This document shows, one piece after another, positions 1 to 64,000 of a stretch of 64,000 bases of DNA (positions are counted from its first letter, which is position 1; each line of letters starts with the position of its first letter). The stretch is from NCBI GenBank assembly GCA_027037535.1, contig JALVZQ010000005.1, positions 242,686 to 306,685 of the forward strand. The letters run 5' to 3'. Source of the stretch: Acidilobaceae archaeon (GTDB lineage Archaea > Thermoproteota > Thermoprotei_A > Sulfolobales > Acidilobaceae). The notes beneath the pieces were generated by a model, which saw only the letters and a list, made by a program, of their open reading frames with translations, made no database searches and was not told where the DNA came from. The position numbers and the translations under genes were made by a program.

Positions 1-743
1 ACGTTCCTAGTAGGATCTACAGGATCCACCACGATCAAGACCGAGTCCCTATATTTTTCTCTTAGAAAGCGTTGATCCGAGCTGCCTATGGGATCAATAT
101 ATGTCCCAGGCTTCCAGCTAGATGCCGCCTCGAGAACTTTCCTAAAACTGCCATAGCGGTATACAAGGACTTCGGCGAGATAACCGGAGAATCCTCGTAT
201 GTGCGATTCAGCCCCATACACGCCTATACCTTTAAGAAAAGACTTGAGTAGGCGTACTTCGTCTTGCTGTTTTCTAGTTAGATTCTTTTTCATGAATCTC
301 GTGTGGAGCGGTGTTCTCTCTACGCCTATGTCTCCCTGTATTTTTTCTATGTCTACTATTGGCACAATGTCGGCTTCGAGTCCTGCTACTTGGACCGTGA
401 TATATGGGTGTTGACTGTACTTTATCGTGTACGGCATGATTGTTTTCATACATGATTTTAATAGAATCTCGGCTTTTCTCTCGATCCATTCCCTAGTTTT
501 ATCTTCGAATATTACGAAGATATCTATTTCCCATTTATCGTTTAGGATTGTGCCTTTTGCCAGGCTTCCTTCTAGCTCTATACGTGCTTTGACGCCTTTT
601 TTCTCTAGACATCGTTGAAGGGTTCTTTTGATCCAGTTAAAGAACGATACTAGGATTAATATCTGGCGCGATGAAGGCTTGATTAGGCTTAGCACAGTCG
701 ATTCTACTTGTTCGAAATCGCCTTTGATAAGGCATTTCTCCAT
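1..743 (-). CDS. cca: CCA-adding enzyme (archaeal class I tRNA nucleotidyltransferase); C-terminal end runs off the left edge
   Basis: Not in the ORF track because there is no stop inside the window. Hand translation of the minus strand from ATG 743 gives MEKCLIKGDFEQVE..LEGSLAKGT..WEIDIFVIF..SQHPYITVQVAGLEADIVPIV..VERTPHTRFM..DEVRLLKSFLKGIGVYGAESHIRGFSGYLAEVLVYRYGSF. These are hallmark blocks of archaeal Cca. Confidence 0.85.
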   Translation of the reverse strand, partial: MEKCLIKGDFEQVESTVLSLIKPSSRQILILVSFFNWIKRTLQRCLEKKGVKARIELEGSLAKGTILNDKWEIDIFVIFEDKTREWIERKAEILLKSCMKTIMPYTIKYSQHPYITVQVAGLEADIVPIVDIEKIQGDIGVERTPLHTRFMKKNLTRKQQDEVRLLKSFLKGIGVYGAESHIRGFSGYLAEVLVYRYGSFRKVLEAASSWKPGTYIDPIGSSDQRFLREKYRDSVLIVVDPVDPTRN

Positions 744-766
744 ATCGATAGCACGCCCGTCAGTGC

Positions 767-1345
767 TTATTCGAGCTCTACCTCGGCTAGAGTCTCGTAT
801 ATCGGGCCTCTCCTGGTTAACGTGCTCTTTTTTAATCTAACATGTTTGACTATCATTTCTCCTACGAGATAGTCCTGGTATTCGTTTAGGATTCGTTGTA
901 GCTGTGGGAGATTACGTGAGCCCTTTATCCGTGCCAAGGTGACATGAGGATGAAAACTTTGTCTTTCGGGACGTATACCTATTGCTCGCAATTGTCTTTC
1001 TAGCTCGTCTCGTATATCTTTTAGTGTTTCTCCTCCCTCTGTTACTCCTACCCATACTACTCTCGGCCTTACGGGTGATGGGAATGCGCCGAGACCTGAG
1101 AACACTATCTTAAACTTTGATCGTTTCAATGATAGTAGTGCTTCGCGTACTCTTTCAACAACATCTGGAGGCGACTCACCTATGAATCGTAGAGTTATGT
1201 GGAAGTTCTGGGTTTCAACAGGTTTCATGGGGACACCTGTTGATACTATGAGCTCTTTGAGTCTTTCTAGCCTTGAAACAAGTAGGGGATCCTCTACATC
1301 TACTGCTATAAATATTCTTAGGAGTTCTCTGGCCAAGGCTTCCAT
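767..1345 (-). CDS. thpR: RNA 2',3'-cyclic phosphodiesterase / 2'-5' RNA ligase (2H phosphoesterase)
   Basis: 192 aa with two H-x-T-x motifs (HITLRF and HVTLAR) in the usual spacing. Lies directly upstream of cca. Confidence 0.85.
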   Translation of the reverse strand: MEALARELLRIFIAVDVEDPLLVSRLERLKELIVSTGVPMKPVETQNFHITLRFIGESPPDVVERVREALLSLKRSKFKIVFSGLGAFPSPVRPRVVWVGVTEGGETLKDIRDELERQLRAIGIRPERQSFHPHVTLARIKGSRNLPQLQRILNEYQDYLVGEMIVKHVRLKKSTLTRRGPIYETLAEVELE

Positions 1346-1440
1346 TCACCGTTTTCTAAAGGCTTACTCATTATCTATAAAGAGTATTAGGGATCACCTT
1401 ATAGACTTCCACCCGGTTATAAAGTAGGCCTGGGAGGATC

Positions 1441-2028
1441 TTGATGATGCTAATGATATCTGTAACGGGTATGCCGGGCTCCGGGAAGAGTATCGTGGCG
1501 AAAAGGATATCCGAGAAAATAGGATGGCCAATCTACTCCATGGGCGATATAGTACGCGAAGAAGTAAGACGGAGAGGACTCGAACTTACTGCTAAAAACA
1601 TCGAGTACGTCGCTAAGAAGCTACGTGAGGAATTGGGATTAGCCGCTGTAGGGATACTTCTTAGGAAGAAGATAGCGGCTCAGAGAGGAAAACTAGAAGG
1701 CGTAGTGATTGATGGTATGCGTAGCGTGCATGAGGCAAGGAAACTAGCCGATATTGGAGAACTCTGTATCATAGCTGTTCACGCTTCCCCGATGACAAGA
1801 TATAGGAGAATGATAGAGAGAGGTAGGCGTGGCGATATTAGAGGCTGGGAAGACTTTGTTCTGAGAGATAGGTATAATTTGAGCTTTGGAATAGGAGAAT
1901 TAATAGCTTTGGCAGACTTCATGATTGTCAATGAGGGAGATCTCGAAGAGCTCTATAGGAACGTGGACAATATAATCGAGGTGCTTTCAAGTGACGGTTA
2001 CACGCGTTGTAGTGGAGGCAGATATTAG
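1441..2028 (+). CDS. P-loop nucleotide kinase-like protein (UPF0200 / dephospho-CoA-kinase-like)
   Basis: N-terminal Walker A GMPGSGKS. Size and layout match small archaeal nucleotide kinases. Product name is tentative. Confidence 0.55.
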   Translation: MMMLMISVTGMPGSGKSIVAKRISEKIGWPIYSMGDIVREEVRRRGLELTAKNIEYVAKKLREELGLAAVGILLRKKIAAQRGKLEGVVIDGMRSVHEARKLADIGELCIIAVHASPMTRYRRMIERGRRGDIRGWEDFVLRDRYNLSFGIGELIALADFMIVNEGDLEELYRNVDNIIEVLSSDGYTRCSGGRY

Positions 2029-2431
2029 GCCTACAGAGGATCAGGATAAAGTCAAACAAGCTATACTCAACTTCTTCGACCCAGATACAATCGTCGTTGA
2101 GGGAAGCGATGCCCACAAAAGAATGGTAGCTACTGCTTATAGTCTGAAGAGCCTAGAGAAATTCAGATACTTGTTGAGGACCGAGAGAATCCTTGATGCT
2201 GCGAGAAAAGTTATGCGGAAGGGAACACGGGATAATAAGATAGTTTTCTATATTCATAAACAAGCAATGTTCAACGGCAGAATAAGCCTTGTGTCCGGAG
2301 ACCACGAGTCTCCCCTAGGGGCAATAATGATAACTATAGAGCATCCCGATCCACGCAAGGTCATTGACTGGCTGGCCCCACCTACTGTTCGAGGAAGACC
2401 CTTGTTCGAGATAGATCGACCTCCCGAATAG
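1991..2431 (+). CDS. small RNA-binding-like protein (UPF0201-type), tentative
   Basis: 146 aa, overlaps the end of the kinase-like gene. This pairing is common in archaea. Recognition is weak. Confidence 0.45.
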   Translation: MTVTRVVVEADIRPTEDQDKVKQAILNFFDPDTIVVEGSDAHKRMVATAYSLKSLEKFRYLLRTERILDAARKVMRKGTRDNKIVFYIHKQAMFNGRISLVSGDHESPLGAIMITIEHPDPRKVIDWLAPPTVRGRPLFEIDRPPE

Positions 2432-3323
2432 GGGGCTCGAACAATAATCTCATCTTGTCTCTTGCCAGTATCGTGTCGGGAAATATCCTTCTTGCTTCAT
2501 CGAGGAGTCTACGGGCCTCGAATCCACGGTACCTCGAGCTTATATGAGTTAAAACTAGCAGATTCACTTTAGCTTCTATCGCTGCTTTGGCCGAGTCGAT
2601 AGACGTGCTGTGGCCCCTGTCATGTGCTTCCTCACTATATTCGCTTGTAAACGTCGAATCATGAATGAGCAAGGATGCTCCTTTTGAGGCCTCAACTATT
2701 GTAGGACAGGGTCTTGTATCGCCGGTATACGATATTTTGAACTGGGTGTATCCGTGTTTAGTTTGCATTGCTTCAATGAGTCTTCTCCAGTCTAGCGGAG
2801 AAATGTTTTCTATATGTCCAGTTATTCTAGGCCTCATCAACCACTTTAACACGAAGCCATAAGAGTCCCTTGTATGACATGTCTTATACCATGAAAGTAC
2901 CAGCTTGTCACCGCTCTTACTGTCAAGAATTGTTTCTCCAAAAACTGCCCCGTTACTTATAGCTAGGTATAAGACCTCGTATCCCAATAACTGCTTTTCA
3001 GCTTCTAGAACTTCACGGACAAAGAATACAGAGTCCTCTGAGCCGACAATCGTTAAAGGTCTTCTTCGCCCCTGAAGGCTCATAGATTGAAGCAATCCTG
3101 CAACACCGTTTATGTGATCTCCATGCGAGTGAGTCAACATTATATAATCGATATCATTGATAGACATGCCTATCTCCATTATTCGCCTTTGCACGCCTTC
3201 ACCCGCGTCTAAAAGAAACATTCTCCCATGCCAGTCACGGATCAGGATTGACGACGTGTATCTTTCTAGTGTTGGCACCGCCGCTCCAGTTCCAAGGAAT
3301 ACTACTTCGATCTGCCGCGGCAT
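2382..3323 (-). CDS. rnz: ribonuclease Z (tRNA 3' endonuclease, metallo-beta-lactamase fold)
   Basis: VVFLGTGAAVPT start, LLDAGEG, and the HSHGDH metal motif. Confidence 0.85.
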   Translation of the reverse strand: MPRQIEVVFLGTGAAVPTLERYTSSILIRDWHGRMFLLDAGEGVQRRIMEIGMSINDIDYIMLTHSHGDHINGVAGLLQSMSLQGRRRPLTIVGSEDSVFFVREVLEAEKQLLGYEVLYLAISNGAVFGETILDSKSGDKLVLSWYKTCHTRDSYGFVLKWLMRPRITGHIENISPLDWRRLIEAMQTKHGYTQFKISYTGDTRPCPTIVEASKGASLLIHDSTFTSEYSEEAHDRGHSTSIDSAKAAIEAKVNLLVLTHISSRYRGFEARRLLDEARRIFPDTILARDKMRLLFEPPIREVDLSRTRVFLEQ

Positions 3324-3327
3324 TATT

Positions 3328-4353
3328 CTAGTCGCCTCGTCCCGGAAGCCTAGCGACTACAATCTCCCTGACTAAGGTCGAGTGCACGTGCATATGGTGT
3401 CTTTCTACAACTATTAGTCCCATGTCTTCGGCTATCTTCGAGGGTTCGAACTGTAATGGACCTGCATAGACAATGAAGGTTCCTGGCTTTGCAATCCTCT
3501 CGGCTTCTTTTAGAAAGAACTCTATAATTTCCCCATATCCTTTTCTCTTCGTGGTAGTTGACCTACCATAGGGGGGATCAGTCGATATAGCGTCAATAGA
3601 ATGGTCCTTAAAGGGCTGGGCATACGCATTGTGGGCTACTACCAGGGCCCTATCAGCTAGACCATAGTGGTCTAAATTAAGCCTGCTGCCTTCTACCATA
3701 TCGCGTAGTATATCTCCGCATAAACATTTCGATGCTCCTATAAAACATGCTTCCAGCGGAAAACCCCCGGTTCCACAAAATGGATCCAAAAACGTGCCGC
3801 CCCTTTTTAGTCTAGACAAGTTTATCATGGCTCTTGTTAGCTGGGGACTGAGAGGTCCGGGCTTAAAGAATGGTCGCTTTCCAGGCTTCCGATAATAGAG
3901 AGACCTAGTATCCAGCTCGGCGATTGGTATGCCGATGACCGTTATACCTTCTGTAACGAATACTCTCACTCTTCTACCTTGAATCGAACGAATAGATTTT
4001 CTCTCTCGCATTTCTTTTATCGCGTGCTCATCGACGTCTTCTCCATATCTCTTGTATCTCCGGAATAAGATTTTGGAAACACCGTTCATGTCTTTGATAA
4101 CCTCTACGATTGCCTCCGTATCCGCCTGGGTAATGGCCAGGAACCTACCTATCTCTTTTACCCAGCCGGCCCTCTCAACAACTATCTCTGGCTCCTCCAG
4201 TTTGGCTTCAAAAACGACTACTCCCTCGAATGAGCGAACTATGCTATAAGAGTCTGCTTCGACTTCTAGTATAGCTTCTAGCTCGCTTCGTGGGATAGTA
4301 GGGTGCTCTCCTGATAATATAGCATAGTAGCAACTAGCCTTACATTTAATCAT
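3328..4353 (-). CDS. THUMP-domain tRNA (guanine-N2)-methyltransferase (Trm-G10/Trm11-like)
   Basis: N-terminal THUMP-like region, SAM motif DPFCGTGGFPLEA and catalytic DPPYG. Confidence 0.75.
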   Translation of the reverse strand: MIKCKASCYYAILSGEHPTIPRSELEAILEVEADSYSIVRSFEGVVVFEAKLEEPEIVVERAGWVKEIGRFLAITQADTEAIVEVIKDMNGVSKILFRRYKRYGEDVDEHAIKEMRERKSIRSIQGRRVRVFVTEGITVIGIPIAELDTRSLYYRKPGKRPFFKPGPLSPQLTRAMINLSRLKRGGTFLDPFCGTGGFPLEACFIGASKCLCGDILRDMVEGSRLNLDHYGLADRALVVAHNAYAQPFKDHSIDAISTDPPYGRSTTTKRKGYGEIIEFFLKEAERIAKPGTFIVYAGPLQFEPSKIAEDMGLIVVERHHMHVHSTLVREIVVARLPGRGD

Positions 4354-4396
4354 TGCACCTCTACCAGTACCCGGCTCTCATCATATTTTTATCTTC

Positions 4397-5311
4397 CTAG
4401 AAGTCTTTTCCTAGCTCCTTAGAGATTTCCTCTGCCAATAGAGGAGCTATATCAATATACTCGACTAGCCCTGCGTCCTTTGGCGGAAGACTATTTGTCG
4501 CATACACTTTGCTTACACCGGCTTTTTCCAGTCTCTCCAAAGCATTACCTGCTAGGAGGGCATGAGCCACCATGACATATACCTTTACTGCTCCTTGATC
4601 TAGGAGAAGCTTTGTGGCTTTACTCACTGTCCCCCCGGTACTTATGATATCATCGACAATCACTACTTTCTTCTCCTTTACTTTAAGATGTTTAGGCTCT
4701 ACGATTATCTCTCCGGTAACCCGGTCTCTCTTCTTTATGAGATAATCATACTGTGCACCTATCTTCTTGGCAAGCCTCTCTACTCTCCTGAGAGCTCCGA
4801 CGTCTGGTGCAAGAAGAACATAGTCTCCGTTTATTCCTATTTTCTCGATCATGTATTCGTAGGGATATACCGATACTGCTTTACCGGGGAACGCCGATAA
4901 TGCCTCCTCTTTGTGTATCTCAACAGTGTACAGTTCCCTATACCCGCTATAGTACAATGCCCTCAAAACTACAGCAATACTAACGGGTTCACCGTGGAGA
5001 AACCTCTTATCTTGACGCGCATAAGCCATATATGGTGCTATTAGGACTATTCGTCTAGCCCCTAAACCTTTCGCCGCGTCTGCTAAGAACATTGCCTCGA
5101 CAAGGGCACTATTCTGAGGCTTGCTCATAGTTTGGACTATTATAGCCGAGTCGAGGCCATCTTTTTCGATCCGTACATATGATTCTCCGTCCGGAAACAC
5201 CTTATATCTAGCATGTACCGTCTCCATGCCCAAAACCTTTGCCAGACTCTCAGCAAATTCCCTGGAACCGGGACTTGTCCCGGCGATAATCGTCATTTCT
5301 TCATCCCCCAT
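4397..5311 (-). CDS. prs: ribose-phosphate pyrophosphokinase
   Basis: PRPP-binding loop VVIVDDIISTGGT and typical Prs N-terminal half. Confidence 0.9.
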   Translation of the reverse strand: MGDEEMTIIAGTSPGSREFAESLAKVLGMETVHARYKVFPDGESYVRIEKDGLDSAIIVQTMSKPQNSALVEAMFLADAAKGLGARRIVLIAPYMAYARQDKRFLHGEPVSIAVVLRALYYSGYRELYTVEIHKEEALSAFPGKAVSVYPYEYMIEKIGINGDYVLLAPDVGALRRVERLAKKIGAQYDYLIKKRDRVTGEIIVEPKHLKVKEKKVVIVDDIISTGGTVSKATKLLLDQGAVKVYVMVAHALLAGNALERLEKAGVSKVYATNSLPPKDAGLVEYIDIAPLLAEEISKELGKDF

Positions 5312-5376
5312 ATTAGCTATATGCTCTTATACTACTATTAGTGATTAGCTATGGAGAGATTACATGGGGATAGAAT

Positions 5377-6282
5377 TTGGCGAAAATGACGATCGCCGGA
5401 ATAGGCGTCTCCACTGTAGAGTCTATACCTGTCTTCCACTATTATCCTGGAGGATCATCTCTAAGAGTAATCACTTATAGTCATAACTATGTTCCTTTTG
5501 ACTGTGACGACTTATTCAACATCTGCATATACGGAAAGGGCCCCGATGTGTTTGAACCGGTCAACATAGGTCTAGATCATATCCTTGCTCTTGCAAAAAA
5601 CTTCCACGTCGACATTATATTATTTGAGGGACTGGATCCTCTGGAGAGTCTGCAGAGAGAAGTCATAGATATGTTTCGTGGCCAAGGATTTAAACTAGGA
5701 GTACGCATAATTGGAGGATCAACTATTAGTCCCCTACCCGATCTTGACCTCCTCGTTATAGACGACATCCATATGTTCTCGGATGATCCTGGACTAATTA
5801 TCGACACAATGAACCTCTTAGAGAGAATTAGGGAGAATTCGAATCCATGGATAGAGGTTAACACCTATATGAAGAGGCCGGCGTTGTCGCCTATAGCCCC
5901 ACTTATAAGACATACAGGAGAGAAAGGGATACCTATACATATTCACATAGCAGATCACGAAGGAGGAGGCCCAATAAGCGATCTCTACTCTAAAGCAAAG
6001 AATCTAAATCCATTCACCTATATCCATAACCCTCTATACCCTTATCTCGACACCTATTGCCCGTTCTGCGGTGCACCAATCGCTATAAGAGAGGACGGGA
6101 TGCTGTTGAGCCTTGAGGCGCCTGAAAACAAGTGCTGGAAATGTGGGAAGCCACTTCCTCTAAGAGGAAAAGTGAGAAAGAAGACCCCTCGCAACCTATT
6201 GATAGTTACGGGGACCGAGAAATGGCTGAGTATAAGGGAAATAAAGACTCTAAACTCGTTCTTTCAAGGCACATTAGACTAG
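5377..6282 (+). CDS. hypothetical protein; apparent cluster-less paralogue of the downstream radical SAM enzyme
   Basis: C-terminal block YCPFCGAPI..CWKCGKPL parallels YCPKCGYRV..CPKCGYKL of the next gene. No CxxxCxxC triad was seen. Confidence 0.4.
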   Translation: MAKMTIAGIGVSTVESIPVFHYYPGGSSLRVITYSHNYVPFDCDDLFNICIYGKGPDVFEPVNIGLDHILALAKNFHVDIILFEGLDPLESLQREVIDMFRGQGFKLGVRIIGGSTISPLPDLDLLVIDDIHMFSDDPGLIIDTMNLLERIRENSNPWIEVNTYMKRPALSPIAPLIRHTGEKGIPIHIHIADHEGGGPISDLYSKAKNLNPFTYIHNPLYPYLDTYCPFCGAPIAIREDGMLLSLEAPENKCWKCGKPLPLRGKVRKKTPRNLLIVTGTEKWLSIREIKTLNSFFQGTLD

Positions 6283-7295
6283 CCAGGCTGTGGGAACCGT
6301 TACCTGATAAGCCTGGATGGGTGAAATGTAATCTTTGCGAGAAAAGATGCATTATAGCTCCTGGTAGATACGGTGCGTGTGGTGTTCGGAAAAATATTGG
6401 GGGCAAACTATATACGCTCGTATATGGCTTACTCACAGCTATGAATGTTGATCCGATCGAGAAGAAGCCCCTATTCCATTATCGTCCCGGATCCACTGTT
6501 CTAAGCATCTCTACTGTCGGATGCAATTTCTACTGCAAGTTCTGCCAGAACTGGACAATCAGCCAGAGCAGACTAGAAAAAGGACTATACGGAGCATACA
6601 GGTCTCCCCAAGAAGTAGTTGAAGCCGCACTTGCCAGCGGTGCAGACGGAATAGCCTACACCTATAATGAGCCAACAATATTTTTTGAATTTGTCCTTGA
6701 CACTGCTAAATTAGCGAAGCAGCACGGCCTCTACAATATGCTTGTGACGAACGGCTATATGACGCCAGAAGCTGTTCACGAACTCGGACCCTTCATTGAC
6801 GCAGTAACGGTTGATTTTAAGGGTGGAGGAAACAAGGAGTTTTATAGAAAATATATTGGCGTGTATAATCCAGACAAGATCTTCGATACGATTCTTGCAA
6901 TGAGAGATCAAGGATGGTGGATCGAGATCACAAATCTTGTTGTGCCTAGAGTTGGAGACAAAGAAGAAGACATACGCCGCCTAGCCTCGTGGATAAAAGA
7001 CAATCTCGGCCCAGAGACACCTTTCCATCTCCTAAGGTTTTATCCACACTATAAGATGAAGGATCTACCTCCGACCCCTATAAAAACACTAGAGAGACTG
7101 GCAGAAATAGCTAAGAGCGAAGGATTATTCCACGTCTTTATAGGAAATGTTCCGGGACACCCACTTGAGCACACTTACTGTCCGAAATGCGGATACAGAG
7201 TTATAGAAAGATATAGTGTATACCTATTATCGATTAACCTAAACCCGGATAATACCTGTCCAAAATGCGGATACAAGCTCAAAATAGTAAGATAA
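6222..7295 (+). CDS. radical SAM enzyme (AmmeMemoRadiSam / PFL-activase-like)
   Basis: CNFYCKFCQNW radical SAM triad, N-terminal CNLCEKRC..ACGVR and a C-terminal Zn-ribbon. The track ORF starts at 6132; ATG 6222 (MAEYK) is chosen to limit overlap with the upstream gene. Confidence 0.75.
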   Translation: MAEYKGNKDSKLVLSRHIRLARLWEPLPDKPGWVKCNLCEKRCIIAPGRYGACGVRKNIGGKLYTLVYGLLTAMNVDPIEKKPLFHYRPGSTVLSISTVGCNFYCKFCQNWTISQSRLEKGLYGAYRSPQEVVEAALASGADGIAYTYNEPTIFFEFVLDTAKLAKQHGLYNMLVTNGYMTPEAVHELGPFIDAVTVDFKGGGNKEFYRKYIGVYNPDKIFDTILAMRDQGWWIEITNLVVPRVGDKEEDIRRLASWIKDNLGPETPFHLLRFYPHYKMKDLPPTPIKTLERLAEIAKSEGLFHVFIGNVPGHPLEHTYCPKCGYRVIERYSVYLLSINLNPDNTCPKCGYKLKIVR

Positions 7296-7477
7296 TTTTA
7301 CTCCTATTTCCCCCATTATCGTTGTCCCAGTATTATCTAGTATAGTTATAATACAGTATTTTACCCTATAAATATCCCTTTCCTCGCTATGCACATTAAC
7401 TAATGTTTATAAACCCCTGTTGATCTAGACCACGATAGGCACAAACAAATCAAGGTGAACAACGGAGGGATACCATA

Positions 7478-7759
7478 TTGAAATTCTGTCCAAAGTGTGG
7501 AGGACCAATGGTCCCCGTGAAGAAAGGAGAAAATAAAATAATACTGAAATGCCAAAGATGCGGATACGAGATGCCTGCGCCAAAAGAGATAATCGAAAGA
7601 TACCGTGCAGTCCATAAAACAAAAAAAGAAGAAAAGATAATCTCTACGAAAGTAATCGCTAAAGTGGAAAAAAGTGCTGTCTCAAAAGAAGATATCGAAC
7701 AGGCAAAAGAAGAATACTATGAGCTAGTTCTAGACCAAATCGGAGAATACGGGGACTAG
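7478..7759 (+). CDS. zinc-ribbon protein (TFS/RpoM N-terminal-like) with acidic tail
   Basis: CPKCGG..x14..CQRCG four-Cys ribbon in the first 30 aa. The rest is K/E-rich. Confidence 0.4.
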   Translation: MKFCPKCGGPMVPVKKGENKIILKCQRCGYEMPAPKEIIERYRAVHKTKKEEKIISTKVIAKVEKSAVSKEDIEQAKEEYYELVLDQIGEYGD

Positions 7760-7872
7760 CCGTCTACAAATATTATCTATTTATCCTAATTATATTAATA
7801 ACTTATATCGTGTTTTTACTAGATAAACAATATCCTATGAAGAATCCTATGATTAAGTTAGAAAAGAACAAT

Positions 7873-8604
7873 CTATATGCCTTTTACTGGCAGAAGCCCT
7901 CCAATTGATTCTAGCTCTTTAGCTGCCTCCTCTAGATCCTTATGCGTATCAATACTCCTCCAATAGTAGGGAGGCGTATCATACTTTACTGTTCCAAGCT
8001 TCATGTTCTCGGCTAGTTCAGGGAACGTCGTCTTTTCAATATCTCCTTTTTCCGGTAAGTAGTCGACAATGCTTGGCCTGAAAGCATATACACCCGCGTT
8101 TATCCAGTATTCGCGCAGGATTGGTTTCTCTTTGAATCCTCGTATAAGCATTTTTTCCTCATCTATGTCAAGGATTCCATAAGGGCTACGTAGAGGCACA
8201 GATCCGATTACCGCTACGAGATCTCTCTCGGACTCTAATTTGTCTATGATCTTATTAGGGTCTATGTTTGTGAGGATGTCGCCGTTTATCACTATTATTG
8301 TCTCGTCTTTTCTAAGCATATGCGCTGCATTTCTAAGAGCCCCTCCCGTTCCGAGCGGATCATCCTCTATAACATATGATACTGAGAGGCCAAACTTCGA
8401 CCCGCTACCTATAGTCTCAATAATTTTTTCCTTTAGGTATCCTGCTAGTATAACTACCTCGCTTATTCCATAGTATTTGAGCCACTCTAGCTGATAGAAC
8501 ATTACTGGTTTGCCGGCTACTTTAACCAAGGGCTTTGGCACTTCTAGCGTCAAGGGCCGCAGTCTCTTACCATATCCACCTGCTAGAATCATTGCGATCG
8601 TCAT
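7873..8604 (-). CDS. sugar-1-phosphate nucleotidyltransferase
   Basis: ILAGGYGKRLRPLT signature and GT-A nucleotidyltransferase layout. Confidence 0.8.
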   Translation of the reverse strand: MTIAMILAGGYGKRLRPLTLEVPKPLVKVAGKPVMFYQLEWLKYYGISEVVILAGYLKEKIIETIGSGSKFGLSVSYVIEDDPLGTGGALRNAAHMLRKDETIIVINGDILTNIDPNKIIDKLESERDLVAVIGSVPLRSPYGILDIDEEKMLIRGFKEKPILREYWINAGVYAFRPSIVDYLPEKGDIEKTTFPELAENMKLGTVKYDTPPYYWRSIDTHKDLEEAAKELESIGGLLPVKGI

Positions 8605-8722
8605 TTACGACGCACCCATGAAACCAATATATGTTAACTAGTATTAATTAATTGAGACCATTAACAGAATAATCCACACTAAACCATAAGCGTCTTCTAT
8701 TAAAAACCGTAAATTCTATGTC

Positions 8723-8797
8723 TGGTGCCGCCGCGGGGATTCGAACCCCGGACCGCCCGGTCTTCAGCCGGGCGCTCTCCCGCTGAGCTACGGCGGC
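8723..8797 (-). tRNA. tRNA-Phe (GAA), CCA encoded
   Basis: The reverse complement folds by hand: GCCGCCG acceptor, GCTC/GAGC D stem, CCCGG-CTGAAGA-CCGGG anticodon arm, CGGGG-TTCGAAT-CCCCG T arm, A-CCA end. Confidence 0.9.
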
Positions 8798-8866
8798 ACA
8801 CGCCCATAAATGATGTTTATCAGCATGTAGTTTTATTCCTTTTTCCCGTTTTATAGTCTATGGTCG

Positions 8867-9349
8867 ATGCTATTGGATGGTAAAGAAGTGATCCGAATAG
8901 TTATACTCGCCATAGGCTCCACTGATCTTGATCTAGCAATTAGTGTCGGCGAGAAGCTTGAGAAAAAGTGTTATGGATCCATCGAGGCATTTGTTCCCGT
9001 TTGGAAGGAACATGTATCGTTGACGGGTTTTGACGTCGAAAAAGGATTGTATAATGCAGTGCAGGTCGCTAATCAAATCTACGAGAAATATAGAGTACTT
9101 GTCAAAGATTATAATGTCGTAGTTGTCGGCTTATTTGAGGCTAAGGGGTTCCTTGAGAATAACAATCCAACAGTCCTGTATACTGATGAGAGTCGTCGAA
9201 CTATATTGGTGTTTACAGGAGATCTAGAAGAAAAAGATGATTGCTTACTCGAAGAAAAGGTGCTTCGATTAGTTTTAGATGGGTTGTCTAGGATGAATAT
9301 GGAGCTAAGCTGCATGGTCCCCGATAATATAGGAGAAAACCTGTTTTAG
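8867..9349 (+). CDS. hypothetical protein, archaemetzincin-like layout without the zinc motif
   Basis: N-terminal IVILAIGSTDLD and overall spacing resemble archaemetzincins. The expected HExxHxxGxxH position reads LDGLSRMNMELS. Confidence 0.3.
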   Translation: MLLDGKEVIRIVILAIGSTDLDLAISVGEKLEKKCYGSIEAFVPVWKEHVSLTGFDVEKGLYNAVQVANQIYEKYRVLVKDYNVVVVGLFEAKGFLENNNPTVLYTDESRRTILVFTGDLEEKDDCLLEEKVLRLVLDGLSRMNMELSCMVPDNIGENLF

Positions 9350-9396
9350 GGGAAGAAACAATAATTATTCTTTTATTAACTGGTTATCCAATTATA

Positions 9397-9864
9397 TTAG
9401 ATATCCACGACGAACTGTAGTCTCCAACATCTATCTTCTCTCTCTATCTTCATTTGGGCATATGTCATCGCCTTTACTATGGTTCTCTCTTCATGTTTTT
9501 CGGGGTTGAATTGTTCGCCCCAGGCACTGCTCGTAATCCTGTATTTTCCGTTCGCTTCTTCTATCCTGCATACCGTAAAGCGGGAGAACACTAGTCCTTC
9601 CGAGTCAGTGTATATCAGTAGCTCTTCAATCCATCTGTAAAGTAGGTTCTCGAGATCGTCGCCCTCTATATCTATATCGACTCGTGTTGTTGGATATACT
9701 TTACTTGTATCTGTTATCACCTCATACACAGCTATTGCTGCCTGCTCAAAAGCTTCTTCAAGAGTTCTTCCAATCGATTCTATTAGGACGTCTGCTGTAT
9801 GCTCTTTGTGCTCGTATCCTATACATTTGTTATCTAGTTTCTTTTCCATTCTGCACACCCCCAA
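9397..9864 (-). CDS. archease (RtcB tRNA-ligase activator)
   Basis: HTADVLIES..LEEAFEQAAIAVYEVI..KAMTYAQMKI blocks typical of archease. Confidence 0.85.
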   Translation of the reverse strand: MGVCRMEKKLDNKCIGYEHKEHTADVLIESIGRTLEEAFEQAAIAVYEVITDTSKVYPTTRVDIDIEGDDLENLLYRWIEELLIYTDSEGLVFSRFTVCRIEEANGKYRITSSAWGEQFNPEKHEERTIVKAMTYAQMKIEREDRCWRLQFVVDI

Positions 9865-9912
9865 TATAATAAGGATATCTTAGAGAAAATGAAACTCATG
9901 GTGTAGATAGAT

Positions 9913-10617
9913 TTGGCTAAGAAGCAAGAACAAGCTAAGAATAAATCCATTTGCCTCGACGGCCCAACCGTATACCGCCTGCTAGAGAGTAAAGTTAGTA
10001 TAGATAGGAAGGATTTCGTCGTTCATGTGCCTGAAGCGGAGAAGGATCCTTTTCTAGCACTTGTAGCTATTATATTGAGCCAGAATACCAATGATAAGAA
10101 TAGTATTCGGGCTCTACGACGCCTTCTCTCTATCGGGTCTACTCCGGAGGACTTTCTCCGTGTTGGCGTTGAAAAAATAATGGATGCTATCCGTATATCC
10201 GGTGGTTATAGGAGAAAGGCTGAGACTATTCTTATGTTATCGAAGTTCTTGGTGGAGAAGGGGGGCACACGATACCTTGTTGAAACAGATCCTGAACTCT
10301 TGCGAGAGGAACTGTCTAAGATTAAAGGAATAGGGCCTAAGACGGTAGATGTATTTTTATCATTTTATCGCGGAGTCCGTGTGTTTCCTGTAGATACTCA
10401 TGCACGGAGGATTGCATGGAGATGGGGTCTAGTCAGCAAGCCTTCCGTATCGTATAAACTTGTGTCTTCTAGTCTAGCAGGTTTTTTCGGTGATACGGTT
10501 GATTATGAGAAAGCACACAAGCTAATTATATCGTTTGGTAGATCGATTTGTAGAGCCCGGAATCCAAGGTGCGAGATATGTCCGTTGAAGGAATGTTGTC
10601 CAAGTGCCCGAAGCTAG
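9913..10617 (+). CDS. nth: endonuclease III-like HhH-GPD DNA glycosylase with 4Fe-4S loop
   Basis: ILSQNTND, HhH GIGPKTVDVFL, VDTH, and C-terminal CRARNPRCEICPLKECC. Confidence 0.8.
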   Translation: MAKKQEQAKNKSICLDGPTVYRLLESKVSIDRKDFVVHVPEAEKDPFLALVAIILSQNTNDKNSIRALRRLLSIGSTPEDFLRVGVEKIMDAIRISGGYRRKAETILMLSKFLVEKGGTRYLVETDPELLREELSKIKGIGPKTVDVFLSFYRGVRVFPVDTHARRIAWRWGLVSKPSVSYKLVSSSLAGFFGDTVDYEKAHKLIISFGRSICRARNPRCEICPLKECCPSARS

Positions 10618-10619
10618 TG

Positions 10620-11114
10620 ATGGTGGCTAAGGAGGGAAGAGAATACTGGGCTCTTGAAGAATTGTACGATGTATTGGCTGTTGTTGATAATTATGAAGTT
10701 AGTAAAGTCGCTAGGGGAGTATTCGCAGTCTATACTGGTTCTAGTATTGAGATACTTCTCGACATTGTGAGGAGCTATGAGTATTCGTTTATCAGGCATC
10801 TTTTCTTTATTGACGAATGTGTTTCCTGTAGTGGATTAGGAGACAATCTAAGAAGCTATATGGAGAGACGTTGTGACTCTCCGTTAAGGGTGAAGTTTCG
10901 CCTCAAGCTGAGAAGTGGTTGTCGGGAGACTATAGGTAGAAGCAAGGTAGAAGAGATTATCAGGAGTTCTGGATGCATAGCCTCGCGTAGAGGTTCATAT
11001 ATGCTTGTTATCGAGTCTGTGTCCTCGAATTCTGTTGGTCTTGTTTTTGGCTGTATTCGGTCTTGTAATTATGGTTGTCAACTCGTGATACCTTTGTCTG
11101 TGTGTGAGGGGTGA
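10620..11114 (+). CDS. hypothetical protein
   Basis: Open frame directly after nth (ATG 10620). Cys-rich, no motif recognised. Confidence 0.3.
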   Translation: MVAKEGREYWALEELYDVLAVVDNYEVSKVARGVFAVYTGSSIEILLDIVRSYEYSFIRHLFFIDECVSCSGLGDNLRSYMERRCDSPLRVKFRLKLRSGCRETIGRSKVEEIIRSSGCIASRRGSYMLVIESVSSNSVGLVFGCIRSCNYGCQLVIPLSVCEG

Positions 11115-11193
11115 TTTTGTATATGTGTATATTTTTATGGTATTACGAATATATCCACTAAATAGCTGAAAAAATATCCATAGCTAGACGGAA

Positions 11194-12411
11194 GTGAAGA
11201 ACATGCCATCTATCATAAGGAACCCAATGACGTTCGATGAAACATACATACCCCCGCAACTTCATATACGAGACAAAGAAGCAGAATTCCTACTCAAACG
11301 TTATATGATGAAACTCTCAACAAACACGAGCTCCTCGGACATAACACTAATCTATGGCTCTATAGGACGAGTAGGAATAGGAAAAACCACGCTAGCAAAA
11401 TACGTAGGCAACAAGCTAAAAGAATTCGCACACATGCGTGGAATCAACTTCGCAGTAGCCTACGTTAACCTCTACACTGTTCCCTCCATACTAGAAATAC
11501 TCACAGTGCTAGCCTCACAAGTAGCCCCAAAACTATCTGTAAGAGGATCCTCCCCGCTCGAAGCACTGAAAGCAATAGTAGACACACTTTATAGACGCGA
11601 CCTCTACCTGTTAGTCATACTCGACGAGTTCCAACAACTCATAAAATCCCCGAGAGTAGACGAGGAACAACTCTATATCCTCCTACGAATACATGAACAA
11701 GTCCCCTCACCAGATAATACAAACAGAATAAACTATCTACTAGTAGCACAAGACTTCACTGTTCTAAGCTATCTAAAAGAGAAACTACCACAAGTAGAGT
11801 CCCAGATAGGACTAAGACTACACTTGAAACCTTATACGACCGAGGAGCTCTACACGATACTAGAGCAACGAGCACAGCAAGGCTTATACCCTGGCGTATG
11901 GGATCCAGACCTTCTCTGGACAATAGCAGAGTTCTACGGAGTAGACGGCAATGGACGGCCGGAGGGAAGCGCTAGAAAAGCAATAATAGCGTTAAGAATA
12001 GCGGCCGAAACAGCTGAGGCCATGGGGGATCACCGGATAACAGAAGACCACGTTAGGTTTGCGCTGTCCCAAGACGCAGTCGCAAATATAAATGAGGCAC
12101 AGCTAAGGTCGCTCCAGAAACACGAGCTTCTACTATTATTAGCTATAGCAATGATTAGCAGAGATAAAAAGTCGTATGCGACAACGGGAGAGGTCCGGGA
12201 AAAATACGAGTATCTCGCACGGATCTATGGTGAGAACCCTAGAGGACACACACAGTTCAACCTATATATGAAGAAACTAGATGCTATAGGACTAATAGAG
12301 GCAAAGCCAAGCGGTAAAGGTATGCGGGGAAGAACAACACTCCTCAGACTGGCTCCCGATATACCCGCCCAGCACCTCGTAGAGTTGCTGGAGAAAATCC
12401 TTATGGGCTAG
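11194..12411 (+). CDS. orc1: Orc1/Cdc6 replication initiator
   Basis: AAA+ Walker A GRVGIGKTT, Walker B LVILDEFQ, and a C-terminal winged-helix region. Confidence 0.9.
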   Translation: MKNMPSIIRNPMTFDETYIPPQLHIRDKEAEFLLKRYMMKLSTNTSSSDITLIYGSIGRVGIGKTTLAKYVGNKLKEFAHMRGINFAVAYVNLYTVPSILEILTVLASQVAPKLSVRGSSPLEALKAIVDTLYRRDLYLLVILDEFQQLIKSPRVDEEQLYILLRIHEQVPSPDNTNRINYLLVAQDFTVLSYLKEKLPQVESQIGLRLHLKPYTTEELYTILEQRAQQGLYPGVWDPDLLWTIAEFYGVDGNGRPEGSARKAIIALRIAAETAEAMGDHRITEDHVRFALSQDAVANINEAQLRSLQKHELLLLLAIAMISRDKKSYATTGEVREKYEYLARIYGENPRGHTQFNLYMKKLDAIGLIEAKPSGKGMRGRTTLLRLAPDIPAQHLVELLEKILMG

Positions 12412-12424
12412 GAGGATCCGTGGA

Positions 12425-12685
12425 TTGGATCTCGAGAAGCTCTGTAGTCCTGGCAGGATAAGAATACTAAGATACCTGCTAGAAGAAGGACAGGCCAATG
12501 TAACAAGAATAGTTCGAGAAACAGGTCTCCACCACAAACAGGTACAGTATCATATAAAGGTTCTAGAGGAGCTAGGCATAGTCGAAGAAAGAAAATATGG
12601 GAGGCTGAGAGTCTATGTCGCGAACCTAACAGATCCTCGCGTAGCCGCACTTAGAGATATCCTACGCGAACTCGAAAGCCTTTGA
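12425..12685 (+). CDS. winged-helix (ArsR-like) transcription regulator
   Basis: RIRILRYLLEEGQANVTRIVRETGLHHKQVQYHIKVLEELGIV helix-turn-helix pattern. Confidence 0.6.
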   Translation: MDLEKLCSPGRIRILRYLLEEGQANVTRIVRETGLHHKQVQYHIKVLEELGIVEERKYGRLRVYVANLTDPRVAALRDILRELESL

Positions 12686-12741
12686 GCGCAAGATCTATTT
12701 CCTAGCCAATAACCCTAGAGGATTATCTTGGTGGCTATCCT

Positions 12742-13194
12742 ATGGCTTCTGGCAATGTTAGAATGATAGATATAGTTGAGAAGAAACCTGTGTATCGTGA
12801 AGCTATAGCGGAAGGACGCATAATACTCAAGCCCTCTACTGTTAAACTTGTAATGGAGGGAAAGGTCGAGAAAGGAGACGTCGAGTCCGTTGCATCTGTC
12901 GCAGCTATATTAGCGGTCAAAAAGACTCCAGAACTAGTACCATTGTGTCATCCCATACCTATTCACGGTGTAAGAGTAGAATTCTTCTATAACGATGATT
13001 CTATAATAGTGAGGGTTAGGGTCAAGACGAAGGCTGAGACAGGCGTTGAAATGGAGGCACTAGCAGGTGTATCTGCCGCTCTCCTAGCGATATGGGACAT
13101 GGTTAAGAAATATGAGAAGGATGAGGCGGGACAGTATCCTGTAACGAGGATTACTGATATACGCGTTGTTAGTAAAATAAAGGGTTCTAGTTAG
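12742..13194 (+). CDS. moaC: cyclic pyranopterin monophosphate synthase
   Basis: PLCHPIP and KTGVEMEALAGVSAALLAIWDMVK blocks. Confidence 0.9.
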   Translation: MASGNVRMIDIVEKKPVYREAIAEGRIILKPSTVKLVMEGKVEKGDVESVASVAAILAVKKTPELVPLCHPIPIHGVRVEFFYNDDSIIVRVRVKTKAETGVEMEALAGVSAALLAIWDMVKKYEKDEAGQYPVTRITDIRVVSKIKGSS

Positions 13195-14603
13195 CCGAAG
13201 AACATGTCTAGCGTCTTTCCTTTTCTCTCTTGTTTCTTCTTTTTTGAGGCTCGTTTTTGTTCACGTGGAGCTTCCCTTGCCTCTCCACGTTCTGGTTCTC
13301 GTGGTATACGTCTTGTTCGCTTTATTTTTTCTGCAAGCTCTATGATTTCTTCGGCTTTATTGCCTGCCAGGTATTTTACTTCTTCTTTTGTTAGCTCGTA
13401 TCCTAGTACGAGGCGCGCGGGATATGTTAGGTCTTTACTATATCTGAATATTGTTTGTAGTATTGGAAGTATATCGTTCTTCACGGTCGATTTTGAGACT
13501 AGCAGGCGGCTTGCTAGTTTCTGAGCTAGTGATTCCCTGATTTGCCGTACTTCCCTTAGTGAGGCCATGAGTTTTATCCGCTCGGGATAAGAGTATCTTA
13601 GCTTCAGAATGCTTCCTTCTTTCCGGGCGTATGTTATTCCTGGACCGATCAGGTCGAAAACGTAGCTTAGTAGGCTCCAGTATCCCTTGAACTTGGCCCT
13701 TGATAGGAATAGAGATGCACGTGACAGAGCATCATATGCCCTGTGCAGGTCCCCGGGCTCCTCATATTTACGTGGAATATTATCATTTATCCAAGCCATA
13801 AGCGTCTCATAGTCTTCCTCGCTATTTGTTACTGCGCGTTTCGCCATCCATGCCGCTTTCGCATAGAATACTTGGTTAAGCGTCCTCCAGATATCGCTCT
13901 TTTTCTCTCGCCCCCTAAGTATAGCTCTTGCGAGAGCCAGGGTTACTTTCCCGTATCCTTCGGCGATAGCTTCCAGATCGTTTATCGCTGCTCGCAGGTC
14001 TCCTTGGCTTAGCTGTGCTATTAATCGTAGGGCCTCTCTCTCGCACTCTAATCGTTCTTTCTCACATATACGTTGTAGGACGCCGATTATCTGGGTCGTA
14101 CTTAATTGCTTGAATTGTACTAGGAGCACCTTGTCTCGTAGTGGCCGTAGCTGGTCTTTCCATGGGTCATTGGCCGTCATTATTATCGGGTTATTGGTTT
14201 CTGGGATTATTTTCAGGAGTTCTTGTAGTCCTCCTGCATCTTCTCTCGTGGCGACGCCGTCTATCTCGTCTAGGAGTATTATTATTCCTTTACCGAAGAG
14301 TGCTTTCTTAAATGCGGCGACTCCTACTGTTCTCCTAATGGCGTACGCGCTTCTATAGTCGCTGGCGTTGAGCTCTAGTAGTTCAAAGTTGTATTCTCTT
14401 GCTAGTGCTTCTACTAGGCTGGTTTTTCCTACTCCAGGTGGGCCGTATAATAGTGCTGCTCTCTTGGCTGGCTTTTTTCCTGAAGCCCATGCAGAGAGCC
14501 AGGTTGTGAGCAGTCTCTTAGCTTCTTCTTGGTTTACTACTTCCTCTACTGTCCTCGGCCTATATTTTATTATCCAGGGTATTTTCTTGTGGTGTTTGAT
14601 CAA
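13191..14603 (-). CDS. rfcL: replication factor C large subunit
   Basis: WIIKYRP, GPPGVGKTS, ILLDEIDG, and a basic K/R/E tail. Overlaps rfcS by 4 nt. Confidence 0.9.
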   Translation of the reverse strand: MIKHHKKIPWIIKYRPRTVEEVVNQEEAKRLLTTWLSAWASGKKPAKRAALLYGPPGVGKTSLVEALAREYNFELLELNASDYRSAYAIRRTVGVAAFKKALFGKGIIILLDEIDGVATREDAGGLQELLKIIPETNNPIIMTANDPWKDQLRPLRDKVLLVQFKQLSTTQIIGVLQRICEKERLECEREALRLIAQLSQGDLRAAINDLEAIAEGYGKVTLALARAILRGREKKSDIWRTLNQVFYAKAAWMAKRAVTNSEEDYETLMAWINDNIPRKYEEPGDLHRAYDALSRASLFLSRAKFKGYWSLLSYVFDLIGPGITYARKEGSILKLRYSYPERIKLMASLREVRQIRESLAQKLASRLLVSKSTVKNDILPILQTIFRYSKDLTYPARLVLGYELTKEEVKYLAGNKAEEIIELAEKIKRTRRIPREPERGEAREAPREQKRASKKKKQERKGKTLDMFFG

Positions 14604-15583
14604 CCTGATACACCTAGCTTTCTCCCTACTAGCGACATCCAGGCTAGTAGGGCGCTTAGCTGGATGTCGTCGTCGCTGCCTTCGACGAGTCTAAAGTGTA
14701 TTTCTCCTATGTAGTCTGCGATTAGTATTCTGAGGTCTTCTGGGACGTCTATCTCGTTGCTGAATATTTCTCTGTGTATTTGTTTAACTATGTCTTCTCC
14801 GCTTAGCCCGTACTCGATCATTAGTTTTCTGAGAAGGGCTCTTGCCCCTGTGAAGTCTCCGTTCAATGCTGTCTTTATCATTTGTCTTACTTCTTTTGGC
14901 TTGGCCATTCCTACTACTTTGAACACTGTTTCTACAGTTACTTTGCCCAGTGCCGCGGCTGCTTGGAGAACGTTGATTGCTTTTCTCATGTCTCCTTCGC
15001 TTATCTCGTATATTGTTTCCAGTGCTTCTGGATCGTATTCTACTCCTTCGTTGTCCGCTATGTATTTGAGTCTGCCTACTATATCGTCTTTCTTCAGCGG
15101 CTGGAATCTGAAGAACGCGCATCTGCTCTGGATAGGATCTATAATCTTTGAAGGATAGTTGGCTATTAGAATGAATCTTGTGGATACCGAGTATAGCTCC
15201 ATAAGCCTCCTAAGGGCTTGCTGTGCGTCTGCCGTCATGTTGTCTGCTTCGTCTAACAGTATTATCTTGAATGGAATATCGGGGGGAGTACGGCTTCGGG
15301 CGAATTCCTTGACCTTTTCTCTTATAACACCGATTCCTCTTTCATCGCTCGCGTTTAGTTCTAACATGTATTGCCTGTAGTATTCTCCGTAGAGATCGTG
15401 TGCGAGCGCGTGGGCAGCCGTCGTTTTACCTGTTCCGGCTGGTCCTGCGAATAGTAGATGAGGCATGTTCTTGTTCTTTACGAATGTTTTGAGCCTGTTT
15501 ACTATTTCTTCCTGGTTAACTATCTCGTCTAGGCTCCTAGGCCTATACTTCTCTACCCAGAGGATATCGAACGCGGTGCTCAA
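14600..15583 (-). CDS. rfcS: replication factor C small subunit
   Basis: WVEKYRP, GPAGTGKTT, ILLDEADNMT, and SRC motif QSRCAFFRF. Confidence 0.95.
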   Translation of the reverse strand: MSTAFDILWVEKYRPRSLDEIVNQEEIVNRLKTFVKNKNMPHLLFAGPAGTGKTTAAHALAHDLYGEYYRQYMLELNASDERGIGVIREKVKEFARSRTPPDIPFKIILLDEADNMTADAQQALRRLMELYSVSTRFILIANYPSKIIDPIQSRCAFFRFQPLKKDDIVGRLKYIADNEGVEYDPEALETIYEISEGDMRKAINVLQAAAALGKVTVETVFKVVGMAKPKEVRQMIKTALNGDFTGARALLRKLMIEYGLSGEDIVKQIHREIFSNEIDVPEDLRILIADYIGEIHFRLVEGSDDDIQLSALLAWMSLVGRKLGVSG

Positions 15584-15651
15584 ACTTCTCCACCTTCACA
15601 TAGTTCAAATTATTCCTCTTCCCTCCACTCTATCTATTGTAAGTATTCCAT

Positions 15652-15686
15652 CTAATAATAGACTAGTCTCCCAGGTCTATTATTAG
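15652..15686. repeat. perfect 12-bp inverted repeat (CTAATAATAGAC / GTCTATTATTAG, 11-nt spacer) in the divergent rfcS-gins intergenic region
   Basis: Read directly; the arms are 15652-15663 and 15675-15686. The centre also contains the palindrome GACTAGTC. Confidence 0.8.
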
Positions 15687-15783
15687 TGTACAGATACGGC
15701 TCCTTAATGGATAGTTACGGTTGGGTCTCTCCCTTTCACCTTATCAGTGCCGGCTACACTAAACACTATGTGGTGCCGGACTC

Positions 15784-16341
15784 TTGGATATCGATCTACA
15801 ACTAGAACTAATATCAATAGACTACCAGTCAAGGCTAGTCAGAGTAATAATTCTTTCAAACATAGAGAACCCTATCCCCACCCCAGCCGGCCTTATACGC
15901 GTCAGGAAAGGCGACGAACTAGACCTTCCAAGATGGCAGGCAAAGCTTCTAGAAGAAAAAGGAATAGTGGAGATAAAGGACCAGGATCTAGATCTGGATA
16001 CAATAAACATGTTTCATTATAAGGAGAAAAGAAAAACCGCAGCCAACCAGATCGTTCCACTTCCCCAAGACTTCTATCCGAAGTCCTTCGAACTAGTTAA
16101 GAAACTAGATGAATTGATTAGAGAAAATCCTAGCCGCATGTTTGTAAAAGACAGAGAAATACTAGAGAAGAATCTAAGCGAGCTGGCCGAGGCACGGCTA
16201 ATGAAGATAATACGTCTCGCTACCACGGATGAGGGCGGGCTAAGAGATAGACTAACGCCGGAGGAAACAGTTGTCTTCGACAGGCTACATAGCGTGATAA
16301 GTGCGTGGAGACGCTACGTTAAGAAGCCCTTCCAGAGGTGA
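15784..16341 (+). CDS. gins23: GINS subunit (Gins23-type, B-domain then A-domain)
   Basis: 185 aa with a small N-terminal beta domain followed by a helical domain. Overlaps the mcm start by 4 nt, as in other crenarchaeal gins23-mcm operons. Confidence 0.65.
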   Translation: MDIDLQLELISIDYQSRLVRVIILSNIENPIPTPAGLIRVRKGDELDLPRWQAKLLEEKGIVEIKDQDLDLDTINMFHYKEKRKTAANQIVPLPQDFYPKSFELVKKLDELIRENPSRMFVKDREILEKNLSELAEARLMKIIRLATTDEGGLRDRLTPEETVVFDRLHSVISAWRRYVKKPFQR

Positions 16342-18440
16342 AGGCATTGGGTCTTGAATCACTAGACATCCCGGGTGAGGAGACTCTAGAATACAAGGAT
16401 AGGTTCATAGACTTCATAAGGAACTACAGGGATAGTAGTGGGAGATTCAAGTATATGGATAGGCTAAGGCGCATGATGAATTTCGATCTACGTAGCCTCG
16501 CAGTAGACTACGCGGATCTCTATAGGTACGATACGGATCTCGCCGAGGCTTTAATAGATAAGCCCCATCAAGTCCTCCGAGACGCCTCCGAGGCCGTCAA
16601 GGAAATAATCCTCTTGGAGAATCCAGAGTACGCTGAGAGAAAAAGGAAATTTGTTGTAAGAATCTATGGATTATTCGAGACAGTCAAGATACGAGACTTG
16701 AGAAGCGACCATATAGGTAAGCTAGTCCAGGTAGAAGGAATCGTCACCCGAATGCATCCTATTAGGAGTCGTATGGTCAAAGCCGTCTTCAGACACGAGA
16801 AGTGTGGAGCAGAATTCGAGTGGCCTCCAGGAGAGGAGACCGTCGGCGACACAATAGAGAAGCCGAGCATATGTCCTGTCTGCGGTGAAGGAGGAGGCAA
16901 ATTCGTCCTGCTCAAGGACAAGTCAAAATACATAGATTGGCAGAAGATAATGCTCCAAGAGCGTCCGGAAGACGTTCCCGGAGGCCAGATGCCTAGGAGC
17001 ATAGAGGTTCAGTTGACAGAAGACCTAGTAGATTCTTCTAGGCCTGGGGACAGGATAACTATCGTGGGAATACCTAGTATTCATCAGACCAGTGGTAGGA
17101 GCCCTCTCTTCGAGCTCTATATCGATGCAAATAGTATAAAGATCTCGGAAAAAGTCCTCGAAGAAATAAGCATAACAAGAGAAGACGAGGAAAAAATAAA
17201 GGACCTCGCGAAGGACCCATGGATAAGAGAGAAGATAATTGCAAGCATAGCACCCAGCATCTACGGACAATGGGATCTAAAAGAAGCTATAGCACTCCTC
17301 CTGTTCGGCGGAGTACCCAAGATAATGCCGGATGGAACCAAGATCAGGGGAGACATCCACGTATTATTCGTCGGAGACCCTGGAATGGCGAAGAGCCAGC
17401 TACTACAATCCGCGGCCAGGATAGCTCCCCGCGCAGTCTACACGAGCGGTAAGGGAAGCACCGCGGCTGGCCTCACCGCGGCTGTTGTAAAGGATCCTAA
17501 GACAGGCGAGTACTTCCTGGAGGCTGGAGCACTAGTCCTCGCCGATGGAGGCGTAGCCGTGATAGACGAGATAGATAAGATGCGGCCTGACGATCGAGTC
17601 GCAATACACGAGGCGATGGAGCAACAAGTGATAAGTATCTCTAAAGCCGGTATCGTCGCTAGGCTAAATGCCAGGGCAAGCGTTCTAGCCGCTGGAAACC
17701 CCAAGTTCGGCATCTATCTACCGGGGAAAAACTTTGTTGAAAACGTTGATCTCCCACCAACCATAATCTCCCGATTCGACCTTATATTCGTGGTAAGAGA
17801 CATAATCGATAAGAAAAGAGATTCTATGCTAGCCACATATGTACTAGAAGCCCACAGTAACACGGAGAGGTTCAGGCCCGAAATAGACCTCATGCTCCTC
17901 AAAAAATACATCATATACGCAAAAAGATACATACGGCCCAGGCTCACGCCTTCTGCTAAGAAGCTAATCAAGGAATTCTTCGTCAGCCTAAGAGGCATCG
18001 CCACGCCACTAGACCAGGACCAAAAACAAATCAAGAGCATACCAATAACCGCTAGACAGCTCGAAGCAATTATCAGGCTAGCCGAAGCCCACGCAAAGAT
18101 GGCGCTAAAAGACGAAGTCACCGAAGAAGACGCTTCGGAAGCCATAAGGATAACACTATCCTTCCTCCAGAGCGTAGGCTATGATACAGAAACAGGCACC
18201 ATAGACTCGTCAATAATAATGACGGGAAAGAGCCTATCCACAATAAGACTAATATCCATAATCACCGACACAATAAAGAAACTAAAACACGATAAACCAT
18301 GCGTCAAAGAAGAAGAAATAATCAACGAGATACAGAAAGAACACAAGATAAAAGAAGCAAGAATAAAAGAAGCACTAGAAAAAATGCACAGAGACGGCAT
18401 AGTATACTCGCCTAAATCCGGATGCTACAACGTCACATAA
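16338..18440 (+). CDS. mcm: MCM replicative helicase
   Basis: Zn motif CPVCG, Walker A GDPGMAKSQ, Walker B VAVIDEIDKM, arginine finger SRFDLIF. Confidence 0.95.
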   Translation: MKALGLESLDIPGEETLEYKDRFIDFIRNYRDSSGRFKYMDRLRRMMNFDLRSLAVDYADLYRYDTDLAEALIDKPHQVLRDASEAVKEIILLENPEYAERKRKFVVRIYGLFETVKIRDLRSDHIGKLVQVEGIVTRMHPIRSRMVKAVFRHEKCGAEFEWPPGEETVGDTIEKPSICPVCGEGGGKFVLLKDKSKYIDWQKIMLQERPEDVPGGQMPRSIEVQLTEDLVDSSRPGDRITIVGIPSIHQTSGRSPLFELYIDANSIKISEKVLEEISITREDEEKIKDLAKDPWIREKIIASIAPSIYGQWDLKEAIALLLFGGVPKIMPDGTKIRGDIHVLFVGDPGMAKSQLLQSAARIAPRAVYTSGKGSTAAGLTAAVVKDPKTGEYFLEAGALVLADGGVAVIDEIDKMRPDDRVAIHEAMEQQVISISKAGIVARLNARASVLAAGNPKFGIYLPGKNFVENVDLPPTIISRFDLIFVVRDIIDKKRDSMLATYVLEAHSNTERFRPEIDLMLLKKYIIYAKRYIRPRLTPSAKKLIKEFFVSLRGIATPLDQDQKQIKSIPITARQLEAIIRLAEAHAKMALKDEVTEEDASEAIRITLSFLQSVGYDTETGTIDSSIIMTGKSLSTIRLISIITDTIKKLKHDKPCVKEEEIINEIQKEHKIKEARIKEALEKMHRDGIVYSPKSGCYNVT

Positions 18441-18515
18441 TCCAACAAGCCACATTATAAACCAACAAATAAGGAAACACAATGATAACAATACGATGAA
18501 GGGGCTACAGAAGAA

Positions 18516-20672
18516 TTGAGACCGCTGACAAGAAAAATAATGAGACTACTAGGATATACCTCCCTCTATCCTCCCCAAAAACAAGCATTAGAGTACGGAA
18601 TTGAATACGGTAAAAACCTACTAGTAGCTACACCGACCGCCTCAGGGAAAACGTTCATAGCAGCAGCCGCGATAACAAATAATTTAAACGACAATGGAGG
18701 AATCGCAGTATATCTCGCCCCGCTACGCAGCATTGCAATGGAGAAATATACCTACTTCAAACACCTAGAAGAACTAGGGCTAAAGACCCGAATTCTAATC
18801 GGGGACCTTGCACTCGGCGCCCTCGATTTCGACGTCTTAATCACTACATATGAGAAGTTTGATGCTGTTCTAAGAAACAATCCTAAGCTCTTAGACAGAA
18901 CAAGTATAGTAGTAATCGACGAGATACACTATGTAGGAGACCCTAAGCGGGGAACCACGCTTGAATCTATTATAGCTAGGATCCTCTCGGATAAACCCAA
19001 TGTTCAATTAATAGCATTAAGTGCTACCGTAGAAAACGTAGAAGAAATAGCCGAATGGCTCAATACGGGCTACTTGACAAGTAGCTGGCGGCCCGTACCT
19101 CTTAAACAGGCTGTATTCAAGAACTACAACTTGTTCTATGAAGATGGATTAGTCGAGGAAGTGGACAAGGTTACAGGAGTAGAGTATCTTGACACTGCTA
19201 TCCGTACTGTCAGGGCCGGTGGACAAGTACTAGTATTTAGTCAAAGTCGCCGGCGCACGGTTGCACTAGCCAAAAGGACGGCGAGGCATAGAAAACATCT
19301 TAGATACGACCATGCTCTTGCAAAAAAGTATGCTAGAAAACTACTCGAGACCAGTGGTCCTACTAGCATAATAGAGGAGCTGGCCGATCTTATGGCTAGA
19401 GGAGTAGCGTATCATCACGCCGGCCTCTCCTCGGCGCAGAGACAAATAATAGAGGAGGGCTTTAGGGAAGGAGCTATAGCTATCATTCACGCGACGCCAA
19501 CACTAGCCGCCGGTGTAAACTTGCCTGCGCGAACCGTCATAATAGAAGAATACTATCGCTATGAGCAGGGATTAAGGAGGCCCATCCAAATATTCGAGTA
19601 TAAGCAGTTGGCTGGCAGGGCCGGAAGACCTGGATACGATGAAGTGGGAGAAGCAATTATCATTGCTTCTAGAAATGACAGTGTAGAAGAACTATCTACT
19701 ATCTATATTAGCTCGAATCCTGAGCCTGTTACAAGCAAGCTCGAGGGACTTAGTGGGCTGAGACACCTTATACTTGGACTAGTGTCTAGTACTGGAACCG
19801 GCACAAGAGAACGACTAGAACAATATCTCTCGAAAACCCTGTATGCCAAGCAGAGAGATCTCAGCTATCTAGCCCATTTAATCGACAAATCCCTTAGAGA
19901 TCTCCAGTCATGGAATCTAATCGATATGTCCTGTACCAGTGAGGACAATTGTGAAATCATGGCTACACCGCTAGGAATAGAGCTCTCAAAGACATATCTG
20001 GACCCGTTAAGCATACCCATACTCCACCAGATACTGGGTACGGCGAGGAGAATCTCGGATGATATACTATTATACACTATTTCGGCAATGCCGGATATGA
20101 CAACCCTGCCTGTCTCTAAGCGGGAAGCCGAAAAACTCCTCGACAAGATCATCGATGAAGCCGAAGACCTAATAGATGTCATTACATGGTTCGGACCTCA
20201 AGAATCACGTTCAACAAAGATATTCTTTGTACTCAAGGCATGGATAGAAGAGCAAAACGAAGACTACATCTACAAGGAATACGGGGTAGGATCAGGAGAC
20301 TTATACAATATTGTCGAGACAGCGAACTGGATCGCGAACAGCATAGCACGGATCACCAAATTCCTCCCAGAAGCACATGGCCTAGAGCCTAGATATAGAA
20401 GCCTAGAAACACGGATAAAATATGGAGTTAAGCCAGAACTGCTCCCACTCGTGATAATACCGGGTATAGGGAGGATCAGGGCTAGGAGACTGTATGACGC
20501 CGGGTTCAGGAACCTAACAGATCTCGCCACAGCCCCAGTAGAAAAACTTCTATCAATTAAGGGTCTCGGACCAACAGTAGTAAAAGACCTACTAGAGTTC
20601 CTGGGGAGAGAAACAGAAGCGAAAACTATCACGTCCCGAAGCAAAAGAAGCCTTGAAGATTATCTAGAGTGA
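18516..20672 (+). CDS. hel308: Ski2-type DNA helicase Hel308/Hjm
   Basis: PTASGKT, VIDEIHY, SATV, QLAGRAGRPG, and C-terminal HhH IPGIGRIRARRLYDAGF..IKGLGPTV. Confidence 0.85.
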   Translation: MRPLTRKIMRLLGYTSLYPPQKQALEYGIEYGKNLLVATPTASGKTFIAAAAITNNLNDNGGIAVYLAPLRSIAMEKYTYFKHLEELGLKTRILIGDLALGALDFDVLITTYEKFDAVLRNNPKLLDRTSIVVIDEIHYVGDPKRGTTLESIIARILSDKPNVQLIALSATVENVEEIAEWLNTGYLTSSWRPVPLKQAVFKNYNLFYEDGLVEEVDKVTGVEYLDTAIRTVRAGGQVLVFSQSRRRTVALAKRTARHRKHLRYDHALAKKYARKLLETSGPTSIIEELADLMARGVAYHHAGLSSAQRQIIEEGFREGAIAIIHATPTLAAGVNLPARTVIIEEYYRYEQGLRRPIQIFEYKQLAGRAGRPGYDEVGEAIIIASRNDSVEELSTIYISSNPEPVTSKLEGLSGLRHLILGLVSSTGTGTRERLEQYLSKTLYAKQRDLSYLAHLIDKSLRDLQSWNLIDMSCTSEDNCEIMATPLGIELSKTYLDPLSIPILHQILGTARRISDDILLYTISAMPDMTTLPVSKREAEKLLDKIIDEAEDLIDVITWFGPQESRSTKIFFVLKAWIEEQNEDYIYKEYGVGSGDLYNIVETANWIANSIARITKFLPEAHGLEPRYRSLETRIKYGVKPELLPLVIIPGIGRIRARRLYDAGFRNLTDLATAPVEKLLSIKGLGPTVVKDLLEFLGRETEAKTITSRSKRSLEDYLE

Positions 20673-21764
20673 TTGCTCTGTCACAGCTACTCCCCACTGC
20701 TCTATGAATCTCATAACATAACGAGCATTCTCATCGTTCAACGCTATATGCTCCGGGAACACCAGTCCTTTAGGCAGACGACCTTCGGATAAGAGCACAG
20801 CGGAAGCTACCTCGAACGCGGATGTCGCTATACTCATTGCACTCCACTCGTCTTTTGGCTCAACGATTACCTCATATCTCACACCGTTCCCCCTGCTTCC
20901 TACTTCCACGACAAGCACTACGAGGTCCTCGATACCCTTTAGCTCGTGCTCGAGAAGGCGTGCCAGACACGATCTAGGCCTCACAGGGCATCCATTCACG
21001 TTCAAATTGAAGTCCGACAAGAAACCTATAGACTTGAGTTTCTTGACGAAATCTAGGTGTCCTGGCCACCGCAAGGTATACTCTATCATCTCATCCATGT
21101 CGGGGAAAGTAAACAGGAGTGTTCTAAGCCCGTCTGTAGGGAAATACTCTAGTTTCCCAATATAAGATACCGTTATTGTCCCAGTCTCCGACTCTAGGGG
21201 ATCAACCGTTACAATTTCCCTGTTCCGTATTAGTCTCGCTGGACGAAGATACTCTTCTAGTAGATCCTCCATGCTCCATGTTGGAGCCAGTCCTAGGGGA
21301 GGGCTCGGTTTTCTACTGATCCCGCCTACATATATTATTGCTCTCTTTGAATCATAGAGTTTCACTCCTCTTCCCACTAGGAAGTTTGAGAGTCCTGGGG
21401 CTATACCTGCGTCGACAACCACTGTGTTGTTGCTTTTTTCTATTTCTTCTACGAGGCCGAGGGGATCCTCGGGGAAGAATGATACATCTACTATATTGTA
21501 TCCTTCTTTTATCAGGAACTCTAGGGCTCTATATCCTATTGCTCCTGGTAACGCTACCACGACCACGTCCGGGTCCCCGTGTTTCCGTAGAAGTTTATGG
21601 CTAGAGAAGAGATCACCAGTGTATGCTTCAAGACCTAGACTACGTGCTTTTTCCACGCTCTCAAGCGTGCTCCCTATTCCGAAGACCTCGTGGCCGAGGC
21701 GGTCAAGCATCCATAGAACTCTTAGTCCTATGCGTCCAAGACCGACCACTACGAATCTTGCCAT
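20664..21764 (-). CDS. saccharopine dehydrogenase-family NAD(P)-binding protein
   Basis: Rossmann start VVVGLGRIG and length/layout of the saccharopine dehydrogenase family. Specific function unknown. Confidence 0.55.
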   Translation of the reverse strand: MARFVVVGLGRIGLRVLWMLDRLGHEVFGIGSTLESVEKARSLGLEAYTGDLFSSHKLLRKHGDPDVVVVALPGAIGYRALEFLIKEGYNIVDVSFFPEDPLGLVEEIEKSNNTVVVDAGIAPGLSNFLVGRGVKLYDSKRAIIYVGGISRKPSPPLGLAPTWSMEDLLEEYLRPARLIRNREIVTVDPLESETGTITVSYIGKLEYFPTDGLRTLLFTFPDMDEMIEYTLRWPGHLDFVKKLKSIGFLSDFNLNVNGCPVRPRSCLARLLEHELKGIEDLVVLVVEVGSRGNGVRYEVIVEPKDEWSAMSIATSAFEVASAVLLSEGRLPKGLVFPEHIALNDENARYVMRFIEQWGVAVTEQSL

Positions 21765-21783
21765 TTACAGGACACCTCGCGGC

Positions 21784-21869
21784 CCCATGGAGGAAGGGTG
21801 AGGTGTTCCGGCTCTCCACATGTTACGATTCAGGAGACTCTCTTGCTCCGCATCCCCTTCCTCCATGGG
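21784..21869. repeat. perfect 15-bp inverted repeat (CCCATGGAGGAAGGG / CCCTTCCTCCATGGG) enclosing 56 nt
   Basis: Read directly; the arms are 21784-21798 and 21855-21869. Lies between the ZIP gene stop and the start of the 20664-21764 gene. Confidence 0.8.
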
Positions 21870-21934
21870 TGCTCCCACTAATAGTATTAGGATATTTGGA
21901 AATCTAAAGTCTTAATTGTTTACCATAAGGTAAC

Positions 21935-22732
21935 CTAGCCTAGTACAGTGTCTAATATTAGCATTATGATGAATCCTATTATGAATCCTACACTTGCCCA
22001 ATCCTCATGGCCATGCCTATGAGTCTCCGGGATTACTTCGCTGCTCACAACATAGATCATGGCGCCACCAGCAAACCCCAGCATGTATGGCAAAACACTG
22101 TAAGCCATGTCGGTTAATGCAACCGGTATAACAGCCATGAACAACTCTACTGCGCCACTAAGAAACGCGATACTAAGCGCTCTAACCCGCGGCATACCCA
22201 TACCAACCAGGGGGGCTGCAACAGCAAAGCCCTCCGGCATATCCTGTAAGCCTATGGCAAAGGCCAGCAGAAGGCCATCCCTTGGATTATAAGCAATACC
22301 GCTACCTACCGCGAGGCCCTCCGGAAAATTATGAATAATAATGGCTATGACGAGGAGCCAGACAGCCTTCATCCTCCTCTTCAGAGACTCAGGGCCCTCA
22401 AAACCCTTAACAAAATGCTCATGTGGAAGCAATTTATTAGCAAGCGCTACTATAAATGAGCCAAGTATAAATCCAGCGACAACACTAAATACGCCTCCCA
22501 ACTCGATCCCAGGAAGTATCAAGCTAGTGAATCCTGCTACGATCATTATACCTGCCGAGAAGCCTAGGCCGATATCAAGCATCTTTTGAGATATCATTGT
22601 ACCTAGTAAAGCCGGCAAAGCACCTATAAAAGTCAGCAAAAAACATATCCCTCCACCTATAAGAGCCAAAACATACCTATTATCTCCGGCAACACCTAGT
22701 AAATAATCGACTAATCCTTCCAATCCCATCAT
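21935..22732 (-). CDS. zupT: ZIP-family divalent metal transporter
   Basis: Multi-TM protein with HNFPEGLAVG and LQDMPEGFAV signatures. Confidence 0.85.
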   Translation of the reverse strand: MMGLEGLVDYLLGVAGDNRYVLALIGGGICFLLTFIGALPALLGTMISQKMLDIGLGFSAGIMIVAGFTSLILPGIELGGVFSVVAGFILGSFIVALANKLLPHEHFVKGFEGPESLKRRMKAVWLLVIAIIIHNFPEGLAVGSGIAYNPRDGLLLAFAIGLQDMPEGFAVAAPLVGMGMPRVRALSIAFLSGAVELFMAVIPVALTDMAYSVLPYMLGFAGGAMIYVVSSEVIPETHRHGHEDWASVGFIIGFIIMLILDTVLG

Positions 22733-22810
22733 TACTCATCTTTCCCCAGCAAATCCACCATATATTAAAATATTAAAACTACGATCCAGTCTCGGAACTA
22801 GATCAGCACA

Positions 22811-23395
22811 TTGATCTATGTTAACCACATGCGCCAAATAGTAATATCGTGCATGTTTATACTACCCTTATCAAGCTACATGTATCGAGAACCACAAGGA
22901 CAACGAGACAAACAGAGGAAAAAAGAAATGCCACAGGACAACTCGATATCAGAAGCATTAGAAATAGCCAGAGAAAAACTACTATTAGAATCATTTAACA
23001 AAAAGAGAAAACTCAAAGAATGTTGTAGTATACCAAGAAAAGAACCACTACAAGCTACAACGCTAGAAGAACTAGACAAAATACTAAAATCATGTAAACT
23101 CGCACTAATCTTCTTCACATCACCCACATGCCCCTACTGTAGAATGTTCGAACCAGTCTTCGAAGAAACAGCAAGCCTCCTAGGAGACAGAATGGCGTTC
23201 ATAAGGATAGACACCTATTACAGCCATGAGCTAGCATACATATTCGGAATAATGGGGACACCGACAATAATAGCCGTCCGCAGAGGCAAAGAAATAGACA
23301 GAATAGTAGGACTACCACCAATAGAGTATATTGAAGAAGTCCTAGAAAATATGTTAGAGTTAGAGAATTGCCCGATACCAGAAGCAGAAACTTAA
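22811..23395 (+). CDS. thioredoxin-fold protein (CPYC)
   Basis: FFTSPTCPYCRMFEPVFEE active-site context. The true start is probably an internal Met. Confidence 0.7.
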   Translation: MIYVNHMRQIVISCMFILPLSSYMYREPQGQRDKQRKKEMPQDNSISEALEIAREKLLLESFNKKRKLKECCSIPRKEPLQATTLEELDKILKSCKLALIFFTSPTCPYCRMFEPVFEETASLLGDRMAFIRIDTYYSHELAYIFGIMGTPTIIAVRRGKEIDRIVGLPPIEYIEEVLENMLELENCPIPEAET

Positions 23396-23509
23396 CATTT
23401 TGTTATATTTTACTAAATTATAACTATTAAATTTTAAAATTAATCTACTATTTAAGAAAAGATTTTATATAGCTATTATTATTATATACTATCTCATCGG
23501 GAGAACATT

Positions 23510-23914
23510 ATGAAATTAAACTTATTTAATATACTAAAAAAGCTTAATAATACACTTTTTCTTAATTATAATAGAAATCTTATACTCTTCTTAATAATTA
23601 TAATCTTTATTCTTGTTATACCACTATTGTATGTAGATAATTTACAACAACATATAGCAATAGTTTCAATAACTCTTTTCTTTGTAACAATAGGTGCATA
23701 TCTATCGGGCACGGATAGCGGTGGAGAGGATGAATTCGTAGCATACGGATTTTTTGCGTCATTAATTGTAATAATTTACGTTGCCTCCAAGCTACATTTG
23801 AACATAAAGTATACCGTAGCATATTATGTGTTATCATTCCTCTTAATTATACTGTATCTAATATTTAGACAAAAACCGAAAACTAATGAATCCTGTAATC
23901 ACGCAGCTTCTTAA
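23510..23914 (+). CDS. hypothetical membrane protein in AT-rich DNA
   Basis: 134 aa with about four hydrophobic segments. Lies in a visibly AT-rich stretch next to the island. Confidence 0.35.
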   Translation: MKLNLFNILKKLNNTLFLNYNRNLILFLIIIIFILVIPLLYVDNLQQHIAIVSITLFFVTIGAYLSGTDSGGEDEFVAYGFFASLIVIIYVASKLHLNIKYTVAYYVLSFLLIILYLIFRQKPKTNESCNHAAS

Positions 23915-24048
23915 TATCGAGTATTCCGGAGAAGCCATAGTTTCGTAGAATAACTAGGGCTTCAAGAATTCTACCTTTAAAGGGGCTCATCGAGCTCGTT
24001 GAGTTGCTTTAAAGCCTTTTTAATAAGACTAATGCTATACCTTGTCAT
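23883..24048 (-). pseudogene. RelE/ParE-like toxin remnant (frameshifted and C-terminally truncated)
   Basis: Hand translation: MTRYSISLIKKALKQLNELDEPL then a stop. One frame over it continues FKGRILEALVILRNYGFSGILDIKKLRDYRIH then a stop. The ATG overlaps the stop of the upstream small gene (ATGA). Confidence 0.4.
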
Positions 24049-24257
24049 TTTAGCCTCCTAGGGACGTCCTCTAAATCAACAAGCTCCACTTTTCCTTTCA
24101 CTTTCTCATACTCGTACTCTCTTATCGCTTTAGCCTCGTCTGGTAAGGGTTCTTCAATGCCAATCAGTCGCTCTTCTAATAGGGCCTCAATACGCTCTAG
24201 TATACTCCTTAGCTCACGTAACTCGTTATATAATAATTTCTCTTTATTTACAGTCAA
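24045..24257 (-). CDS. putative antitoxin (small helical protein) coupled to the relE-like remnant
   Basis: 70 aa, charged and helical. Its stop overlaps the start of the toxin remnant by ATGA. Confidence 0.45.
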   Translation of the reverse strand: MTVNKEKLLYNELRELRSILERIEALLEERLIGIEEPLPDEAKAIREYEYEKVKGKVELVDLEDVPRRLK

Positions 24258-24362
24258 TAGTTGTCTCCTTCTTCAAGAATAGCTGGGTACTCGAAGTTCT
24301 TAATCTTTTACCGCCCTTGACAACCGAAGAAGCAGATAACGTAGATTAGAGTTAATGTTTAA

Positions 24363-24520
24363 TGGTGGGCCCACGGGGATTTGAACTCCGGACCTCCACC
24401 AAGCGAGAACACAACCATATGCAACAAAGCATACAATTGATATGCATGTAATCCAAAATCGTATATAGAATGGATATCAACGATGATATTAATCATCGCC
24501 AGATATGCATTAAAGGAAGA
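24363..24520 (-). repeat. att-like repeat copy 1: 45-nt tRNA-Val 3'-half remnant plus conserved module
   Basis: TGGTGGGCCCACGGGGATTTGAACTCCGGACCTCCACCAAGCGAG then AACACAACCATATGCA..GATATGCATGTAATCCAAAA..ATGGATATCAACGATGATATTAAT. Confidence 0.75.
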
Positions 24521-26339
24521 GAGATTATAAGGGCTGTATTAAGGGACTATTTTAATGGAGAAGCGGTATTGGATATGGACAGCTTTTATATCAGGTGGGT
24601 ATTGAGAATTATGCAACCAATACGTAAATTATATGGAGCAATAGTATTTTCTAGAAACGTTGATACTAAAATTAATGAATTTGGAAAGAAATTACATAAT
24701 GAGTTAAAATTACCATACTATGAATTTAAGCTAAATTACAAAGATAAAATTTCATTATTTATAAAATACATTAGGGATAAACATAGTTTAGGTTATACTG
24801 ATTTAATTAATATATATTTAGATAAAATTATAAAAAAGTTTTTAGAAATAAATAATTTAGACTATTCAAAGGATACTTTAAAGCTACTTATTATTGTCAG
24901 TTATAGAGAGGATGTAAAATTTCGTATGGGTAAGACAATTATTGATATTGATACCGAACCCTATTTGAGAATTCTTGAGCAAATTAAAAATAATGCTCCG
25001 GAAAAGAATTTACTCGCCTCTTTATATAATGTTTTCAACAGTGATATTGTTAAAAAAAGACCTCCTAGATTTATTTAAAAAAGCAGAGGAGATATCGAAT
25101 GAAATAAATGCTGATGTTTTTCTAGAAGCTATCGAAAGCACTATTAAACATAGTAACTTATCTCCTTCATTTTTCATTAAAATATATAATGAAATTATTA
25201 AAAATGTAGGACAAAAAGAAAAAATAACCAAAGCATTAGATAAAATAGAACAACGCCTTCGCACAATGGGTTCACGAAAAGTTGATATTGATAGATTATT
25301 AGTGTTAATAAACAATTTAAAAAGAGAATTTCGACCTTATAGGAATCTATATTTACTCTTGTTAATAGTGAGAGAGCGTATGTACAATATAATTAAATCC
25401 CACAAAGAATTATTTATAGAAGAGGTCTCAGAAAGAAGCAGTAAACTAAAAATCAAACCAAAAACAAAATTATCAATCTCTAAATTAAGAGAAATTGAGA
25501 ATAAATTATTTGGTCTCAATCATAAATTTCATATAATTAAAACAATAGATGCTGTTGTCTGGCCTTTGGGGATATTGCTAAGAGTAAATGGTTGGAGTAG
25601 AATAGGCATTATATATTTGATAGAAGCTGACACTAAAAACACAGAAACTCTATGGGAAGCCTTTGTAAACGAGATTTTAGCTGAAAACGCTAGAAAAATA
25701 GCTTATTCCGGAATAATAATTCCTATTTCTCCTAGACAATCTTTTATTTACAAAGATAATTCAACAGAGTCACCTCTCAATCCTAAGCAATCATATCACA
25801 GAAGAACATCTGGAGAAGAAACACAAGATGGCAACAGAGCAAAAAGATATCTTGAATATGTGGAGATAAGTAAAAATACAGGAAAAAGTGAAGTTCTAAA
25901 CTTAATAGAGAGATTATTTAATTTTATAGATAAAGCAAAACATTATGAATTACAATGGTCGAAAGACGATATGATTAAGTTTAGTGACTTTTTAAGATAT
26001 CAATTAAGGCTTTCTGATTTAATTACTACATTTCCTCTAACAAAAGATATATCATTAAAAATAAACAAATTAGAAAAAGAAATAATTAAAAAATTAAATC
26101 AAGAGTTCCCTGAAATACAACTAGAACGACCTCTTGATATATGGATATTATATGAGCATGAAAATCTTAGAAGAAAAGCTATTGACATAATTAGTTCATA
26201 TCTTTCTGAAATAACCAGTGAACCGGAAACCCTGGCTCAAGATATACTTGAAACGGCGTATATTCTAAGCGTTCTGGGTCCTTATATCCAGCAAGGTCAC
26301 CTACGCAAATATGTTTTAGAGGAACAACTTAATTCATAA
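24470..26339 (+). CDS. AT-rich orphan gene, two overlapping ORFs (202 + 454 aa) joinable by a +1 shift at an A7 run (25052-25058)
   Basis: Frame A reads ..SDIVKKRPPRFI then a stop. Frame B reads ..LLKKDLLDLFKKAEE through the same A7 run. No family recognised. The first ~15 codons (MDINDDINHRQIC) are echoed in repeat copies 3 and 4. Confidence 0.5.
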
Positions 26340-26558
26340 ATTGGGTGAAACCTTGTCATGCCTTATTTCTCAGTTATTTGATTATTTTCTTAAAACGGGG
26401 TTACTATTGGGTGTTAAACCACTCTCCTCTTCTGGTTATGCATGGGAGATTTCTGACCCGCGCATGAAGGTTGTTTTTTATAGCTATACTAACTCTCGCA
26501 ATATAATAGGATAGTTGAGGAGTTTCTGTATGGGTAGCCTAAACCAGACATATGGGAA

Positions 26559-26948
26559 GTGATACCGTTTGCTAAGCTATTAGGTGAGGTAGAAGTACCA
26601 GTCCCGCATTTATCGTATCGCAATCTAGAGCTTCCACCTTTTACAGAAGAACCGCTAGTATTGGTCTTTGTGGATTGGGACCTGTACAGCTATAGTAGAA
26701 TGAGTTCTGCCCGTAGAGCTCTGAGACGACGCATTGAACCATACGTAGACAAGATAAGAGATGATTACTTAAACCTGCTTATTATCGATATTAGAAGAGG
26801 AGTAGAAGAGGCTCTAGGAGAAATATTGAGTGGCTTGGTTTTCGGTCTCTCAGTTTCATCGTTAATATTAATGGGAATACCGGGCTATCGTGTCTATCTA
26901 CAGGTTAAATTTCTCGACTCTAGTTCCAGGGAAATCGTTCCTTCTTGA
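26559..26948 (+). CDS. hypothetical protein, convergent with the defence operon
   Basis: 129-aa ORF with one C-terminal hydrophobic segment. Overlaps the 3' end of 26920-27438 by 29 nt. Confidence 0.3.
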   Translation: MIPFAKLLGEVEVPVPHLSYRNLELPPFTEEPLVLVFVDWDLYSYSRMSSARRALRRRIEPYVDKIRDDYLNLLIIDIRRGVEEALGEILSGLVFGLSVSSLILMGIPGYRVYLQVKFLDSSSREIVPS

Positions 26949-27438
26949 GGCCTATGTACGTCTTCTCGATAGACTTTACAAATTGTTTAAGGGTAGATGA
27001 CATTATATCTAGTACTGGAGGTGCTATGGTTGTATTTCTCTTAGTTGGTGTGGTTAGCGATTTTGAGAGTTCTAGTGTTATATCAAGCATACCAGCTAAA
27101 GCTGAGGCTATTCCAGGATATTCTTCTTCTAATAGTCTCTCAAGAAACTTATGCCATCTATTATAATTCCTTGCCCGTCTTAGAAGTATAAGATAAGCTC
27201 CTACTAAGGAGCCTAGGTCTTCACGTATTGTATAAGTTCTTCTTTTCTCTGTCACTTCTACTGGTATAACTGCACCATACTTTGAGAGAGTCGTTAGTAG
27301 ATTGTTGAAGATCTCATCCACATACTTCCCCTTTAGTCTAATAATTGTTGATTCCTTAGTTGTACCTCCTATGCTGAAGAATAGTTCCGGCTTCTTCGAA
27401 TACTTCCTGTAAGTTAAATAGAATGCATAGCCTTCCAT
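26920..27438 (-). CDS. hypothetical 172-aa protein, last gene of the BREX-like operon
   Basis: Starts 7 nt after the PglZ-like stop. No motif recognised. Confidence 0.5.
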   Translation of the reverse strand: MEGYAFYLTYRKYSKKPELFFSIGGTTKESTIIRLKGKYVDEIFNNLLTTLSKYGAVIPVEVTEKRRTYTIREDLGSLVGAYLILLRRARNYNRWHKFLERLLEEEYPGIASALAGMLDITLELSKSLTTPTKRNTTIAPPVLDIMSSTLKQFVKSIEKTYIGLKKERFPWN

Positions 27439-27445
27439 AATCGAG

Positions 27446-28282
27446 TCACCTCCCGGGAAGTACAGTTAAAAACAGAGAGAACCTACTGAAAAGAAGTAAG
27501 GGGATATGATTTCCTTTTATTTGCCTTTTAAAACCATGTAAAACATAGATGTATTTGGAACCTGGGTTGTAGATTATGTCGTAGCCGTGGTCCGCGGTAA
27601 CCAATACTATACCATTTAAGGCTTGATTTACAATTTCATCTAAGATTCTATTTATGTCTGTTTTTTCTAGGAACTCTTCTATGCCCATGGAGCCATATTC
27701 GTGTACCTTGAAGTCAAAATAAGCGCTTTTATGGTATCCTTTTGCATGAAGTCTTTCAGCTAGTAGACGGGCATACTCTCTCAAAACACTTCTATAGTCT
27801 AGGCCTGGGAGTTGCTGAGTTACATACCTTGTGAGACCAATGGGATTCATAAAGACAAGATTGGGAGTTACTGTCTTGAACCCTTGTAATCTAGAAGCGG
27901 CTGATATAAGGATAAACTCGTTTAAAGACATACAGTCGTAAACCATTACGTAATCTATTCTTGTGAAAATCTTCATTATCTCTTTGGCAATAGCTGATAT
28001 GTTTGCATTTTCAACTAATATGGGTTTTTTAGAGTTAAGGATATTCTGTAATTCTAGTATAATGTTCTCGAAAACAGGGCTCAGGTCTTTCTTGGCCTTG
28101 AAAAGAAGGGGTTTAGGGATTTTTTCTTCTAAAGGCTTGAGCGCAATCGTGGCTGGGTCATAATTTTTGATTATTTTATATATTGATGAATAAACTAGTG
28201 CCTTATATACATTATCAATATTATATCCACTTAGTAGTTTTTCCACATGGCCGACAGCTCTATCTATATACGTGGCCAGCAA
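27446..28282 (-). CDS. minimal PglZ-like alkaline-phosphatase-fold protein (278 aa)
   Basis: IDYVMVYDCMSLNEF, NPIGLTRY, FDFKVHEYG, VLVTADHGYD and VLHGF follow the metal-ligand order of PglZ / alkaline phosphatase domains. Confidence 0.6.
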   Translation of the reverse strand: MLATYIDRAVGHVEKLLSGYNIDNVYKALVYSSIYKIIKNYDPATIALKPLEEKIPKPLLFKAKKDLSPVFENIILELQNILNSKKPILVENANISAIAKEIMKIFTRIDYVMVYDCMSLNEFILISAASRLQGFKTVTPNLVFMNPIGLTRYVTQQLPGLDYRSVLREYARLLAERLHAKGYHKSAYFDFKVHEYGSMGIEEFLEKTDINRILDEIVNQALNGIVLVTADHGYDIIYNPGSKYIYVLHGFKRQIKGNHIPLLLFSRFSLFLTVLPGR

Positions 28283-28286
28283 TTGT

Positions 28287-29714
28287 TTATCCCCTCACAC
28301 GGACACCTAACCTTTTCGGTTGAAACTCGTGCGGCGACATCTCCGACAGTATATTCACGATGTATTGCCTCATTTCCACAGCTAGTTCTCCTACCTCTTG
28401 AAGCTCTCTTTTATCGAATTCTGCATGCGGATATAGTACCTTTAGTATCCCTGAGAGGAGTTTTCTCACAGCCTTCTCGTCTCTTATAGTATAATTTCCT
28501 TCTAATTCAAATAACTCGTCTACTATCGGCTCGTAACTATATGATCTAAGCCTGTGGAGTATCTCTGAAAGGTAGTCTGCAGCTAACCCATATCCCCTCG
28601 CTAGGTGAAGAGTGCTTTTTGAAATCTTCGGTAGCTTCCAGCCAGGCAATAATCCATGGATTCTATCGATTAGTGCTGTATCTTTCATGAACTCTGGAAG
28701 ATAATCAATTATGCTTCCATAGACTCCCTCCGCGCTTAACTCCACGTTTCCAACGAAAACTAGGCTACATGTACTGTGTGCCCTCTTCAGTAATCCTCTT
28801 TCGAAGTGGCCGTCAACCATATAGTCCTTGAGCTTGGAAACCATCTCGTCAGGATTCGTGAACCTGACCTTTGCAATCTCATCGAAGATAACTGCGTCTC
28901 TTGTCCCAATATCGCCGAGAATACGTAGCCTAGCGTGATAGAATAGCGTTGCAGCACTTATGGTTCCTCCAGCGTATATTCTCGTGTAGTATGAAATGTT
29001 TCTGTAGAGGTAGGTTTTACCTGTTGCTCGAGGGCCGAGCTCCATCAGGTTAACGTTTCCCTCAGCTAATGGTACTAGTCTAAATAAAAGGAGGAGTTTT
29101 TGCTTCCAATTATACATGTCTGGGTTTAACCCGATGCTTTTGATTAGAAGTTCAACCCATTCTTCCAACGTAAACTTTCGTCTTCCTTCTATGAAGGAAT
29201 TAAGGTCAATGTTATAGACCTGGAATGGTTCGAATTCAACCATTATAAGTGGTGTAAAGGGAACCCTCTCCTTTCCCCTAGAGGACATGGCCTCTGCTAT
29301 CTCAGGCCTATACTCGAGGACTCCTATTCCCCAGAGTCCCGATAGTATTCTCTCATATCTCTCTACTATGGAATCGCTTACTAGGGCATCGTAGATTTGT
29401 AGGTTAGGTATATGGAGATAATACATGTTTCTTTTTAAATTAACTACAACCTTGTATTCATCTATTAAAGTTATCCTGCCTCGCCTTTTGGCAATGCTGA
29501 GAACCCTATCCTTCTCGCTGGGATCAGGATAATACTCGCGGACTATGCGTGCAACTGTCTCCTGCCATCCTATGGGGTCTTTCCTATAGTATTTTGATAT
29601 AAGATATTCTGCTATAAAGCGTGGAAGTCGTGAGACCACCTCTAACCTAGCCAGACTCTTCTCTACTGCTGTGTCTCCAAATACCTCTAATACCTTCTCA
29701 TCCGTCAGCTTCAT
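28287..29714 (-). CDS. BrxL-like AAA+ ATPase lacking a Lon protease domain
   Basis: Walker A ELGPRATGKT, Walker B DAVIFDEIA, and blocks LKDYMVDGHFERG, LVFVGN, IDRIHGLLPGWKLPK and GLAADYLSE that parallel BrxL as I recall it. Ends at 475 aa. Confidence 0.7.
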   Translation of the reverse strand: MKLTDEKVLEVFGDTAVEKSLARLEVVSRLPRFIAEYLISKYYRKDPIGWQETVARIVREYYPDPSEKDRVLSIAKRRGRITLIDEYKVVVNLKRNMYYLHIPNLQIYDALVSDSIVERYERILSGLWGIGVLEYRPEIAEAMSSRGKERVPFTPLIMVEFEPFQVYNIDLNSFIEGRRKFTLEEWVELLIKSIGLNPDMYNWKQKLLLLFRLVPLAEGNVNLMELGPRATGKTYLYRNISYYTRIYAGGTISAATLFYHARLRILGDIGTRDAVIFDEIAKVRFTNPDEMVSKLKDYMVDGHFERGLLKRAHSTCSLVFVGNVELSAEGVYGSIIDYLPEFMKDTALIDRIHGLLPGWKLPKISKSTLHLARGYGLAADYLSEILHRLRSYSYEPIVDELFELEGNYTIRDEKAVRKLLSGILKVLYPHAEFDKRELQEVGELAVEMRQYIVNILSEMSPHEFQPKRLGVRVRG

Positions 29715-29727
29715 TCTATCACACTCA

Positions 29728-32700
29728 TTAGGGTAGGAATCTATCGAAGCTCCGCTTAACCGTGTAGTAGTCGCCGAACACTTCCTTTACGATTTGCTCT
29801 TTGACGGGTTCACCTAGTGTGATTGATACTTTGACTGTACCAGTCTCTTTTGAAGAGAGTCTTGAGATCAGATTGAGTACCACTCTCCAGTCTCTGAGCG
29901 TGTCGACGTCGACGTCCCTGATTGCGAATGATAGATTTGCTTTATTTGTTTCCAGTTGAAATACTAGTTCATTCACGGTCGCTTTATAGTGTTCAATAAA
30001 CACGGTCAACTTCTGCTGGACATCGTCAACGTTAAACCCTGAAGGTAGCTCGAGGCTAATGCTAGTTATCTTGGTTTCACCAATAAATCTAGGTTTTACT
30101 TCTACGACGGAGTCCCTGGTCGCCGGAGTAAAAGGCTTCTGAGCAGATACAGGCGGCAAAGCTATAGTCGTAGGTGGAACCTCTTCTTCGGGGGTTTCTT
30201 TGTGTTTAATGTTAAATACTATCAAGCCATTGGCTTCATCAACTATGATTTCAATAGTTTTATCGGTTAATTCTATCGTCTGCTTATGAAGATATCTTAT
30301 AGCCTCTCGTGCGACAATCGCACTCAGAGGTTTAACGTCATAGCTTCCTTGCAATAAGTTCTCCAGGACCTCATCTATTCTATCGCTCTCCCTTAGGTTT
30401 CCTGACTCGAACTCTCTCCTATACCAGTCGAGTACCACTCTCATTAGCTCAATGGGCTTGTGATGGTAGTTTAAGGAATTAATTATACTTCTCAAATATC
30501 CGTTGAGAATAGAAGTATATTTTTCTAAGTTCTTAGGCGCTTTGTACTCGCCTAATCCTTCTGTCGAGGAACTGATGGTTGGAGGAATGATTGTTTTACT
30601 AACGAATCTCCCTTCGTCCAGGCTGTAATAAATTGCCTTAGAATATAGTGATAATATCTCGGCGACGATTTCCCTGGAAAGAGTCACTAGTTGTCTCTGT
30701 GCTAGCCTCCTTGCTTCACTTATCTCGCTTTCAAGTTTACTTTTAAGTCCTGCAAGATGCTTCTCCTTCAACTCTTTCGTGTAGATCTCCATTAGGTTTT
30801 TTCTTTTTGTTAATGTATCCTCGTATTCTCTTAGGCGCTCCATTAAGACGTCGCTACTCTTCTCTAAGTAGTGTAGGAATCTCTTGGTTCCCTCGTAAAC
30901 TACGAGTTTGTCAAGTAACTTGTCTAATCTGTGTTTCGAGACGTTGGGGACGAGAACTACGATATGGAGTGGACGCTGGATTTTACCCTTGTCGACCTCT
31001 GCCTGCAGACGTCCAGCCAATCCTTCTACGAGCTGATCATATCCGGTTTTTTCCTTGTATAGTCTGTTGTATAAGTCTAGATCCCATACTGGAATAATTG
31101 AAAAGAGGAGCTTGCCTTCTCTCTGAGCGTTTACAAAAGCGTGGTTAGACGTGAATACACTTGTATCCCATACTTTGTTGAATTCGATTAGGGAAACAAC
31201 GACATCCTCGGCTCTCCCATCCACCACTACCTTAACATTTGCGAAAAGGGAGGGGACGGTTCCTTTTTGACGTAGATATAGGGGAATAATTGTTTCCTTC
31301 TCGATGTTCCTTCTTTCTTCCTGTACAAATGCAGTCAATTTACTATATATCGTCTTAAAGAAGGAGGGTAAGAGGAATCTCTTTCCCTTAACTTCTCTCT
31401 CCTCGATTCTAGCACTCTCCGCCTTAAGCTTTTCCAATGCTTCTCCTAAAAGCTCGAGAAGCCTGAAGGACTCGGCTTCACGGTGACTCTGTATTATTTC
31501 AACCTGCATCTCTTCAAGGGTCGAGCCATATCTCTCGATTTCCCTTTCATCCTCTGATTCGACTAGGGCTAGAATATTTGCTGTTACTCCCTTAGCGAAA
31601 ATGTATTTTGCCGAGAACTCTGCTGGATAGCGGTATTTCTCCTCTATTTTCTCAAGCGCCATTTCTACGTCGGATGCTGCTTGAATCCAATCTCCTTCTA
31701 ACTCGCCAGTAAGTTTGGCTTGCAGAGTCTCGGGTAAGCTGAGGTGTTTGAGGCCTATAGTGTAGGAGTTTGTCGCATCTTCTCTTAGAGCTTTTTCTGC
31801 AGCTTCCGCAGCTATGTACAGGATTGTTCTAACATACTCTGTTCTTGGAAGGTCTCGGGGATTCATGGCCTTCCTGAATAGTCTTATTAGACCTAGGGAG
31901 AAGGGGTAGAACTTCTCTAGTTCGCCCTTAAACGATTCTAGTGATTCTCTAAGGTTTAGCTGGCTTGCGATTAGTTTTAGGTTAGAGTAATAGGCGTCTC
32001 GAATATCTGAGAGATTTGATACTGTGGGCTTCAATAATCTATGGATCGCTATCTCGATCGCGTGAGAGGGACTATAGGATAGCTCTCCTATCCCGGTTCC
32101 TGCAAGGCCTCTGCTATATCTCTCTCGGAGACCATCTAGGTCTCCAAGCATCCCCTCTATCTTGGAATGTATTACCTTGTTATCCTGGTGTTTAAGCATT
32201 ATTAATTTAATATCTCTCCTATCTTGCTCGGCAAGCACCCATACTACTATAGCTGAATAGGGTTTTCCCTGAAGCTTTTCATACAGGTAGCTTAGGAAGT
32301 TGATTATAGAGTTTGTCTCGTAATATATCTCGTGTGCCTTGCCCTCTTCCCCTTGAATCAGAAAGTCAGCGTATCGACGTACACGCTGAGCAAGCCCATA
32401 ACCCAATTCGTCTACAAGTAATAAGAGTCTAGGCCTCTTGCAACCATACTCATTACACTTCTCGAGAATCTCTACGATGAGCCCAGCTAGCTCGTCGGAG
32501 GAGAGACTGTAGAGCTTAGTCTTGTCGTATCGTGAGAGAACCCTCCTGACAGCCTGTATTAGTCTTCCATCCTTCACCTTTACAACTGGATGATCCATGT
32601 TAGAGTAGGCCTCTAAGAGTGAGACTAGTTTCGTGAGAGGCTTTTCCTGAGAAAAGTCCATTCCTAGCACTAGAGTCTCCCTTACAATATCTCTAGGGAC

Positions 32701-33030
32701 ATCGATAATCTCCGCCTCCCTGTACATGTCCGAGGTGAAAAGATGCCAGAGCAGAATGAGTAAGTGTGTTTTTCCAAAGCCAAAGCCCCTCTCAAGAGAC
32801 CCACCAACTATACCAACGCTCCTCAAGTTATCAATTATCCTGTTAACAAACAATCGGAGCGGATCTGTCAGATACGTTACCTCGAAGAAGTAACCCGGGT
32901 CAGCGTAGCTTGTCTCCCTAACCCCTGTAACCCAGGACTCCAGTACTTGGCCAAAACTAGGGATTAACTCCCCACGTAGGTCCTCAAGACTAGTCTTGAG
33001 GGTAAAGACCTCGCCAACATATTTCCTCAA
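29728..33030 (-). CDS. DUF499-type P-loop ATPase (BrxC/PglY-like), 1100 aa
   Basis: ADPGYFFEVTYLT..LERGFGFGKTHLLILLWHLF (Walker A) and RLLLLVDELGYG (Walker B), followed by a long helical C-terminal region. Confidence 0.75.
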   Translation of the reverse strand: MRKYVGEVFTLKTSLEDLRGELIPSFGQVLESWVTGVRETSYADPGYFFEVTYLTDPLRLFVNRIIDNLRSVGIVGGSLERGFGFGKTHLLILLWHLFTSDMYREAEIIDVPRDIVRETLVLGMDFSQEKPLTKLVSLLEAYSNMDHPVVKVKDGRLIQAVRRVLSRYDKTKLYSLSSDELAGLIVEILEKCNEYGCKRPRLLLLVDELGYGLAQRVRRYADFLIQGEEGKAHEIYYETNSIINFLSYLYEKLQGKPYSAIVVWVLAEQDRRDIKLIMLKHQDNKVIHSKIEGMLGDLDGLRERYSRGLAGTGIGELSYSPSHAIEIAIHRLLKPTVSNLSDIRDAYYSNLKLIASQLNLRESLESFKGELEKFYPFSLGLIRLFRKAMNPRDLPRTEYVRTILYIAAEAAEKALREDATNSYTIGLKHLSLPETLQAKLTGELEGDWIQAASDVEMALEKIEEKYRYPAEFSAKYIFAKGVTANILALVESEDEREIERYGSTLEEMQVEIIQSHREAESFRLLELLGEALEKLKAESARIEEREVKGKRFLLPSFFKTIYSKLTAFVQEERRNIEKETIIPLYLRQKGTVPSLFANVKVVVDGRAEDVVVSLIEFNKVWDTSVFTSNHAFVNAQREGKLLFSIIPVWDLDLYNRLYKEKTGYDQLVEGLAGRLQAEVDKGKIQRPLHIVVLVPNVSKHRLDKLLDKLVVYEGTKRFLHYLEKSSDVLMERLREYEDTLTKRKNLMEIYTKELKEKHLAGLKSKLESEISEARRLAQRQLVTLSREIVAEILSLYSKAIYYSLDEGRFVSKTIIPPTISSSTEGLGEYKAPKNLEKYTSILNGYLRSIINSLNYHHKPIELMRVVLDWYRREFESGNLRESDRIDEVLENLLQGSYDVKPLSAIVAREAIRYLHKQTIELTDKTIEIIVDEANGLIVFNIKHKETPEEEVPPTTIALPPVSAQKPFTPATRDSVVEVKPRFIGETKITSISLELPSGFNVDDVQQKLTVFIEHYKATVNELVFQLETNKANLSFAIRDVDVDTLRDWRVVLNLISRLSSKETGTVKVSITLGEPVKEQIVKEVFGDYYTVKRSFDRFLP

Positions 33031-33032
33031 GA

Positions 33033-36000
33033 CTAACTCACCTCGCCTCTCACTAACTTAAGGAGAGTAAGAACTGCGAGCTCACGGGAAACCTCTGAAG
33101 ACTTATCGCCAGAGAAAAGATACCTCTCGAGACCAACAGTCCTAGCCTCCTGCAAACCAAGGTCTGCGCCCCTAGCCGTCTCTAGCAGGAGTACTGCTAG
33201 CGCCGCAGACTCGCGGATGCCCTCATTGCCCCACTCCCTAACCCTACGGAGTATGTTCTTAGCCCTCACACCAGGTGCTCCCGTCTCATTCAACGCAAGG
33301 TATACTAAGTATATTGCTCTCCCCGGCGCAAGCTTTGAGAACCTATCCCATGAAGTCTTAGCGCCAGCCGCAGTAAGAGCTTCAAATAGAACAGGGTAGA
33401 AAGCTTTACCCTTCCTCTCCTCCTCACTACTACTGGCCAGCTTCTCGCCTACTAGACCTATCTCTTTAAGCCTATCAATATCATAGCCCAGCATCTTAGC
33501 TATAGTCTGTGCAAAGTCATAGCTCAAGGGTAGAGGCTTATCCCTATACTTTCCAGACTCGAGGTCAACACGGCTAACAAACCATAGCGTAACAAAACTA
33601 CGCGTAGCAGGATCCATCAACATTGCATGACTAACAAGCTCCGATACCCTAGCAGCGTCTCCATTACTAAGCCGGACAGGACCAGACTCCCTAAGTATTC
33701 TACCTATTACGGGCATAACGAAAGCCTCATCAACAAGCGTTGACGCCGCATCAAACAATGGCTCAAACCTGTCAAGACCGGGCACCTCAAACCTCGAAGC
33801 AACACTCAAAGCAGTGCCAAGCATGAGAGCCATCATATCAGCAGGACTAGCACCAGCATCCCTAGCAACCCTCCTCGACTCCTCCACAGCCTCCCTAGCA
33901 GCAGACCGGAAAGCAGAGTTCTCCAACAAACTCCTCCTAACATCAGCTCCAATCTCAACAAGCCTCCTACGCTCATACTTACGGGCAACAATTATGAGAC
34001 TAGTCTCTTGAGCAACTACATTAACCTGGCCCTTATACCTGGTCTTCATCTCAGTCTTAACCGGCCAAACACGAGACACCACATAGCCAGCCTTGTAGAG
34101 CGACTCGCCTACAGTCTTCCAAGCAACATCAGTTGGGTGAGTAAACCACAATACTAGAACTCCGTCATCTCGCAGAACCTTATATGTTTCCTTCACGAAT
34201 TCGGAGAAGAACCTCTTAAACCTGTCAGAAGAGTCCCTCTTATCATAAGTCACGACCTCATTCTCCCTAGGAACCCTGGGACTACTCCAGCTCCAACCAG
34301 ATACCATTAACCTATCCCTGAACAGGAGTTCGAGCACCGGGCGTAGACTCCTCCTCAATATAACCCAAAAGAACTCGCTCCTATCACTATAGATAACCTG
34401 CTCGAAATAGGGAGGATCAACATTAACAACATCAACACTATTCACCCCAAGAATATTAGAAAGCCTTGTAGCGTCCCCCAGGAAAACACTAACCCTATCG
34501 CCGAGACCTGAGTCCTGAAACTCCTCGACAAGGAACCGAAGAACAGGGAGAATACCGCCTTTCGTTCTTGTAGGATTTGAAGATTCAGCAATATCGGTTT
34601 CAAGAGCCCATTCAATATTCTTATAGATCGGAATGGCTTCGGCATATTCTTGGCGGAAGTCAAGCGTACTTTCTCCTCTCATAGCTGGCGATATTACTGC
34701 ATTTCCACGATGCCATGTAGTCGATATTGTATTATAGTTAGTCATTTTGTCTATGGCGAACGCCAAGTAAAGTGCTACTGCTGCTCCAAACTCGCCGTTA
34801 CTTGAAGCTAGTTTTTCTGCTGCCTCGGCTACTATTTTTGATAGTTTTGCTAATGCTAGAAGTTGCCTCGGGTTGTATAGCATGTACCAGTGTGTAAGTC
34901 CCTTGTTCCTAGCTGTGCTTGCCCATTTGTTGTCTGGGGGTATTGGGTCTAGTGGTATGTAGTCTTGTAGTTCTAGTATTTCTTTTGAGAGGTCTCTGTA
35001 GGCCTGCAGGAATCTTTCTCGTTCCTCCTCGTCATCCCATATCGCTGTGAACCCGTTTCCTACCTGCTTGACTAATGGTATATGTGTAGATAACAGCCTC
35101 TCCTCTAGTTCTGGTGTAACCTCTTCGTACTCCTCTACTACTCGTCTCATTAGTTCTGCGTGTTCGAGGAACCATTTGTCAAAAGCGGTTGTTCCTGTTT
35201 TTGCTCTTCCACGTAGCTGGAACCACCTGCCGCAGTACGGGCATTTTATATTGTAGCCTCTCTTCTCGTAGGGTTTACTGGGTTCCTTATTGACTGTCTC
35301 TATATGGAATATTTTCCTTTCTTTATCGTATTGAATCTTGAGATATCTGTTTTTGAAACGTGTAGCCTTAGTTATTATAGGGGCGACTCCTTGGACAGGT
35401 ATTAGTCCTCCGCAGAAGGGGCATCTTACCCCTCTCGCGAAAATATATCCATCATTTTTTGTATAGTATTTTCCTAATTCTTCCCTAGCCTTATTGATAA
35501 ACTCCTTAGCAGCTCTAAGAGTCTCCTCGAAAAGCCCCGAGTCCGCATACTTAGCGGGAAACTCTACAGTAGCCCTTGTGACGAGGTAAGCTACGGGGTT
35601 GTAGTCAATAGCTATAGTTTTAAAACCAAGCCTGAGACTCTCTAATGGAATACTGCCTCCACCAGCCATAGGGTCCACAACAACAATTTCCTTTGATTCT
35701 CTACGGTATTGTTTTGTAACAATATTCTTGATTTCGTTTCTTTCAGGTCTTGTGTAGAATAGGAGAGGAGGCATCTTGTTCTTTTTAGCTTTTTCTCGTG
35801 AATTATATCCTATTAACTTGAGAAATAGATTTTCGTCTATATCATTATGCAGAACACTTGCTAATGTTAATGCTCTTGCAACTCCAGCGGGTCTTCTTGC
35901 AAACCATGTGTGGATGCTTCTAAGTTTAGGGTCGAAATATCCTCGAAAAACTTTGAAGCCAGCCTCTAAAATTCCGTCCTCGTTAATCTCTCTGAGCGGG

Positions 36001-36041
36001 AGTTTTTCCTCGATGAATTTCTTTCTTATCATTTTACTCAC
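33033..36041 (-). CDS. DUF1156-type Zn-ribbon DNA methyltransferase (N6A/N4C class), 1002 aa
   Basis: IHTWFARRPAGVARAL (DUF1156 block), motif I VVDPMAGGGSIPLE, CPFCGG..CPYCG ribbon, motif IV VNVDPPYFEQVIY. Start is GTG 36041 or ATG 36032. Confidence 0.85.
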   Translation of the reverse strand: MSKMIRKKFIEEKLPLREINEDGILEAGFKVFRGYFDPKLRSIHTWFARRPAGVARALTLASVLHNDIDENLFLKLIGYNSREKAKKNKMPPLLFYTRPERNEIKNIVTKQYRRESKEIVVVDPMAGGGSIPLESLRLGFKTIAIDYNPVAYLVTRATVEFPAKYADSGLFEETLRAAKEFINKAREELGKYYTKNDGYIFARGVRCPFCGGLIPVQGVAPIITKATRFKNRYLKIQYDKERKIFHIETVNKEPSKPYEKRGYNIKCPYCGRWFQLRGRAKTGTTAFDKWFLEHAELMRRVVEEYEEVTPELEERLLSTHIPLVKQVGNGFTAIWDDEEERERFLQAYRDLSKEILELQDYIPLDPIPPDNKWASTARNKGLTHWYMLYNPRQLLALAKLSKIVAEAAEKLASSNGEFGAAVALYLAFAIDKMTNYNTISTTWHRGNAVISPAMRGESTLDFRQEYAEAIPIYKNIEWALETDIAESSNPTRTKGGILPVLRFLVEEFQDSGLGDRVSVFLGDATRLSNILGVNSVDVVNVDPPYFEQVIYSDRSEFFWVILRRSLRPVLELLFRDRLMVSGWSWSSPRVPRENEVVTYDKRDSSDRFKRFFSEFVKETYKVLRDDGVLVLWFTHPTDVAWKTVGESLYKAGYVVSRVWPVKTEMKTRYKGQVNVVAQETSLIIVARKYERRRLVEIGADVRRSLLENSAFRSAAREAVEESRRVARDAGASPADMMALMLGTALSVASRFEVPGLDRFEPLFDAASTLVDEAFVMPVIGRILRESGPVRLSNGDAARVSELVSHAMLMDPATRSFVTLWFVSRVDLESGKYRDKPLPLSYDFAQTIAKMLGYDIDRLKEIGLVGEKLASSSEEERKGKAFYPVLFEALTAAGAKTSWDRFSKLAPGRAIYLVYLALNETGAPGVRAKNILRRVREWGNEGIRESAALAVLLLETARGADLGLQEARTVGLERYLFSGDKSSEVSRELAVLTLLKLVRGEVS

Positions 36042-36204
36042 TCTCTTTTGGGTTTGTAACTATTATTTTGCCGTTTTCGTAGTACCATGCTATTTTGTCT
36101 CCTTCTTTGAGGCCTAGGAGCTTTCTTACCTCGCCGGGGACTGTTGTCCTGTTGTATTTTCCTATAATTGTAACTTTTAGGAGTCTTCTTTGTAATCGTG
36201 GCAA
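36034..36204 (-). CDS. SpoVT/AbrB-type small DNA-binding protein (56 aa), first gene of the operon
   Basis: Below the ORF-track size cut-off. Hand translation from TTG 36204: LPRLQRRLLKVTIIGKYNRTTVPGEVRKLLGLKEGDKIAWYYENGKIIVTNPKESE. This matches the AbrB swapped-hairpin signature. Its stop overlaps the methyltransferase start. Confidence 0.6.
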   Translation of the reverse strand: MPRLQRRLLKVTIIGKYNRTTVPGEVRKLLGLKEGDKIAWYYENGKIIVTNPKESE

Positions 36205-36220
36205 GGTCGCTTGTCACCTG

Positions 36221-36255
36221 CTTATATAGAATTCTATAGGCTTTCCTATAAAAGG
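36221..36255 (-). promoter_or_regulatory. candidate archaeal promoter of the BREX-like operon (two TATA-like boxes)
   Basis: The minus strand reads TTTTATAGG and CTATATAAG about 45 and 22 nt upstream of TTG 36204. Confidence 0.35.
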
Positions 36256-36788
36256 CGTCGCCGCCTCTCGCTATATAATACGAGCTTTAGCTTAATAGTG
36301 CTTCTATGGAACAGGTCTCTTCACTGGGAGGAGAGATAATCTTCTGGAAACACGTCCTCAGGATGGCGGGGGAGTGGAGCCCGCTTGAACAGGCAAAAAG
36401 CCCTACTAGCGAGTTCGAGCCGGGGCTTTGGAGTAGTAATGATTGGTGCTGCTACTATCTGGGCGTAGGGGAGAGTAGTAAGCGAGCAGGCTACATATAT
36501 TTTCCGCTAACTGGGTGAGGATTAGAATACCCAGCTAGACTACCGTCAGCTCAATGAATAAATTACGCAGAATAGGCGTGCAGGCGAAGGAGTTCAGGAA
36601 GCTCGCTAACCGAGTACTGGAGGAGCTGGCGCACATGCACAACATCCGCCTCAACGCCGTAAACCCCATTATGAGCAGGGAATTGCGGTTACCGGGACTA
36701 GTTATGTGAATGCGCGGGACTGGGCGGACAAACTATCGGGCAAACTATTCGACATTTACATTAACTGGTTAAAGGAGAAAGGCCAAAT

Positions 36789-37352
36789 CTAACTTCCCTT
36801 TTTTATTAGTGCGGCTATCTCTCTTACCAGCTTCTCTATCCTCTTATAGGCGTTCTTGATATCCTTCTTGGTGCACCAGCCCTCGTAGAAGCAGACATGC
36901 ATTTCGGTCGCGCTGGCCCATGAGTCGTGAACCCATTCCCCGAACTCATCTCCCAGCCTCCTCTTATACTCCCACAGCTCTCCATGACTTGTTAATCTCT
37001 TACCCTCCCTCCAGTAAGCGTATGCTTTAATAGCTATTGCTGCCGCGCCCCATAGTTTCTTGGCCGCCTGCCTGACATTACCCTTACCAAGCTCCTCACG
37101 TGCCTCCTCCAATAGGTCCTCAGCAGCCTCGATATACTCCAAGGCCCTATCCCGGGGATCTAGGCCTTGGCTTAGGAGCTCGACGAGGTACTCATCGACG
37201 CTAAGACCGTATTTTTCAGCCTTCTCCCGGACCCGCCTGGCTAGACGGCCCCGAATAACCAGCGCCTCAGCCAACCTTGACGCCTCTAAAACAATAATAT
37301 TGGCTCCACGGCTAAAAAGAATAGCCGAAATGGCGGACAGGAACACGTACAT
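36789..37352 (-). CDS. PaREP1-family (HEPN-like) protein with N-terminal RHH-like segment
   Basis: KYGLSVDEYLVELLSQGLDP..AAKKLWGAAAIAIKAYAYWREGKRLTSHGELW..EMHVCFYEGW matches the PaREP1 pattern known from Thermoproteales and Sulfolobales. Confidence 0.6.
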   Translation of the reverse strand: MYVFLSAISAILFSRGANIIVLEASRLAEALVIRGRLARRVREKAEKYGLSVDEYLVELLSQGLDPRDRALEYIEAAEDLLEEAREELGKGNVRQAAKKLWGAAAIAIKAYAYWREGKRLTSHGELWEYKRRLGDEFGEWVHDSWASATEMHVCFYEGWCTKKDIKNAYKRIEKLVREIAALIKKGS

Positions 37353-38262
37353 AGCTAACGCTGTGGAAACGTAGCCCGCAGAGCAGTTCGTGGAGTAGGT
37401 TGCCGAGGTGGGTGAGAGACCCTACATACTATACTATGTATGGGGCGTCAGGGGGTTGTTTCCCGCACACTCCTCCATATTTTATTTAATATAGTAAGGA
37501 GATAAACGCAGACGCTCGACTTCCCACTTCCCGGCTGGCCCTATACACACGGGGCCTGATGACACAGGTCCGCCCGGAGTAGAGGGTTTGCAGAGGTGTC
37601 GGCGGGGATTAGACTGTTACGGTGTCTTCTTCCTCGGTTGCGGCACATATGCCCTCCTCAGCGTGGATGTCGAGTATTTTTCTCCGCTAGCTCGCATGCG
37701 GTGGCCTCGTATACGCCTCATCTTTCTAGCGATGTAGTCTGCCACGTAGCGTGACAGTGGCTCTAGTTTGCGCATGTTGGGCATCAGCCTTACCTCTGCC
37801 TCTATCTCTTCCAGTGGCTCCTGTGTGTCGAGGCCTCGTATACTAAGGCCTTCCTGGACCAGTATTCCGCGGATGCTCCTCTTCCTCACCTTCCACACGC
37901 CGTACTAGAAGCCGAGCCTGGCAGCGAGGCCGGATAGCCCTCCTATCGGATGAAGACCTTTCGAGCTCATTGGTTATCGGCGTTGTTATCACTATCCCGT
38001 CCCTGCGCACGTGCATCCATCCGGGGGAGGCCGTGCTCGGCGAGGACCCCTATCCTGCTCCAGAGGTCTGTAGGTATATCCTTGACTAGTTTCTGGTTGT
38101 GGTTGATGGTTGGCTTCCCTCACAGCCTCCCGGATAACGGTCTAGAATACCTCCTCTTGCTGTAATCTCGCATTTGTTAGCCTCCTACCCGCACCAGATG
38201 TGATGGGTGCAATTGTTCGGGATTGTTTGCTACCGGCACCAATTAGTAGGTAACCGGCTTAG

Positions 38263-38610
38263 TTAGATGGAGATCGAGCTTAGCCAAAACTCCTTAACTT
38301 TGTCTAAAGTAACTAGAGAGATGAAGGGGTTGAAGAACTCATATCCCCGGCCGTAAAGCGCGGTTACGACCTTACACAGAATTAACTCAATATCAACTGT
38401 GTTCGCATCAATCCTTATCTGACCGAGCTTGGTCTTGCGGATACCTGTAGTATCCCTTAGCTTCTCCCAGTCTTCTTTTTGTAGCCGGACCAGTATGTGG
38501 AGACCCCCATGGATTGAGAAATAGTCAGAGTGTTCCAACTCGTACAAGAGTCTCGTGAAAGCCGAGAAACTATCGAAGAGGAGCCTCCGTTGCCTCGCCC
38601 GCATACTCAT
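38263..38610 (-). CDS. hypothetical protein
   Basis: 115-aa ORF abutting repeat copy 2. No motif recognised. Confidence 0.3.
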   Translation of the reverse strand: MSMRARQRRLLFDSFSAFTRLLYELEHSDYFSIHGGLHILVRLQKEDWEKLRDTTGIRKTKLGQIRIDANTVDIELILCKVVTALYGRGYEFFNPFISLVTLDKVKEFWLSSISI

Positions 38611-38711
38611 AAAAGAGTATGAAAAGGCGATGAACCAAGCCGACGAGAACCTCTACACTCGTGCAGGTGTAGTTAATTTGATGAAGGAATCCACGGGAGA
38701 CAAGTGGAGAG

Positions 38712-38850
38712 TGGTGTGGCCCGGGGGGTTTGAACCCCGGGGCCTCCACCAAGTGAGAACACAACCATATGCAATAATCCATACGACAAATATGCATTGA
38801 GTCCAAAAAGTATACTAAATAAGGATATAACTGAAGACTGAAGATTTCAA
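38712..38850 (-). repeat. att-like repeat copy 2
   Basis: TGGTGTGGCCCGGGGGGTTTGAACCCCGGGGCCTCCACCAAGTGAG then AACACAACCATATGCA..AAATATGCATTGAGTCCAAAAA..AAGGATATAAC. Confidence 0.7.
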
Positions 38851-38872
38851 TCACCATTAGATTGTATTAGGA

Positions 38873-39172
38873 TTGCTCTATCTCATGCTAGCTTTAAGAG
38901 AGCTGGGTGAGTCAAATAACTCTTGGGGAGACGGTGTGGAGCGGAAGTTTAAATGGATTGAAATAAATCCAAATGTTTGCCATGGTAAACCAGTGTTCAA
39001 GGGTACAAGAGTCCTTGTGGCTGATGTTCTTGAAATGATTGCATCCGGTATGAGTATTGAGGAGATTTTAGAGGAGTATCCCCAGCTAAACAAGGAGATG
39101 ATTCTTGAGGCAATAGCTCTTGCAGCCGAGCTCCTTAGGAGGGAGAGACGTGTCATACCAATTCCTGCTTGA
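38873..39172 (+). CDS. DUF433-family antitoxin-like protein
   Basis: INPNVCHGKPVFKGTRVLVADVLEMIASGMSIEEILEEYPQL is the DUF433 signature. Confidence 0.75.
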   Translation: MLYLMLALRELGESNNSWGDGVERKFKWIEINPNVCHGKPVFKGTRVLVADVLEMIASGMSIEEILEEYPQLNKEMILEAIALAAELLRRERRVIPIPA

Positions 39173-39422
39173 CGAAAACGTGCCCAGAACAATTTTTAAG
39201 CTACTAAGACAGAAAGGCTTCCACGCCGAATATGTACCTCGAGGTATTGACGATAGAACAGTTATTGAAATAGCTAGAGAAAAGAACTTGGTACTAATTA
39301 CAAGAGATAGCGATTTTGCCGACGAGTTGAGGTATCCGCCTAACTCCCATCCGGGCATTATTGTGCTTCACATCCATCCCTCACTACCAAGGGTGATGGC
39401 TGAACGCCTTGTATTCTTGTGA
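39150..39422 (+). CDS. DUF5615 / Mut7-C-like PIN-related toxin partner of DUF433
   Basis: FLLDENVP..LITRDSDF pattern. GTG 39150 is preceded by GGAGGGAGAG; the track ORF starts at 39120. Confidence 0.65.
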   Translation: MSYQFLLDENVPRTIFKLLRQKGFHAEYVPRGIDDRTVIEIAREKNLVLITRDSDFADELRYPPNSHPGIIVLHIHPSLPRVMAERLVFL

Positions 39423-39522
39423 AGAATATCAAAGAGCTGAACGGAAAGATTATAATAGTATATAATGATAGAATAGAGATTATTGGAAAATAACAATTTT
39501 CTTAAAAGTGTTACCAGTTAGG

Positions 39523-39690
39523 TGGTGGGCCCGCCGGGATTTGAACCCCCACCTTCGCCATGTGAGAACGTCATCGTATGCATTTAATCATTATCATTGA
39601 TATGCATGATAATCTAAAGTGATAAACATTATGGATATCCAGATTAATATTAACAACTGTGCAATATGCATGATGTTAGACGGAGTGTTC
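39523..39690 (-). repeat. att-like repeat copy 3
   Basis: TGGTGGGCCCGCCGGGATTTGAACCCCCACCTTCGCCATGTGAG then AACGTCATCGTATGCA..GATATGCATGATAATCTAAA..ATGGATATCCAGATTAATATTAAC..CAATATGCATG. Confidence 0.7.
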
Positions 39691-39710
39691 TACTCAAGTT
39701 AGGAAAATCT

Positions 39711-40064
39711 TTACTTTAAGCCAAAAATATTACTTAATTCATCCTTAACCTTAGCTAGAGCCTCTTCAGCAAGTCTGCCAACGATCTTCACAACTAATTT
39801 CTTCTCCACAGTAAAAATACTCGAACAATCTATATAGCTTGGCTCCTTCTTTAAGCGGCCAATGGCTAAGTCTGATTGTTTTATCGCTATTCTATTCAAC
39901 CCAGGAGAGCTGGTTATCTTTGCTACTACCATATCGTCGCCTAAGTTTATTGCATTTAATACCAAGACAGGCCTTAGTTTAGAGCCTAGTAAGTCTGTGA
40001 AGGGAAGCTCTAGGATAACAATATCTCCTTGTTTATATTTCGAAGAGTTCTTCGGCATCCTCAC
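39711..40064 (-). CDS. mazF: MazF/PemK-family toxin
   Basis: KQGDIVILELPF..GSKLRPVLVLN..VVAKITSS pattern. Confidence 0.75.
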   Translation of the reverse strand: MRMPKNSSKYKQGDIVILELPFTDLLGSKLRPVLVLNAINLGDDMVVAKITSSPGLNRIAIKQSDLAIGRLKKEPSYIDCSSIFTVEKKLVVKIVGRLAEEALAKVKDELSNIFGLK

Positions 40065-40224
40065 CCTCCCTTAAGAGCCTAAGATATGAATAGAGCTTCT
40101 CCGCATCGACTCCCTCAACTTCTACTATCTTTATCTTGACCTTCTTACCCTCAAGCTCCGTTAAGGGTTTGAGCGGAATAATCACACCGCCCTTAACAAT
40201 ACCCTCTACCTCAGACATCTTCAA
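40033..40224 (-). CDS. DUF104-like small antitoxin
   Basis: VEGIVKGGVIIPLKPLTELEGKKVKIKIVE matches the DUF104 pattern. Overlaps the mazF-like start by 32 nt. Confidence 0.55.
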   Translation of the reverse strand: MKMSEVEGIVKGGVIIPLKPLTELEGKKVKIKIVEVEGVDAEKLYSYLRLLREGEDAEELFEI

Positions 40225-40323
40225 AGCACCACGTGTTACTACTGCTACAGAAGGGTAATCAAGTTACCCCACACTGTCTCCTTTATTCTTGGTAACATTG
40301 CAGAAGCTAATTCGATATATGTT

Positions 40324-40480
40324 TGGTGGGCCCGCAGGGATTAGAGCCCCCGAACCTCCGCCGTGTGAGAACACAACCATATTCAATGCTGTACATCAAC
40401 AATACGCATGTAATCCAAAAAGACTATCAACAAGGATATGCAAGGTGATATTAATTATCATTGGATATGCAATGGCTCTT
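40324..40480 (-). repeat. att-like repeat copy 4
   Basis: TGGTGGGCCCGCAGGGATTAGAGCCCCCGAACCTCCGCCGTGTGAG then AACACAACCATATTCA..ATACGCATGTAATCCAAAAA..AAGGATATGCAAGGTGATATTAAT..GGATATGCAA. Confidence 0.7.
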
Positions 40481-40523
40481 GTAATTCCAACTAATTTATA
40501 TGATGAGCATGTGGCTTCTATTT

Positions 40524-40928
40524 CTAATCTCCAATATAAATAACATTTTCCATATTTCTGAATAACTTATCTCAAGTGACGAGTTTGTCCTGCTTTAGCA
40601 TTGCAATAGAATATACTATTGCATCAGCTAGGCTAGGTGTTCTTAACCTCAGCTTTTTAGATAGCTCTAATAATTCCAGATATATTTCAGAGGCTTTCAG
40701 CGATATCTCTATATCGATTGTTACTACTTCCGTCTTGCTAACAATAAACAGTAATCTCTTTAGAATATCGTCTTCATTGAAACCCTCTCTTCTATATTTC
40801 CTAGCTACTTCAGCTAAGACTATCGATGGAGTGTACCCTTCCTGAGTCTCCAGAAGTCGCTTCACGACAGCACCCTTCTCACTACCTCTAAAATACTCAA
40901 TCCACGCATATGTATCATATACAGGCAA
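40524..40928 (-). pseudogene. vapC: PIN-domain VapC toxin with an in-frame TGA where the conserved Gly of the T-G-D motif is expected
   Basis: MPVYDTYAWIEYF.. PIN start. The ORF stops after ..DKLVT (TGA 40574-40572), yet the same frame continues DKLFRNMENVIYIGD to TAG 40526-40524. Confidence 0.65.
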
Positions 40929-40933
40929 ATCAC

Positions 40934-41140
40934 TTATCCCCTATCCTCCATCCTATCCTTCTCTGTATACGGCTTAACCCTGCCCCTGTCAATACCAAAC
41001 ATGTCCCTGGGAATACCAGCTTTTTCGAGAACTAATTCTTCCAATACTTTCTCTGGGGTGGACATGCCCTGCTCCCTTGCAATTCTAACCAAAATATCAT
41101 ATATACTCTTCTTCACCTTAATAGTCTCCGACAATCTCAC
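40934..41140 (-). CDS. vapB: VapB-type antitoxin (RHH-like)
   Basis: 68 aa immediately upstream of vapC (5-nt gap). Basic N-terminal strand-helix pattern. Confidence 0.55.
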   Translation of the reverse strand: MRLSETIKVKKSIYDILVRIAREQGMSTPEKVLEELVLEKAGIPRDMFGIDRGRVKPYTEKDRMEDRG

Positions 41141-41228
41141 ATCCCAAGCTTATGATAGGAAACGCCTCCTCATATCCTTTACTTAAAGCTCAGATAATGT
41201 TTTGAAGCACATGGAAAGTTCCCATAGG

Positions 41229-41306
41229 TGGTGGGCCCGCGGGGATTTGAACCCCGGACCTCCGCCGTGTGAGGGCGGCGTCCTGACCAGGCTAGACGAC
41301 GGGCCC
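41229..41306 (-). tRNA. tRNA-Val (CAC), CCA encoded
   Basis: Reverse complement GGGCCCG-TC-GTCT..GGAC-G-CCGCC-CTCACAC-GGCGG-AGGTC-CGGGG-TTCAAAT-CCCCG-CGGGCCC-A-CCA folds as a cloverleaf. Confidence 0.95.
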
Positions 41307-41485
41307 CTGGATTTAGGGCTATGTTGGCCCCGTTTTTGATGTGGTATTGTTCATAGAGGTATTTTTCCTTTAGTGTGTCTTGTAGGGTTCATGTATGGTG
41401 TTGGCTTGATATTTCTCTTAACGTAAACCGTTATTGGTGGTTTAGCAATGAAGTCATTGAGAATGCTGTGCTATTGCTTTAGAAA

Positions 41486-41815
41486 ATGCCGGGTGCCCGA
41501 AAACTCTCTTCTATGTTGTCCCTAGTACTCCCTCCTCTAGAAGCTATATCCCTATACGTATATGAGCTAAGTATATTCGCAGTACTCCCACTCATAGCAC
41601 TATATGCCGTTAGACTGTATAAGAAGCCTAAACCGGCTAGTCCTCCTGACGGATGGGATGTATGGCTGTTATGGTATGTCGCTGCCGGATATATGGTAAT
41701 GGATAGTCTTGGCAGAACAATGGTCGCTTCCCTACTCGCATACGGACTCGCTATCCATGGTTATACTGTTCTATTGTGGATGGTATTCGTTGCGGATTAT
41801 CATTCGAGCTATTGA
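41486..41815 (+). CDS. hypothetical membrane protein
   Basis: 109 aa with three or four hydrophobic segments. Confidence 0.35.
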   Translation: MPGARKLSSMLSLVLPPLEAISLYVYELSIFAVLPLIALYAVRLYKKPKPASPPDGWDVWLLWYVAAGYMVMDSLGRTMVASLLAYGLAIHGYTVLLWMVFVADYHSSY

Positions 41816-41892
41816 TAGGATTGGGCTCTACACGAGAAGGGTCGATGGAAAAGAATAGTCGATACTTACAACAAACAATATAATAGAGGATT

Positions 41893-42576
41893 CTAGGGTC
41901 GGACGATTGTACCTATTTCCTCTCCTAAAAATGCTTTGATGAGATTATCTGGTTCATTTCCCTTTATAAAGTGTATCGTTATCCTTGATCTCTCCGCTAT
42001 TTTCATAGCGGTATGGTCGAGGAGAGTATACTTGCCGGGATACTGCGGATATAGATTAATTATTTTTCTAAGCTCTCTATATGTTACTTCTCTTAATAGC
42101 TGGGCTCCAGGGGTTTCTGGAGGCTTATCATATACTCCGTCGATGTTGTTTAGCATGTTAATAACCTTATTTGCTCCAAGAGCCTCGGCTAGTGCAAGTG
42201 ATACTGCGTTTGTACTTTGACCTGGCTGGAGTCCTCCCATTACTGGTATTAGTCCGTTCGCGGCGAGAGATGCAGCCTCTATAATGCCTCGTGGGACGAT
42301 GAGTGGGCTTTTAGGGTAGAGTAATGTGGATAGCATTAGGGCGTTTAATCTTGCGCTCTCTATTCCTAAAATGTCTAGTTTTGCATTATCTACTCCTAGT
42401 TCCTTCAGCGTGTTTATATATGAACGTGCTACTGGGCCCCCTCCAACCACGACTCCTAGTGTGACGCCGTGCTTGACCTTGAGCTCTAGCAATGACCTGG
42501 CTAGATCCCTTAGGTAGCCGGGTTCTGGTGGATAGAGTAGGCTTCCACTTATTTTTACCACTAGTGCTCTAGCCAT
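41893..42576 (-). CDS. pyrH: UMP kinase (archaeal type)
   Basis: VVKISGSLL and GVVVGGGPVAR amino-acid-kinase fold motifs. Confidence 0.9.
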   Translation of the reverse strand: MARALVVKISGSLLYPPEPGYLRDLARSLLELKVKHGVTLGVVVGGGPVARSYINTLKELGVDNAKLDILGIESARLNALMLSTLLYPKSPLIVPRGIIEAASLAANGLIPVMGGLQPGQSTNAVSLALAEALGANKVINMLNNIDGVYDKPPETPGAQLLREVTYRELRKIINLYPQYPGKYTLLDHTAMKIAERSRITIHFIKGNEPDNLIKAFLGEEIGTIVRP

Positions 42577-42662
42577 GCTGTATAGCCCTCCAACGATGAT
42601 AGGCTTAAACCCCTATTATTTTATGCCTGACCGGTAGACACGAGGGCATATCTCTACTATTC

Positions 42663-43049
42663 CTACGGCTGTACAAATTCTATGTCCTTTATACTGACTA
42701 TTCCAACGAGTACTCCGGCATCGTTTACTACTGGTAGATGTCTAACCTTTAGACTCGACATAATGCGCAGGGCCTCAGCCACGCTTTCATCAGGCTTAAC
42801 TGTAACAGGGTTAGGGGTCATCACGTCCCTTATGAGGGTCTTCTCAGGGTCTCTTCTCCTAGCAACTACTCGTCTCAGCAGGTCTCTCTCAGTAAATATT
42901 CCAACCAACCTACCGTTCTCGTCCACTACTGGTAAAGCCCCTATTCCGAGCTTATCCATTATAAGGACTGCGTCCATCACAGTATTATCTGGCTTGACGG
43001 ACACAGGGTTTCTTGTCATAACCTCTTCGACTCTATAATCAAGCCTCAT
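42663..43049 (-). CDS. CBS-domain pair protein
   Basis: Two CBS repeats (VMTRNPVSV..ALPVVDENGRLVGIFTERDL and VMTPNPVTV..HLPVVNDAGVLVGIVSIKDI). Confidence 0.85.
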   Translation of the reverse strand: MRLDYRVEEVMTRNPVSVKPDNTVMDAVLIMDKLGIGALPVVDENGRLVGIFTERDLLRRVVARRRDPEKTLIRDVMTPNPVTVKPDESVAEALRIMSSLKVRHLPVVNDAGVLVGIVSIKDIEFVQP

Positions 43050-43274
43050 CTAGGACACCACTCAATAGTTTAACCATGTATACAGCCCTGTAATATTTCT
43101 ATACTATTCCTAGGCCCCATTAGGGATATCGGCCTCGAACTAACGTGGGTCGCTCCGGGCGATGTCATCACAGAACTTGTCTCAGACAATCTAGCCCTGC
43201 TCATCCCCATACATAGGATCTAGAGAATACTCGGAGATATTTTATTCCGCAATTCTCCTAGGCCAATATGAAAA

Positions 43275-44219
43275 TTATCTACACCATGTCACAGGAGGAG
43301 GCCGAGTATAGTCGTAAGCCCAGGCAGGCTGTGGAACCGGTATAAATCCTAGATCCCAACACTTGCCACAGAACAATGAAGCCTCATACTCATCGCTTAC
43401 AGGATCAGATACAATAACAATCTTGCCTCTCTCTACCGCGTAGACCAATGCATCCAATGCGTTCTGCGCCTCTTCCTTATCTTGAGGAATAAGTGTCGAG
43501 TCTACTGATACCGACCATAGCTCCTCTCTTAGGACTCCATCGATACAGTTAAGAAAGGAATCATTGTAGAGCAGGCTGTATGCCCCTCCAATATTGACAA
43601 TTATTAGGACCTCATCTCCATAGAAGGACTTTATGTTACTCGACAGCTCGCATACAGTTTCAATCATGGCTTCAACCGGATCCACGCTACTCGCCCAAGA
43701 CGGTCTCTGTTCGTCTAATGTGATGGATGCATCGATATTATCGAAATAAACTCCATCGTATCCCTCTCGAAGATACTTTACTGCAAGGTCCTGGATCGTG
43801 TCTATCCATATGGGATTCCAGTACTCTACAAAGTATTCTCCTTCATACTCAGAACTCTCATGAATTATAGATTTAATAGCGGGCTCGTTAAAGTAGCTTC
43901 TCCACTCCTCGGCATAGCCTAGATTAATATACGCTAGTGTCTTCCAAGAATGCTTCTTTACTACCTGTAGCTCTGAGCTAGAGAGTTCTTCGGGCTCCAC
44001 AACAATTATACTCCAATTCGTTTTAGTCAACTCTCTAACACTAACATTATTCAAATAATATACCGCGGGCATCTGTGAAGGAACGCTATCCTTCTCAACG
44101 TAAGGAGACGATACAGTATCCTCGGTTCCTAGACTAGATCCATAATTCATATTGATAACAAACACTAAGACCGATACTGCCATCAGCAACGAAATAATAA
44201 CAATGCCTTTCTTCATCAC
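43275..44219 (-). CDS. secreted/anchored putative glycoside hydrolase (GH114 / TM1410-like TIM barrel)
   Basis: N-terminal TM/signal segment. LAYINLGYAEEWRSYF and GYDGVYFDNIDA resemble the GH114-like family. Confidence 0.45.
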   Translation of the reverse strand: MMKKGIVIISLLMAVSVLVFVINMNYGSSLGTEDTVSSPYVEKDSVPSQMPAVYYLNNVSVRELTKTNWSIIVVEPEELSSSELQVVKKHSWKTLAYINLGYAEEWRSYFNEPAIKSIIHESSEYEGEYFVEYWNPIWIDTIQDLAVKYLREGYDGVYFDNIDASITLDEQRPSWASSVDPVEAMIETVCELSSNIKSFYGDEVLIIVNIGGAYSLLYNDSFLNCIDGVLREELWSVSVDSTLIPQDKEEAQNALDALVYAVERGKIVIVSDPVSDEYEASLFCGKCWDLGFIPVPQPAWAYDYTRPPPVTWCR

Positions 44220-44325
44220 AGCCTACCTTTACACCTAATCAGAAATGAAACCTAGGGATTAACTATAAATCCTTTAAACCTATGAACAAGATTAAAGGAT
44301 TAAGAGAAGAACGCGGTCGGGCGCT

Positions 44326-44401
44326 GGGCCGGTAGCTCAGCTGGAAGAGCGCCGCCCTCGCACGGCGGAGGCCCCGGGTTCAAATCCCGGCCGGTCCACC
44401 A
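44326..44401 (+). tRNA. tRNA-Ala (CGC), CCA encoded
   Basis: GGGCCGG acceptor with G3:U70, CCGCC-CTCGCAC-GGCGG anticodon arm, CCGGG-TTCAAAT-CCCGG T arm. Confidence 0.95.
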
Positions 44402-44802
44402 ATACTCTTTATACCCTATTTCGAGAACGATTTATTGCCACTGTAGTGTATTCGCTAAAGTCGTCCTATAATATATAAATTTCTCCGAATCGGCTGTTTA
44501 CCGCGTATAAGGTTATATCATTTTTCGGCATCCGACGTTAAGTTCATTAAACGTAAATTTTTTCCCTCGTTAATTACCTCGAAGTTTATTATTTTTTATA
44601 CCTTTACTGCGATGTCCAGCTAGAACCTAGCAGTGATCCTAGAAGTATGTTATTGTATGGCCGATAATACGGGAACGAGATGTTTTTCAAGATGAATTAT
44701 AAGGATTGTTTTTGTAGTTATTACTCCTATAGATGTTACTGTTAGGGGATTACTCAATAAAAATTATTGGAGCATGCATGAGTGTCTTCATTGAGAGTAT
44801 TT

Positions 44803-45471
44803 TTATCGTGTTCTGATGAATCTTGCTAGTAGTCTGGCTAGTGGCGGTAGTATTCTTGTCTGTACTAGTACTTCTGCGGGACCGTATACTTCTACTGCGA
44901 GTCCTTCTCCTCCTAGGAAGAATGTTTTGAGTCCTCCTACTTTCACTATTTTGTAGTTCACATTTGCAGGCATTGCTACGAAGTGCATGTTGTCGATGAC
45001 TACTTTCTCCCCTGCATTGACCGTTATTTTTTCTATTGCTCCATAACTGTTAACCCAGATGATTCCGTGGCCTTGTGCTTTTACCCATACGAGTTCTCCT
45101 TCTGCTAGTAGCCCTTTCATCCCTCTCCATGCTATACTGATATCTATATCGCCGTGGTGGGCTAGGTAGCTTGTGTCTTGCACTATCCATGCTTCTCCGG
45201 AGAGATTAATTGCTTCTATGTCTCCTGGAACACCAGGAACGAACCATATCTCTCCTCCGCCTGGCCCTGCATAATAATGGTTTAGAAAGAAGCTTTCTCC
45301 GGCCATTAGCTTTCTGGCGAGGCCCTTGAGGAGGCCTCCGCTCTTTGTTTCGATCTTGACATTTCCTTTTATGAGCATCATGGCTCCCGGTTCCGAGCTT
45401 ACTTTCTCTCCGGGAGAAAGTTTTACTTTCAACACAGGATAGGCTGGGCGTTTATCTATAGTCCACTCCAA
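44803..45471 (-). CDS. AIM24/DUF124 (TIGR00266-type) family protein
   Basis: PVLKVKLSPGEKVSSEPGAMM..GE.FF..YY..G.GEIWF pattern of the AIM24 family. Confidence 0.7.
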   Translation of the reverse strand: MEWTIDKRPAYPVLKVKLSPGEKVSSEPGAMMLIKGNVKIETKSGGLLKGLARKLMAGESFFLNHYYAGPGGGEIWFVPGVPGDIEAINLSGEAWIVQDTSYLAHHGDIDISIAWRGMKGLLAEGELVWVKAQGHGIIWVNSYGAIEKITVNAGEKVVIDNMHFVAMPANVNYKIVKVGGLKTFFLGGEGLAVEVYGPAEVLVQTRILPPLARLLARFIRTR

Positions 45472-45662
45472 TATTCTTCCACCCTGTATTAATATTAGTC
45501 AACTAGAATCATATCTATTTCTTGGTATCTATATTGTTGCACGATCTATAATTATGCTTCTACTCCCAAGTCTATAGAGTTCGATTATATGCGATCAGAT
45601 CTCCTCCTATACATATTAGGCTAATTTATTCTCAGTTCCTGTAAGAGTATTAGATTTGAGGC

Positions 45663-47671
45663 ATGATGAGCCTAGTTGGATGTCCCCGAGACTGCTACGA
45701 TACCTGTGTTCTAGCCCTAGACAGTACTCTGCATAATGTAGATGGATCCCTGACCTCTGGCCCTACTTGTGCTAGGGCTGTTGCTGACTTGAAGCGTGCC
45801 GGTTCTAGGAATAGAATACGGTATCCTGTTATTGCTGTCGATAAGAAATTAGGTCTTTATCGAAGGATTACTTTGGATAAGGCTATTGATGTTCTTGTTT
45901 CCCGTGTACGGGAGATCGTCGACAAGTATGGAACGGATAAAATACTTGTAGCCGACTATGCTGGTAATAGAGGAGTATTTACTAGATTGTTGCCCCTTCG
46001 TTTCTGGAGGCTTCTAGGTGCTACGTTTACTGATTACAATATTTGTGACTATTCGGGATCTATTGGTATAGGTCTACACTATGGATTAGACTATGGAGCT
46101 TTACCCGGGTCCATATACAAGGCTCGACTAATTGTTTACTGGGGGGTAAACGCGGCGGTATCAAATCTCCACGGATTCAAGATTGCTCTAGAAGCTAAAA
46201 GGATACATGGCACCATGATCGCTACGATCGATGTAAGAAATACTGAAACAATGAAGTCTTCTGATATAAGGATCCTAATACGGCCGGAAGTGATGGTATT
46301 CTTGCTCTAGGACTCGCGAACTATATAATACAGAACGAGCTCTACGATAAAAGATTTGTCGAAGAATACACGTATGGCTTCGATCAGTTTCGCGAGCATG
46401 TAAAGAAATATGACCTAGACTATGTATCCCGCTATACAGGTCTTCCACGACGCTTAATCGAGGAGTTTGCCTATACTTATGCCAGGAACAAGCCTAGCTT
46501 GATTTTCATAGGCTACGGTGTACAGCGGAGATATGGCGGAGGAGAAGCTGTCAGGGCCATAAGCTTGCTTCCTGCACTAGTCGGAGTCCATAGAGGCTTC
46601 TTCTATAGTAATACATTAGGCCTCTTGTTACCCTTCAACCAGTTAACGCCTCCACCTGCTAGAACAATTCCGCAGTCCATGCTAGCAGAATACCTTGAGA
46701 AAGGAGATTTCAAACTAGTATTCGTTTTCCTCACTAATCCAGCAGCCACATATCCCGAGGCCGAGAGGATAAAGAATAGCTTGCTTCGAGATGATCTATT
46801 CGTGGTAGTCCATGAAACGCATTGGAGCGATACCGCTAGACTAGCTGACCTAGTTATCCCGGCCCCGACATATCTGGAAAAAGAAGACCTTGTCTATAGT
46901 TACTGGCATAATTACCTCATATACAATAAGCTTCTTCTTCCAAGACCCTCGGAGAGTATCTCAGAAGTAGATCTCGCCAGACGGCTAGCAGACTCATTAG
47001 GTATAAATGACGACTACCTAGAAGATCCCTGGAGCAAGCTTTCCGAAGATACTAAAGGGCTAGTAGAAAGAGCAAGACAGAATAGAATTGTCGAGATCCC
47101 TTACAGGCGCCTAGACGAGTATCAGACTCCTAGCGGTAAAATCGAATTTTATTCGCAGCGTGCCCTCATGCAGGGTTATAGACCTCTTCCCGAGCCTGTT
47201 GCTCCCAGGGTTCCTGAAGGATACCTTGTCCTAGTCTCTGGATCACATCCATTGTACACTCATAGCCAGTTCGAGGACGTATACGGGAGAATCCCCTCAG
47301 CTGCATTTATCTCAGTTCAGGATGCTGAACATTATGGGTTAGAAAATAATGATCTTATCGAAATCTTTAATGAGAGGGGTAGTGTAATTATGAGGGCAAG
47401 AGTAACTAACAGGATCCCTCAAGGCATAATATTCGTGTACAGGAGTGCCTGGACCCTGGATAATAGCCGGATTAATAAACTAGTGGATCCAGGGAGAGAC
47501 TCTCTTGGAGGAGCAGTATATAATTCAACACTCGTTCAAATTAGAAAAGCGACAAGTAAGACCTGGAGCTACAGAAAGCGTTTTCCAAAATCGTTTAGTA
47601 GTTTGTCGAGTTTTTCTTTGAACTCCTGTGGATCCTCGAACAATAGCTCTGTTAATGATTCTTCCAAGTAG
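45663..47671 (+). pseudogene. molybdopterin (bis-MGD) oxidoreductase, split by one frameshift near 46286-46288
   Basis: N-terminal CPRDCYDTCVL cluster motif. Frame 1 ends ..IRILIRPEVMVFLL then a stop. The frame of ORF 46499 is open from 46265 and reads ..GSDGILALGLANYIIQNELYDKRFV.., continuing the family. Confidence 0.7.
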
Positions 47672-47925
47672 TAGTCCTCGATTCCGAGCATCTCGAAAAT
47701 AGGCCTAATAAAATTCCACCTTACTATTAGGAATAATGTTCCTTCGTCATACACAGTGCTCAGTACCTCAACGAATTTCTCGGGTTTTTCGAGTAGAAGC
47801 TTAACGCAGCTTTTTTTCCCGAGTCTTTTACAGTTAAGATCCAATATCCCGTAGAGTCCAGGAGACTCTTCGCTTATTCGTGCCTTTATTTTCTCTTCAA
47901 GTTTTTGTAGAGAGAATTTATCCAT
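47569..47925 (-). CDS. hypothetical protein coupled to the KaiC-like gene
   Basis: 118 aa. Its start overlaps the KaiC-like stop by 8 nt. Confidence 0.4.
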   Translation of the reverse strand: MDKFSLQKLEEKIKARISEESPGLYGILDLNCKRLGKKSCVKLLLEKPEKFVEVLSTVYDEGTLFLIVRWNFIRPIFEMLGIEDYYLEESLTELLFEDPQEFKEKLDKLLNDFGKRFL

Positions 47926-49312
47926 GGCTCTCTCCCTCGGATATCGTTATTTTCTCGATTTTCTCGATGCTCTCACGTACACATTCTATTATTTCGCCGC
48001 ATGACGCATAGTATCTGGGATTGCCTCTTGCCCATATCATCAGTCTACAGTCTTTGTATTGCGCATACTCTGGTATCTCGAATTTGAGTACTATATCTGA
48101 TATTGCGGCATTCATCCTGTATGTTTCTTCGTGTATCTCGGATCCTAGCCTTATCACTAGCTTGCCTTTAGACTTCAAGTATAATAGCTGGTTCACTAGC
48201 TTATGGAGATATCTGGGCTCAAGAGCTCTTTCAACGAGCTCGATGCCATGGAATATTACTATGTCATAGTTTCTACTTGTCACGAGATCTATTTCTCTCT
48301 GGTACAGCTCAGATAAACTGAATGCAAACGGGTTTATACCGATAAAGTCGATATACTTGCTTATATAGTTATAGTAGGATTCCCCATCGTATCCGAACTG
48401 TTCTAATATATTTATTACTAGATCCTTGAAAGCCATGGAAGAATACCTATATGATATAACCAAGGCCCTTTTCTTATTGGCGACGGCTAGAGCTATTATG
48501 ATCGGTGCTACCTCTCCGGGCCTCATATCAGGCGGATATGAGATATATATTGTATAATCTATGGGGGTATTACCTATAGTCTTCTCTAGTAAATTACAGG
48601 GAGGCGCTATAGTTTCCTCGTGCTTGGGAAGCTCTTCTATTATAGGTGAAACGTGAAGACGGATACCGTATCCCTGAACTATTGAAAACGGTATTTCAGC
48701 CTCTATGATCGGCGATCCCCTGGCCTTTCTAAGCTCGAGAGTTCTAACAAGTAAACCATGCTCGATCTTATGCTTCATTATTAAAACTGCATCTGCAACG
48801 AATTCTATATCTCCGAGATTAATCCTTTCCTGGCCGAAGGGTAGTTCCGCTATCAAAACTACCATGCCATCAATAATGCTTGACAATGTATAGAAGTAGT
48901 TTTGCAGATATGCACGCTTCTCTTCTTCTTTTGCAGCCTTTAGAAACGTATTCATTGAGTCTATTATGATAATTTTAGGCCGAAATCTTGCAATTTGATT
49001 ATTAATATCGTCTAATATCTTCTCAATGGCAACAAAGGTAATTGGAAGCTTTAGGAATTTTAACAATCCCTCTTTCTCAATGTACTCAAGATCTATTCCA
49101 AGATTCTTCATTATTTTGAACAGCTTACGCTTATCTTCTTGGAAGGTTATGTACAAGCATCTGTTGCCAAGCTTAGCGTTTTCATAACAAATTTTTGACG
49201 CCAGGCTTGTTTTCCCAGCACCGGGATGTCCTGCTATAACTATTAGAGAATTTAGATACAACATCTCCTTAAGCATTTTGTCTAGTTCTGGTAGACCAAA
49301 AGTAAGTTTCAT
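47918..49312 (-). CDS. KaiC/RecA-superfamily two-domain ATPase
   Basis: GLPELDKML..VIAGHPGAGKTSLA..CLYITFQE (domain 1). A second, degenerate RecA-like half follows. Confidence 0.75.
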   Translation of the reverse strand: MKLTFGLPELDKMLKEMLYLNSLIVIAGHPGAGKTSLASKICYENAKLGNRCLYITFQEDKRKLFKIMKNLGIDLEYIEKEGLLKFLKLPITFVAIEKILDDINNQIARFRPKIIIIDSMNTFLKAAKEEEKRAYLQNYFYTLSSIIDGMVVLIAELPFGQERINLGDIEFVADAVLIMKHKIEHGLLVRTLELRKARGSPIIEAEIPFSIVQGYGIRLHVSPIIEELPKHEETIAPPCNLLEKTIGNTPIDYTIYISYPPDMRPGEVAPIIIALAVANKKRALVISYRYSSMAFKDLVINILEQFGYDGESYYNYISKYIDFIGINPFAFSLSELYQREIDLVTSRNYDIVIFHGIELVERALEPRYLHKLVNQLLYLKSKGKLVIRLGSEIHEETYRMNAAISDIVLKFEIPEYAQYKDCRLMIWARGNPRYYASCGEIIECVRESIEKIEKITISEGESHG

Positions 49313-49572
49313 TACATTAACCCCATTTACATTCTTTCAAAGATAAATATTTAACTATATGTATTTAAAACATATGATAACTAAGTTTCAAAAAAGATAT
49401 CTAAATAACAGTATAGTTAAACATCCATTAATAATTTAAATAAAACATATGTAATATAATAAAAATATTAAATACAATATATAAAGAATTAATTAAGAGC
49501 AATGAGAAAAACGCAGAAGTCATAGAATCACCACACATATCCAAGCAATAATAAGAACCCTGTCGAGGATTT

Positions 49573-49650
49573 TGGTGGGCCCGCGGGGATTTGAACCCCG
49601 GACCTCCGCCGTGTAAGGGCGGCGTCCTGACCAGGCTAGACGACGGGCCC
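49573..49650 (-). tRNA. tRNA-Val (UAC), CCA encoded
   Basis: Identical to the 41229-41306 gene except one base in the anticodon (CTTACAC loop). Confidence 0.95.
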
Positions 49651-49807
49651 CTGGCCCCAGACGCCAATCAAATAGGATAAACACAATCAAGTTTAAAAGA
49701 ATTAGCCTCCATGCTATCTCTATATTATTTAAATACTGAATATCGACTACTTATCTCGATGCTAATTTATCTCATATTAATTAAGATTGATTGTAGGGTG
49801 AATACAT

Positions 49808-51184
49808 TTGCCCTATGACGTTGTAATAGTAGGTGGTGGGCCTGGCGGATATCCTGCTGCAATATTATTGGGTAGGAAGGGCTACAAAGTAGCTCTTATA
49901 GAGAAAAACTTACTCGGCGGAGAATGCACGAACTATGGATGTGTGCCTACAAAGGCTCTTCTCAATGCTGCAAAAACATCGAACCATCTTAGAGAATATG
50001 ACTGGATAAAGGGAGGTATAGAAGGAAAAGCTGTATTCGACTGGATCAGGGAAATAGTTTCTGAGACGAGGAAAGGAATCAGGCATCTTCTAGAAGCGTC
50101 TGGAGTCGAAATATTCGATGACGAGGCACTGTCTATAAACAATAATTGTATTAGGCTTAGATCTGGAAAGGAGCTTTGTGGACAGAAAGGAGTCCTCCTT
50201 GCAATAGGATCAGATCCAGTACTGCCCAGTGGATTTAGCGTCGACGGAGTGAGGGTACATGATAATAGAACCCTCCTTGAGACTGGAGAGCCTCCAGAAA
50301 GCATTCTTGTCGTTGGAGCCGGATACGTAGGTGTAGAATTCTCCTATGCATTATCTGGGCTTGGATCAGACGTCTATTTAGTTGAGATACTCGGCCGTCC
50401 ACTGCCGCAAATGGATCGGGACATAGGCATGCTAGTGAGGCAAGTTTTATCAAGACAAGGAGTTAAACAATTTTTCAAGACTAGTGTTCAAAGGATAGAT
50501 GTAGATGATAGAGTAAATGTGTCCTTAAAAAGGCAGGGTGAAGTCCAGGGTATATCGGTGTCCTCGGTTCTCTTTGCAACTGGTAGAAGACCACGCCGTA
50601 TTAAGGGCATTTCAAGTAGTGGTGTTAGAATTGACGATAGGGGATTCATAAAGACAGACTGTAGTATGAGAACAAGTAATCCAAGAATCTATGCAGCGGG
50701 AGATGTGGCGGGACCTCCTCTCCTAGCACACAAGGCTATAGTTGAGAGCATTGTGGCGGCCGAAAATATTGCGGGCAACAAGTATTGTCTGAAAGATCTT
50801 GTTATACCTCAAGTCGTGTACATTGAGCCGGAAATAGTCGAAGTCTCAACGGGCCTGGATCCTGGGAAAGAGTATGAATACGTGAAAATACGTACTGATG
50901 CTCTAGCTAGGTCTCGTATCGAGGGATCTCCTGGTTTTGTCAAACTTGTATATGAGAAAGATAGTGGGCGTATTGTAAAGATAATATTAGCATATAGTAA
51001 TGCCTCGGAGTCTGCGGGGGAGGCTGCTAGGATTATCGCACGGAGACTTACAATCATGGATCTCGAGGACGGGACAGTTCATCCTCATCCCACACTCTCC
51101 GAGGCCTTCGCAGAAGCATACTACTATGCTTCTGGGAAACATGTGCATGTGATTGGCGGTATAAAGAAGAAGTATAAAGTATAA
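49808..51184 (+). CDS. lpd: dihydrolipoyl dehydrogenase-like FAD/NAD disulfide oxidoreductase
   Basis: VVIVGGGPGG, redox-active GGECTNYGCVPTK, a second Rossmann VVGAGYVGVE, and C-terminal HPHPTLSE. Confidence 0.8.
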   Translation: MPYDVVIVGGGPGGYPAAILLGRKGYKVALIEKNLLGGECTNYGCVPTKALLNAAKTSNHLREYDWIKGGIEGKAVFDWIREIVSETRKGIRHLLEASGVEIFDDEALSINNNCIRLRSGKELCGQKGVLLAIGSDPVLPSGFSVDGVRVHDNRTLLETGEPPESILVVGAGYVGVEFSYALSGLGSDVYLVEILGRPLPQMDRDIGMLVRQVLSRQGVKQFFKTSVQRIDVDDRVNVSLKRQGEVQGISVSSVLFATGRRPRRIKGISSSGVRIDDRGFIKTDCSMRTSNPRIYAAGDVAGPPLLAHKAIVESIVAAENIAGNKYCLKDLVIPQVVYIEPEIVEVSTGLDPGKEYEYVKIRTDALARSRIEGSPGFVKLVYEKDSGRIVKIILAYSNASESAGEAARIIARRLTIMDLEDGTVHPHPTLSEAFAEAYYYASGKHVHVIGGIKKKYKV

Positions 51185-51221
51185 TGACTAGAACTTCTAT
51201 AAGAACACCGTTGTTCCCTAT

Positions 51222-53453
51222 CTATTTTTGCTCGATTACGACAACGCTATACTCTTTTAACTCGGGTACTTTTATACTGATGCATTTGCCCTTATCAGTT
51301 GTCTCGAGCTTAGCGTCGTTAACTGGATCAAATGCTTTGACAGTGTTGTTTAGCGCTTTCTTCTCTATGCATATTTCGATATTGTATACTGGTATGATTT
51401 CTCTGACTGGATGTACTCTGTATCCTGGCTCGAAGGAGGGCAATGACTGCTTGCTTGGGCCTGTTGGTGCACTTAGGATTTTCTGGTTGAACGTATGGTT
51501 TACTAGGTGTATTATTATTCTGTCTCCTTGCTTGTATACTTCGGCTTGTACTGTTTCCGGAGCCTTTATCTTGATAGGTTGGGAAGGACCGTGCTTCTTT
51601 ATGACTCGTGTAACGAGCTCCGCATAGTCGGGGTGACCTAGCCTTGAATAGTGTGCACCTATCATGTGCGCGTAGTATACAACTGTTCCTCGGCCGTATC
51701 TACGTAGTGTTAGAGCTGCAAGCTGCGTCACTGAGTCTGGAGCAGGAGTGCTTCTGCCCAGCGTGTATTCGTAGCCGTAGGCACTCCTTCCTAGACGCGT
51801 CCATCCCAGTACCTCTACATCCTCGGCTACAGGTGTAACCCTGACTACTTCTCCTAGCTTCGGATCTGTTCTTTCCTTTACAAAGGCTGCACTGTGGTCT
51901 CCGAACGGTATCGCTCTTGGAAGACCTTCCCAATACTCTTTATATATCTTGTCGTCTCCTAGATGGAGATAACTGTAACCGAACCAGAATATTCCTTCGT
52001 ATTGGAGTCCTAGTATTTCCTGCATTGCAAGTGATTCTCTGTAGGTGTAATCTGGCCTCATAACTCCGAATTCATGGGTTATTATGAGTAGGCCGCCGTT
52101 ATAGACATAGTTCTCGAGGATATCTATTGCGTCGTCCTCGAGGATAGCCATATCGGGTATAATTATTACTGGATACCTTTCTACTATACTCTTCTCGGTT
52201 AAGTCCGTAGAAGAGACTATCTCCCATGGCATATGCCGGTGCATTCCTATTAATGAGAATCCTTCTACTTCGCCGATATAGTATTCTGGTTTACGCCAGT
52301 AGTACTTATCATGTGTTTCAGGATCGAAGACTATTCCCAAATACCTCAGAGGCTCTGCCCCATCTATATACTCCTCTATCTTTTCTACGACACTGTATGC
52401 CTCCTCTACGGCATCTATAGCTCTCTGATCATTGAAGAACTGAGAGGAGAACATTGTCACAATAGGATATCCTCCAGACGCCACTATCTCGTAGATTCCG
52501 AGCCTTATTGTTGGAGCAGGAGGACTCTGGACAGGTCTGAGATCGTAGAAAGCATTCCTGCTAACAAATACGGGTTTTCCATCGCCTAGAACGGCCTTCG
52601 ACAACTTTGACGCTATTGTTAGCATTCCAGGACCTCTTACGTCTACTTCGCTCGCCTCAGCGAACACTGCGTCGAGATATCTCCTGCTCTTAGCTACAAC
52701 TATGTTTCCTCTTCCAGCCCATCCGGCAGGGTGACTATTATAGAAGAATAATGTGTCTGGGTTGACTCTCTTCACTGCTTCCCTCATTCTAGCTATTGCT
52801 CTAACTGTTACATTATATCTCCATTCCCAGGCATCTCTGAACGCTATATCTTCTATATTTGCTTCTTCGGGCAGATCCATCCCGTATTCTCTTCTAAACT
52901 TTAACCTACAATGCTCACAAAAACATGCACGTGGCGGATCTGGAAGATACCTGAAACTATCAAGAAGAAGTCCATGTGCTCCTGTAAGCTTTACCGCTTC
53001 CTCTACTTCTGGTACGAAGTAGAGGTCTAGTGCTGGGCTATTTGGACATATTAGGGGCCAGTGGGGATCCACGACTTTTTCTGCTCTTGGATAGTGTTCG
53101 AGTACTATGACTTCTCCCTTCTTGTTTCTCTGAGCCCAGTCCGGATGCATCCTATAAAGGTATCTGTTAGCTGTATGAGCTGCCATTACTACTACGTGTA
53201 TTCCTTCTTTCTCGCCTTTCTCGACTAGTTCTTTTACATCTAGACGCGTGTTTGGATGTTTAGGGTATAGGGAGCTTCCATTATAGAAGACTCTTCCCCA
53301 AGCGTCTCTTGCGAACACTATTAGTGTATTTGCACGGATTTTTCTTGCCAATGCTATAACGTTTTCGGCGGAGATCTTGTTGGCGTAGAATCCGTAGGGG
53401 TCTTCTATATTGAATTGTAGCACACGTAGGGGTTTATTCCACCATGGGGTCAA
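51222..53453 (-). CDS. large putative glycoside hydrolase-like protein (GHL6 / GH42-like), tentative
   Basis: 743 aa. The N-terminal TIM-barrel-like region (LRVLQFNIEDP..ANTLIVFARD) resembles uncharacterised glycosyl-hydrolase-like families. Confidence 0.35.
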   Translation of the reverse strand: MTPWWNKPLRVLQFNIEDPYGFYANKISAENVIALARKIRANTLIVFARDAWGRVFYNGSSLYPKHPNTRLDVKELVEKGEKEGIHVVVMAAHTANRYLYRMHPDWAQRNKKGEVIVLEHYPRAEKVVDPHWPLICPNSPALDLYFVPEVEEAVKLTGAHGLLLDSFRYLPDPPRACFCEHCRLKFRREYGMDLPEEANIEDIAFRDAWEWRYNVTVRAIARMREAVKRVNPDTLFFYNSHPAGWAGRGNIVVAKSRRYLDAVFAEASEVDVRGPGMLTIASKLSKAVLGDGKPVFVSRNAFYDLRPVQSPPAPTIRLGIYEIVASGGYPIVTMFSSQFFNDQRAIDAVEEAYSVVEKIEEYIDGAEPLRYLGIVFDPETHDKYYWRKPEYYIGEVEGFSLIGMHRHMPWEIVSSTDLTEKSIVERYPVIIIPDMAILEDDAIDILENYVYNGGLLIITHEFGVMRPDYTYRESLAMQEILGLQYEGIFWFGYSYLHLGDDKIYKEYWEGLPRAIPFGDHSAAFVKERTDPKLGEVVRVTPVAEDVEVLGWTRLGRSAYGYEYTLGRSTPAPDSVTQLAALTLRRYGRGTVVYYAHMIGAHYSRLGHPDYAELVTRVIKKHGPSQPIKIKAPETVQAEVYKQGDRIIIHLVNHTFNQKILSAPTGPSKQSLPSFEPGYRVHPVREIIPVYNIEICIEKKALNNTVKAFDPVNDAKLETTDKGKCISIKVPELKEYSVVVIEQK

Positions 53454-53522
53454 GTCTCTTCACACCGTGAGGCAATGCACTCGCTTCTAATATTTATCTC
53501 TGCAAATAAAGTATTTATCGTG

Positions 53523-54524
53523 TTAACCATAGTATCTGCGGGGAGGCTTGATACGGGAAGCTTCTCTCTTGAAGAATTCAAGGAGCTCTAGTCTCTTCTC
53601 CCTCCTCTTCCTTGCCTCCTCAATAATTAGCCTCTGCTGGTAGTCAACTATCTCGAGTTTAGGAACTGGAGAAGGCCTGCCCTCAGGAGATAGGTGTACT
53701 AGTGTAAAGTAACTCGTCACTGTGTGCCTATACTCGTTCGTAAATGGATTAAACGTTCTAACTTCTAGCCCTATCTCTACTGTTGTGCGACCCACATATG
53801 TCAGGGCTGCCTTGATATCTAAGACCTCGCCCACAAGTATAGGAGCAATGAAGTCTGTTGCATCGATAGCTGCCGTAACAGCAATACCCTTAACATATTT
53901 CATTGCTAGTATTCCGGCTGTCTCGTCCAATACGTGGAGTAAGCGTCCAGCATGCATAGCATTGTACGCGATAGCGTCTTCAGGGTTAACTAGTATATGA
54001 TTGTCTAGAACGTATCCCTCGTCAAGCGGTATAACTCTCTTTAACTCTTTCGCTTTGACCCTCTCCTTTCTACGTTTTAGGGCTCTACTATATAGTTCAT
54101 CTTCTATCTCTCCTTTAGGATTTATACATGCATCTACAGGCCTGGGTCTGATATTTTCGTCGACTGCTACATACGTTGTGTGAGCTGCGGTAGTAATTCT
54201 TCTTTTTCCTGTAACAGGATCTTCCTCTTCCACAAGGATAGTGCTTTCTAGGCTAGATCGCCCGACATAGTCTATCCATGCAGTTATAACAGCGTTTTTC
54301 CCGAGCCTAACAGGATTAATAAAGAACACATTATCCATGTGTACTAGGAGTGCTGGTCCTCTCGCGACCCGCATCGCACTCATGCTTCCTGCAGTCACCA
54401 TCCATTTCAGGACTGTTCCTCCGTGAAGTATTCCCAGCGGATTAATGTGCGTATTTGTTACGAGGCGTACCGTTTCAATTATAGTGTCTGATATAGACAG
54501 TTCTCTTTTACAATGTTTTTCCAT
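53523..54524 (-). CDS. acyl-CoA thioesterase with tandem hotdog domains
   Basis: NPLGILHGGTVLKWM and NAMHAGRLLHVLDETAGI hotdog motifs occur twice. Confidence 0.75.
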   Translation of the reverse strand: MEKHCKRELSISDTIIETVRLVTNTHINPLGILHGGTVLKWMVTAGSMSAMRVARGPALLVHMDNVFFINPVRLGKNAVITAWIDYVGRSSLESTILVEEEDPVTGKRRITTAAHTTYVAVDENIRPRPVDACINPKGEIEDELYSRALKRRKERVKAKELKRVIPLDEGYVLDNHILVNPEDAIAYNAMHAGRLLHVLDETAGILAMKYVKGIAVTAAIDATDFIAPILVGEVLDIKAALTYVGRTTVEIGLEVRTFNPFTNEYRHTVTSYFTLVHLSPEGRPSPVPKLEIVDYQQRLIIEEARKRREKRLELLEFFKREASRIKPPRRYYG

Positions 54525-54686
54525 AGAATCTCTACCCCTGCAGGAAAATTGTTGTTGTGAGGATAATAATTCTAGTAAAGACTATCGATTATGCGTAGGC
54601 GCCTAAGAGGTATAGAAACGGGTGAAAGAGGAGGCTCGTAGAATAGAATAATTCTTGGCTATTATTAGGAAAGGATTTTGAGTGAG

Positions 54687-55148
54687 CTATTCCTCTTCTT
54701 TGCCAGTTACTACTACTACGCCGCCGACGTCTTCTATCTTTTTTATGGCTGATTCGCTCGCATACGGTACTATTACTTTTACTGGTTTTGTTATCTTTCC
54801 TCTGCCTAGGAGTTTGTGGATTCCCATAGATTCTAGGTTGACTATTATTCTGCCTTCTTCCTGTGCCACATTTGATGCTAGTTCTTGTTTGACGATTAGC
54901 TCCTCGAGCTGGTAGAGGTTCAATACTGCTGGCTTGTATCCTGCCCTTATTCTTGGCGGGTTAAACCCATGTTTTCCGAACCAGGTGGGGGCATACTTTA
55001 TAGTCCATGTCCATTCGTGTTTCCCTAGTCCTGCTGCTCCCTTTCCTCCCTTCGACCCGCTCTTCCTGTGCTGGCCTATTTGTCCCCAGCTCATGGTTCT
55101 AGTTCTTCCCCTTAGCTTTCTTGTTTTCTTCTTTCTTCTTACCACCAT
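54687..55148 (-). CDS. rpl15: 50S ribosomal protein uL15
   Basis: KKTRKLRGRTRTMSWG..GGKGAAG pattern. Last gene of the operon. Confidence 0.9.
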   Translation of the reverse strand: MVVRRKKKTRKLRGRTRTMSWGQIGQHRKSGSKGGKGAAGLGKHEWTWTIKYAPTWFGKHGFNPPRIRAGYKPAVLNLYQLEELIVKQELASNVAQEEGRIIVNLESMGIHKLLGRGKITKPVKVIVPYASESAIKKIEDVGGVVVVTGKEEE

Positions 55149-55165
55149 CCTGACACACCCCTGGC

Positions 55166-55648
55166 TTAGAGCATTTTTATTATTAGCTCGTTTATCGTGG
55201 ATCCCCTGTATCCTAGTTCTCCGCTGTTTGTGTAGTGTCTCTTTATTGTATTCTTAAATCCTCCTCTTGGCGGGTGAAGCCTGAAAAATGGTTTGATCCC
55301 GTACTTGTCTAGCTTGTGGAAGTATAGTTCTCCTGATAACAACTTGTCCGCGAGCTCCGGTATTCCTCCGTAAAGATCTAGTTTCTCCGCGACGTATTGA
55401 TCGGTCAATGGCCTGTCTCCTAGTACTCTTCCTCTAGTGTAGAGGAGTTTGATTAGGGTTTCTCTATCTATTTCTCCCCAGGTTGCCCAGTCTTGGACTT
55501 TTCTCAGCATGCTAACTATTCCTGGTAGGCTGTCGTGATAGAGTGATGCGGCGTATTTTCTTCTAAGCCTTAGTAGATAGAGGGTTTTTTCTACATCGGG
55601 GTGGACGTCTGCTGTCCCTCTTAGTCTGATCACTGCATATAACGCCAT
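55166..55648 (-). CDS. rpl30: 50S ribosomal protein uL30
   Basis: YAVIRLRGTADV..TLYLLRLRR. Confidence 0.9.
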   Translation of the reverse strand: MALYAVIRLRGTADVHPDVEKTLYLLRLRRKYAASLYHDSLPGIVSMLRKVQDWATWGEIDRETLIKLLYTRGRVLGDRPLTDQYVAEKLDLYGGIPELADKLLSGELYFHKLDKYGIKPFFRLHPPRGGFKNTIKRHYTNSGELGYRGSTINELIIKML

Positions 55649-55675
55649 TGTTCTTCACCTCCTTTTACTTCTATT

Positions 55676-56317
55676 CTATGTTCTTAGCCAGTCCAGTGGG
55701 GTCACGAACTTGTAGGTGTTTCTGAGAGCGAGATATGTTGCTCTCGCAAAGTTGTAGCTTGTCCTCGTTTCTCCTTTGGTCATGGTCCAAACATCTTTTA
55801 TTCCTGCCAGCGTCAATACTTTCTTTGCGACGTCTCCTGCTACTAGACCAGTCCCTTTTGGAGCTGGTTTGAGTATGACTTCAACGCTTCCACTTTTACC
55901 TCTTACTGTGAAGGGTACGCTGTGGGGTTCTCCACATGTACACTCCCAGCTTCCACATCCTCTTCTTATGGGCACGATGTTTAACTTCGCGTTTCTCGTG
56001 GCTTTCTCGATTGCGAATCTGAATTGTCTCGCTTTTCCCTTCCCTAGACCCACGTAACCATCCCTGTTTCCTACAACTACTACTGCCCTGAATTTTGTAA
56101 CTCTTCCCGCGTCAGTCATTTTCTGTACGATCTTCACATCTATTACTTCGTGCTCTAGGCCAGGAAGCAGTATATCAACTATTTCTGGCTCTAGTATTGG
56201 AAGGTTCTGTCTGAATATCTCGTCTATTGTGGCTATCTTTCCCTCCTTTACTAGCCTACCGACACGTGTCCTTGGAACCCACTCCTCCAGCGTTGTGCCT
56301 GCATACGCCATCTTCAT
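55676..56317 (-). CDS. rps5: 30S ribosomal protein uS5
   Basis: [17 protein letters not shown] and the S5 dsRBD plus C-domain layout. Confidence 0.9.
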
Positions 56318-56325
56318 CTACCTCC

Positions 56326-56928
56326 TCATTGTAGTGATGCATACTCTTGCTGTATCTTCTCCTTAACCTCCTCGAAGTGTGAAGGTAGGTCCTCTGGCTT
56401 AAATCCTCTCTTCAAGTACTCGGAGAACTGCCTGTTGTAGAAGTCAGGATCACTGCTTGCTAGCTGGCTGGCCCACTCCGAGATGTGTTTGCCCGCGATC
56501 CTATCCTCGCTTGGAAGTATTTCCTCTGAGTGTGGGATTTCTAGTCCCGCGTCTATCGCTCCTTTTAGCGCGGCGAAGACCCTTGATCCTTTCACCGGCT
56601 CATGTAGCCCTATGTCAAGTACTGCCTCCTTTACGCCCTTCTGTAATGCTCTGTATGCTGCTAGCATGCCTGTTAGGTATGCTGCCGAAGTGTTCTTTGT
56701 TCCCCCTTTCCATCCATAAAGTTTTACTAGTTCTCTGCTATGTGCTGCAGCAATTATCTTGTCTCCGTCTATCCTGGCCTCTGCTACCTGTACTATGATG
56801 TACTTGTTAGTTCTTCTTACTACGAATCTAGGCTTTCCCGACTTGATTAGTTTAAGCCTCCTATAGTAGTTTGTTTTTCCTTTTCTCCTTCTCCGCCAGG
56901 GTACTCTGTATCTTGGCCCATGCCCCAT
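56326..56928 (-). CDS. rpl18: 50S ribosomal protein uL18
   Basis: [21 protein letters not shown] start. Confidence 0.9.
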
Positions 56929-57386
56929 TACTGTTCACCTTTGAGTATTCCTTCTTCGATCATATGCCTGCGAAGATCTGCTAAGTTCCTGAAGCTACCT
57001 CCCTTTGCTAGACGATATAGCCGTCTATAAGTCCTTCTATCAATGACATCGTGGTCCCTCAGCCACCTAAGATATCTGCGTATTTTCCTGATCCGCGTGA
57101 TCCAGTCTCTCTTCGGATCATGACGTGCTGTCTGTCTTCCTTTTCTACGTCCATATCCTCTTCTCCTTCCCTTGCGCCTTTGCCTGTGTCTTTCAAGCCA
57201 TCTATGCGAGTTGCCTTTCTTAGGGCGAACTTGTATAAGGCCCCTCCTGATCAACGCCATGACATCTGCTTTCGTGACTGCCTGAGAGATATCTTCCTCG
57301 TGTTCTGGATCCGGGTTTATCCAGATCCTGCTCTCTCCTACGCCAAGAATCTCGGCCGCGAGCCTTCTTTGAAGCCTATAATCCAT
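56928..57386 (-). CDS. rpl19e: 50S ribosomal protein eL19
   Basis: [22 protein letters not shown] start and a basic tail. Confidence 0.9.
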
Positions 57387-57414
57387 ATACTACACCTCTC
57401 CACCTACCGGAGTC

Positions 57415-57816
57415 TTATGGATTCGCGATTTTTAGACCTTTTTTCTCGGCTTCCTTTACTATCTCTAATTTTTTCTTTAGCCCGACTGCGTGTGCAATGA
57501 CTACGATATGTTTCTTGGGATCTAGACCTTCTAGCTCCTTAACATTATTCACATATACCGGTTCTAGACCGCTTGGATGAAGCCCTCTTAATTCCTTCTG
57601 GGTCCGATATCCTACCTTTACTATTGGCGGATATCCTTTGAGCTGCAGCCTCATCTTGTTGTCGTTGCCTTTTGGCTTTCTCCAATACTCTCTTCTCTCA
57701 AACTTCCAGAATCTCCAGGAGAGATACCTCCTGAAAACTGGTTTATTTCTTCTCTTCGCGAGATTGCGTTGTAGTTTCCTTTTCTCTCTGAGTTGTTGTC
57801 TAGCTTCTTCGCTCAT
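57415..57816 (-). CDS. rpl32e: 50S ribosomal protein eL32
   Basis: WRKPKGNDNKMR and GYRTQKELRGLHPSG. Confidence 0.9.
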   Translation of the reverse strand: MSEEARQQLREKRKLQRNLAKRRNKPVFRRYLSWRFWKFERREYWRKPKGNDNKMRLQLKGYPPIVKVGYRTQKELRGLHPSGLEPVYVNNVKELEGLDPKKHIVVIAHAVGLKKKLEIVKEAEKKGLKIANP

Positions 57817-58370
57817 TACTGAGCCACCCCCTTCTCATAGATGTATATTCCGTCCATAAACTTTCTCCTGTCCTTGTCTTTTATCTTGGTAGCAAGCTCT
57901 ATGTTGGCAGCTGTTTGACCGACCTTCTCGATATCAATACCCTCTACGATTATATCATTGTTCTTCTTGTCTACTTTGACGGTGACTCCTGGAAGGATCT
58001 TAGCCACTCTATTAGCTTTCTCTCCCAAGAAGTTGCTTATAACTAGCTTGTCCCCCTCTACTTTAACGTTCATCGGGAAGTGGCTGAAGATTATCTTTAA
58101 CTTATATCGGTATCCTTTCGTGACCCCAGTTATCATATTCCTTATGTGTGCAGCCAGTGTTCCGACTACTGCACGTTTTCTTGCATTTGCGAAGAATGTT
58201 TCTATAACTACGTGATTATCCTTCTTATAGATTAGTATCCCTTTAGGAACCGGGAGTTTCCTGGTTAGTTCTCCTTTCGGGCCCTTGACAGTTACCTTTG
58301 AGCCCTCTATCTCGACCTCTACCCCTTCTGGGATCTCTACTATCTTCTGTATGTGGACGTCTTTTGCCAT
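57816..58370 (-). CDS. rpl6: 50S ribosomal protein uL6
   Basis: [23 protein letters not shown] duplicated-domain pattern. Confidence 0.9.
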
Positions 58371-58579
58371 CCGCTACCACCTACCCAGCGTTATCCAGGC
58401 GGTACTACCTTCTTAATAGGTCTTCCTCTCCCCTCTCCACCAATTGTAGACAAGGGAATATAGTTATTATCCCTCTGTAATACGAGTATCGAGACAAAAA
58501 ACAATAACATCGTACATGATTTTAACATCATATTTTATAATTTAACTCTAAACAACAATACCCATTGACGTGATGCAAT

Positions 58580-59137
58580 ATGGCTCCTCGTCCAATGACA
58601 AAGAATGCTCTCCTGTCAGCTTTTGCAGGAGAATCCATGGCAAATATGAGGTACTTGATTTTTGCCGAAGTCGCCGAAAAGGAAGGCTTCCCCAACGTAG
58701 CTAGACTCTTTAGAGCAGTAGCCTATGCCGAAAAAGTACATGCCTCAAACCATTATCGAAGACTACGAGAATTCGACGAAGACGCACATGCATTAGCCGA
58801 CGTCCCGATAGGTCCTGGAAACACCTCGAAGAATTTGGAACTTGCAATAAGGGGCGAAGAATTCGAAGTCAACGAGATGTATCCAGCATATATTGAGATA
58901 GCCAAACTTCAAGGAGATAAGGCGGCTATGATATCATTCATGTATGCCTTAGAAGCAGAGAAAATACATGCGGAACTCTTCAAACAGGCAAAAGAATACG
59001 TTGACAAGGGAGAGGACTGGCCACTGGAAGGATATATCTGGGTATGCCCTGTCTGCGGATTCACCTATGTAGGAAAGGAGCCTCCGGAGAAGTGTCCTGT
59101 CTGCGGAGTGCTAGGAAAGGATTTCGTGAAATTCTAA
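58580..59137 (+). CDS. rbr: rubrerythrin
   Basis: Ferritin-like E..E..H diiron helices (AGESMANMRY, YAEKVHASNH, ALEAEKIHAELF) and a C-terminal rubredoxin CPVCG..CPVCG. Confidence 0.9.
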   Translation: MAPRPMTKNALLSAFAGESMANMRYLIFAEVAEKEGFPNVARLFRAVAYAEKVHASNHYRRLREFDEDAHALADVPIGPGNTSKNLELAIRGEEFEVNEMYPAYIEIAKLQGDKAAMISFMYALEAEKIHAELFKQAKEYVDKGEDWPLEGYIWVCPVCGFTYVGKEPPEKCPVCGVLGKDFVKF

Positions 59138-59166
59138 GGAAGAATACAAAAATACTAGAGGTAGAT

Positions 59167-59589
59167 CTAGTAGACATATGCTATTACGAATCCCCCTATT
59201 TTTCTCTCTAGAGCTTCTCTATGAGTCATTACACCTTGGCTCGTGGTTAGTATGAGTACTCCTATGTCTCTGCTCGCGAGGTATTTTCTGAGACTCTCTG
59301 GAAGCCTTGTGAGCTCCTTATAGCTTATCGGGATTCTTGGTTTCACCACTCCCGTCTTGTTTATTCTGCCAAGAAGCTGGACCCTGAACTTGCCCCATCT
59401 ACCGTCATCAATATACTCGAATTCCCCAATGTATCCCTCTTTCTGCAACACACGTAGAACAGCTGCTATTAGCTTCGAAGCTGGCATTATAACTGCCTCT
59501 GATTTCCCACGCGTCTCAGCGTTCTGGATCGTTGCTAATGCGTTTGCTAGCGTGTCTAGCATCACCATGACTTCCTCACCATTTTTCAT
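59167..59589 (-). CDS. rps8: 30S ribosomal protein uS8
   Basis: [27 protein letters not shown]. The true start is probably an internal Met (MVMLD). Confidence 0.9.
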
Positions 59590-59753
59590 TACCGAGTCTT
59601 TTCAAAGCCTAAAAGAGGTGCTATCTCCCTGAAGCATTGCCTGCACAAATACAATCCATACTTCTGGATAACTGCGTCTCTTGTTCCACAACGCATACAT
59701 CTCTGCGCGCCTCTTCCCATCCTCTTAGGCTTCGGCGGCCTCACCTTCCCCAT
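59589..59753 (-). CDS. rps14: 30S ribosomal protein uS14 (Zn-ribbon type, 54 aa)
   Basis: Below the ORF-track cut-off. Hand translation: [54 protein letters not shown]. The stop overlaps the S8 start (TAATG). Confidence 0.9.
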
Positions 59754-59769
59754 CACTTATCCACCTCGA

Positions 59770-60330
59770 CTAAACGAATTTTACTCCGAACATCTCGTTT
59801 AATAGCACCATTGTTTCCTCCGGTCTCACTCTATGACGGAGAGGTATATGTTGTTTGCGTGCCCTCTTTCTACGCACTATTCTGTGCCCCGGCCTCTCAA
59901 TAGTAATTATAACGTCCATTCCAAGGATACCGACCTCGGGATCATATTTTACTCCCGGGATCAAGATATGCTCCTCTATTCCGAAAGCTATGTTGCCATA
60001 CTGGTCTATGCTACTTGCCTTCACCCTGTAGCCTACCGCCTCGAATGCTTTTTTGAGGAATTCTATCGCTTTTTCTCGTCGAAGTGTAACCATGACTGCT
60101 ATATTCTCTCCTTTTCTTACGCCAAATGCTCTTATCGTCCTCTTCGCTCTTCTGAATACAGGCTTCTGGCCCGTGATTTCCTCTAGTACTTTTGCTGCTT
60201 TTACTAGGCGTTCTCCTCCATATCCCAGTGCTATGTTAACTGTTACTTTTGCTATTCTGGGCTTTCTCATGGGGTTTTTCCATTCTTCCAGTATCCTAGT
60301 TATCTCCTCAGACTCCAGTGGTAGACTCAT
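59770..60330 (-). CDS. rpl5: 50S ribosomal protein uL5
   Basis: KVTVNIALG..FGIEEHILIPGVKYDPEVGI. Confidence 0.9.
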   Translation of the reverse strand: MSLPLESEEITRILEEWKNPMRKPRIAKVTVNIALGYGGERLVKAAKVLEEITGQKPVFRRAKRTIRAFGVRKGENIAVMVTLRREKAIEFLKKAFEAVGYRVKASSIDQYGNIAFGIEEHILIPGVKYDPEVGILGMDVIITIERPGHRIVRRKRARKQHIPLRHRVRPEETMVLLNEMFGVKFV

Positions 60331-61088
60331 GCCTTAGCCACCTCCGGTAGGCTTATCAAGGGTTCTTCTTCACCAATTATGAATACGTAGTCTAGACTTG
60401 TCTGGAATTTTTCTCCTTTGGTATCCTCTAATGTTACTATGCTCCTCTTTCGACCCCATGCCCTCTGCACGTCTACTATTTTACCTACTCTACCTACGTT
60501 CCTTCCACCTACAATTATCGCCAGTTTTCCTGTTCCGAACCTCACATGCTTCTCTATCTTTTGTTCTGGTAGTGTTATGAGCAGCGTGTCTAGTGTCTTG
60601 TATACGTCCTCTACGGGCTTTCTCGGATCCTTTACACGTATTAGGATGTTTCTGCCGTCGTAGAGGTTCAACTGTACGTGGCCTCCCTTTACTGTTGTTT
60701 TATTCTCTATTCTTACTGGTTTGAGGCGTGCTTCTTCTTTGGGTATAGGGTGGAGAACGAGGACTTTTGTTGGATACGGCATCACTCTGTAGGTTTCTCC
60801 TGTATCGACGACCTCGATTACATCCATGAAGCCTACTGGGAATTTGTAGTCTTTTCTTATCCTACCATCTACTTTGAAATGTCCCTCTGCTATTATTTTT
60901 CGGGCTTCTCTACCGGTGCTTGCATATTGGAGTATGTCTCTCACTATATAGAGGAGAGGTATGCTTCTTTCCTGAGCATGAGGGCCTGGTCTAGGTTTAA
61001 CAGCCCATTTCTGCTTCTTTTTAGATATAGGCCAGAATACCGGTGATGCCAGAGCCTTTAGTCTTTTCTGTCCTCCCATTCTCGCCAT
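60327..61088 (-). CDS. rps4e: 30S ribosomal protein eS4
   Basis: GGQKRLKALASP..KPRPGPH and a KOW-containing middle. Confidence 0.9.
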   Translation of the reverse strand: MARMGGQKRLKALASPVFWPISKKKQKWAVKPRPGPHAQERSIPLLYIVRDILQYASTGREARKIIAEGHFKVDGRIRKDYKFPVGFMDVIEVVDTGETYRVMPYPTKVLVLHPIPKEEARLKPVRIENKTTVKGGHVQLNLYDGRNILIRVKDPRKPVEDVYKTLDTLLITLPEQKIEKHVRFGTGKLAIIVGGRNVGRVGKIVDVQRAWGRKRSIVTLEDTKGEKFQTSLDYVFIIGEEEPLISLPEVAKA

Positions 61089-61108
61089 TATCTTCCACCT
61101 CCTCTAGC

Positions 61109-61546
61109 TCATGCCTCTTTTTCTTCGGCCTGTTCTTCCGAGGCCTCTTCGGCCTCCTCTACTTCTTCTACCTCTTTCCCGCTTCTCCGCTCGATTATTC
61201 TTCTCCTCCAATCATCGTCTAGCTTTAAAGAGACTATCATGACGTTCGACGGATGTATTGGCCTAAATACGGGGGTTTTATCTGCCTTTTCTATTGTTAC
61301 ACCGTCCACGAATATAACATACTTCTTCAGGTCGACTCTAACTACTTCTCCCTCATGGCCCTTGAAGTCTCCTCTCATTACCCTTACCTTATCTCCTTTC
61401 CTTACAGGGAGATTCTTGACGCCGTACTTTTCCCTGAGCTCGGGGCTTAGAGGAGCTGTCATTAGCTTTTGTCTCTTGTGAAGAGGAGCATTAAAGTATG
61501 CCTTTCTTTGCTTACGCGGTTGTTTGCTAATTGTTAATTTAGCCAT
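61109..61546 (-). CDS. rpl24: 50S ribosomal protein uL24 with acidic tail
   Basis: KOW motif [19 protein letters not shown]. Confidence 0.9.
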
Positions 61547-61571
61547 TTTTTACTCCACCTCCATTTTACGT

Positions 61572-61994
61572 CTAGATTATAATTGTGGCTAGTTTTGAGA
61601 CTCGTGGCCACCTCTCGGCGGCCTCTCTAGCCACGGGTCCTCTTATTTCGCTTCCTCTAGGTGTTCCGTCTGCGCTTACGATGACGACGGCGTTATCTTC
61701 GAAGGCTACCCATGTGCCGTCTGGCCTCTTGAAGGGTCTTCTTTGCCTAATTACAACGGCGTATACTATTTGTCGCCTCATTTGTGGTGTACCTTTCTTC
61801 ACTGTGGCGACTACGAGGTCCCCTACTGTTGCTTGTGGTAGTCGTCTTAGCCTTGTCTTTATGTATGGGACGTTTATTATCATGACTTCTTTTGCTCCAC
61901 TATTATCAGCTACCTTTACATAGCTACCTACTTGAAGGCCTGGGTTAAGACCCTTTCTAGATTCCACGGCTCCGTACTTCTTCTTTTTTGGCAT
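61572..61994 (-). CDS. rpl14: 50S ribosomal protein uL14
   Basis: VADNSGAKEVMIINV..GDLVVATVKKG. Confidence 0.9.
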   Translation of the reverse strand: MPKKKKYGAVESRKGLNPGLQVGSYVKVADNSGAKEVMIINVPYIKTRLRRLPQATVGDLVVATVKKGTPQMRRQIVYAVVIRQRRPFKRPDGTWVAFEDNAVVIVSADGTPRGSEIRGPVAREAAERWPRVSKLATIII

Positions 61995-62033
61995 TTTTTC
62001 CTCATCCCCCTATCCGAGAGTAATACTGGGGGT

Positions 62034-62396
62034 TTATGTAGTCTTCTTAGCGCCTAATACAACGAATTTAACTGTCTTAGATATTGGTCGTGTCTCTCCT
62101 ATTACAACAGTGTCGCCTGGCTTCACTGATATACAGTCTGGTAAGTGTGCAGCGATCTTCTTGCTTCTCCTCTCGTATCTCTTGTATTTGTGGTCGAAAT
62201 AGATGTATGTGTGCCGTATTATTGCTAGACGCTTCGCTCTGACTTTTTCGACTTTTCCTTCCAGCAGTACTCCTCTCACACGGAGGCTACCGTGCCATGG
62301 GCAGTTTGGATCATTACAGATGGTTGTGGGTGGCTCAACACCCGGTATCTTTAGGTTTTTCACGGTTTTTGGCTTGGGCATTCTTGCTACCTCCAC
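62034..62396 (-). CDS. rps17: 30S ribosomal protein uS17
   Basis: CNDPNCPWHGSLRVRG..VKPGDTVVIGETRPISKT. Confidence 0.9.
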   Translation of the reverse strand: MEVARMPKPKTVKNLKIPGVEPPTTICNDPNCPWHGSLRVRGVLLEGKVEKVRAKRLAIIRHTYIYFDHKYKRYERRSKKIAAHLPDCISVKPGDTVVIGETRPISKTVKFVVLGAKKTT

Positions 62397-62677
62397 TTTA
62401 CCCTCTTTATCCTCTTAGCTCTTTCTATTGGATCCCCAAATAAATAGTCTCCGCCTACAGTAATCTTTTTACCAGTGGGAAGTTCTAGCTCAAGGAGCAC
62501 CTCGTGCTTAAGTATACGGGCTAGTCCCCCCTCATATTTTTCTATTAGGAGGCTTCTCTCGGTTTCCCAGAAAATTTTTCCCTCTAATCCCTCCTGTGAC
62601 TTATTAAAGGCCCTAATTACACGGGCTCTAAGGCCTATCAACTCGTGGAAAAAGATGTTTTTCTCGTCGTGCTTCAA
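62387..62677 (-). CDS. rnp1: RNase P protein component 1 (Rpp29/Pop4)
   Basis: ELIGLRARVIR..GLEGKIFWETERSLLIE Sm-like fold. Conserved position between L29 and S17. Confidence 0.85.
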   Translation of the reverse strand: MKHDEKNIFFHELIGLRARVIRAFNKSQEGLEGKIFWETERSLLIEKYEGGLARILKHEVLLELELPTGKKITVGGDYLFGDPIERAKRIKRVKWR

Positions 62678-62889
62678 CTCTTCCTGCCTAGTTCTTCTTC
62701 TCTATTAATAGTTAGTATCCTTGCTATGTTCTTTTTTAGATCTCGTAAACGCCCAGGGTTCTCTAGTGCCCCTGTGGCTGCCTTGTGTCGGAGAACTATT
62801 AGTTCAGACTCGAATTCTTCTAGTAGTTTCATTCGCTCTTCTCTACTCATCTTTCTTAGCTCTTCTGCTTTGATCTTGTGCTTCGCCAT
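62674..62889 (-). CDS. rpl29: 50S ribosomal protein uL29
   Basis: ELRKMSREERMKLLEEFESEL..LRDLKKNIARILT. Confidence 0.9.
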   Translation of the reverse strand: MAKHKIKAEELRKMSREERMKLLEEFESELIVLRHKAATGALENPGRLRDLKKNIARILTINREEELGRKS

Positions 62890-62910
62890 TCTCTATCTCC
62901 TCCACTTATT

Positions 62911-63609
62911 TTACTGTGCTTGTTCTCTCGACTCTATTATTTCTTGGAGCTCCTCGGGCAACTCGGCTTCCTCTAACTGCTCTCTAAGCTCGCTTATAAT
63001 GTCTGCGACTTCGGCTTCTTCTTTTATTCTTACATAGTCTCCTGGCTTGCCTGGTTTCACTATTATTACTTCTACTCCGAGGACTCCCTTGGGAAGCTTA
63101 GCGTGTGCAACCGCCCTATCCACGAGCTCGTCCACAATATGTCCTGCCTTATAGACCTTGCCTGCCCTGTACTTCTCGAATCTTGCCCTCTCGCTCGTCA
63201 GCTTTCCACTGATCGTTATCTCGACCCCAACTGCCCCATTCGCCATTATTCTCCTTAGTGCCGCGAAGGCTACCCTTCTAAAGTGGAATCCTCTTTCAAT
63301 AGCTCTAGCTATTCTGAATGCTTGGACTCTTGCATCTAGTTCGGGCTTCTCGGGTTGGCTTACTGTTATCTGGACTCCCTGGAGACCGAATACTGTACTG
63401 AAAATGTTCTGGAGCCTCCTAATTGTGCTTCCACGTTTTCCGATTATAAGCGCTGGTCTCTCCGCGTAAATGTGCACTCTTGAACCTAGACCCGACTGTA
63501 TTACAACCACGCCACTATATCCTGCCTCATAGAAGTTCTGGGCTAGGTACTCGTCTATCATAGCCTGGAGAATCCCTTGTTTAAGGAAGTGTTTCTTTAT
63601 CTTTGTCAT
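62911..63609 (-). CDS. rps3: 30S ribosomal protein uS3
   Basis: KH domain IIGKRGSTIRRLQ and the uS3 N-terminal block. Acidic tail. Confidence 0.9.
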   Translation of the reverse strand: MTKIKKHFLKQGILQAMIDEYLAQNFYEAGYSGVVVIQSGLGSRVHIYAERPALIIGKRGSTIRRLQNIFSTVFGLQGVQITVSQPEKPELDARVQAFRIARAIERGFHFRRVAFAALRRIMANGAVGVEITISGKLTSERARFEKYRAGKVYKAGHIVDELVDRAVAHAKLPKGVLGVEVIIVKPGKPGDYVRIKEEAEVADIISELREQLEEAELPEELQEIIESREQAQ

Positions 63610-63616
63610 GTCTCGA

Positions 63617-64000
63617 TCACCCCACCTCCATGACAGCTATCTCGACATGGCTATGAGTCTTGTTCTTTGGAGTTGCCCTGCCCCTAGCCCGGGGCATCCA
63701 CCTCTTAAGGACTATCCCTTTATGTACAGCTATTGCAATAATCTTGAGCCGCTCAGGGTCTAGATCCTTTACTTCAGCGTTGTTCTCAACGTTCTTTAAT
63801 AGCCTCAACATGTGCTTGGCGGCTTTAACAGGGTATCTTCCAGCAGGCCAGCCCCATTTTGCGGCCAGACCTCTCCTATGAGCCTGTTTTCTATTGGCAT
63901 GCCTGAAAGGCACTGCTTCTTTTTTCTCTATGACTCTCTCAAGGAATTTCTCTGCGTCTTTCAGCTTCATGCCTCTTATCGCTTCTGCTACTTCCCTCAT
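63617..64000 (-). CDS. rpl22: 50S ribosomal protein uL22, N-terminus beyond the right edge
   Basis: AIRGMKLKDAEKFLE..GRYPVKAAKHMLRLLKNVENNAE..HVEIAV. The open frame reaches the window end. Confidence 0.85.
   Translation of the reverse strand: MREVAEAIRGMKLKDAEKFLERVIEKKEAVPFRHANRKQAHRRGLAAKWGWPAGRYPVKAAKHMLRLLKNVENNAEVKDLDPERLKIIAIAVHKGIVLKRWMPRARGRATPKNKTHSHVEIAVMEVG

Follow-up and report, generated by a model that had tools for sequence, protein, structure and literature searches.

How did four degenerate copies of the 3' half of a tRNA gene come to lie in tandem next to the intact gene in this hot-spring archaeon of the Acidilobaceae? In the window, which is the whole 64-kb stretch of DNA that was analyzed, the first-pass annotation interpreted these copies as scars of successive site-specific integrations into tRNA-Val(CAC). 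Successive integration into this tRNA is supported by the att repeats, their single orientation and a comparison with a related genome (L004). The notion of scars left by dead independent elements was not supported in that form: compact units bounded by att and its flanking module recur as units across at least four other arrays. The units are, on balance, probably non-autonomous, att-bounded cassettes that were inserted at tRNA-Val(CAC) and whose movement depends on an integrase supplied in trans.

The Attachment Site and Its Copies

The 3' half of tRNA-Val(CAC), positions 41229–41273 from the CCA end to the anticodon loop, aligns with all the copies and is the chromosomal attachment site (att) anchoring the array. 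Each of the four direct repeats (Table 1) comprises the 3'-terminal 45 nt of the gene, with the CCA end at one limit and the anticodon loop, at its 5' edge, at the other. As first described, all copies are in the tRNA orientation with the element-side module towards the tRNA. The nhmmer profile of att plus module recovered them with E values from 1e-34 to 1e-45 (≤2.2e-34 in every case), and elsewhere in the window it matched only the 3' halves of real tRNAs. When a 38-nt tRNA segment was searched with up to three mismatches, the matches were copy 1 and two tRNA-Val genes only, against a chance expectation of 0. The copies are thus real. The second of these genes, tRNA-Val(TAC) at 49573–49650, has the same 3' 38 nt as tRNA-Val(CAC) and is identical to att at 43 of 45 nt, yet it is without an array. 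Neither ARAGORN nor Rfam called any of the four copies a tRNA, in agreement with the earlier view that none is functional, and their T-arm and acceptor pairs are disrupted differently copy by copy.

Units of the Array

The array spans 23397–41306 and consists of at least five units in tandem at tRNA-Val(CAC). It had been thought to start at 24363 and to hold four units; its left edge was moved by a RelBE remnant (Unit E) and by a related strain, which is 99.3% identical through 23396 and diverges from there. The head of the array is the tRNA gene, whose neighbors are a 109-aa ORF without hits and a UMP kinase gene.

Table 1. Features of the tandem array at tRNA-Val(CAC), in window coordinates.
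Feature	Position	Strand	Size	Evidence or remark
Unit E, decayed RelBE cassette	23397–24362	-		Proximal att is copy 1
RelE, residues 1–54 left, frameshift	23886–24048			tblastn with RelE
Intact RelB-like antitoxin	24048–24257			tblastn with RelB
Unit D	24363–38711	.	14.3 kb	nhmmer E 1.9e-42
att copy 1	24363–24407
Arm	24408–24510
AT-rich frameshifted gene, function unassigned	24470–26339
Fragment of L003-like gene	26360–26948
BREX-like defence cluster	26920–36204	-		Pfam, NCBIfam; L013 gene table
PaREP1	36789–37352
GC-rich stretch without hits	37353–38711
Unit C	38712–39522	+	811 bp	nhmmer E 2.2e-34
att copy 2	38712–38756
Decayed arm	38757–38867
DUF433 antitoxin-like gene	38873–39172			Pfam DUF433 6.7e-24
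DUF5615/PIN-like toxin	39120–39422			Pfam DUF5615 8.8e-17
Unit B	39523–40323	-	801 bp	nhmmer E 1.1e-39
att copy 3	39523–39567
Arm	39568–39671
MazF/PemK toxin	39711–40064			Pfam PemK 1.9e-12
AF2212-like antitoxin	40033–40224			Pfam AF2212-like 3.1e-5
Unit A	40324–41228	-	905 bp	nhmmer E 2.8e-45
att copy 4	40324–40368
Arm	40369–40471
VapC/PIN toxin	40572–40928		118 aa	Pfam PIN 1.8e-14
Putative antitoxin	40934–41140
tRNA-Val(CAC), intact	41229–41306	-		ARAGORN; Rfam tRNA 63.8 bits; alignment with copies

The typical unit is one toxin-antitoxin pair in 0.65–1.0 kb. For instance, units A, B, and C (0.8–0.9 kb) carry VapBC, MazF/AF2212, and DUF433/DUF5615, respectively. At the proximal border, just 88–100 bp lie between att and the cargo genes. 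The BREX-like cluster of Unit D encodes proteins of 172 and 278 aa, BrxL, a protein of 1100 aa, a DUF1156 methylase, and a MazE/AbrB-like protein, and relatives of the left end of this unit adjoin the same att and arm in two other loci, L016 and L003. Unit E has lost its distal att and arm, in whose place is an AT-rich 134-aa ORF (23510–23914, + strand). Moreover, several toxin genes are truncated: VapC of Unit A has a premature stop relative to a 134-aa orthologue, the DUF5615 toxin of Unit C has a C-terminal frameshift relative to 113-aa orthologues, and RelE of Unit E and a MazF in L008 are also incomplete. These truncations fit decay rather than maintained function.

The Arm Fused to att

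All four copies leave the tRNA sequence at ...GAG and continue into a common non-tRNA module, here also called the arm. Copies of the module were described as identical; they are related and ~65–85% alike. GAGAACACAACCATATGCA and ATATGCATGTAATCCAAA each matched three copies, against 0.00 and 0.05 expected, and all five occurrences of ATATGCAT on the + strand of the window were inside arms. The conserved length is ~105 bp, ending at the third ATATGCA motif, and contains five phased blocks at fixed spacing, of which three are ATGCATAT-like and two are GATATC. Their order on the tRNA strand is ATGCATATC, RATATC, GATATC, TTGGATTACATGCATAT, and CATATGGTTGTGTTCTCAC, and the CATATGGTTGTGTTCTCAC block runs into the anticodon loop. 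In nearly all copies the motifs are at +35, +68, +80, and +98 from the junction, and the invariant blocks alternate with spacers that are variable in sequence and constant in length. The five direct blocks are found on one side of att only, and no conserved second arm was found.

The module is a non-coding, block-conserved element with fixed spacing, not a random flank. Its column entropies at the three codon positions were 0.84, 0.83, and 0.80, which indicates no codon periodicity, and most copies have stop codons in all frames. RNAalifold analysis of 15 units confined the predicted pairs to the tRNA-derived part, and the module showed no Rfam match, conserved structure or covariation. The arm is almost without indels and the proximal spacer is gap-rich, while the substitution frequencies of the two are alike. 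Among orthologous MazF cassettes, conservation was 0.64 for the arm, 0.61 for the proximal spacer and 0.81–0.85 for the genes. Thus, apart from its blocks and their spacing, the arm looks neutral or often swapped. The ATG of ATGGATATC is not a conserved gene start; in copy 1 it starts an orphan ORF that arose by deletion and fusion.

The Same Units in Related Archaea

Att plus module recurred in ~10 other Desulfurococcales/Acidilobaceae contigs, always joined to the tRNA-Val half, in a sample of about a dozen contigs that are mostly short. A pattern with only 3 nt of tRNA identified 6 genome loci and 4 metagenome loci, and the tRNA-Val 3' half preceded every match. Att plus module bounds the cassettes of the window as well as other cassettes there, in varying order and combination. 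At least four other Desulfurococcales/Acidilobaceae arrays at tRNA-Val(CAC) contain the units in other positions or combinations. The array of L008/L012 reads tRNA, RelBE, MazF with AF2212, RelE, DUF433 with DUF5615, and TopoVI; that of L009 reads tRNA, PIN with antitoxin, MazF with AF2212, and DUF433 with DUF5615; and in L004 the tRNA is followed by MazF with AF2212 and then the chromosome. In L004 the MazF cassette thus comes directly behind the tRNA; in the window, L008, and L009 it takes second place. The RelBE cassette, first and directly beside the tRNA in L008, is last in the window, where it is Unit E (83% identity). In L010, a SDH-protease unit is at the position held by the MazF unit in L009.

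The identities between Unit B and its orthologous cassettes in L004, L006, L007, L009, and L008/L012 were 74–97%, and these have att at both borders. Orthologues of Unit C were found in L008, L009, and L010, and that of Unit A in L033 (VapC 95% identical in amino acids). Between orthologous cassettes, homology ends at the att edges. The window differs from L004, in which the MazF cassette abuts the intact tRNA, by one extra unit, exactly att-bounded, between the two. Turnover is also seen at the level of strains: the 99.3% identical strain diverges at the left edge of the array, and in L006, the thioredoxin flank also seen in the window is joined directly to a B-type remnant.

Search for a Recombinase

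As first noted, the 17 kb holds no integrase gene: Pfam, PHROGs, NCBIfam, and a six-frame scan of 37350–38711 found no integrase domain. With the same three databases no recombinase was found in the island ORFs, L003, L010, or L016, and none was present among the genes tabulated for the other loci or in gene tables and ORF scans spanning most of the remainder of the 64-kb window. No proximal border had an int(C) or Phage_integr_3 signal. It had been suggested to look for the module beside a tyrosine recombinase elsewhere; the module was found in ~10 contigs, and no integrase or integrase fragment in any unit. Five IMG/VR scans and plasmid and phage collections yielded only APSV1, which matched att alone, as did tblastn with the APSV1 integrase. 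Neither an integrase using this site nor a circular or attP-form junction was found in the genome, viral, plasmid, and phage collections scanned.

Origin of the Array

According to the explanation that we favor, the tRNA-distal end of each unit is a composite site of the 45-nt att and the ~105-bp non-coding arm. A circular unit would recombine with the tRNA or with an att of the array within the shared 45 nt, which would restore the tRNA and leave att plus arm as the distal border, and repeated rounds would build the array. Because the units carry cargo only (toxin-antitoxin pairs or a defence island) and no recombinase, the enzyme would have to act in trans. It would most likely be a tyrosine integrase, encoded by an element or virus with the same tRNA-Val target site, and the arm is predicted to be most likely its accessory binding region. 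Toxin-antitoxin cargo may favor the keeping of units, older units would decay as their toxins are truncated and their att and arm are lost, and homologous exchange between arms would give mosaic arms.

The main rival is possible but somewhat unlikely. It regards each unit as the passive remnant of a separate virus or plasmid with its own SSV-type (type I, "suicidal") integrase, with attP near the 5' end of an int gene read in the sense direction of the tRNA. The module would be the promoter of int together with int(N), int(C) and everything else would have been deleted, and the toxin-antitoxin pair would have been kept since its loss is toxic. Similar to SSV-type elements, the array has att sequences that are the tRNA 3' part from the anticodon loop, present as 45-nt direct copies at every unit border, a hyperthermophilic crenarchaeal host and captured elements that decay; there are well-documented cases of int(N) traces and of captured elements that degenerate at tRNA genes (PMC3119797, PMC8371274), and the truncated toxin genes of several units agree with such decay. 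The att of APSV1 is the 3' part of tRNA-Val(TAC) and forms codons ~27–40 of its 520-codon integrase gene, sense to the tRNA. The arm thus occupies exactly the place, against the distal att, at which integration would leave the promoter and 5' end of a gene for an APSV1-type integrase. In addition, module plus att forms an ORF of 45–48 codons with a conserved ATG position, which is open in three copies (copy 1, L012_8783, and L033/P0006), and an origin of the module from a heavily decayed int(N) is possible.

Different from SSV-type elements, however, the array shows no int(N) or int(C) coding signal and no Phage_integr_3 match, and its conservation is that of blocks with variable spacers rather than codons. 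The same in-frame TGA is common to modules of types I and II on at least seven different cargos; therefore the modules were already non-coding in that frame when they were linked to different cargo. Neither 5.8 billion clustered proteins nor 1.84 billion representatives that were searched exhaustively included a full-length protein starting with the module translation. Moreover, more than 10 elements would need to have been cut down to one 0.65–1.0-kb format by deletions that were independent of each other. Finally, the array stacks up to five units of cargo only, and tandem insertions have reportedly never been observed for suicidal integrases (PMC7253208).

In favor of mobilization in trans, the explanation preferred here, there are documented cases in which an exogenous integrase rescued integrated elements (PMC7253208, PMC8371274). 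Classical (type II, lambda-like) integrases that re-use one tRNA att generate head-to-tail arrays (PMC6563490, PMC7253208). One tRNA att is likewise used repeatedly here, but a classical element has its own integrase beside att, and no intact integrase gene was found there in ~20 units, including units A–E, L003, L010, L016, and the other loci. Bacterial cis-mobilizable elements (CIMEs) are another of the closest known systems. These elements lack recombination and transfer genes, occur in tandem at a tRNA-type site and are presumed to be moved by the integrase of a related element. They are att-flanked and undergo site-specific accretion at ICE/IME att sites (PMC5704250). Units A, B, C and their orthologues are similarly att-flanked and without integration or transfer genes. 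They differ from CIMEs in their archaeal host, their much smaller size and their one-sided conserved arm with phased repeats, and no cognate autonomous element with att plus arm was found in the viral contigs, plasmids, and phages scanned.

Similar to integrons, including chromosomal super-integrons with toxin-antitoxin cassettes, the locus lines up short cassettes in one orientation at a fixed point of the chromosome, with a recombination site for each cassette, cargo rich in toxin-antitoxin and defence genes, and an order and content that vary between strains and genomes. Different from integrons, no IntI is beside the insertion point (none in the scanned parts of the window), the head is a tRNA gene, and the site combines a tRNA half with an arm of direct repeats, in place of an attC that folds into a hairpin, as judged by RNAalifold. 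Furthermore, integron cassettes are promoterless ORFs, whereas those of the array hold whole operons in either orientation. A more speculative and rather doubtful proposal is that the locus is an archaeal counterpart of integrons, in which tRNA-Val(CAC) is the fixed insertion point, the tRNA 3' half with its phased-repeat arm is the cassette site, and Desulfurococcales and Acidilobaceae share a toxin-antitoxin and defence pool. Insertion, excision, and reshuffling would then be the work of a recombinase whose gene lies at another place in the genome or on a passing element, and that recombinase could belong to a family unlinked to any known integrase gene context.

Exchange by homologous recombination only, with att plus arm (~150 bp) as portable homology by which the host gains, loses or swaps cassettes after DNA transfer and no dedicated recombinase is needed, is improbable. 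Mosaic arms are consistent with it: those of L009 and L010 share 50 identical nt beside att sequences that differ at 7 positions, followed by different cargo, and the L033 arm combines halves of two arm types although its VapC is so similar to that of the window. Two assemblies of this array also differ by 25 SNPs, with clusters in mazF (14 SNPs within 290 bp), DUF5615, and the gene for the methylase, and a Campbell-type single crossover within the 45 nt would give the same structure. However, this explanation does not account for the exact cut from the CCA end to the edge of the anticodon loop on unrelated cargos, the phased palindromic arm blocks, or the array-free tRNA-Val(TAC) in this genome, and 45 nt with 15–35% divergence is a poor substrate.

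Split tRNA genes are known in Desulfurococcales and the copies include the CCA end, but a reading of the copies as split-tRNA 3' halves or other tRNA-derived RNAs with the module as leader is effectively refuted by the break at 31/32, the 5' edge of the anticodon loop, instead of the intron site 37/38, by the broken stems, by the lack of tRNA or Rfam calls and of module structure, and by the absence of matching 5' halves where an intact tRNA-Val(CAC) is present.

Implications

That elements integrate into tRNA genes and that captured ones decay is textbook knowledge for hyperthermophilic archaea, in which such elements have been described singly, each with its own, often split, integrase. What appears here is a format that recurs across the lineage. 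Its units are smaller than a kilobase, carry only cargo and share a standard composite end; they are stacked at a single tRNA and shuffled from genome to genome. If these units are indeed mobilized in trans, archaea would possess a platform, comparable to integrons or to CIME accretion, for the exchange of cassettes with toxin-antitoxin and defence genes. With the ~105-bp arm there would then be a first candidate for an accessory (arm-type) site of an archaeal integrase; according to reviews, archaeal integrases have no requirement for essential helper or directionality factors (PMC8371274). Such a platform would also provide a concrete reason for the breaks at tRNA-Val(CAC) in the assemblies of these organisms.

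Array of att-bounded units at tRNA-Val(CAC)

The 3' 45 nt of the tRNA-Val(CAC) gene (TGGTGGGCCC...GTGTGAG on the + strand), which span from the CCA end to the 5' edge of the anticodon loop and are referred to as att, were found repeated at positions 24363, 38712, 39523 and 40324, as the first-pass annotation had described. A search for a 38-nt segment of the tRNA with up to 3 mismatches matched, apart from the two tRNA-Val genes, copy 1 alone, and gave no match in 100 shuffles. Thus, the similarity of att is far above chance. A profile of the whole unit recovered all four copies with E values of 1e-34 to 1e-45. Consistent with the proposal that none of the att copies is a functional tRNA, none was called a tRNA by ARAGORN or Rfam. 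All four copies switch from the tRNA to a common module, the arm, at ...GAG; the modules thought to be identical are, however, only related (about 65-85%).

The att repeats mark off discrete units, of which the toxin-antitoxin cassettes are 0.65-1.0 kb in size. The left end of the array had been placed at copy 1 (24363). However, region 23884-24400 was 83% identical to the RelBE cassette that directly adjoins tRNA-Val in another genome (L008), and a related strain that is 99.3% identical across 11.5 kb of the left flank diverges at 23396, just past a thioredoxin gene, with a heavily decayed att and module at the divergence point. Thus, the edge is at 23397, and the island covers 23397-41306 with at least five units. 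In the most distal of them, unit E, the RelB gene was intact, and RelE was frameshifted and cut after residue 54. No extra units hidden inside unit D were found by nhmmer at E <= 10. Beyond the thioredoxin gene, the contig of the 99.3% identical strain (L001, 1-1668) contained different DNA: the att and module there are heavily decayed and AT-enriched, and they are accompanied by a small ORF for a membrane protein and by an AT-rich gene that is truncated where the contig stops.

The second tRNA-Val gene, tRNA-Val(TAC), shared 43 of the 45 att nt with tRNA-Val(CAC), the differences being only in the anticodon loop. No unit was found beside it, and every array seen sits at the CAC isoacceptor, which hints that recognition may include the anticodon loop adjoining the arm junction.

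Table. Features of the att-bounded array and other features of the window.
Feature	Position	Strand	Content
Unit E	23397-24362		decayed RelBE unit
Unit D	24363-38711		14.3 kb; AT-rich frameshifted gene, BREX-like cluster, PaREP1, GC-rich stretch without matches
Frameshifted gene	24470-26339		28% GC
BREX-like defence cluster	26920-36204	-	within unit D
BrxL	28287-29714		Lon-like protease of the BREX-like cluster
GC-rich stretch	37353-38711		tRNA-proximal end of unit D; 55% GC
Unit C	38712-39522		DUF433 and DUF5615/PIN-like toxin
Unit B	39523-40323		MazF and AF2212-like antitoxin
Unit A	40324-41228		PIN/VapC toxin and small upstream ORF
tRNA-Val(CAC)	41229-41306	-
Molybdopterin oxidoreductase gene	45663-47671		split, 215 aa and 390 aa
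tRNA-Val(TAC)	49573-49650

Contents of unit D

In addition to BrxL, the BREX-like cluster encodes a 1002-aa DUF1156-type methylase, which matched the "anti-phage-associated DUF1156" model weakly. Its further members are a 1100-aa protein without family matches, ORFs of 278 and 172 aa without matches, and a small gene of the AbrB/MazE type. No PglZ or BrxC domain was detected in the cluster.

ORF 24470-25078 was considered as a gene with the module as its 5' end and as an integrase, and both were rejected. It is an orphan ORF without family matches, and its start is a fusion artefact; the module does not form the 5' end of a conserved gene. Its C-terminal 150 aa, together with ORF 24975-26339, form a frameshifted homologue of the 594-aa protein P0003; in contig L016, the P0003-type gene begins about 900 bp past the arm, behind another gene. 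The frameshifted gene stands out from the 45%-GC genome and has relatives at L016 1068-2852 and in L017; in both the window and L016 it lies close to the same att and arm. Intact P0003 had no family match, and a search of 5.8 billion protein clusters yielded just four relatives. AlphaFold gave a poor model for the family (pLDDT 51), with which Foldseek returned no meaningful match. The GC-rich stretch contained short ORFs only, with no family match in any frame.

Elsewhere in the window, the split molybdopterin oxidoreductase gene, given with 167 aa in the NCBI annotation, corresponds to one uninterrupted gene of 668 aa in the related genome L023. The split probably reflects a pseudogene or a frameshift in the assembly.

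Nature of the arm

The module contained five blocks at constant positions, three similar to ATGCATAT and two similar to GATATC; the final block extends into the anticodon loop. The spacers between the blocks varied in sequence with almost no indels. All five occurrences of ATATGCAT on the + strand of the window were in modules. An RNA gene or structure was rejected, as neither Rfam nor RNAalifold detected an RNA family or structure in the module. No conserved sequence was found at the other end of the units.

Translated on the - strand, the module and att form an ORF of 45-48 codons that is open in three copies. However, the column entropies by codon position were 0.84, 0.83 and 0.80, without third-position excess, most module copies had stops in every frame, and one and the same TGA was present in modules joined to at least seven different cargos. 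Moreover, no full-length protein with the module-encoded N-terminus was identified, either among 5.8 billion clustered proteins by profile search or among 1.84 billion representatives by exhaustive HMM search. Together, these results argue against a coding origin as what is conserved. The module is read as a one-sided, putative protein-binding arm of the attachment site, which may have descended from the 5' region of an integrase gene. Five separate stretches of P0009, a 2516-aa predicted protein, matched the att-encoded part of the module peptide; P0009 may be a mis-called ORF spanning a run of tRNA-like repeats.

Related arrays in other genomes

A pattern that combines the junction with module blocks one and two, which includes only 3 nt of the tRNA and detects close relatives only, gave matches at six loci among one-genome-per-species contigs and at four among metagenomes; two of the latter were on the same contigs. 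All were from Desulfurococcales/Acidilobaceae MAGs or hot-spring metagenome contigs. Every match was preceded by a tRNA-Val 3' half; a module without tRNA-Val, which the first-pass annotation named as an observation that would refute its reading, was not found.

The comparison covered about a dozen contigs, mostly short. Profile searches revealed the order tRNA-Val(CAC), RelBE, MazF and AF2212, RelE, DUF433 and DUF5615, and TopoVI genes in Ca. Hestiella acidicharens (L008/L012); tRNA, PIN and antitoxin, MazF and AF2212, DUF433 and DUF5615 in L009; and tRNA, MazF and AF2212, chromosome in L004. Other units carried an SDH-type protease (L010) or larger cargo without known function (L003 and L016), and an orthologue of the VapBC unit A was found in L033. 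The orthologues of the MazF cassette were 74-97% identical and had att on both borders; the cassette was first from the tRNA in L004, and second in L008, L009 and the window. Between the tRNA and cassette B, the window contains exactly one unit that L004 lacks (A with its arm and att). The RelBE cassette lies next to the tRNA in L008, and in the window it is the unit farthest from it. L010 and L009 agree through the end of cassette C, across att and for 50 nt of arm sequence, after which the cargo differs. In L006, the thioredoxin flank of the window (90% identical) is joined to a B-type remnant and cassette B, with no C, D or E. The differences among the arrays go beyond what differential decay of a single ancestral array would leave, although deletions have surely played a part.

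Only 25 positions distinguish L013 from L014, two assemblies of one locus (window 31893-52576). Of these, 14 lie in a 290-bp segment of mazF, five in the DUF5615 toxin gene and six in the 5' portion of the methylase gene, a clustering that resembles piecemeal exchange of alleles, or a mixture of strains, in the cassette genes. Contigs of further related strains and species, including L023, L024 and L029, mostly stop at tRNA-Val(CAC) or no more than a few hundred bases from it, consistent with assembly breaks at a repeat-rich, strain-variable array.

Search for an integrase

As noted in the first-pass annotation, no integrase domain was found in the ORFs of the island. The same was true of the larger related elements and of the scanned parts of the remaining window. 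An integrase pseudogene in the GC-rich 37350-38711, the only ORF-poor stretch, was rejected by a negative six-frame Pfam scan. Among viral contigs, plasmids and phages, no carrier of att and arm was identified and only Aeropyrum pernix spindle-shaped virus 1 (APSV1; L030, NC_028268) shared att, within its integrase gene; this was the one informative database match. The APSV1 att is at 1445-1500, codons ~27-40, the gene runs sense to the tRNA, and tblastn with its integrase matched att only. This att is the 3' part of tRNA-Val(TAC) and reaches into the 5' strand of the anticodon stem.

The SSV1 integrase gene has the opposite orientation to the tRNA from that of APSV1. An SSV1-like geometry, with int antisense to the tRNA and the module as the start of int(C), was rejected, as nearly all copies have stops in the + strand frames that read through att and on into the module, and the flanks left of the att copies were unrelated to one another. 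Two candidates for int(N) were also rejected: P0008 (70 aa), considered as reading a tRNA-Val att, which is a spurious ORF across an intact tRNA gene, and ORF 38555-38800 (+), which reads into att copy 2 and had no similarity in phage or plasmid collections.

Proposed origin and movement of the units

The best supported reading is that the units are non-autonomous, att-bounded cassettes moved by an integrase acting in trans, for which we infer both the enzyme and circular forms. The cassettes would be inserted by recombination inside att (45 nt), either that of tRNA-Val(CAC) or one of the copies within the array, and mobilised by the integrase supplied in trans. Toxin-antitoxin cargo would help their retention, and later decay and homologous exchange would turn the arms mosaic. 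Trans rescue of integrated elements is plausible from the literature (PMC7253208, PMC8371274).

The main rival is that the units are passive remnants of autonomous elements with suicidal integrases, in which the module would be a promoter plus int(N). With APSV1-type geometry these would stay exactly at the place of the module, and the decay of the toxins also fits. However, the uniform cargo-only format, the stop common to modules on different cargos, the absence of int(C) and the lack of a full-length homologue all speak against such remnants. Tandem insertions are known for classical integrases (PMC6563490, PMC7253208) and were reported as not seen for suicidal ones (PMC7253208). Cassette exchange by homologous recombination alone, the second rival, accounts for the mosaics but leaves the standard tRNA-cut ends and the phased blocks unaccounted for.

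The nearest analogues of the array are bacterial CIME accretion and integron arrays, although the array as observed fits the definition of neither in full. Integration at tRNA genes and tandem arrays are already known. No description was found, in the literature searched, of a lineage-wide set of sub-kilobase, integrase-less toxin-antitoxin and defence cassettes with a standard tRNA-half-plus-arm end, stacked and shuffled at one tRNA.

Follow-up and report, generated by a model that had tools for sequence, protein, structure and literature searches.

A conserved, helicase-free archaeal operon combining Hma/BREX-related and BREX components

The compact minus-strand operon at positions 26920-36204 of the window (the whole 64,000-nucleotide stretch of Acidilobaceae archaeon DNA analysed) represents a real, conserved archaeal gene set in which Hma/'BREX-related' and BREX parts are mixed. 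We found no description of such an arrangement in the literature; since the parts belong to two known defence families, the cassette is not a new kind of system. Its probable role is to label host DNA with methyl groups and to block viruses. The reading we favor with reasonable confidence from homology is that the locus encodes a methylation-based anti-virus or anti-plasmid system belonging to the 'BREX-Related' (Hma-like) lineage centred on DUF499, free of a helicase, with a minimal PglZ and a short BrxL that was captured in this archaeal clade. An earlier note described a compact, non-canonical BREX-like operon that encodes an orphan protein together with a methylase of DUF1156 type, an ATPase of DUF499 type, a BrxL lacking the Lon domain and a minimal PglZ-like enzyme; the core of that description is upheld.

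The six closely spaced minus-strand open reading frames that the note had read from 36204 down to 26920 are all present in the window translations, as are all the motifs it quoted, which are given below with their proteins. The junctions, described as ranging from an 8-nt overlap to a 13-nt gap, measure -8, +2, +13, +4 and +7 nt from the first gene to the last. Upstream lies a putative promoter region (36205..36262, minus strand) in which two TATA-like A/T-rich boxes, TTTATAGG and TCTATATAAG, can be read. They lie ~20-50 nt before the TTG codon at which the first gene begins, which suggests that the transcript has a short leader or none. That gene (36034-36204, minus strand) encodes a 56-aa DNA-binding protein of the AbrB/MazE (SpoVT-AbrB) fold, matching Pfam MazE_antitoxin (E=1.3e-7) and the NCBIfam AbrB-family domain TIGR01439 (E=2.3e-7), both beyond the cutoff, and its stop overlaps the methyltransferase start by 8 nt. 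The proposal of an AbrB-type regulator therefore holds as to the fold, but not as to a conserved component: among related loci the gene occurs only in the window and the near-identical L005 and L006, whereas at seven other loci this position is taken by an unrelated gene of about 140 aa. The protein probably serves as a lineage-specific control on transcription of the operon.

The second gene (33033-36041, minus strand) encodes a 1002-aa DNA methyltransferase of the DUF1156/HmaB type. It bears the N-terminal DUF1156 motif HTWFARRP, the SAM motif I DPMAGGGS, an insert with a four-cysteine zinc ribbon (CPFC...CPYC) and the catalytic motif IV DPPY, from which specificity for N6 of adenine is predicted; a region of ~300 aa follows at the C-terminus. 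Among PADLOC models it matches HmaB (E=1.5e-45) and DUF1156_MTase (E=3.7e-26), and tblastn against annotated DUF1156 proteins on plasmids gave 22-27% identity with E-values down to 1e-48. The match to NCBIfam DUF1156_antiphage (NF042963; E=2.8e-35) scores 122 bits, far under the equivalog cutoff of 1000, and those to Pfam N6_N4_Mtase and DUF1156 are both sub-threshold, so that the enzyme is a divergent HmaB DUF1156 member. PADLOC PglX|PglXI reached only E=5.9e-9 over ~90 residues of the catalytic core. The candidates PglX/PglXI and the type 4 BrxP PAPS reductase were both rejected, the best matches being to HmaB/DUF1156 models, which bears out the claim that the methylase family differs from PglX.

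The third gene (29728-33030, minus strand) encodes a 1100-aa P-loop ATPase with Walker A (GFGFGKTH, quoted earlier as FGFGKTH) and Walker B (LLLVDELG) motifs. When an alignment of 24 family members was compared by hhalign with three annotated DUF499 proteins, residues 1-542 aligned with a probability of 98.1% (E=1.3e-13), whereas three BrxC sequences gave 20.7%. Of the earlier label 'DUF499 (BrxC-like)', then, the first half stands and the second does not. The Walker A region also matches PADLOC HmaC (E=3.3e-6), and a Fervidicoccus homologue carries the UniRef label 'DUF499 domain-containing protein'. None of the 24 family members matches Pfam DUF499 or DUF6079, and no sequence match was found in the PDB. 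The N-terminal ~540 aa are thus homologous to DUF499/HmaC, at the profile-profile level only; the C-terminal ~560 aa are family-specific and have no known relatives, so that any role proposed for this half is a guess.

BREX, as reportedly defined by Goldfarb et al. in 2015, has a PglZ-domain protein, a BrxC/PglY ATPase and a PglX/PglXI methylase. A BrxC/PglY (DUF6079-type) assignment was rejected for the ATPase on the values above. Because the ATPase resembles DUF499 rather than BrxC and the methylase HmaB, these two proteins place the cassette, as judged from their sequences, in the DUF499-centred Hma/'BREX-Related' lineage. The idea of a stripped-down BREX relative is thus retained in its BREX-like character and revised in its lineage, which is not BREX proper.

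The fourth gene (28287-29714, minus strand) encodes a BrxL of 475 aa with no Lon or HKD domain at its C-terminus. It matches NCBIfam TIGR02688 at E=1.9e-142 (475 bits; cutoff 329), Pfam BrxL_ATPase (E=3e-111) and BrxL_N (E=1e-25), and aligns to residues 10-463 of the 679 in BrxL structure 8EMC of the PDB (E=1.7e-79), confirming the Lon-less BrxL that had been proposed. The protein has retained both the DNA-binding region at its N-terminus and the MCM-like AAA+ core (ELGPRATGKT, VIFDEI). In the Thermoproteota-type clade BrxL occupies the slot between ATPase and PglZ; Archaeoglobus, Methanoxibalbensis and more distant metagenomic relatives lack it, having a four-gene core of methylase, ATPase, mini-PglZ and the small last protein (p172) with neither BrxL nor helicase. 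Because such relatives exist, BrxL is an accessory, an add-on to the cassette.

The fifth gene (27446-28282, minus strand) encodes a 278-aa protein, here called mini-PglZ, which contains YDCMSLNEF and VTADHGYD and which we regard as a putative minimal PglZ-like enzyme of the alkaline-phosphatase/NPP superfamily. Its AlphaFold2 (AF2) model (pLDDT 87, pTM 0.90) has an N-terminal four-helix region (~residues 1-105) followed by an alpha/beta core of ~170 aa. Foldseek against the PDB placed the PglZ domain of PorX first (E=3.8e-4, prob 0.98), with Acinetobacter BREX PglZ (9zn5_B; E=4e-3, prob 0.92) among the top three distinct structures, all PglZ-domain proteins, and other alkaline-phosphatase-superfamily enzymes after them; TM-scores were low (0.35-0.39). 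The candidate metal and nucleophile residues D116, T151, D190, H194, D231, H232 and H249 are invariant or nearly so in 44 cluster representatives, and by our own reading these Asp, Thr and His residues may fit an NPP/PglZ metal site. An hhalign comparison with the BREX-1 PglZ core gave 62% (E=7e-5). No HMM match was above threshold: PADLOC PglZ reached E=0.049, and Pfam PglZ gave no match to the window protein, although it is the commonest family among the members (5/44, best E=0.0016). The earlier identification as PglZ is hence partly supported, by predicted fold and active-site pattern and not by HMMs.

With TM-scores so low and every HMM sub-threshold, the protein could instead be another NPP-type phosphodiesterase or phosphatase acting on a small molecule rather than a DNA-targeting PglZ; the system would then work by hydrolysing nucleotides or signals, or the protein would be regulatory, and DNA restriction would fall to another factor or to none. 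Pfam Phosphodiest (NPP), Sulfatase and Metalloenzyme are about as frequent among the members as PglZ; the structure that it matches best, PorX, is a phosphodiesterase of oligonucleotides, and the ancestral substrates of NPP enzymes are small nucleotides (PMC12839542). We nevertheless think this improbable: the leading structural matches are all PglZ domains, one of them from BREX, the gene is accompanied by a DUF499 ATPase, a methylase and BrxL, as PglZ genes are in BREX and BREX-Related (BR) systems, and no other conserved nuclease was found in the related loci. The PglZ-like family is itself small, forming 49 clusters at 50% identity in a search of 1.84 billion representatives, and in the loci examined it is always accompanied by this ATPase, the methylase and the small protein.

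That small protein, p172 (26920-27438, minus strand), is encoded directly after mini-PglZ, co-occurring with it in all loci examined; it has 172 aa here and 167 aa in most relatives, whose C-terminus is ~5 aa shorter. Its AF2 model (pLDDT 85.5) shows a beta-rich N-terminal domain of five strands and one helix (beta-beta-beta-alpha-beta-beta), with a bundle of four helices at the C-terminus; it does not resemble a P-loop fold. No significant fold match was found in the PDB or BFVD. Small genes of canonical Hma loci match Pfam DUF7680 at 1e-44; the p172 family does so weakly (E=0.009-0.04; hhalign E=0.06, probability 0.9%). Alignment with BrxB gave a probability of 0.4%, with no BrxB fold match in the PDB, and neither translations nor Pfam revealed a BrxA (DUF1819) or BrxB (DUF1788) gene in the operon, in agreement with the view that brxA and brxB are missing. 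The protein is accordingly an orphan, as had been suggested, conserved and with no detectable relative in a known family, and any role proposed for it is a guess.

The survey of other archaea that the earlier note called for shows that the arrangement is not due to chance. The order methylase-ATPase-BrxL-mini-PglZ-p172 is kept, with tight spacing, in all 13 other archaeal loci that span the five genes (Desulfurococcaceae, Pyrodictium, Infirmifilum, Sulfolobales, Bathyarchaeia and Terraquivivens), with ATPase identity down to about 35-37%. It could be argued that the cassette is not one functional unit but two systems brought together by accident, or the remains of their fusion, in which an Hma-like methylase and ATPase minus their helicase met a type-4 BREX fragment (BrxL plus PglZ), since defence islands are mosaics and a short BrxL also occurs in other settings, such as a Thermus plasmid where it adjoins a helicase, a NYN protein and an N6 methylase. 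However, order and tight or overlapping junctions persist across Thermoproteota (including Bathyarchaeia) and Nitrososphaerota at 35-68% protein identity, mini-PglZ and p172 were never seen apart from the methylase/ATPase pair, and mini-PglZ is unrelated in sequence to type-4 BREX PglZ. Synteny thus largely refutes this reading, which is scarcely credible. The core is methylase, ATPase, mini-PglZ and p172; BrxL and the regulator gene in first position are accessories that can be exchanged.

The cassette is rare and patchy (17 of 185,579 species representatives). Genes of toxin-antitoxin and HEPN type flank the operon, as does a low-GC segment that is variable; decaying copies occur (BrxL is split in L001 and the methylase truncated in L008), and one distant metagenomic relative adjoins an integrase-like gene with a faint Pfam match. 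Defence genes, rather than housekeeping ones, typically show such features. AbrB/MazE-fold proteins also serve as antitoxins, and with matches to antitoxin families in a neighborhood rich in toxin-antitoxin genes the cassette might be taken for an addiction module, or for an epigenetic or chromatin-related methylation module with no part in immunity. We regard this as very improbable, given this distribution and an AbrB-like gene that is not conserved with the cassette. The claim that the operon lies inside a tRNA-Val-linked island is not supported: no partial copy of tRNA-Val(CAC, 41229-41306) bracketing the operon was found in the window, and the sole tRNA-like fragment (39522-39565) would delimit ~1.7 kb, with the operon outside.

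It is possible to outline how such a system might work, each step being inferred from homology. The AbrB-fold protein would control the operon promoter and be translationally coupled to the methylase, in the manner of a restriction-modification controller protein. The methylase, probably in complex with the ATPase, would place N6-methyladenine on a specific host DNA motif, and the ATPase could serve as scaffold and scanner, telling apart unmodified incoming DNA. Nicking of DNA or hydrolysis of nucleotides has been reported for BREX PglZ; mini-PglZ may likewise be a metal-dependent phosphodiesterase effector that nicks invader DNA or hydrolyses nucleotides, with p172 as its obligate partner or adaptor, comparable to BrxB for PglZ in BREX. 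BrxL, as a ring-forming MCM-like AAA+ protein loaded on DNA, might block or process invader replication and so stand in for the Snf2 helicase of other BR systems.

Among known systems, BREX type 1 (BrxA, BrxB, BrxC, PglX, PglZ, BrxL) follows the same logic, with a single operon for methylase, large P-loop ATPase, PglZ and BrxL that is frequently headed by a small transcription regulator; here, BrxA and BrxB are lacking, the methylase is DUF1156 and not PglX, the ATPase is remote from BrxC (21% by hhalign), PglZ is ~3 times smaller and BrxL has no Lon-like domain. BREX type 4 (BrxP PAPS reductase, BrxC, PglZ, short BrxL) shares a BrxL that lacks the Lon/HKD domain and matches TIGR02688, with a PglZ-type enzyme adjoining it. 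It modifies by phosphorothioation whereas a methylase is present here; its ATPase is BrxC/DUF6079 and not DUF499-like, and the PglZ domain here, of ~170 aa, lacks N-terminal iSTAND or Swi2/Snf2-like domains. Hma, an experimentally validated defence (PMC11232893) grouped here with Type-1 and Type-2 BR, consists of the helicase-nuclease HmaA, the DUF1156 methylase HmaB and the DUF499 ATPase HmaC, with or without DUF3780/DUF7680. Its methylase and ATPase are homologous to the methylase and to the N-terminal half of the ATPase found here, and its loci also contain a small alpha+beta protein, although homology between p172 and DUF7680 is unproven. HmaA (a Snf2 helicase fused to a nuclease) is replaced here by the PglZ-like enzyme and BrxL, and the methylase precedes the ATPase, whereas Hma loci run ATPase-small protein-methylase-helicase.

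It is tempting to propose that the cassette is a fourth, so far undescribed subtype within the BREX-related immunity centred on DUF499, with a helicase-free four-gene core (DUF1156 methylase, divergent DUF499 ATPase, the smallest known PglZ with a ~170-aa catalytic core, and a new obligate partner), occurring chiefly in archaeal lineages, many of them thermophilic, with BrxL independently recruited in Thermoproteota; we see the case as evenly balanced. If true, this would take BrxL for the first time beyond BREX types 1 and 4, making it a portable module, and would provide a minimal PglZ/partner pair with which to dissect DNA restriction by PglZ. The earlier note could not say whether the architecture had been catalogued, and a closely similar one, the closest catalogued, was published in 2026: Type-3 BR (Rakesh & Krishnan, NAR 2026, PMC12839542). 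It likewise joins an ATPase of DUF499 type to an N6 methylase of DUF1156 type that bears a Zn-finger insert, lacks brxA and is frequent in archaea (134 archaeal taxa, TACK lineages among them; PMC12839542). Its presumed sole effector is a standalone PglZ, to which mini-PglZ, itself a standalone protein with an NPP/PglZ-like fold and all the putative metal ligands, may correspond. The cassette might therefore be a plain member of Type-3 BR, varying trivially and adding nothing new; given the UniRef label of the Fervidicoccus homologue, iterative searches could have gathered this family into that type. We consider this unlikely. Type-3 BR keeps all three core components, including a BrxHII-like (BrxHII/Snf2) helicase without a nuclease, and has an inactive STAND (BrxB/BrxF-like) protein in 82% of taxa (PMC12839542), whereas neither the window operon nor any of about 20 related loci, flanks of up to 10 kb included, has a helicase, and p172 is unlike BrxB/iSTAND in sequence or fold. 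The locus accessions (MEB3759604-MEB3759607) and 'Desulfurococcales' do not appear in the supplementary text of PMC12839542, its gene-neighbourhood tables aside. The ATPase here escapes Pfam DUF499, and PglZ appears much smaller and is below Pfam detection. Finally, the cassette contains a novel 160-180-aa protein and, in the Thermoproteota-type clade only, a short BrxL, a protein described as specific to BREX types 1 and 4 (PMC12839542).

Six adjoining minus-strand ORFs at 26920-36204 encode, in order, proteins of 56, 1002, 1100, 475, 278 and 172 aa, with junctions of -8, +2, +13, +4 and +7 nt. This arrangement was confirmed, and all of the motifs quoted in the earlier note were found in the translations. 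A/T-rich TATA-like boxes, read from the sequence, lie immediately upstream of the first gene, and the operon genes have a GC content of 0.37-0.46, compared with 0.44 across the window. The source of this DNA is a Desulfurococcales archaeon MAG, where the operon proteins (MEB3759604-MEB3759607) are annotated as 'hypothetical' for all but BrxL. The original description of the operon as BREX-like proved largely right; however, it belongs in the DUF499-centred BREX-Related (BR) lineage, with AbrB and BrxL as accessories.

Homologue look-ups, together with a scan in which each GTDB species was represented by one genome, yielded more than 20 related loci, which were re-annotated with HMMs from alignments made here. 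The order methylase, ATPase, BrxL, mini-PglZ (the 278-aa protein) and p172 (the 172-aa protein) was identical in 13/13 loci spanning all five genes. The hosts of these loci include Desulfurococcaceae, Pyrodictium, Infirmifilum, Sulfolobales, unclassified Thermoprotei, several Bathyarchaeia and Terraquivivens (Nitrososphaerota), with ATPase identity to the window protein reaching down to 35-37%. Contig-truncated loci are consistent with the same order as far as they extend. Cassettes from Archaeoglobus (L019) and Methanoxibalbensis (L020) consist of methylase, ATPase, mini-PglZ and p172, with neither BrxL nor a helicase within 10 kb. The most distant mini-PglZ relatives retain these four genes in a sometimes permuted order, and no BrxL or helicase was found in them. 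The order in locus L041 is ATPase, mini-PglZ, small protein, methylase, and the cassette of another locus, L047, adjoins an integrase-like gene (a faint Pfam match). The existence of four-gene loci devoid of BrxL therefore defines the core of the system as four genes, and BrxL as a clade-specific insertion. The system is rare, with 17 loci in 15 species genomes among the 185,579 species representatives scanned.

The 56-aa AbrB-like protein of the window (minus strand) matches Pfam MazE_antitoxin/AbrB (E=1.3e-7) and TIGR01439 (E=2.3e-7), both above cutoff. An AbrB gene in front of the methylase was seen in just the window and the 91%-identical loci L005 and L006. In seven other loci the slot directly upstream of the methylase is taken by a conserved gene of ~130-150 aa (L004:972-1391, L007:6486-6998, L011:1118-1474, L012:6609-7019, L013:4721-5269, L016:6077-6550 and L019:6558-6947), carrying the motifs LLILGPSYRR…LPAIERYDGxFYR…TEDL. 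Its carriers range from Thermoproteota to Archaeoglobus; a Pfam search assigned it to no family and the window holds no copy. AbrB is thus an accessory of the cassette, and would act as a lineage-specific controller.

The identity of the 475-aa BrxL (minus strand) is unambiguous from its sequence. It matches TIGR02688 above cutoff (E=1.9e-142) as well as both BrxL_N and BrxL_ATPase in Pfam, and it aligns (E=1.7e-79) to residues 10-463 of 679 in the BrxL of PDB 8EMC; this covers all but the Lon-like domain. The cassette protein possesses neither a Lon nor an HKD domain. A Lon-less BrxL is known from type-4 BREX, and BrxL has been stated to be specific to BREX types 1 and 4 (PMC12839542). A further non-BREX setting of BrxL is provided by a Thermus thermophilus plasmid (L024, NZ_AP025610.1, 9117-21192), which encodes a 534-aa annotated BrxL without a C-terminal domain of Lon size. 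Its neighbours are two hypothetical proteins, a helicase-related protein, an NYN-domain protein and a 1338-aa N6 methylase; PglZ and BrxC are absent from the annotation of this interval. Separately, BrxL is split into two ORFs of 289 and 185 aa in L001 (6220-7647), and the methylase of the Pyrodictium locus L008 (8826-9992) is just 388 aa long. Some copies of the cassette appear to be decaying.

Neither the ATPase of the window nor 24 diverse homologues matched any Pfam family, and a HMMER sequence search of the PDB with the ATPase returned nothing. Homology to DUF499 was seen by hhalign only, where the family profile aligned over residues 1-542 with three annotated DUF499 proteins from canonical Hma loci (98.1%, E=1.3e-13), an alignment that includes Walker A, Walker B and a YPF motif. 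The same profile reached only 20.7% against three BrxC proteins, which places the ATPase on the DUF499 side and not on the BrxC side. The C-terminal ~560 residues are family-specific. The ATPase of L047 matches a small DUF499 HMM built here (7.5e-16).

The 1002-aa methylase (minus strand) was matched by PADLOC HmaB (E=1.5e-45) and DUF1156_MTase (E=3.7e-26). It also matched the NCBIfam 'anti-phage-associated DUF1156' model (E=2.8e-35), yet with 122 bits where the equivalog cutoff is 1000, and scored slightly under threshold for Pfam DUF1156 and N6_N4_Mtase. A tblastn search recovered plasmid-borne annotated DUF1156 proteins at 22-27% identity (best E 1e-48). On the basis of these results, the methylase is a divergent member of the DUF1156/HmaB family. 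Its motif I is followed by an insert with a Zn-ribbon and then by DPPY, the architecture published for methylases of BR systems (PMC12839542). Within an operon that is otherwise 91% identical to L005, ~310 nt of the window at ~35690-36003 (methylase codons ~13-117) have no blastn match to that locus, which may reflect local recombination or fast N-terminal divergence.

For mini-PglZ (27446-28282), HMM scores fell under threshold (PADLOC PglZ, E=0.049; Pfam Metalloenzyme and Sulfatase, E=0.14-0.23). A confident AlphaFold2 model built with 20 homologues (pLDDT 87, pTM 0.90) shows four N-terminal helices in front of an alpha/beta core of ~170 residues. Foldseek against the PDB returned PglZ-domain proteins as the best matches, namely PorX (8ted_B, E=3.8e-4, probability 0.98; 7pv7), as well as the Acinetobacter BREX PglZ (9zn5_B, E=4e-3, probability 0.92), followed by other alkaline-phosphatase-superfamily enzymes, with low TM-scores (0.35-0.39). 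Five residues, D116, N146, T151, D190 and H194, are invariant across 44 clusters, and S119, E122, G149, D231, H232, G233, Y234 and H249 are nearly so. The resulting arrangement, D…T…DxxxH…DH…H with the first Asp and the Thr 35 residues apart, agrees with the NPP/PglZ metal-and-nucleophile site; the same D–35–T spacing occurs in the alignment of BREX-1 PglZ (D503, T538).

Sequence comparisons did not establish the link to PglZ. When 1.84 billion representatives were searched exhaustively with a profile, only 49 clusters came back, all of 69-312 aa, with no canonical PglZ among them. HMMER profiles of the family (21 and 44 members) recovered neither PglZ nor PorX from all PDB sequences, the best alkaline-phosphatase-family match being ENPP4 (E=1.3). 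PglZ is the commonest Pfam match among the 44 members (5/44, best E=0.0016), ahead of Phosphodiest (NPP), Sulfatase and Metalloenzyme. With hhalign, the DHG region alone aligned to four BREX-1 PglZ sequences (40-62% probability), while comparison with the BREX-1 PglZ core gave 62% (E=7e-5), equating D190 with D617 and D231-H232 with D661-H662. The assignment consequently rests on fold and motif, from which we conclude that the protein is a predicted minimal phosphodiesterase domain of NPP/PglZ type; it probably belongs to PglZ proper.

The remaining core component, p172 (26920-27438), has 14 directly found homologues (41-94% identity) and more in related loci. Its confident model (pLDDT 85.5) comprises three strands, a helix, two strands and then four helices, and searches with this fold returned no significant match, whether in the PDB (best E=0.067) or among viral predicted structures. 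An identity as BrxB or iSTAND was rejected, as neither the model, the fold search nor the BrxB comparison agrees with it. The top Pfam match is DUF7680 (E=0.009-0.04). In both canonical Hma/BR loci that were scanned, the small protein whose gene lies between those for DUF499 and DUF1156 matches this family (L030:9483-9989, E=1e-44; L031:9300-9941, E=2.5e-39). Profile-profile comparison of p172 with eight such small proteins, gathered by similarity to that of L030, gave E=0.06 and left the weak, if suggestive, Pfam match to DUF7680/DUF3780 unconfirmed. The literature names the small Hma/BR component DUF3780, and the two names may denote the same component. So far, p172 remains an orphan.

The surroundings of the operon bear on the earlier claim that it lies inside a tRNA-Val-linked island. 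Between operon and tRNA-Val lie a PaREP1/HEPN-family protein flanking the operon (36789-37352), a DUF433 and DUF5615/PIN-like pair (38873-39422) and a PemK/MazF toxin (39711-40064); this is plausibly a neighbourhood of defence or toxin-antitoxin genes. A 44-nt fragment at 39522-39565, TGGTGGGCCCGCCGGGATTTGAACCCCCACCTTCGCCATGTGAG, is similar to the 3' half of tRNA-Val(CAC) (41229-41306) and has the same orientation, and may be the att remnant of an old integration bounding only ~1.7 kb including the PemK gene. No partial tRNA-Val copy or att-like repeat was found flanking the operon. The claim of a tRNA-Val-linked island containing the operon is unsupported. The tRNA-Val genes at 41229-41306 (CAC) and 49573-49650 (TAC) are identical over stretches of 42 nt and 39 nt. 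Directly downstream of the operon, a low-GC stretch (0.30-0.33, ~23-27 kb) carries two plus-strand ORFs of 202 and 454 aa (24470-25078 and 24975-26339), convergent to the operon and assigned to no Pfam family. These low-GC ORFs have no counterpart in L005, which has a 4.2-kb insertion directly after the p172 gene; the DNA past p172 is thus variable between the two, and the segment next to the cassette looks like a variable hot spot.

It is possible to propose a mechanism from homology and synteny alone. The methylase would place N6-methyladenine on host DNA, as the DPPY motif suggests, and the DUF499-type ATPase would scaffold the complex and scan DNA. BrxL, reportedly a DNA-loading MCM-like AAA+ ring (PDB 8EMC and 8EMH; Shen et al. 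2023), would fill the slot held by a Snf2 helicase in other BR systems. BREX PglZ is, on published evidence, a metal-dependent nuclease working with BrxB, and a standalone PglZ has been proposed as the sole effector of Type-3 BR (PMC12839542); by analogy with both, mini-PglZ and its partner p172 would form the effector phosphodiesterase or nickase.

The roles of PglZ and BrxL are the chief questions in how BREX arrests phage. The cassette offers a natural 'minimal' PglZ, a short helical region and a ~170-aa catalytic core always accompanied by one small partner, and a BrxL that is equally 'minimal' in having no Lon or HKD domain, with sister systems that work without BrxL altogether. Being from hyperthermophiles, these proteins are good structural and biochemical material. 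The system would also enlarge the thin defence catalogue of Thermoproteota and Bathyarchaeia.

Among known systems, the nearest described is Type-3 BR, which comprises a DUF499 ATPase, a DUF1156 methylase, a BrxHII helicase, a standalone PglZ and an iSTAND protein (PMC12839542). The ATPase and the methylase are common to both, as is the notion of a PglZ that stands alone; in contrast, the cassette has no helicase and no iSTAND protein, and adds BrxL and p172. Membership tests for BrxC, PglX and BrxA/BrxB of BREX were negative, as was that for the helicase-nuclease of Hma. A full-text literature search returned no description of DUF1156 or DUF499 combined with BrxL. The cassette may already be included under Type-3 BR in PMC12839542; the supplementary text of that work, gene-neighbourhood tables aside, contains neither the locus accession nor the taxon names. 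Taken together, the cassette is apparently a so far undescribed combination, compact and thermostable, embodying no new principle but making the roles of PglZ and BrxL more tractable. The association of BrxL with a DUF499/DUF1156 (Hma-type) methylation module contradicts its confinement to BREX types 1 and 4, widens the contexts in which BrxL occurs and supports a modular, mix-and-match picture of BREX-related immunity.
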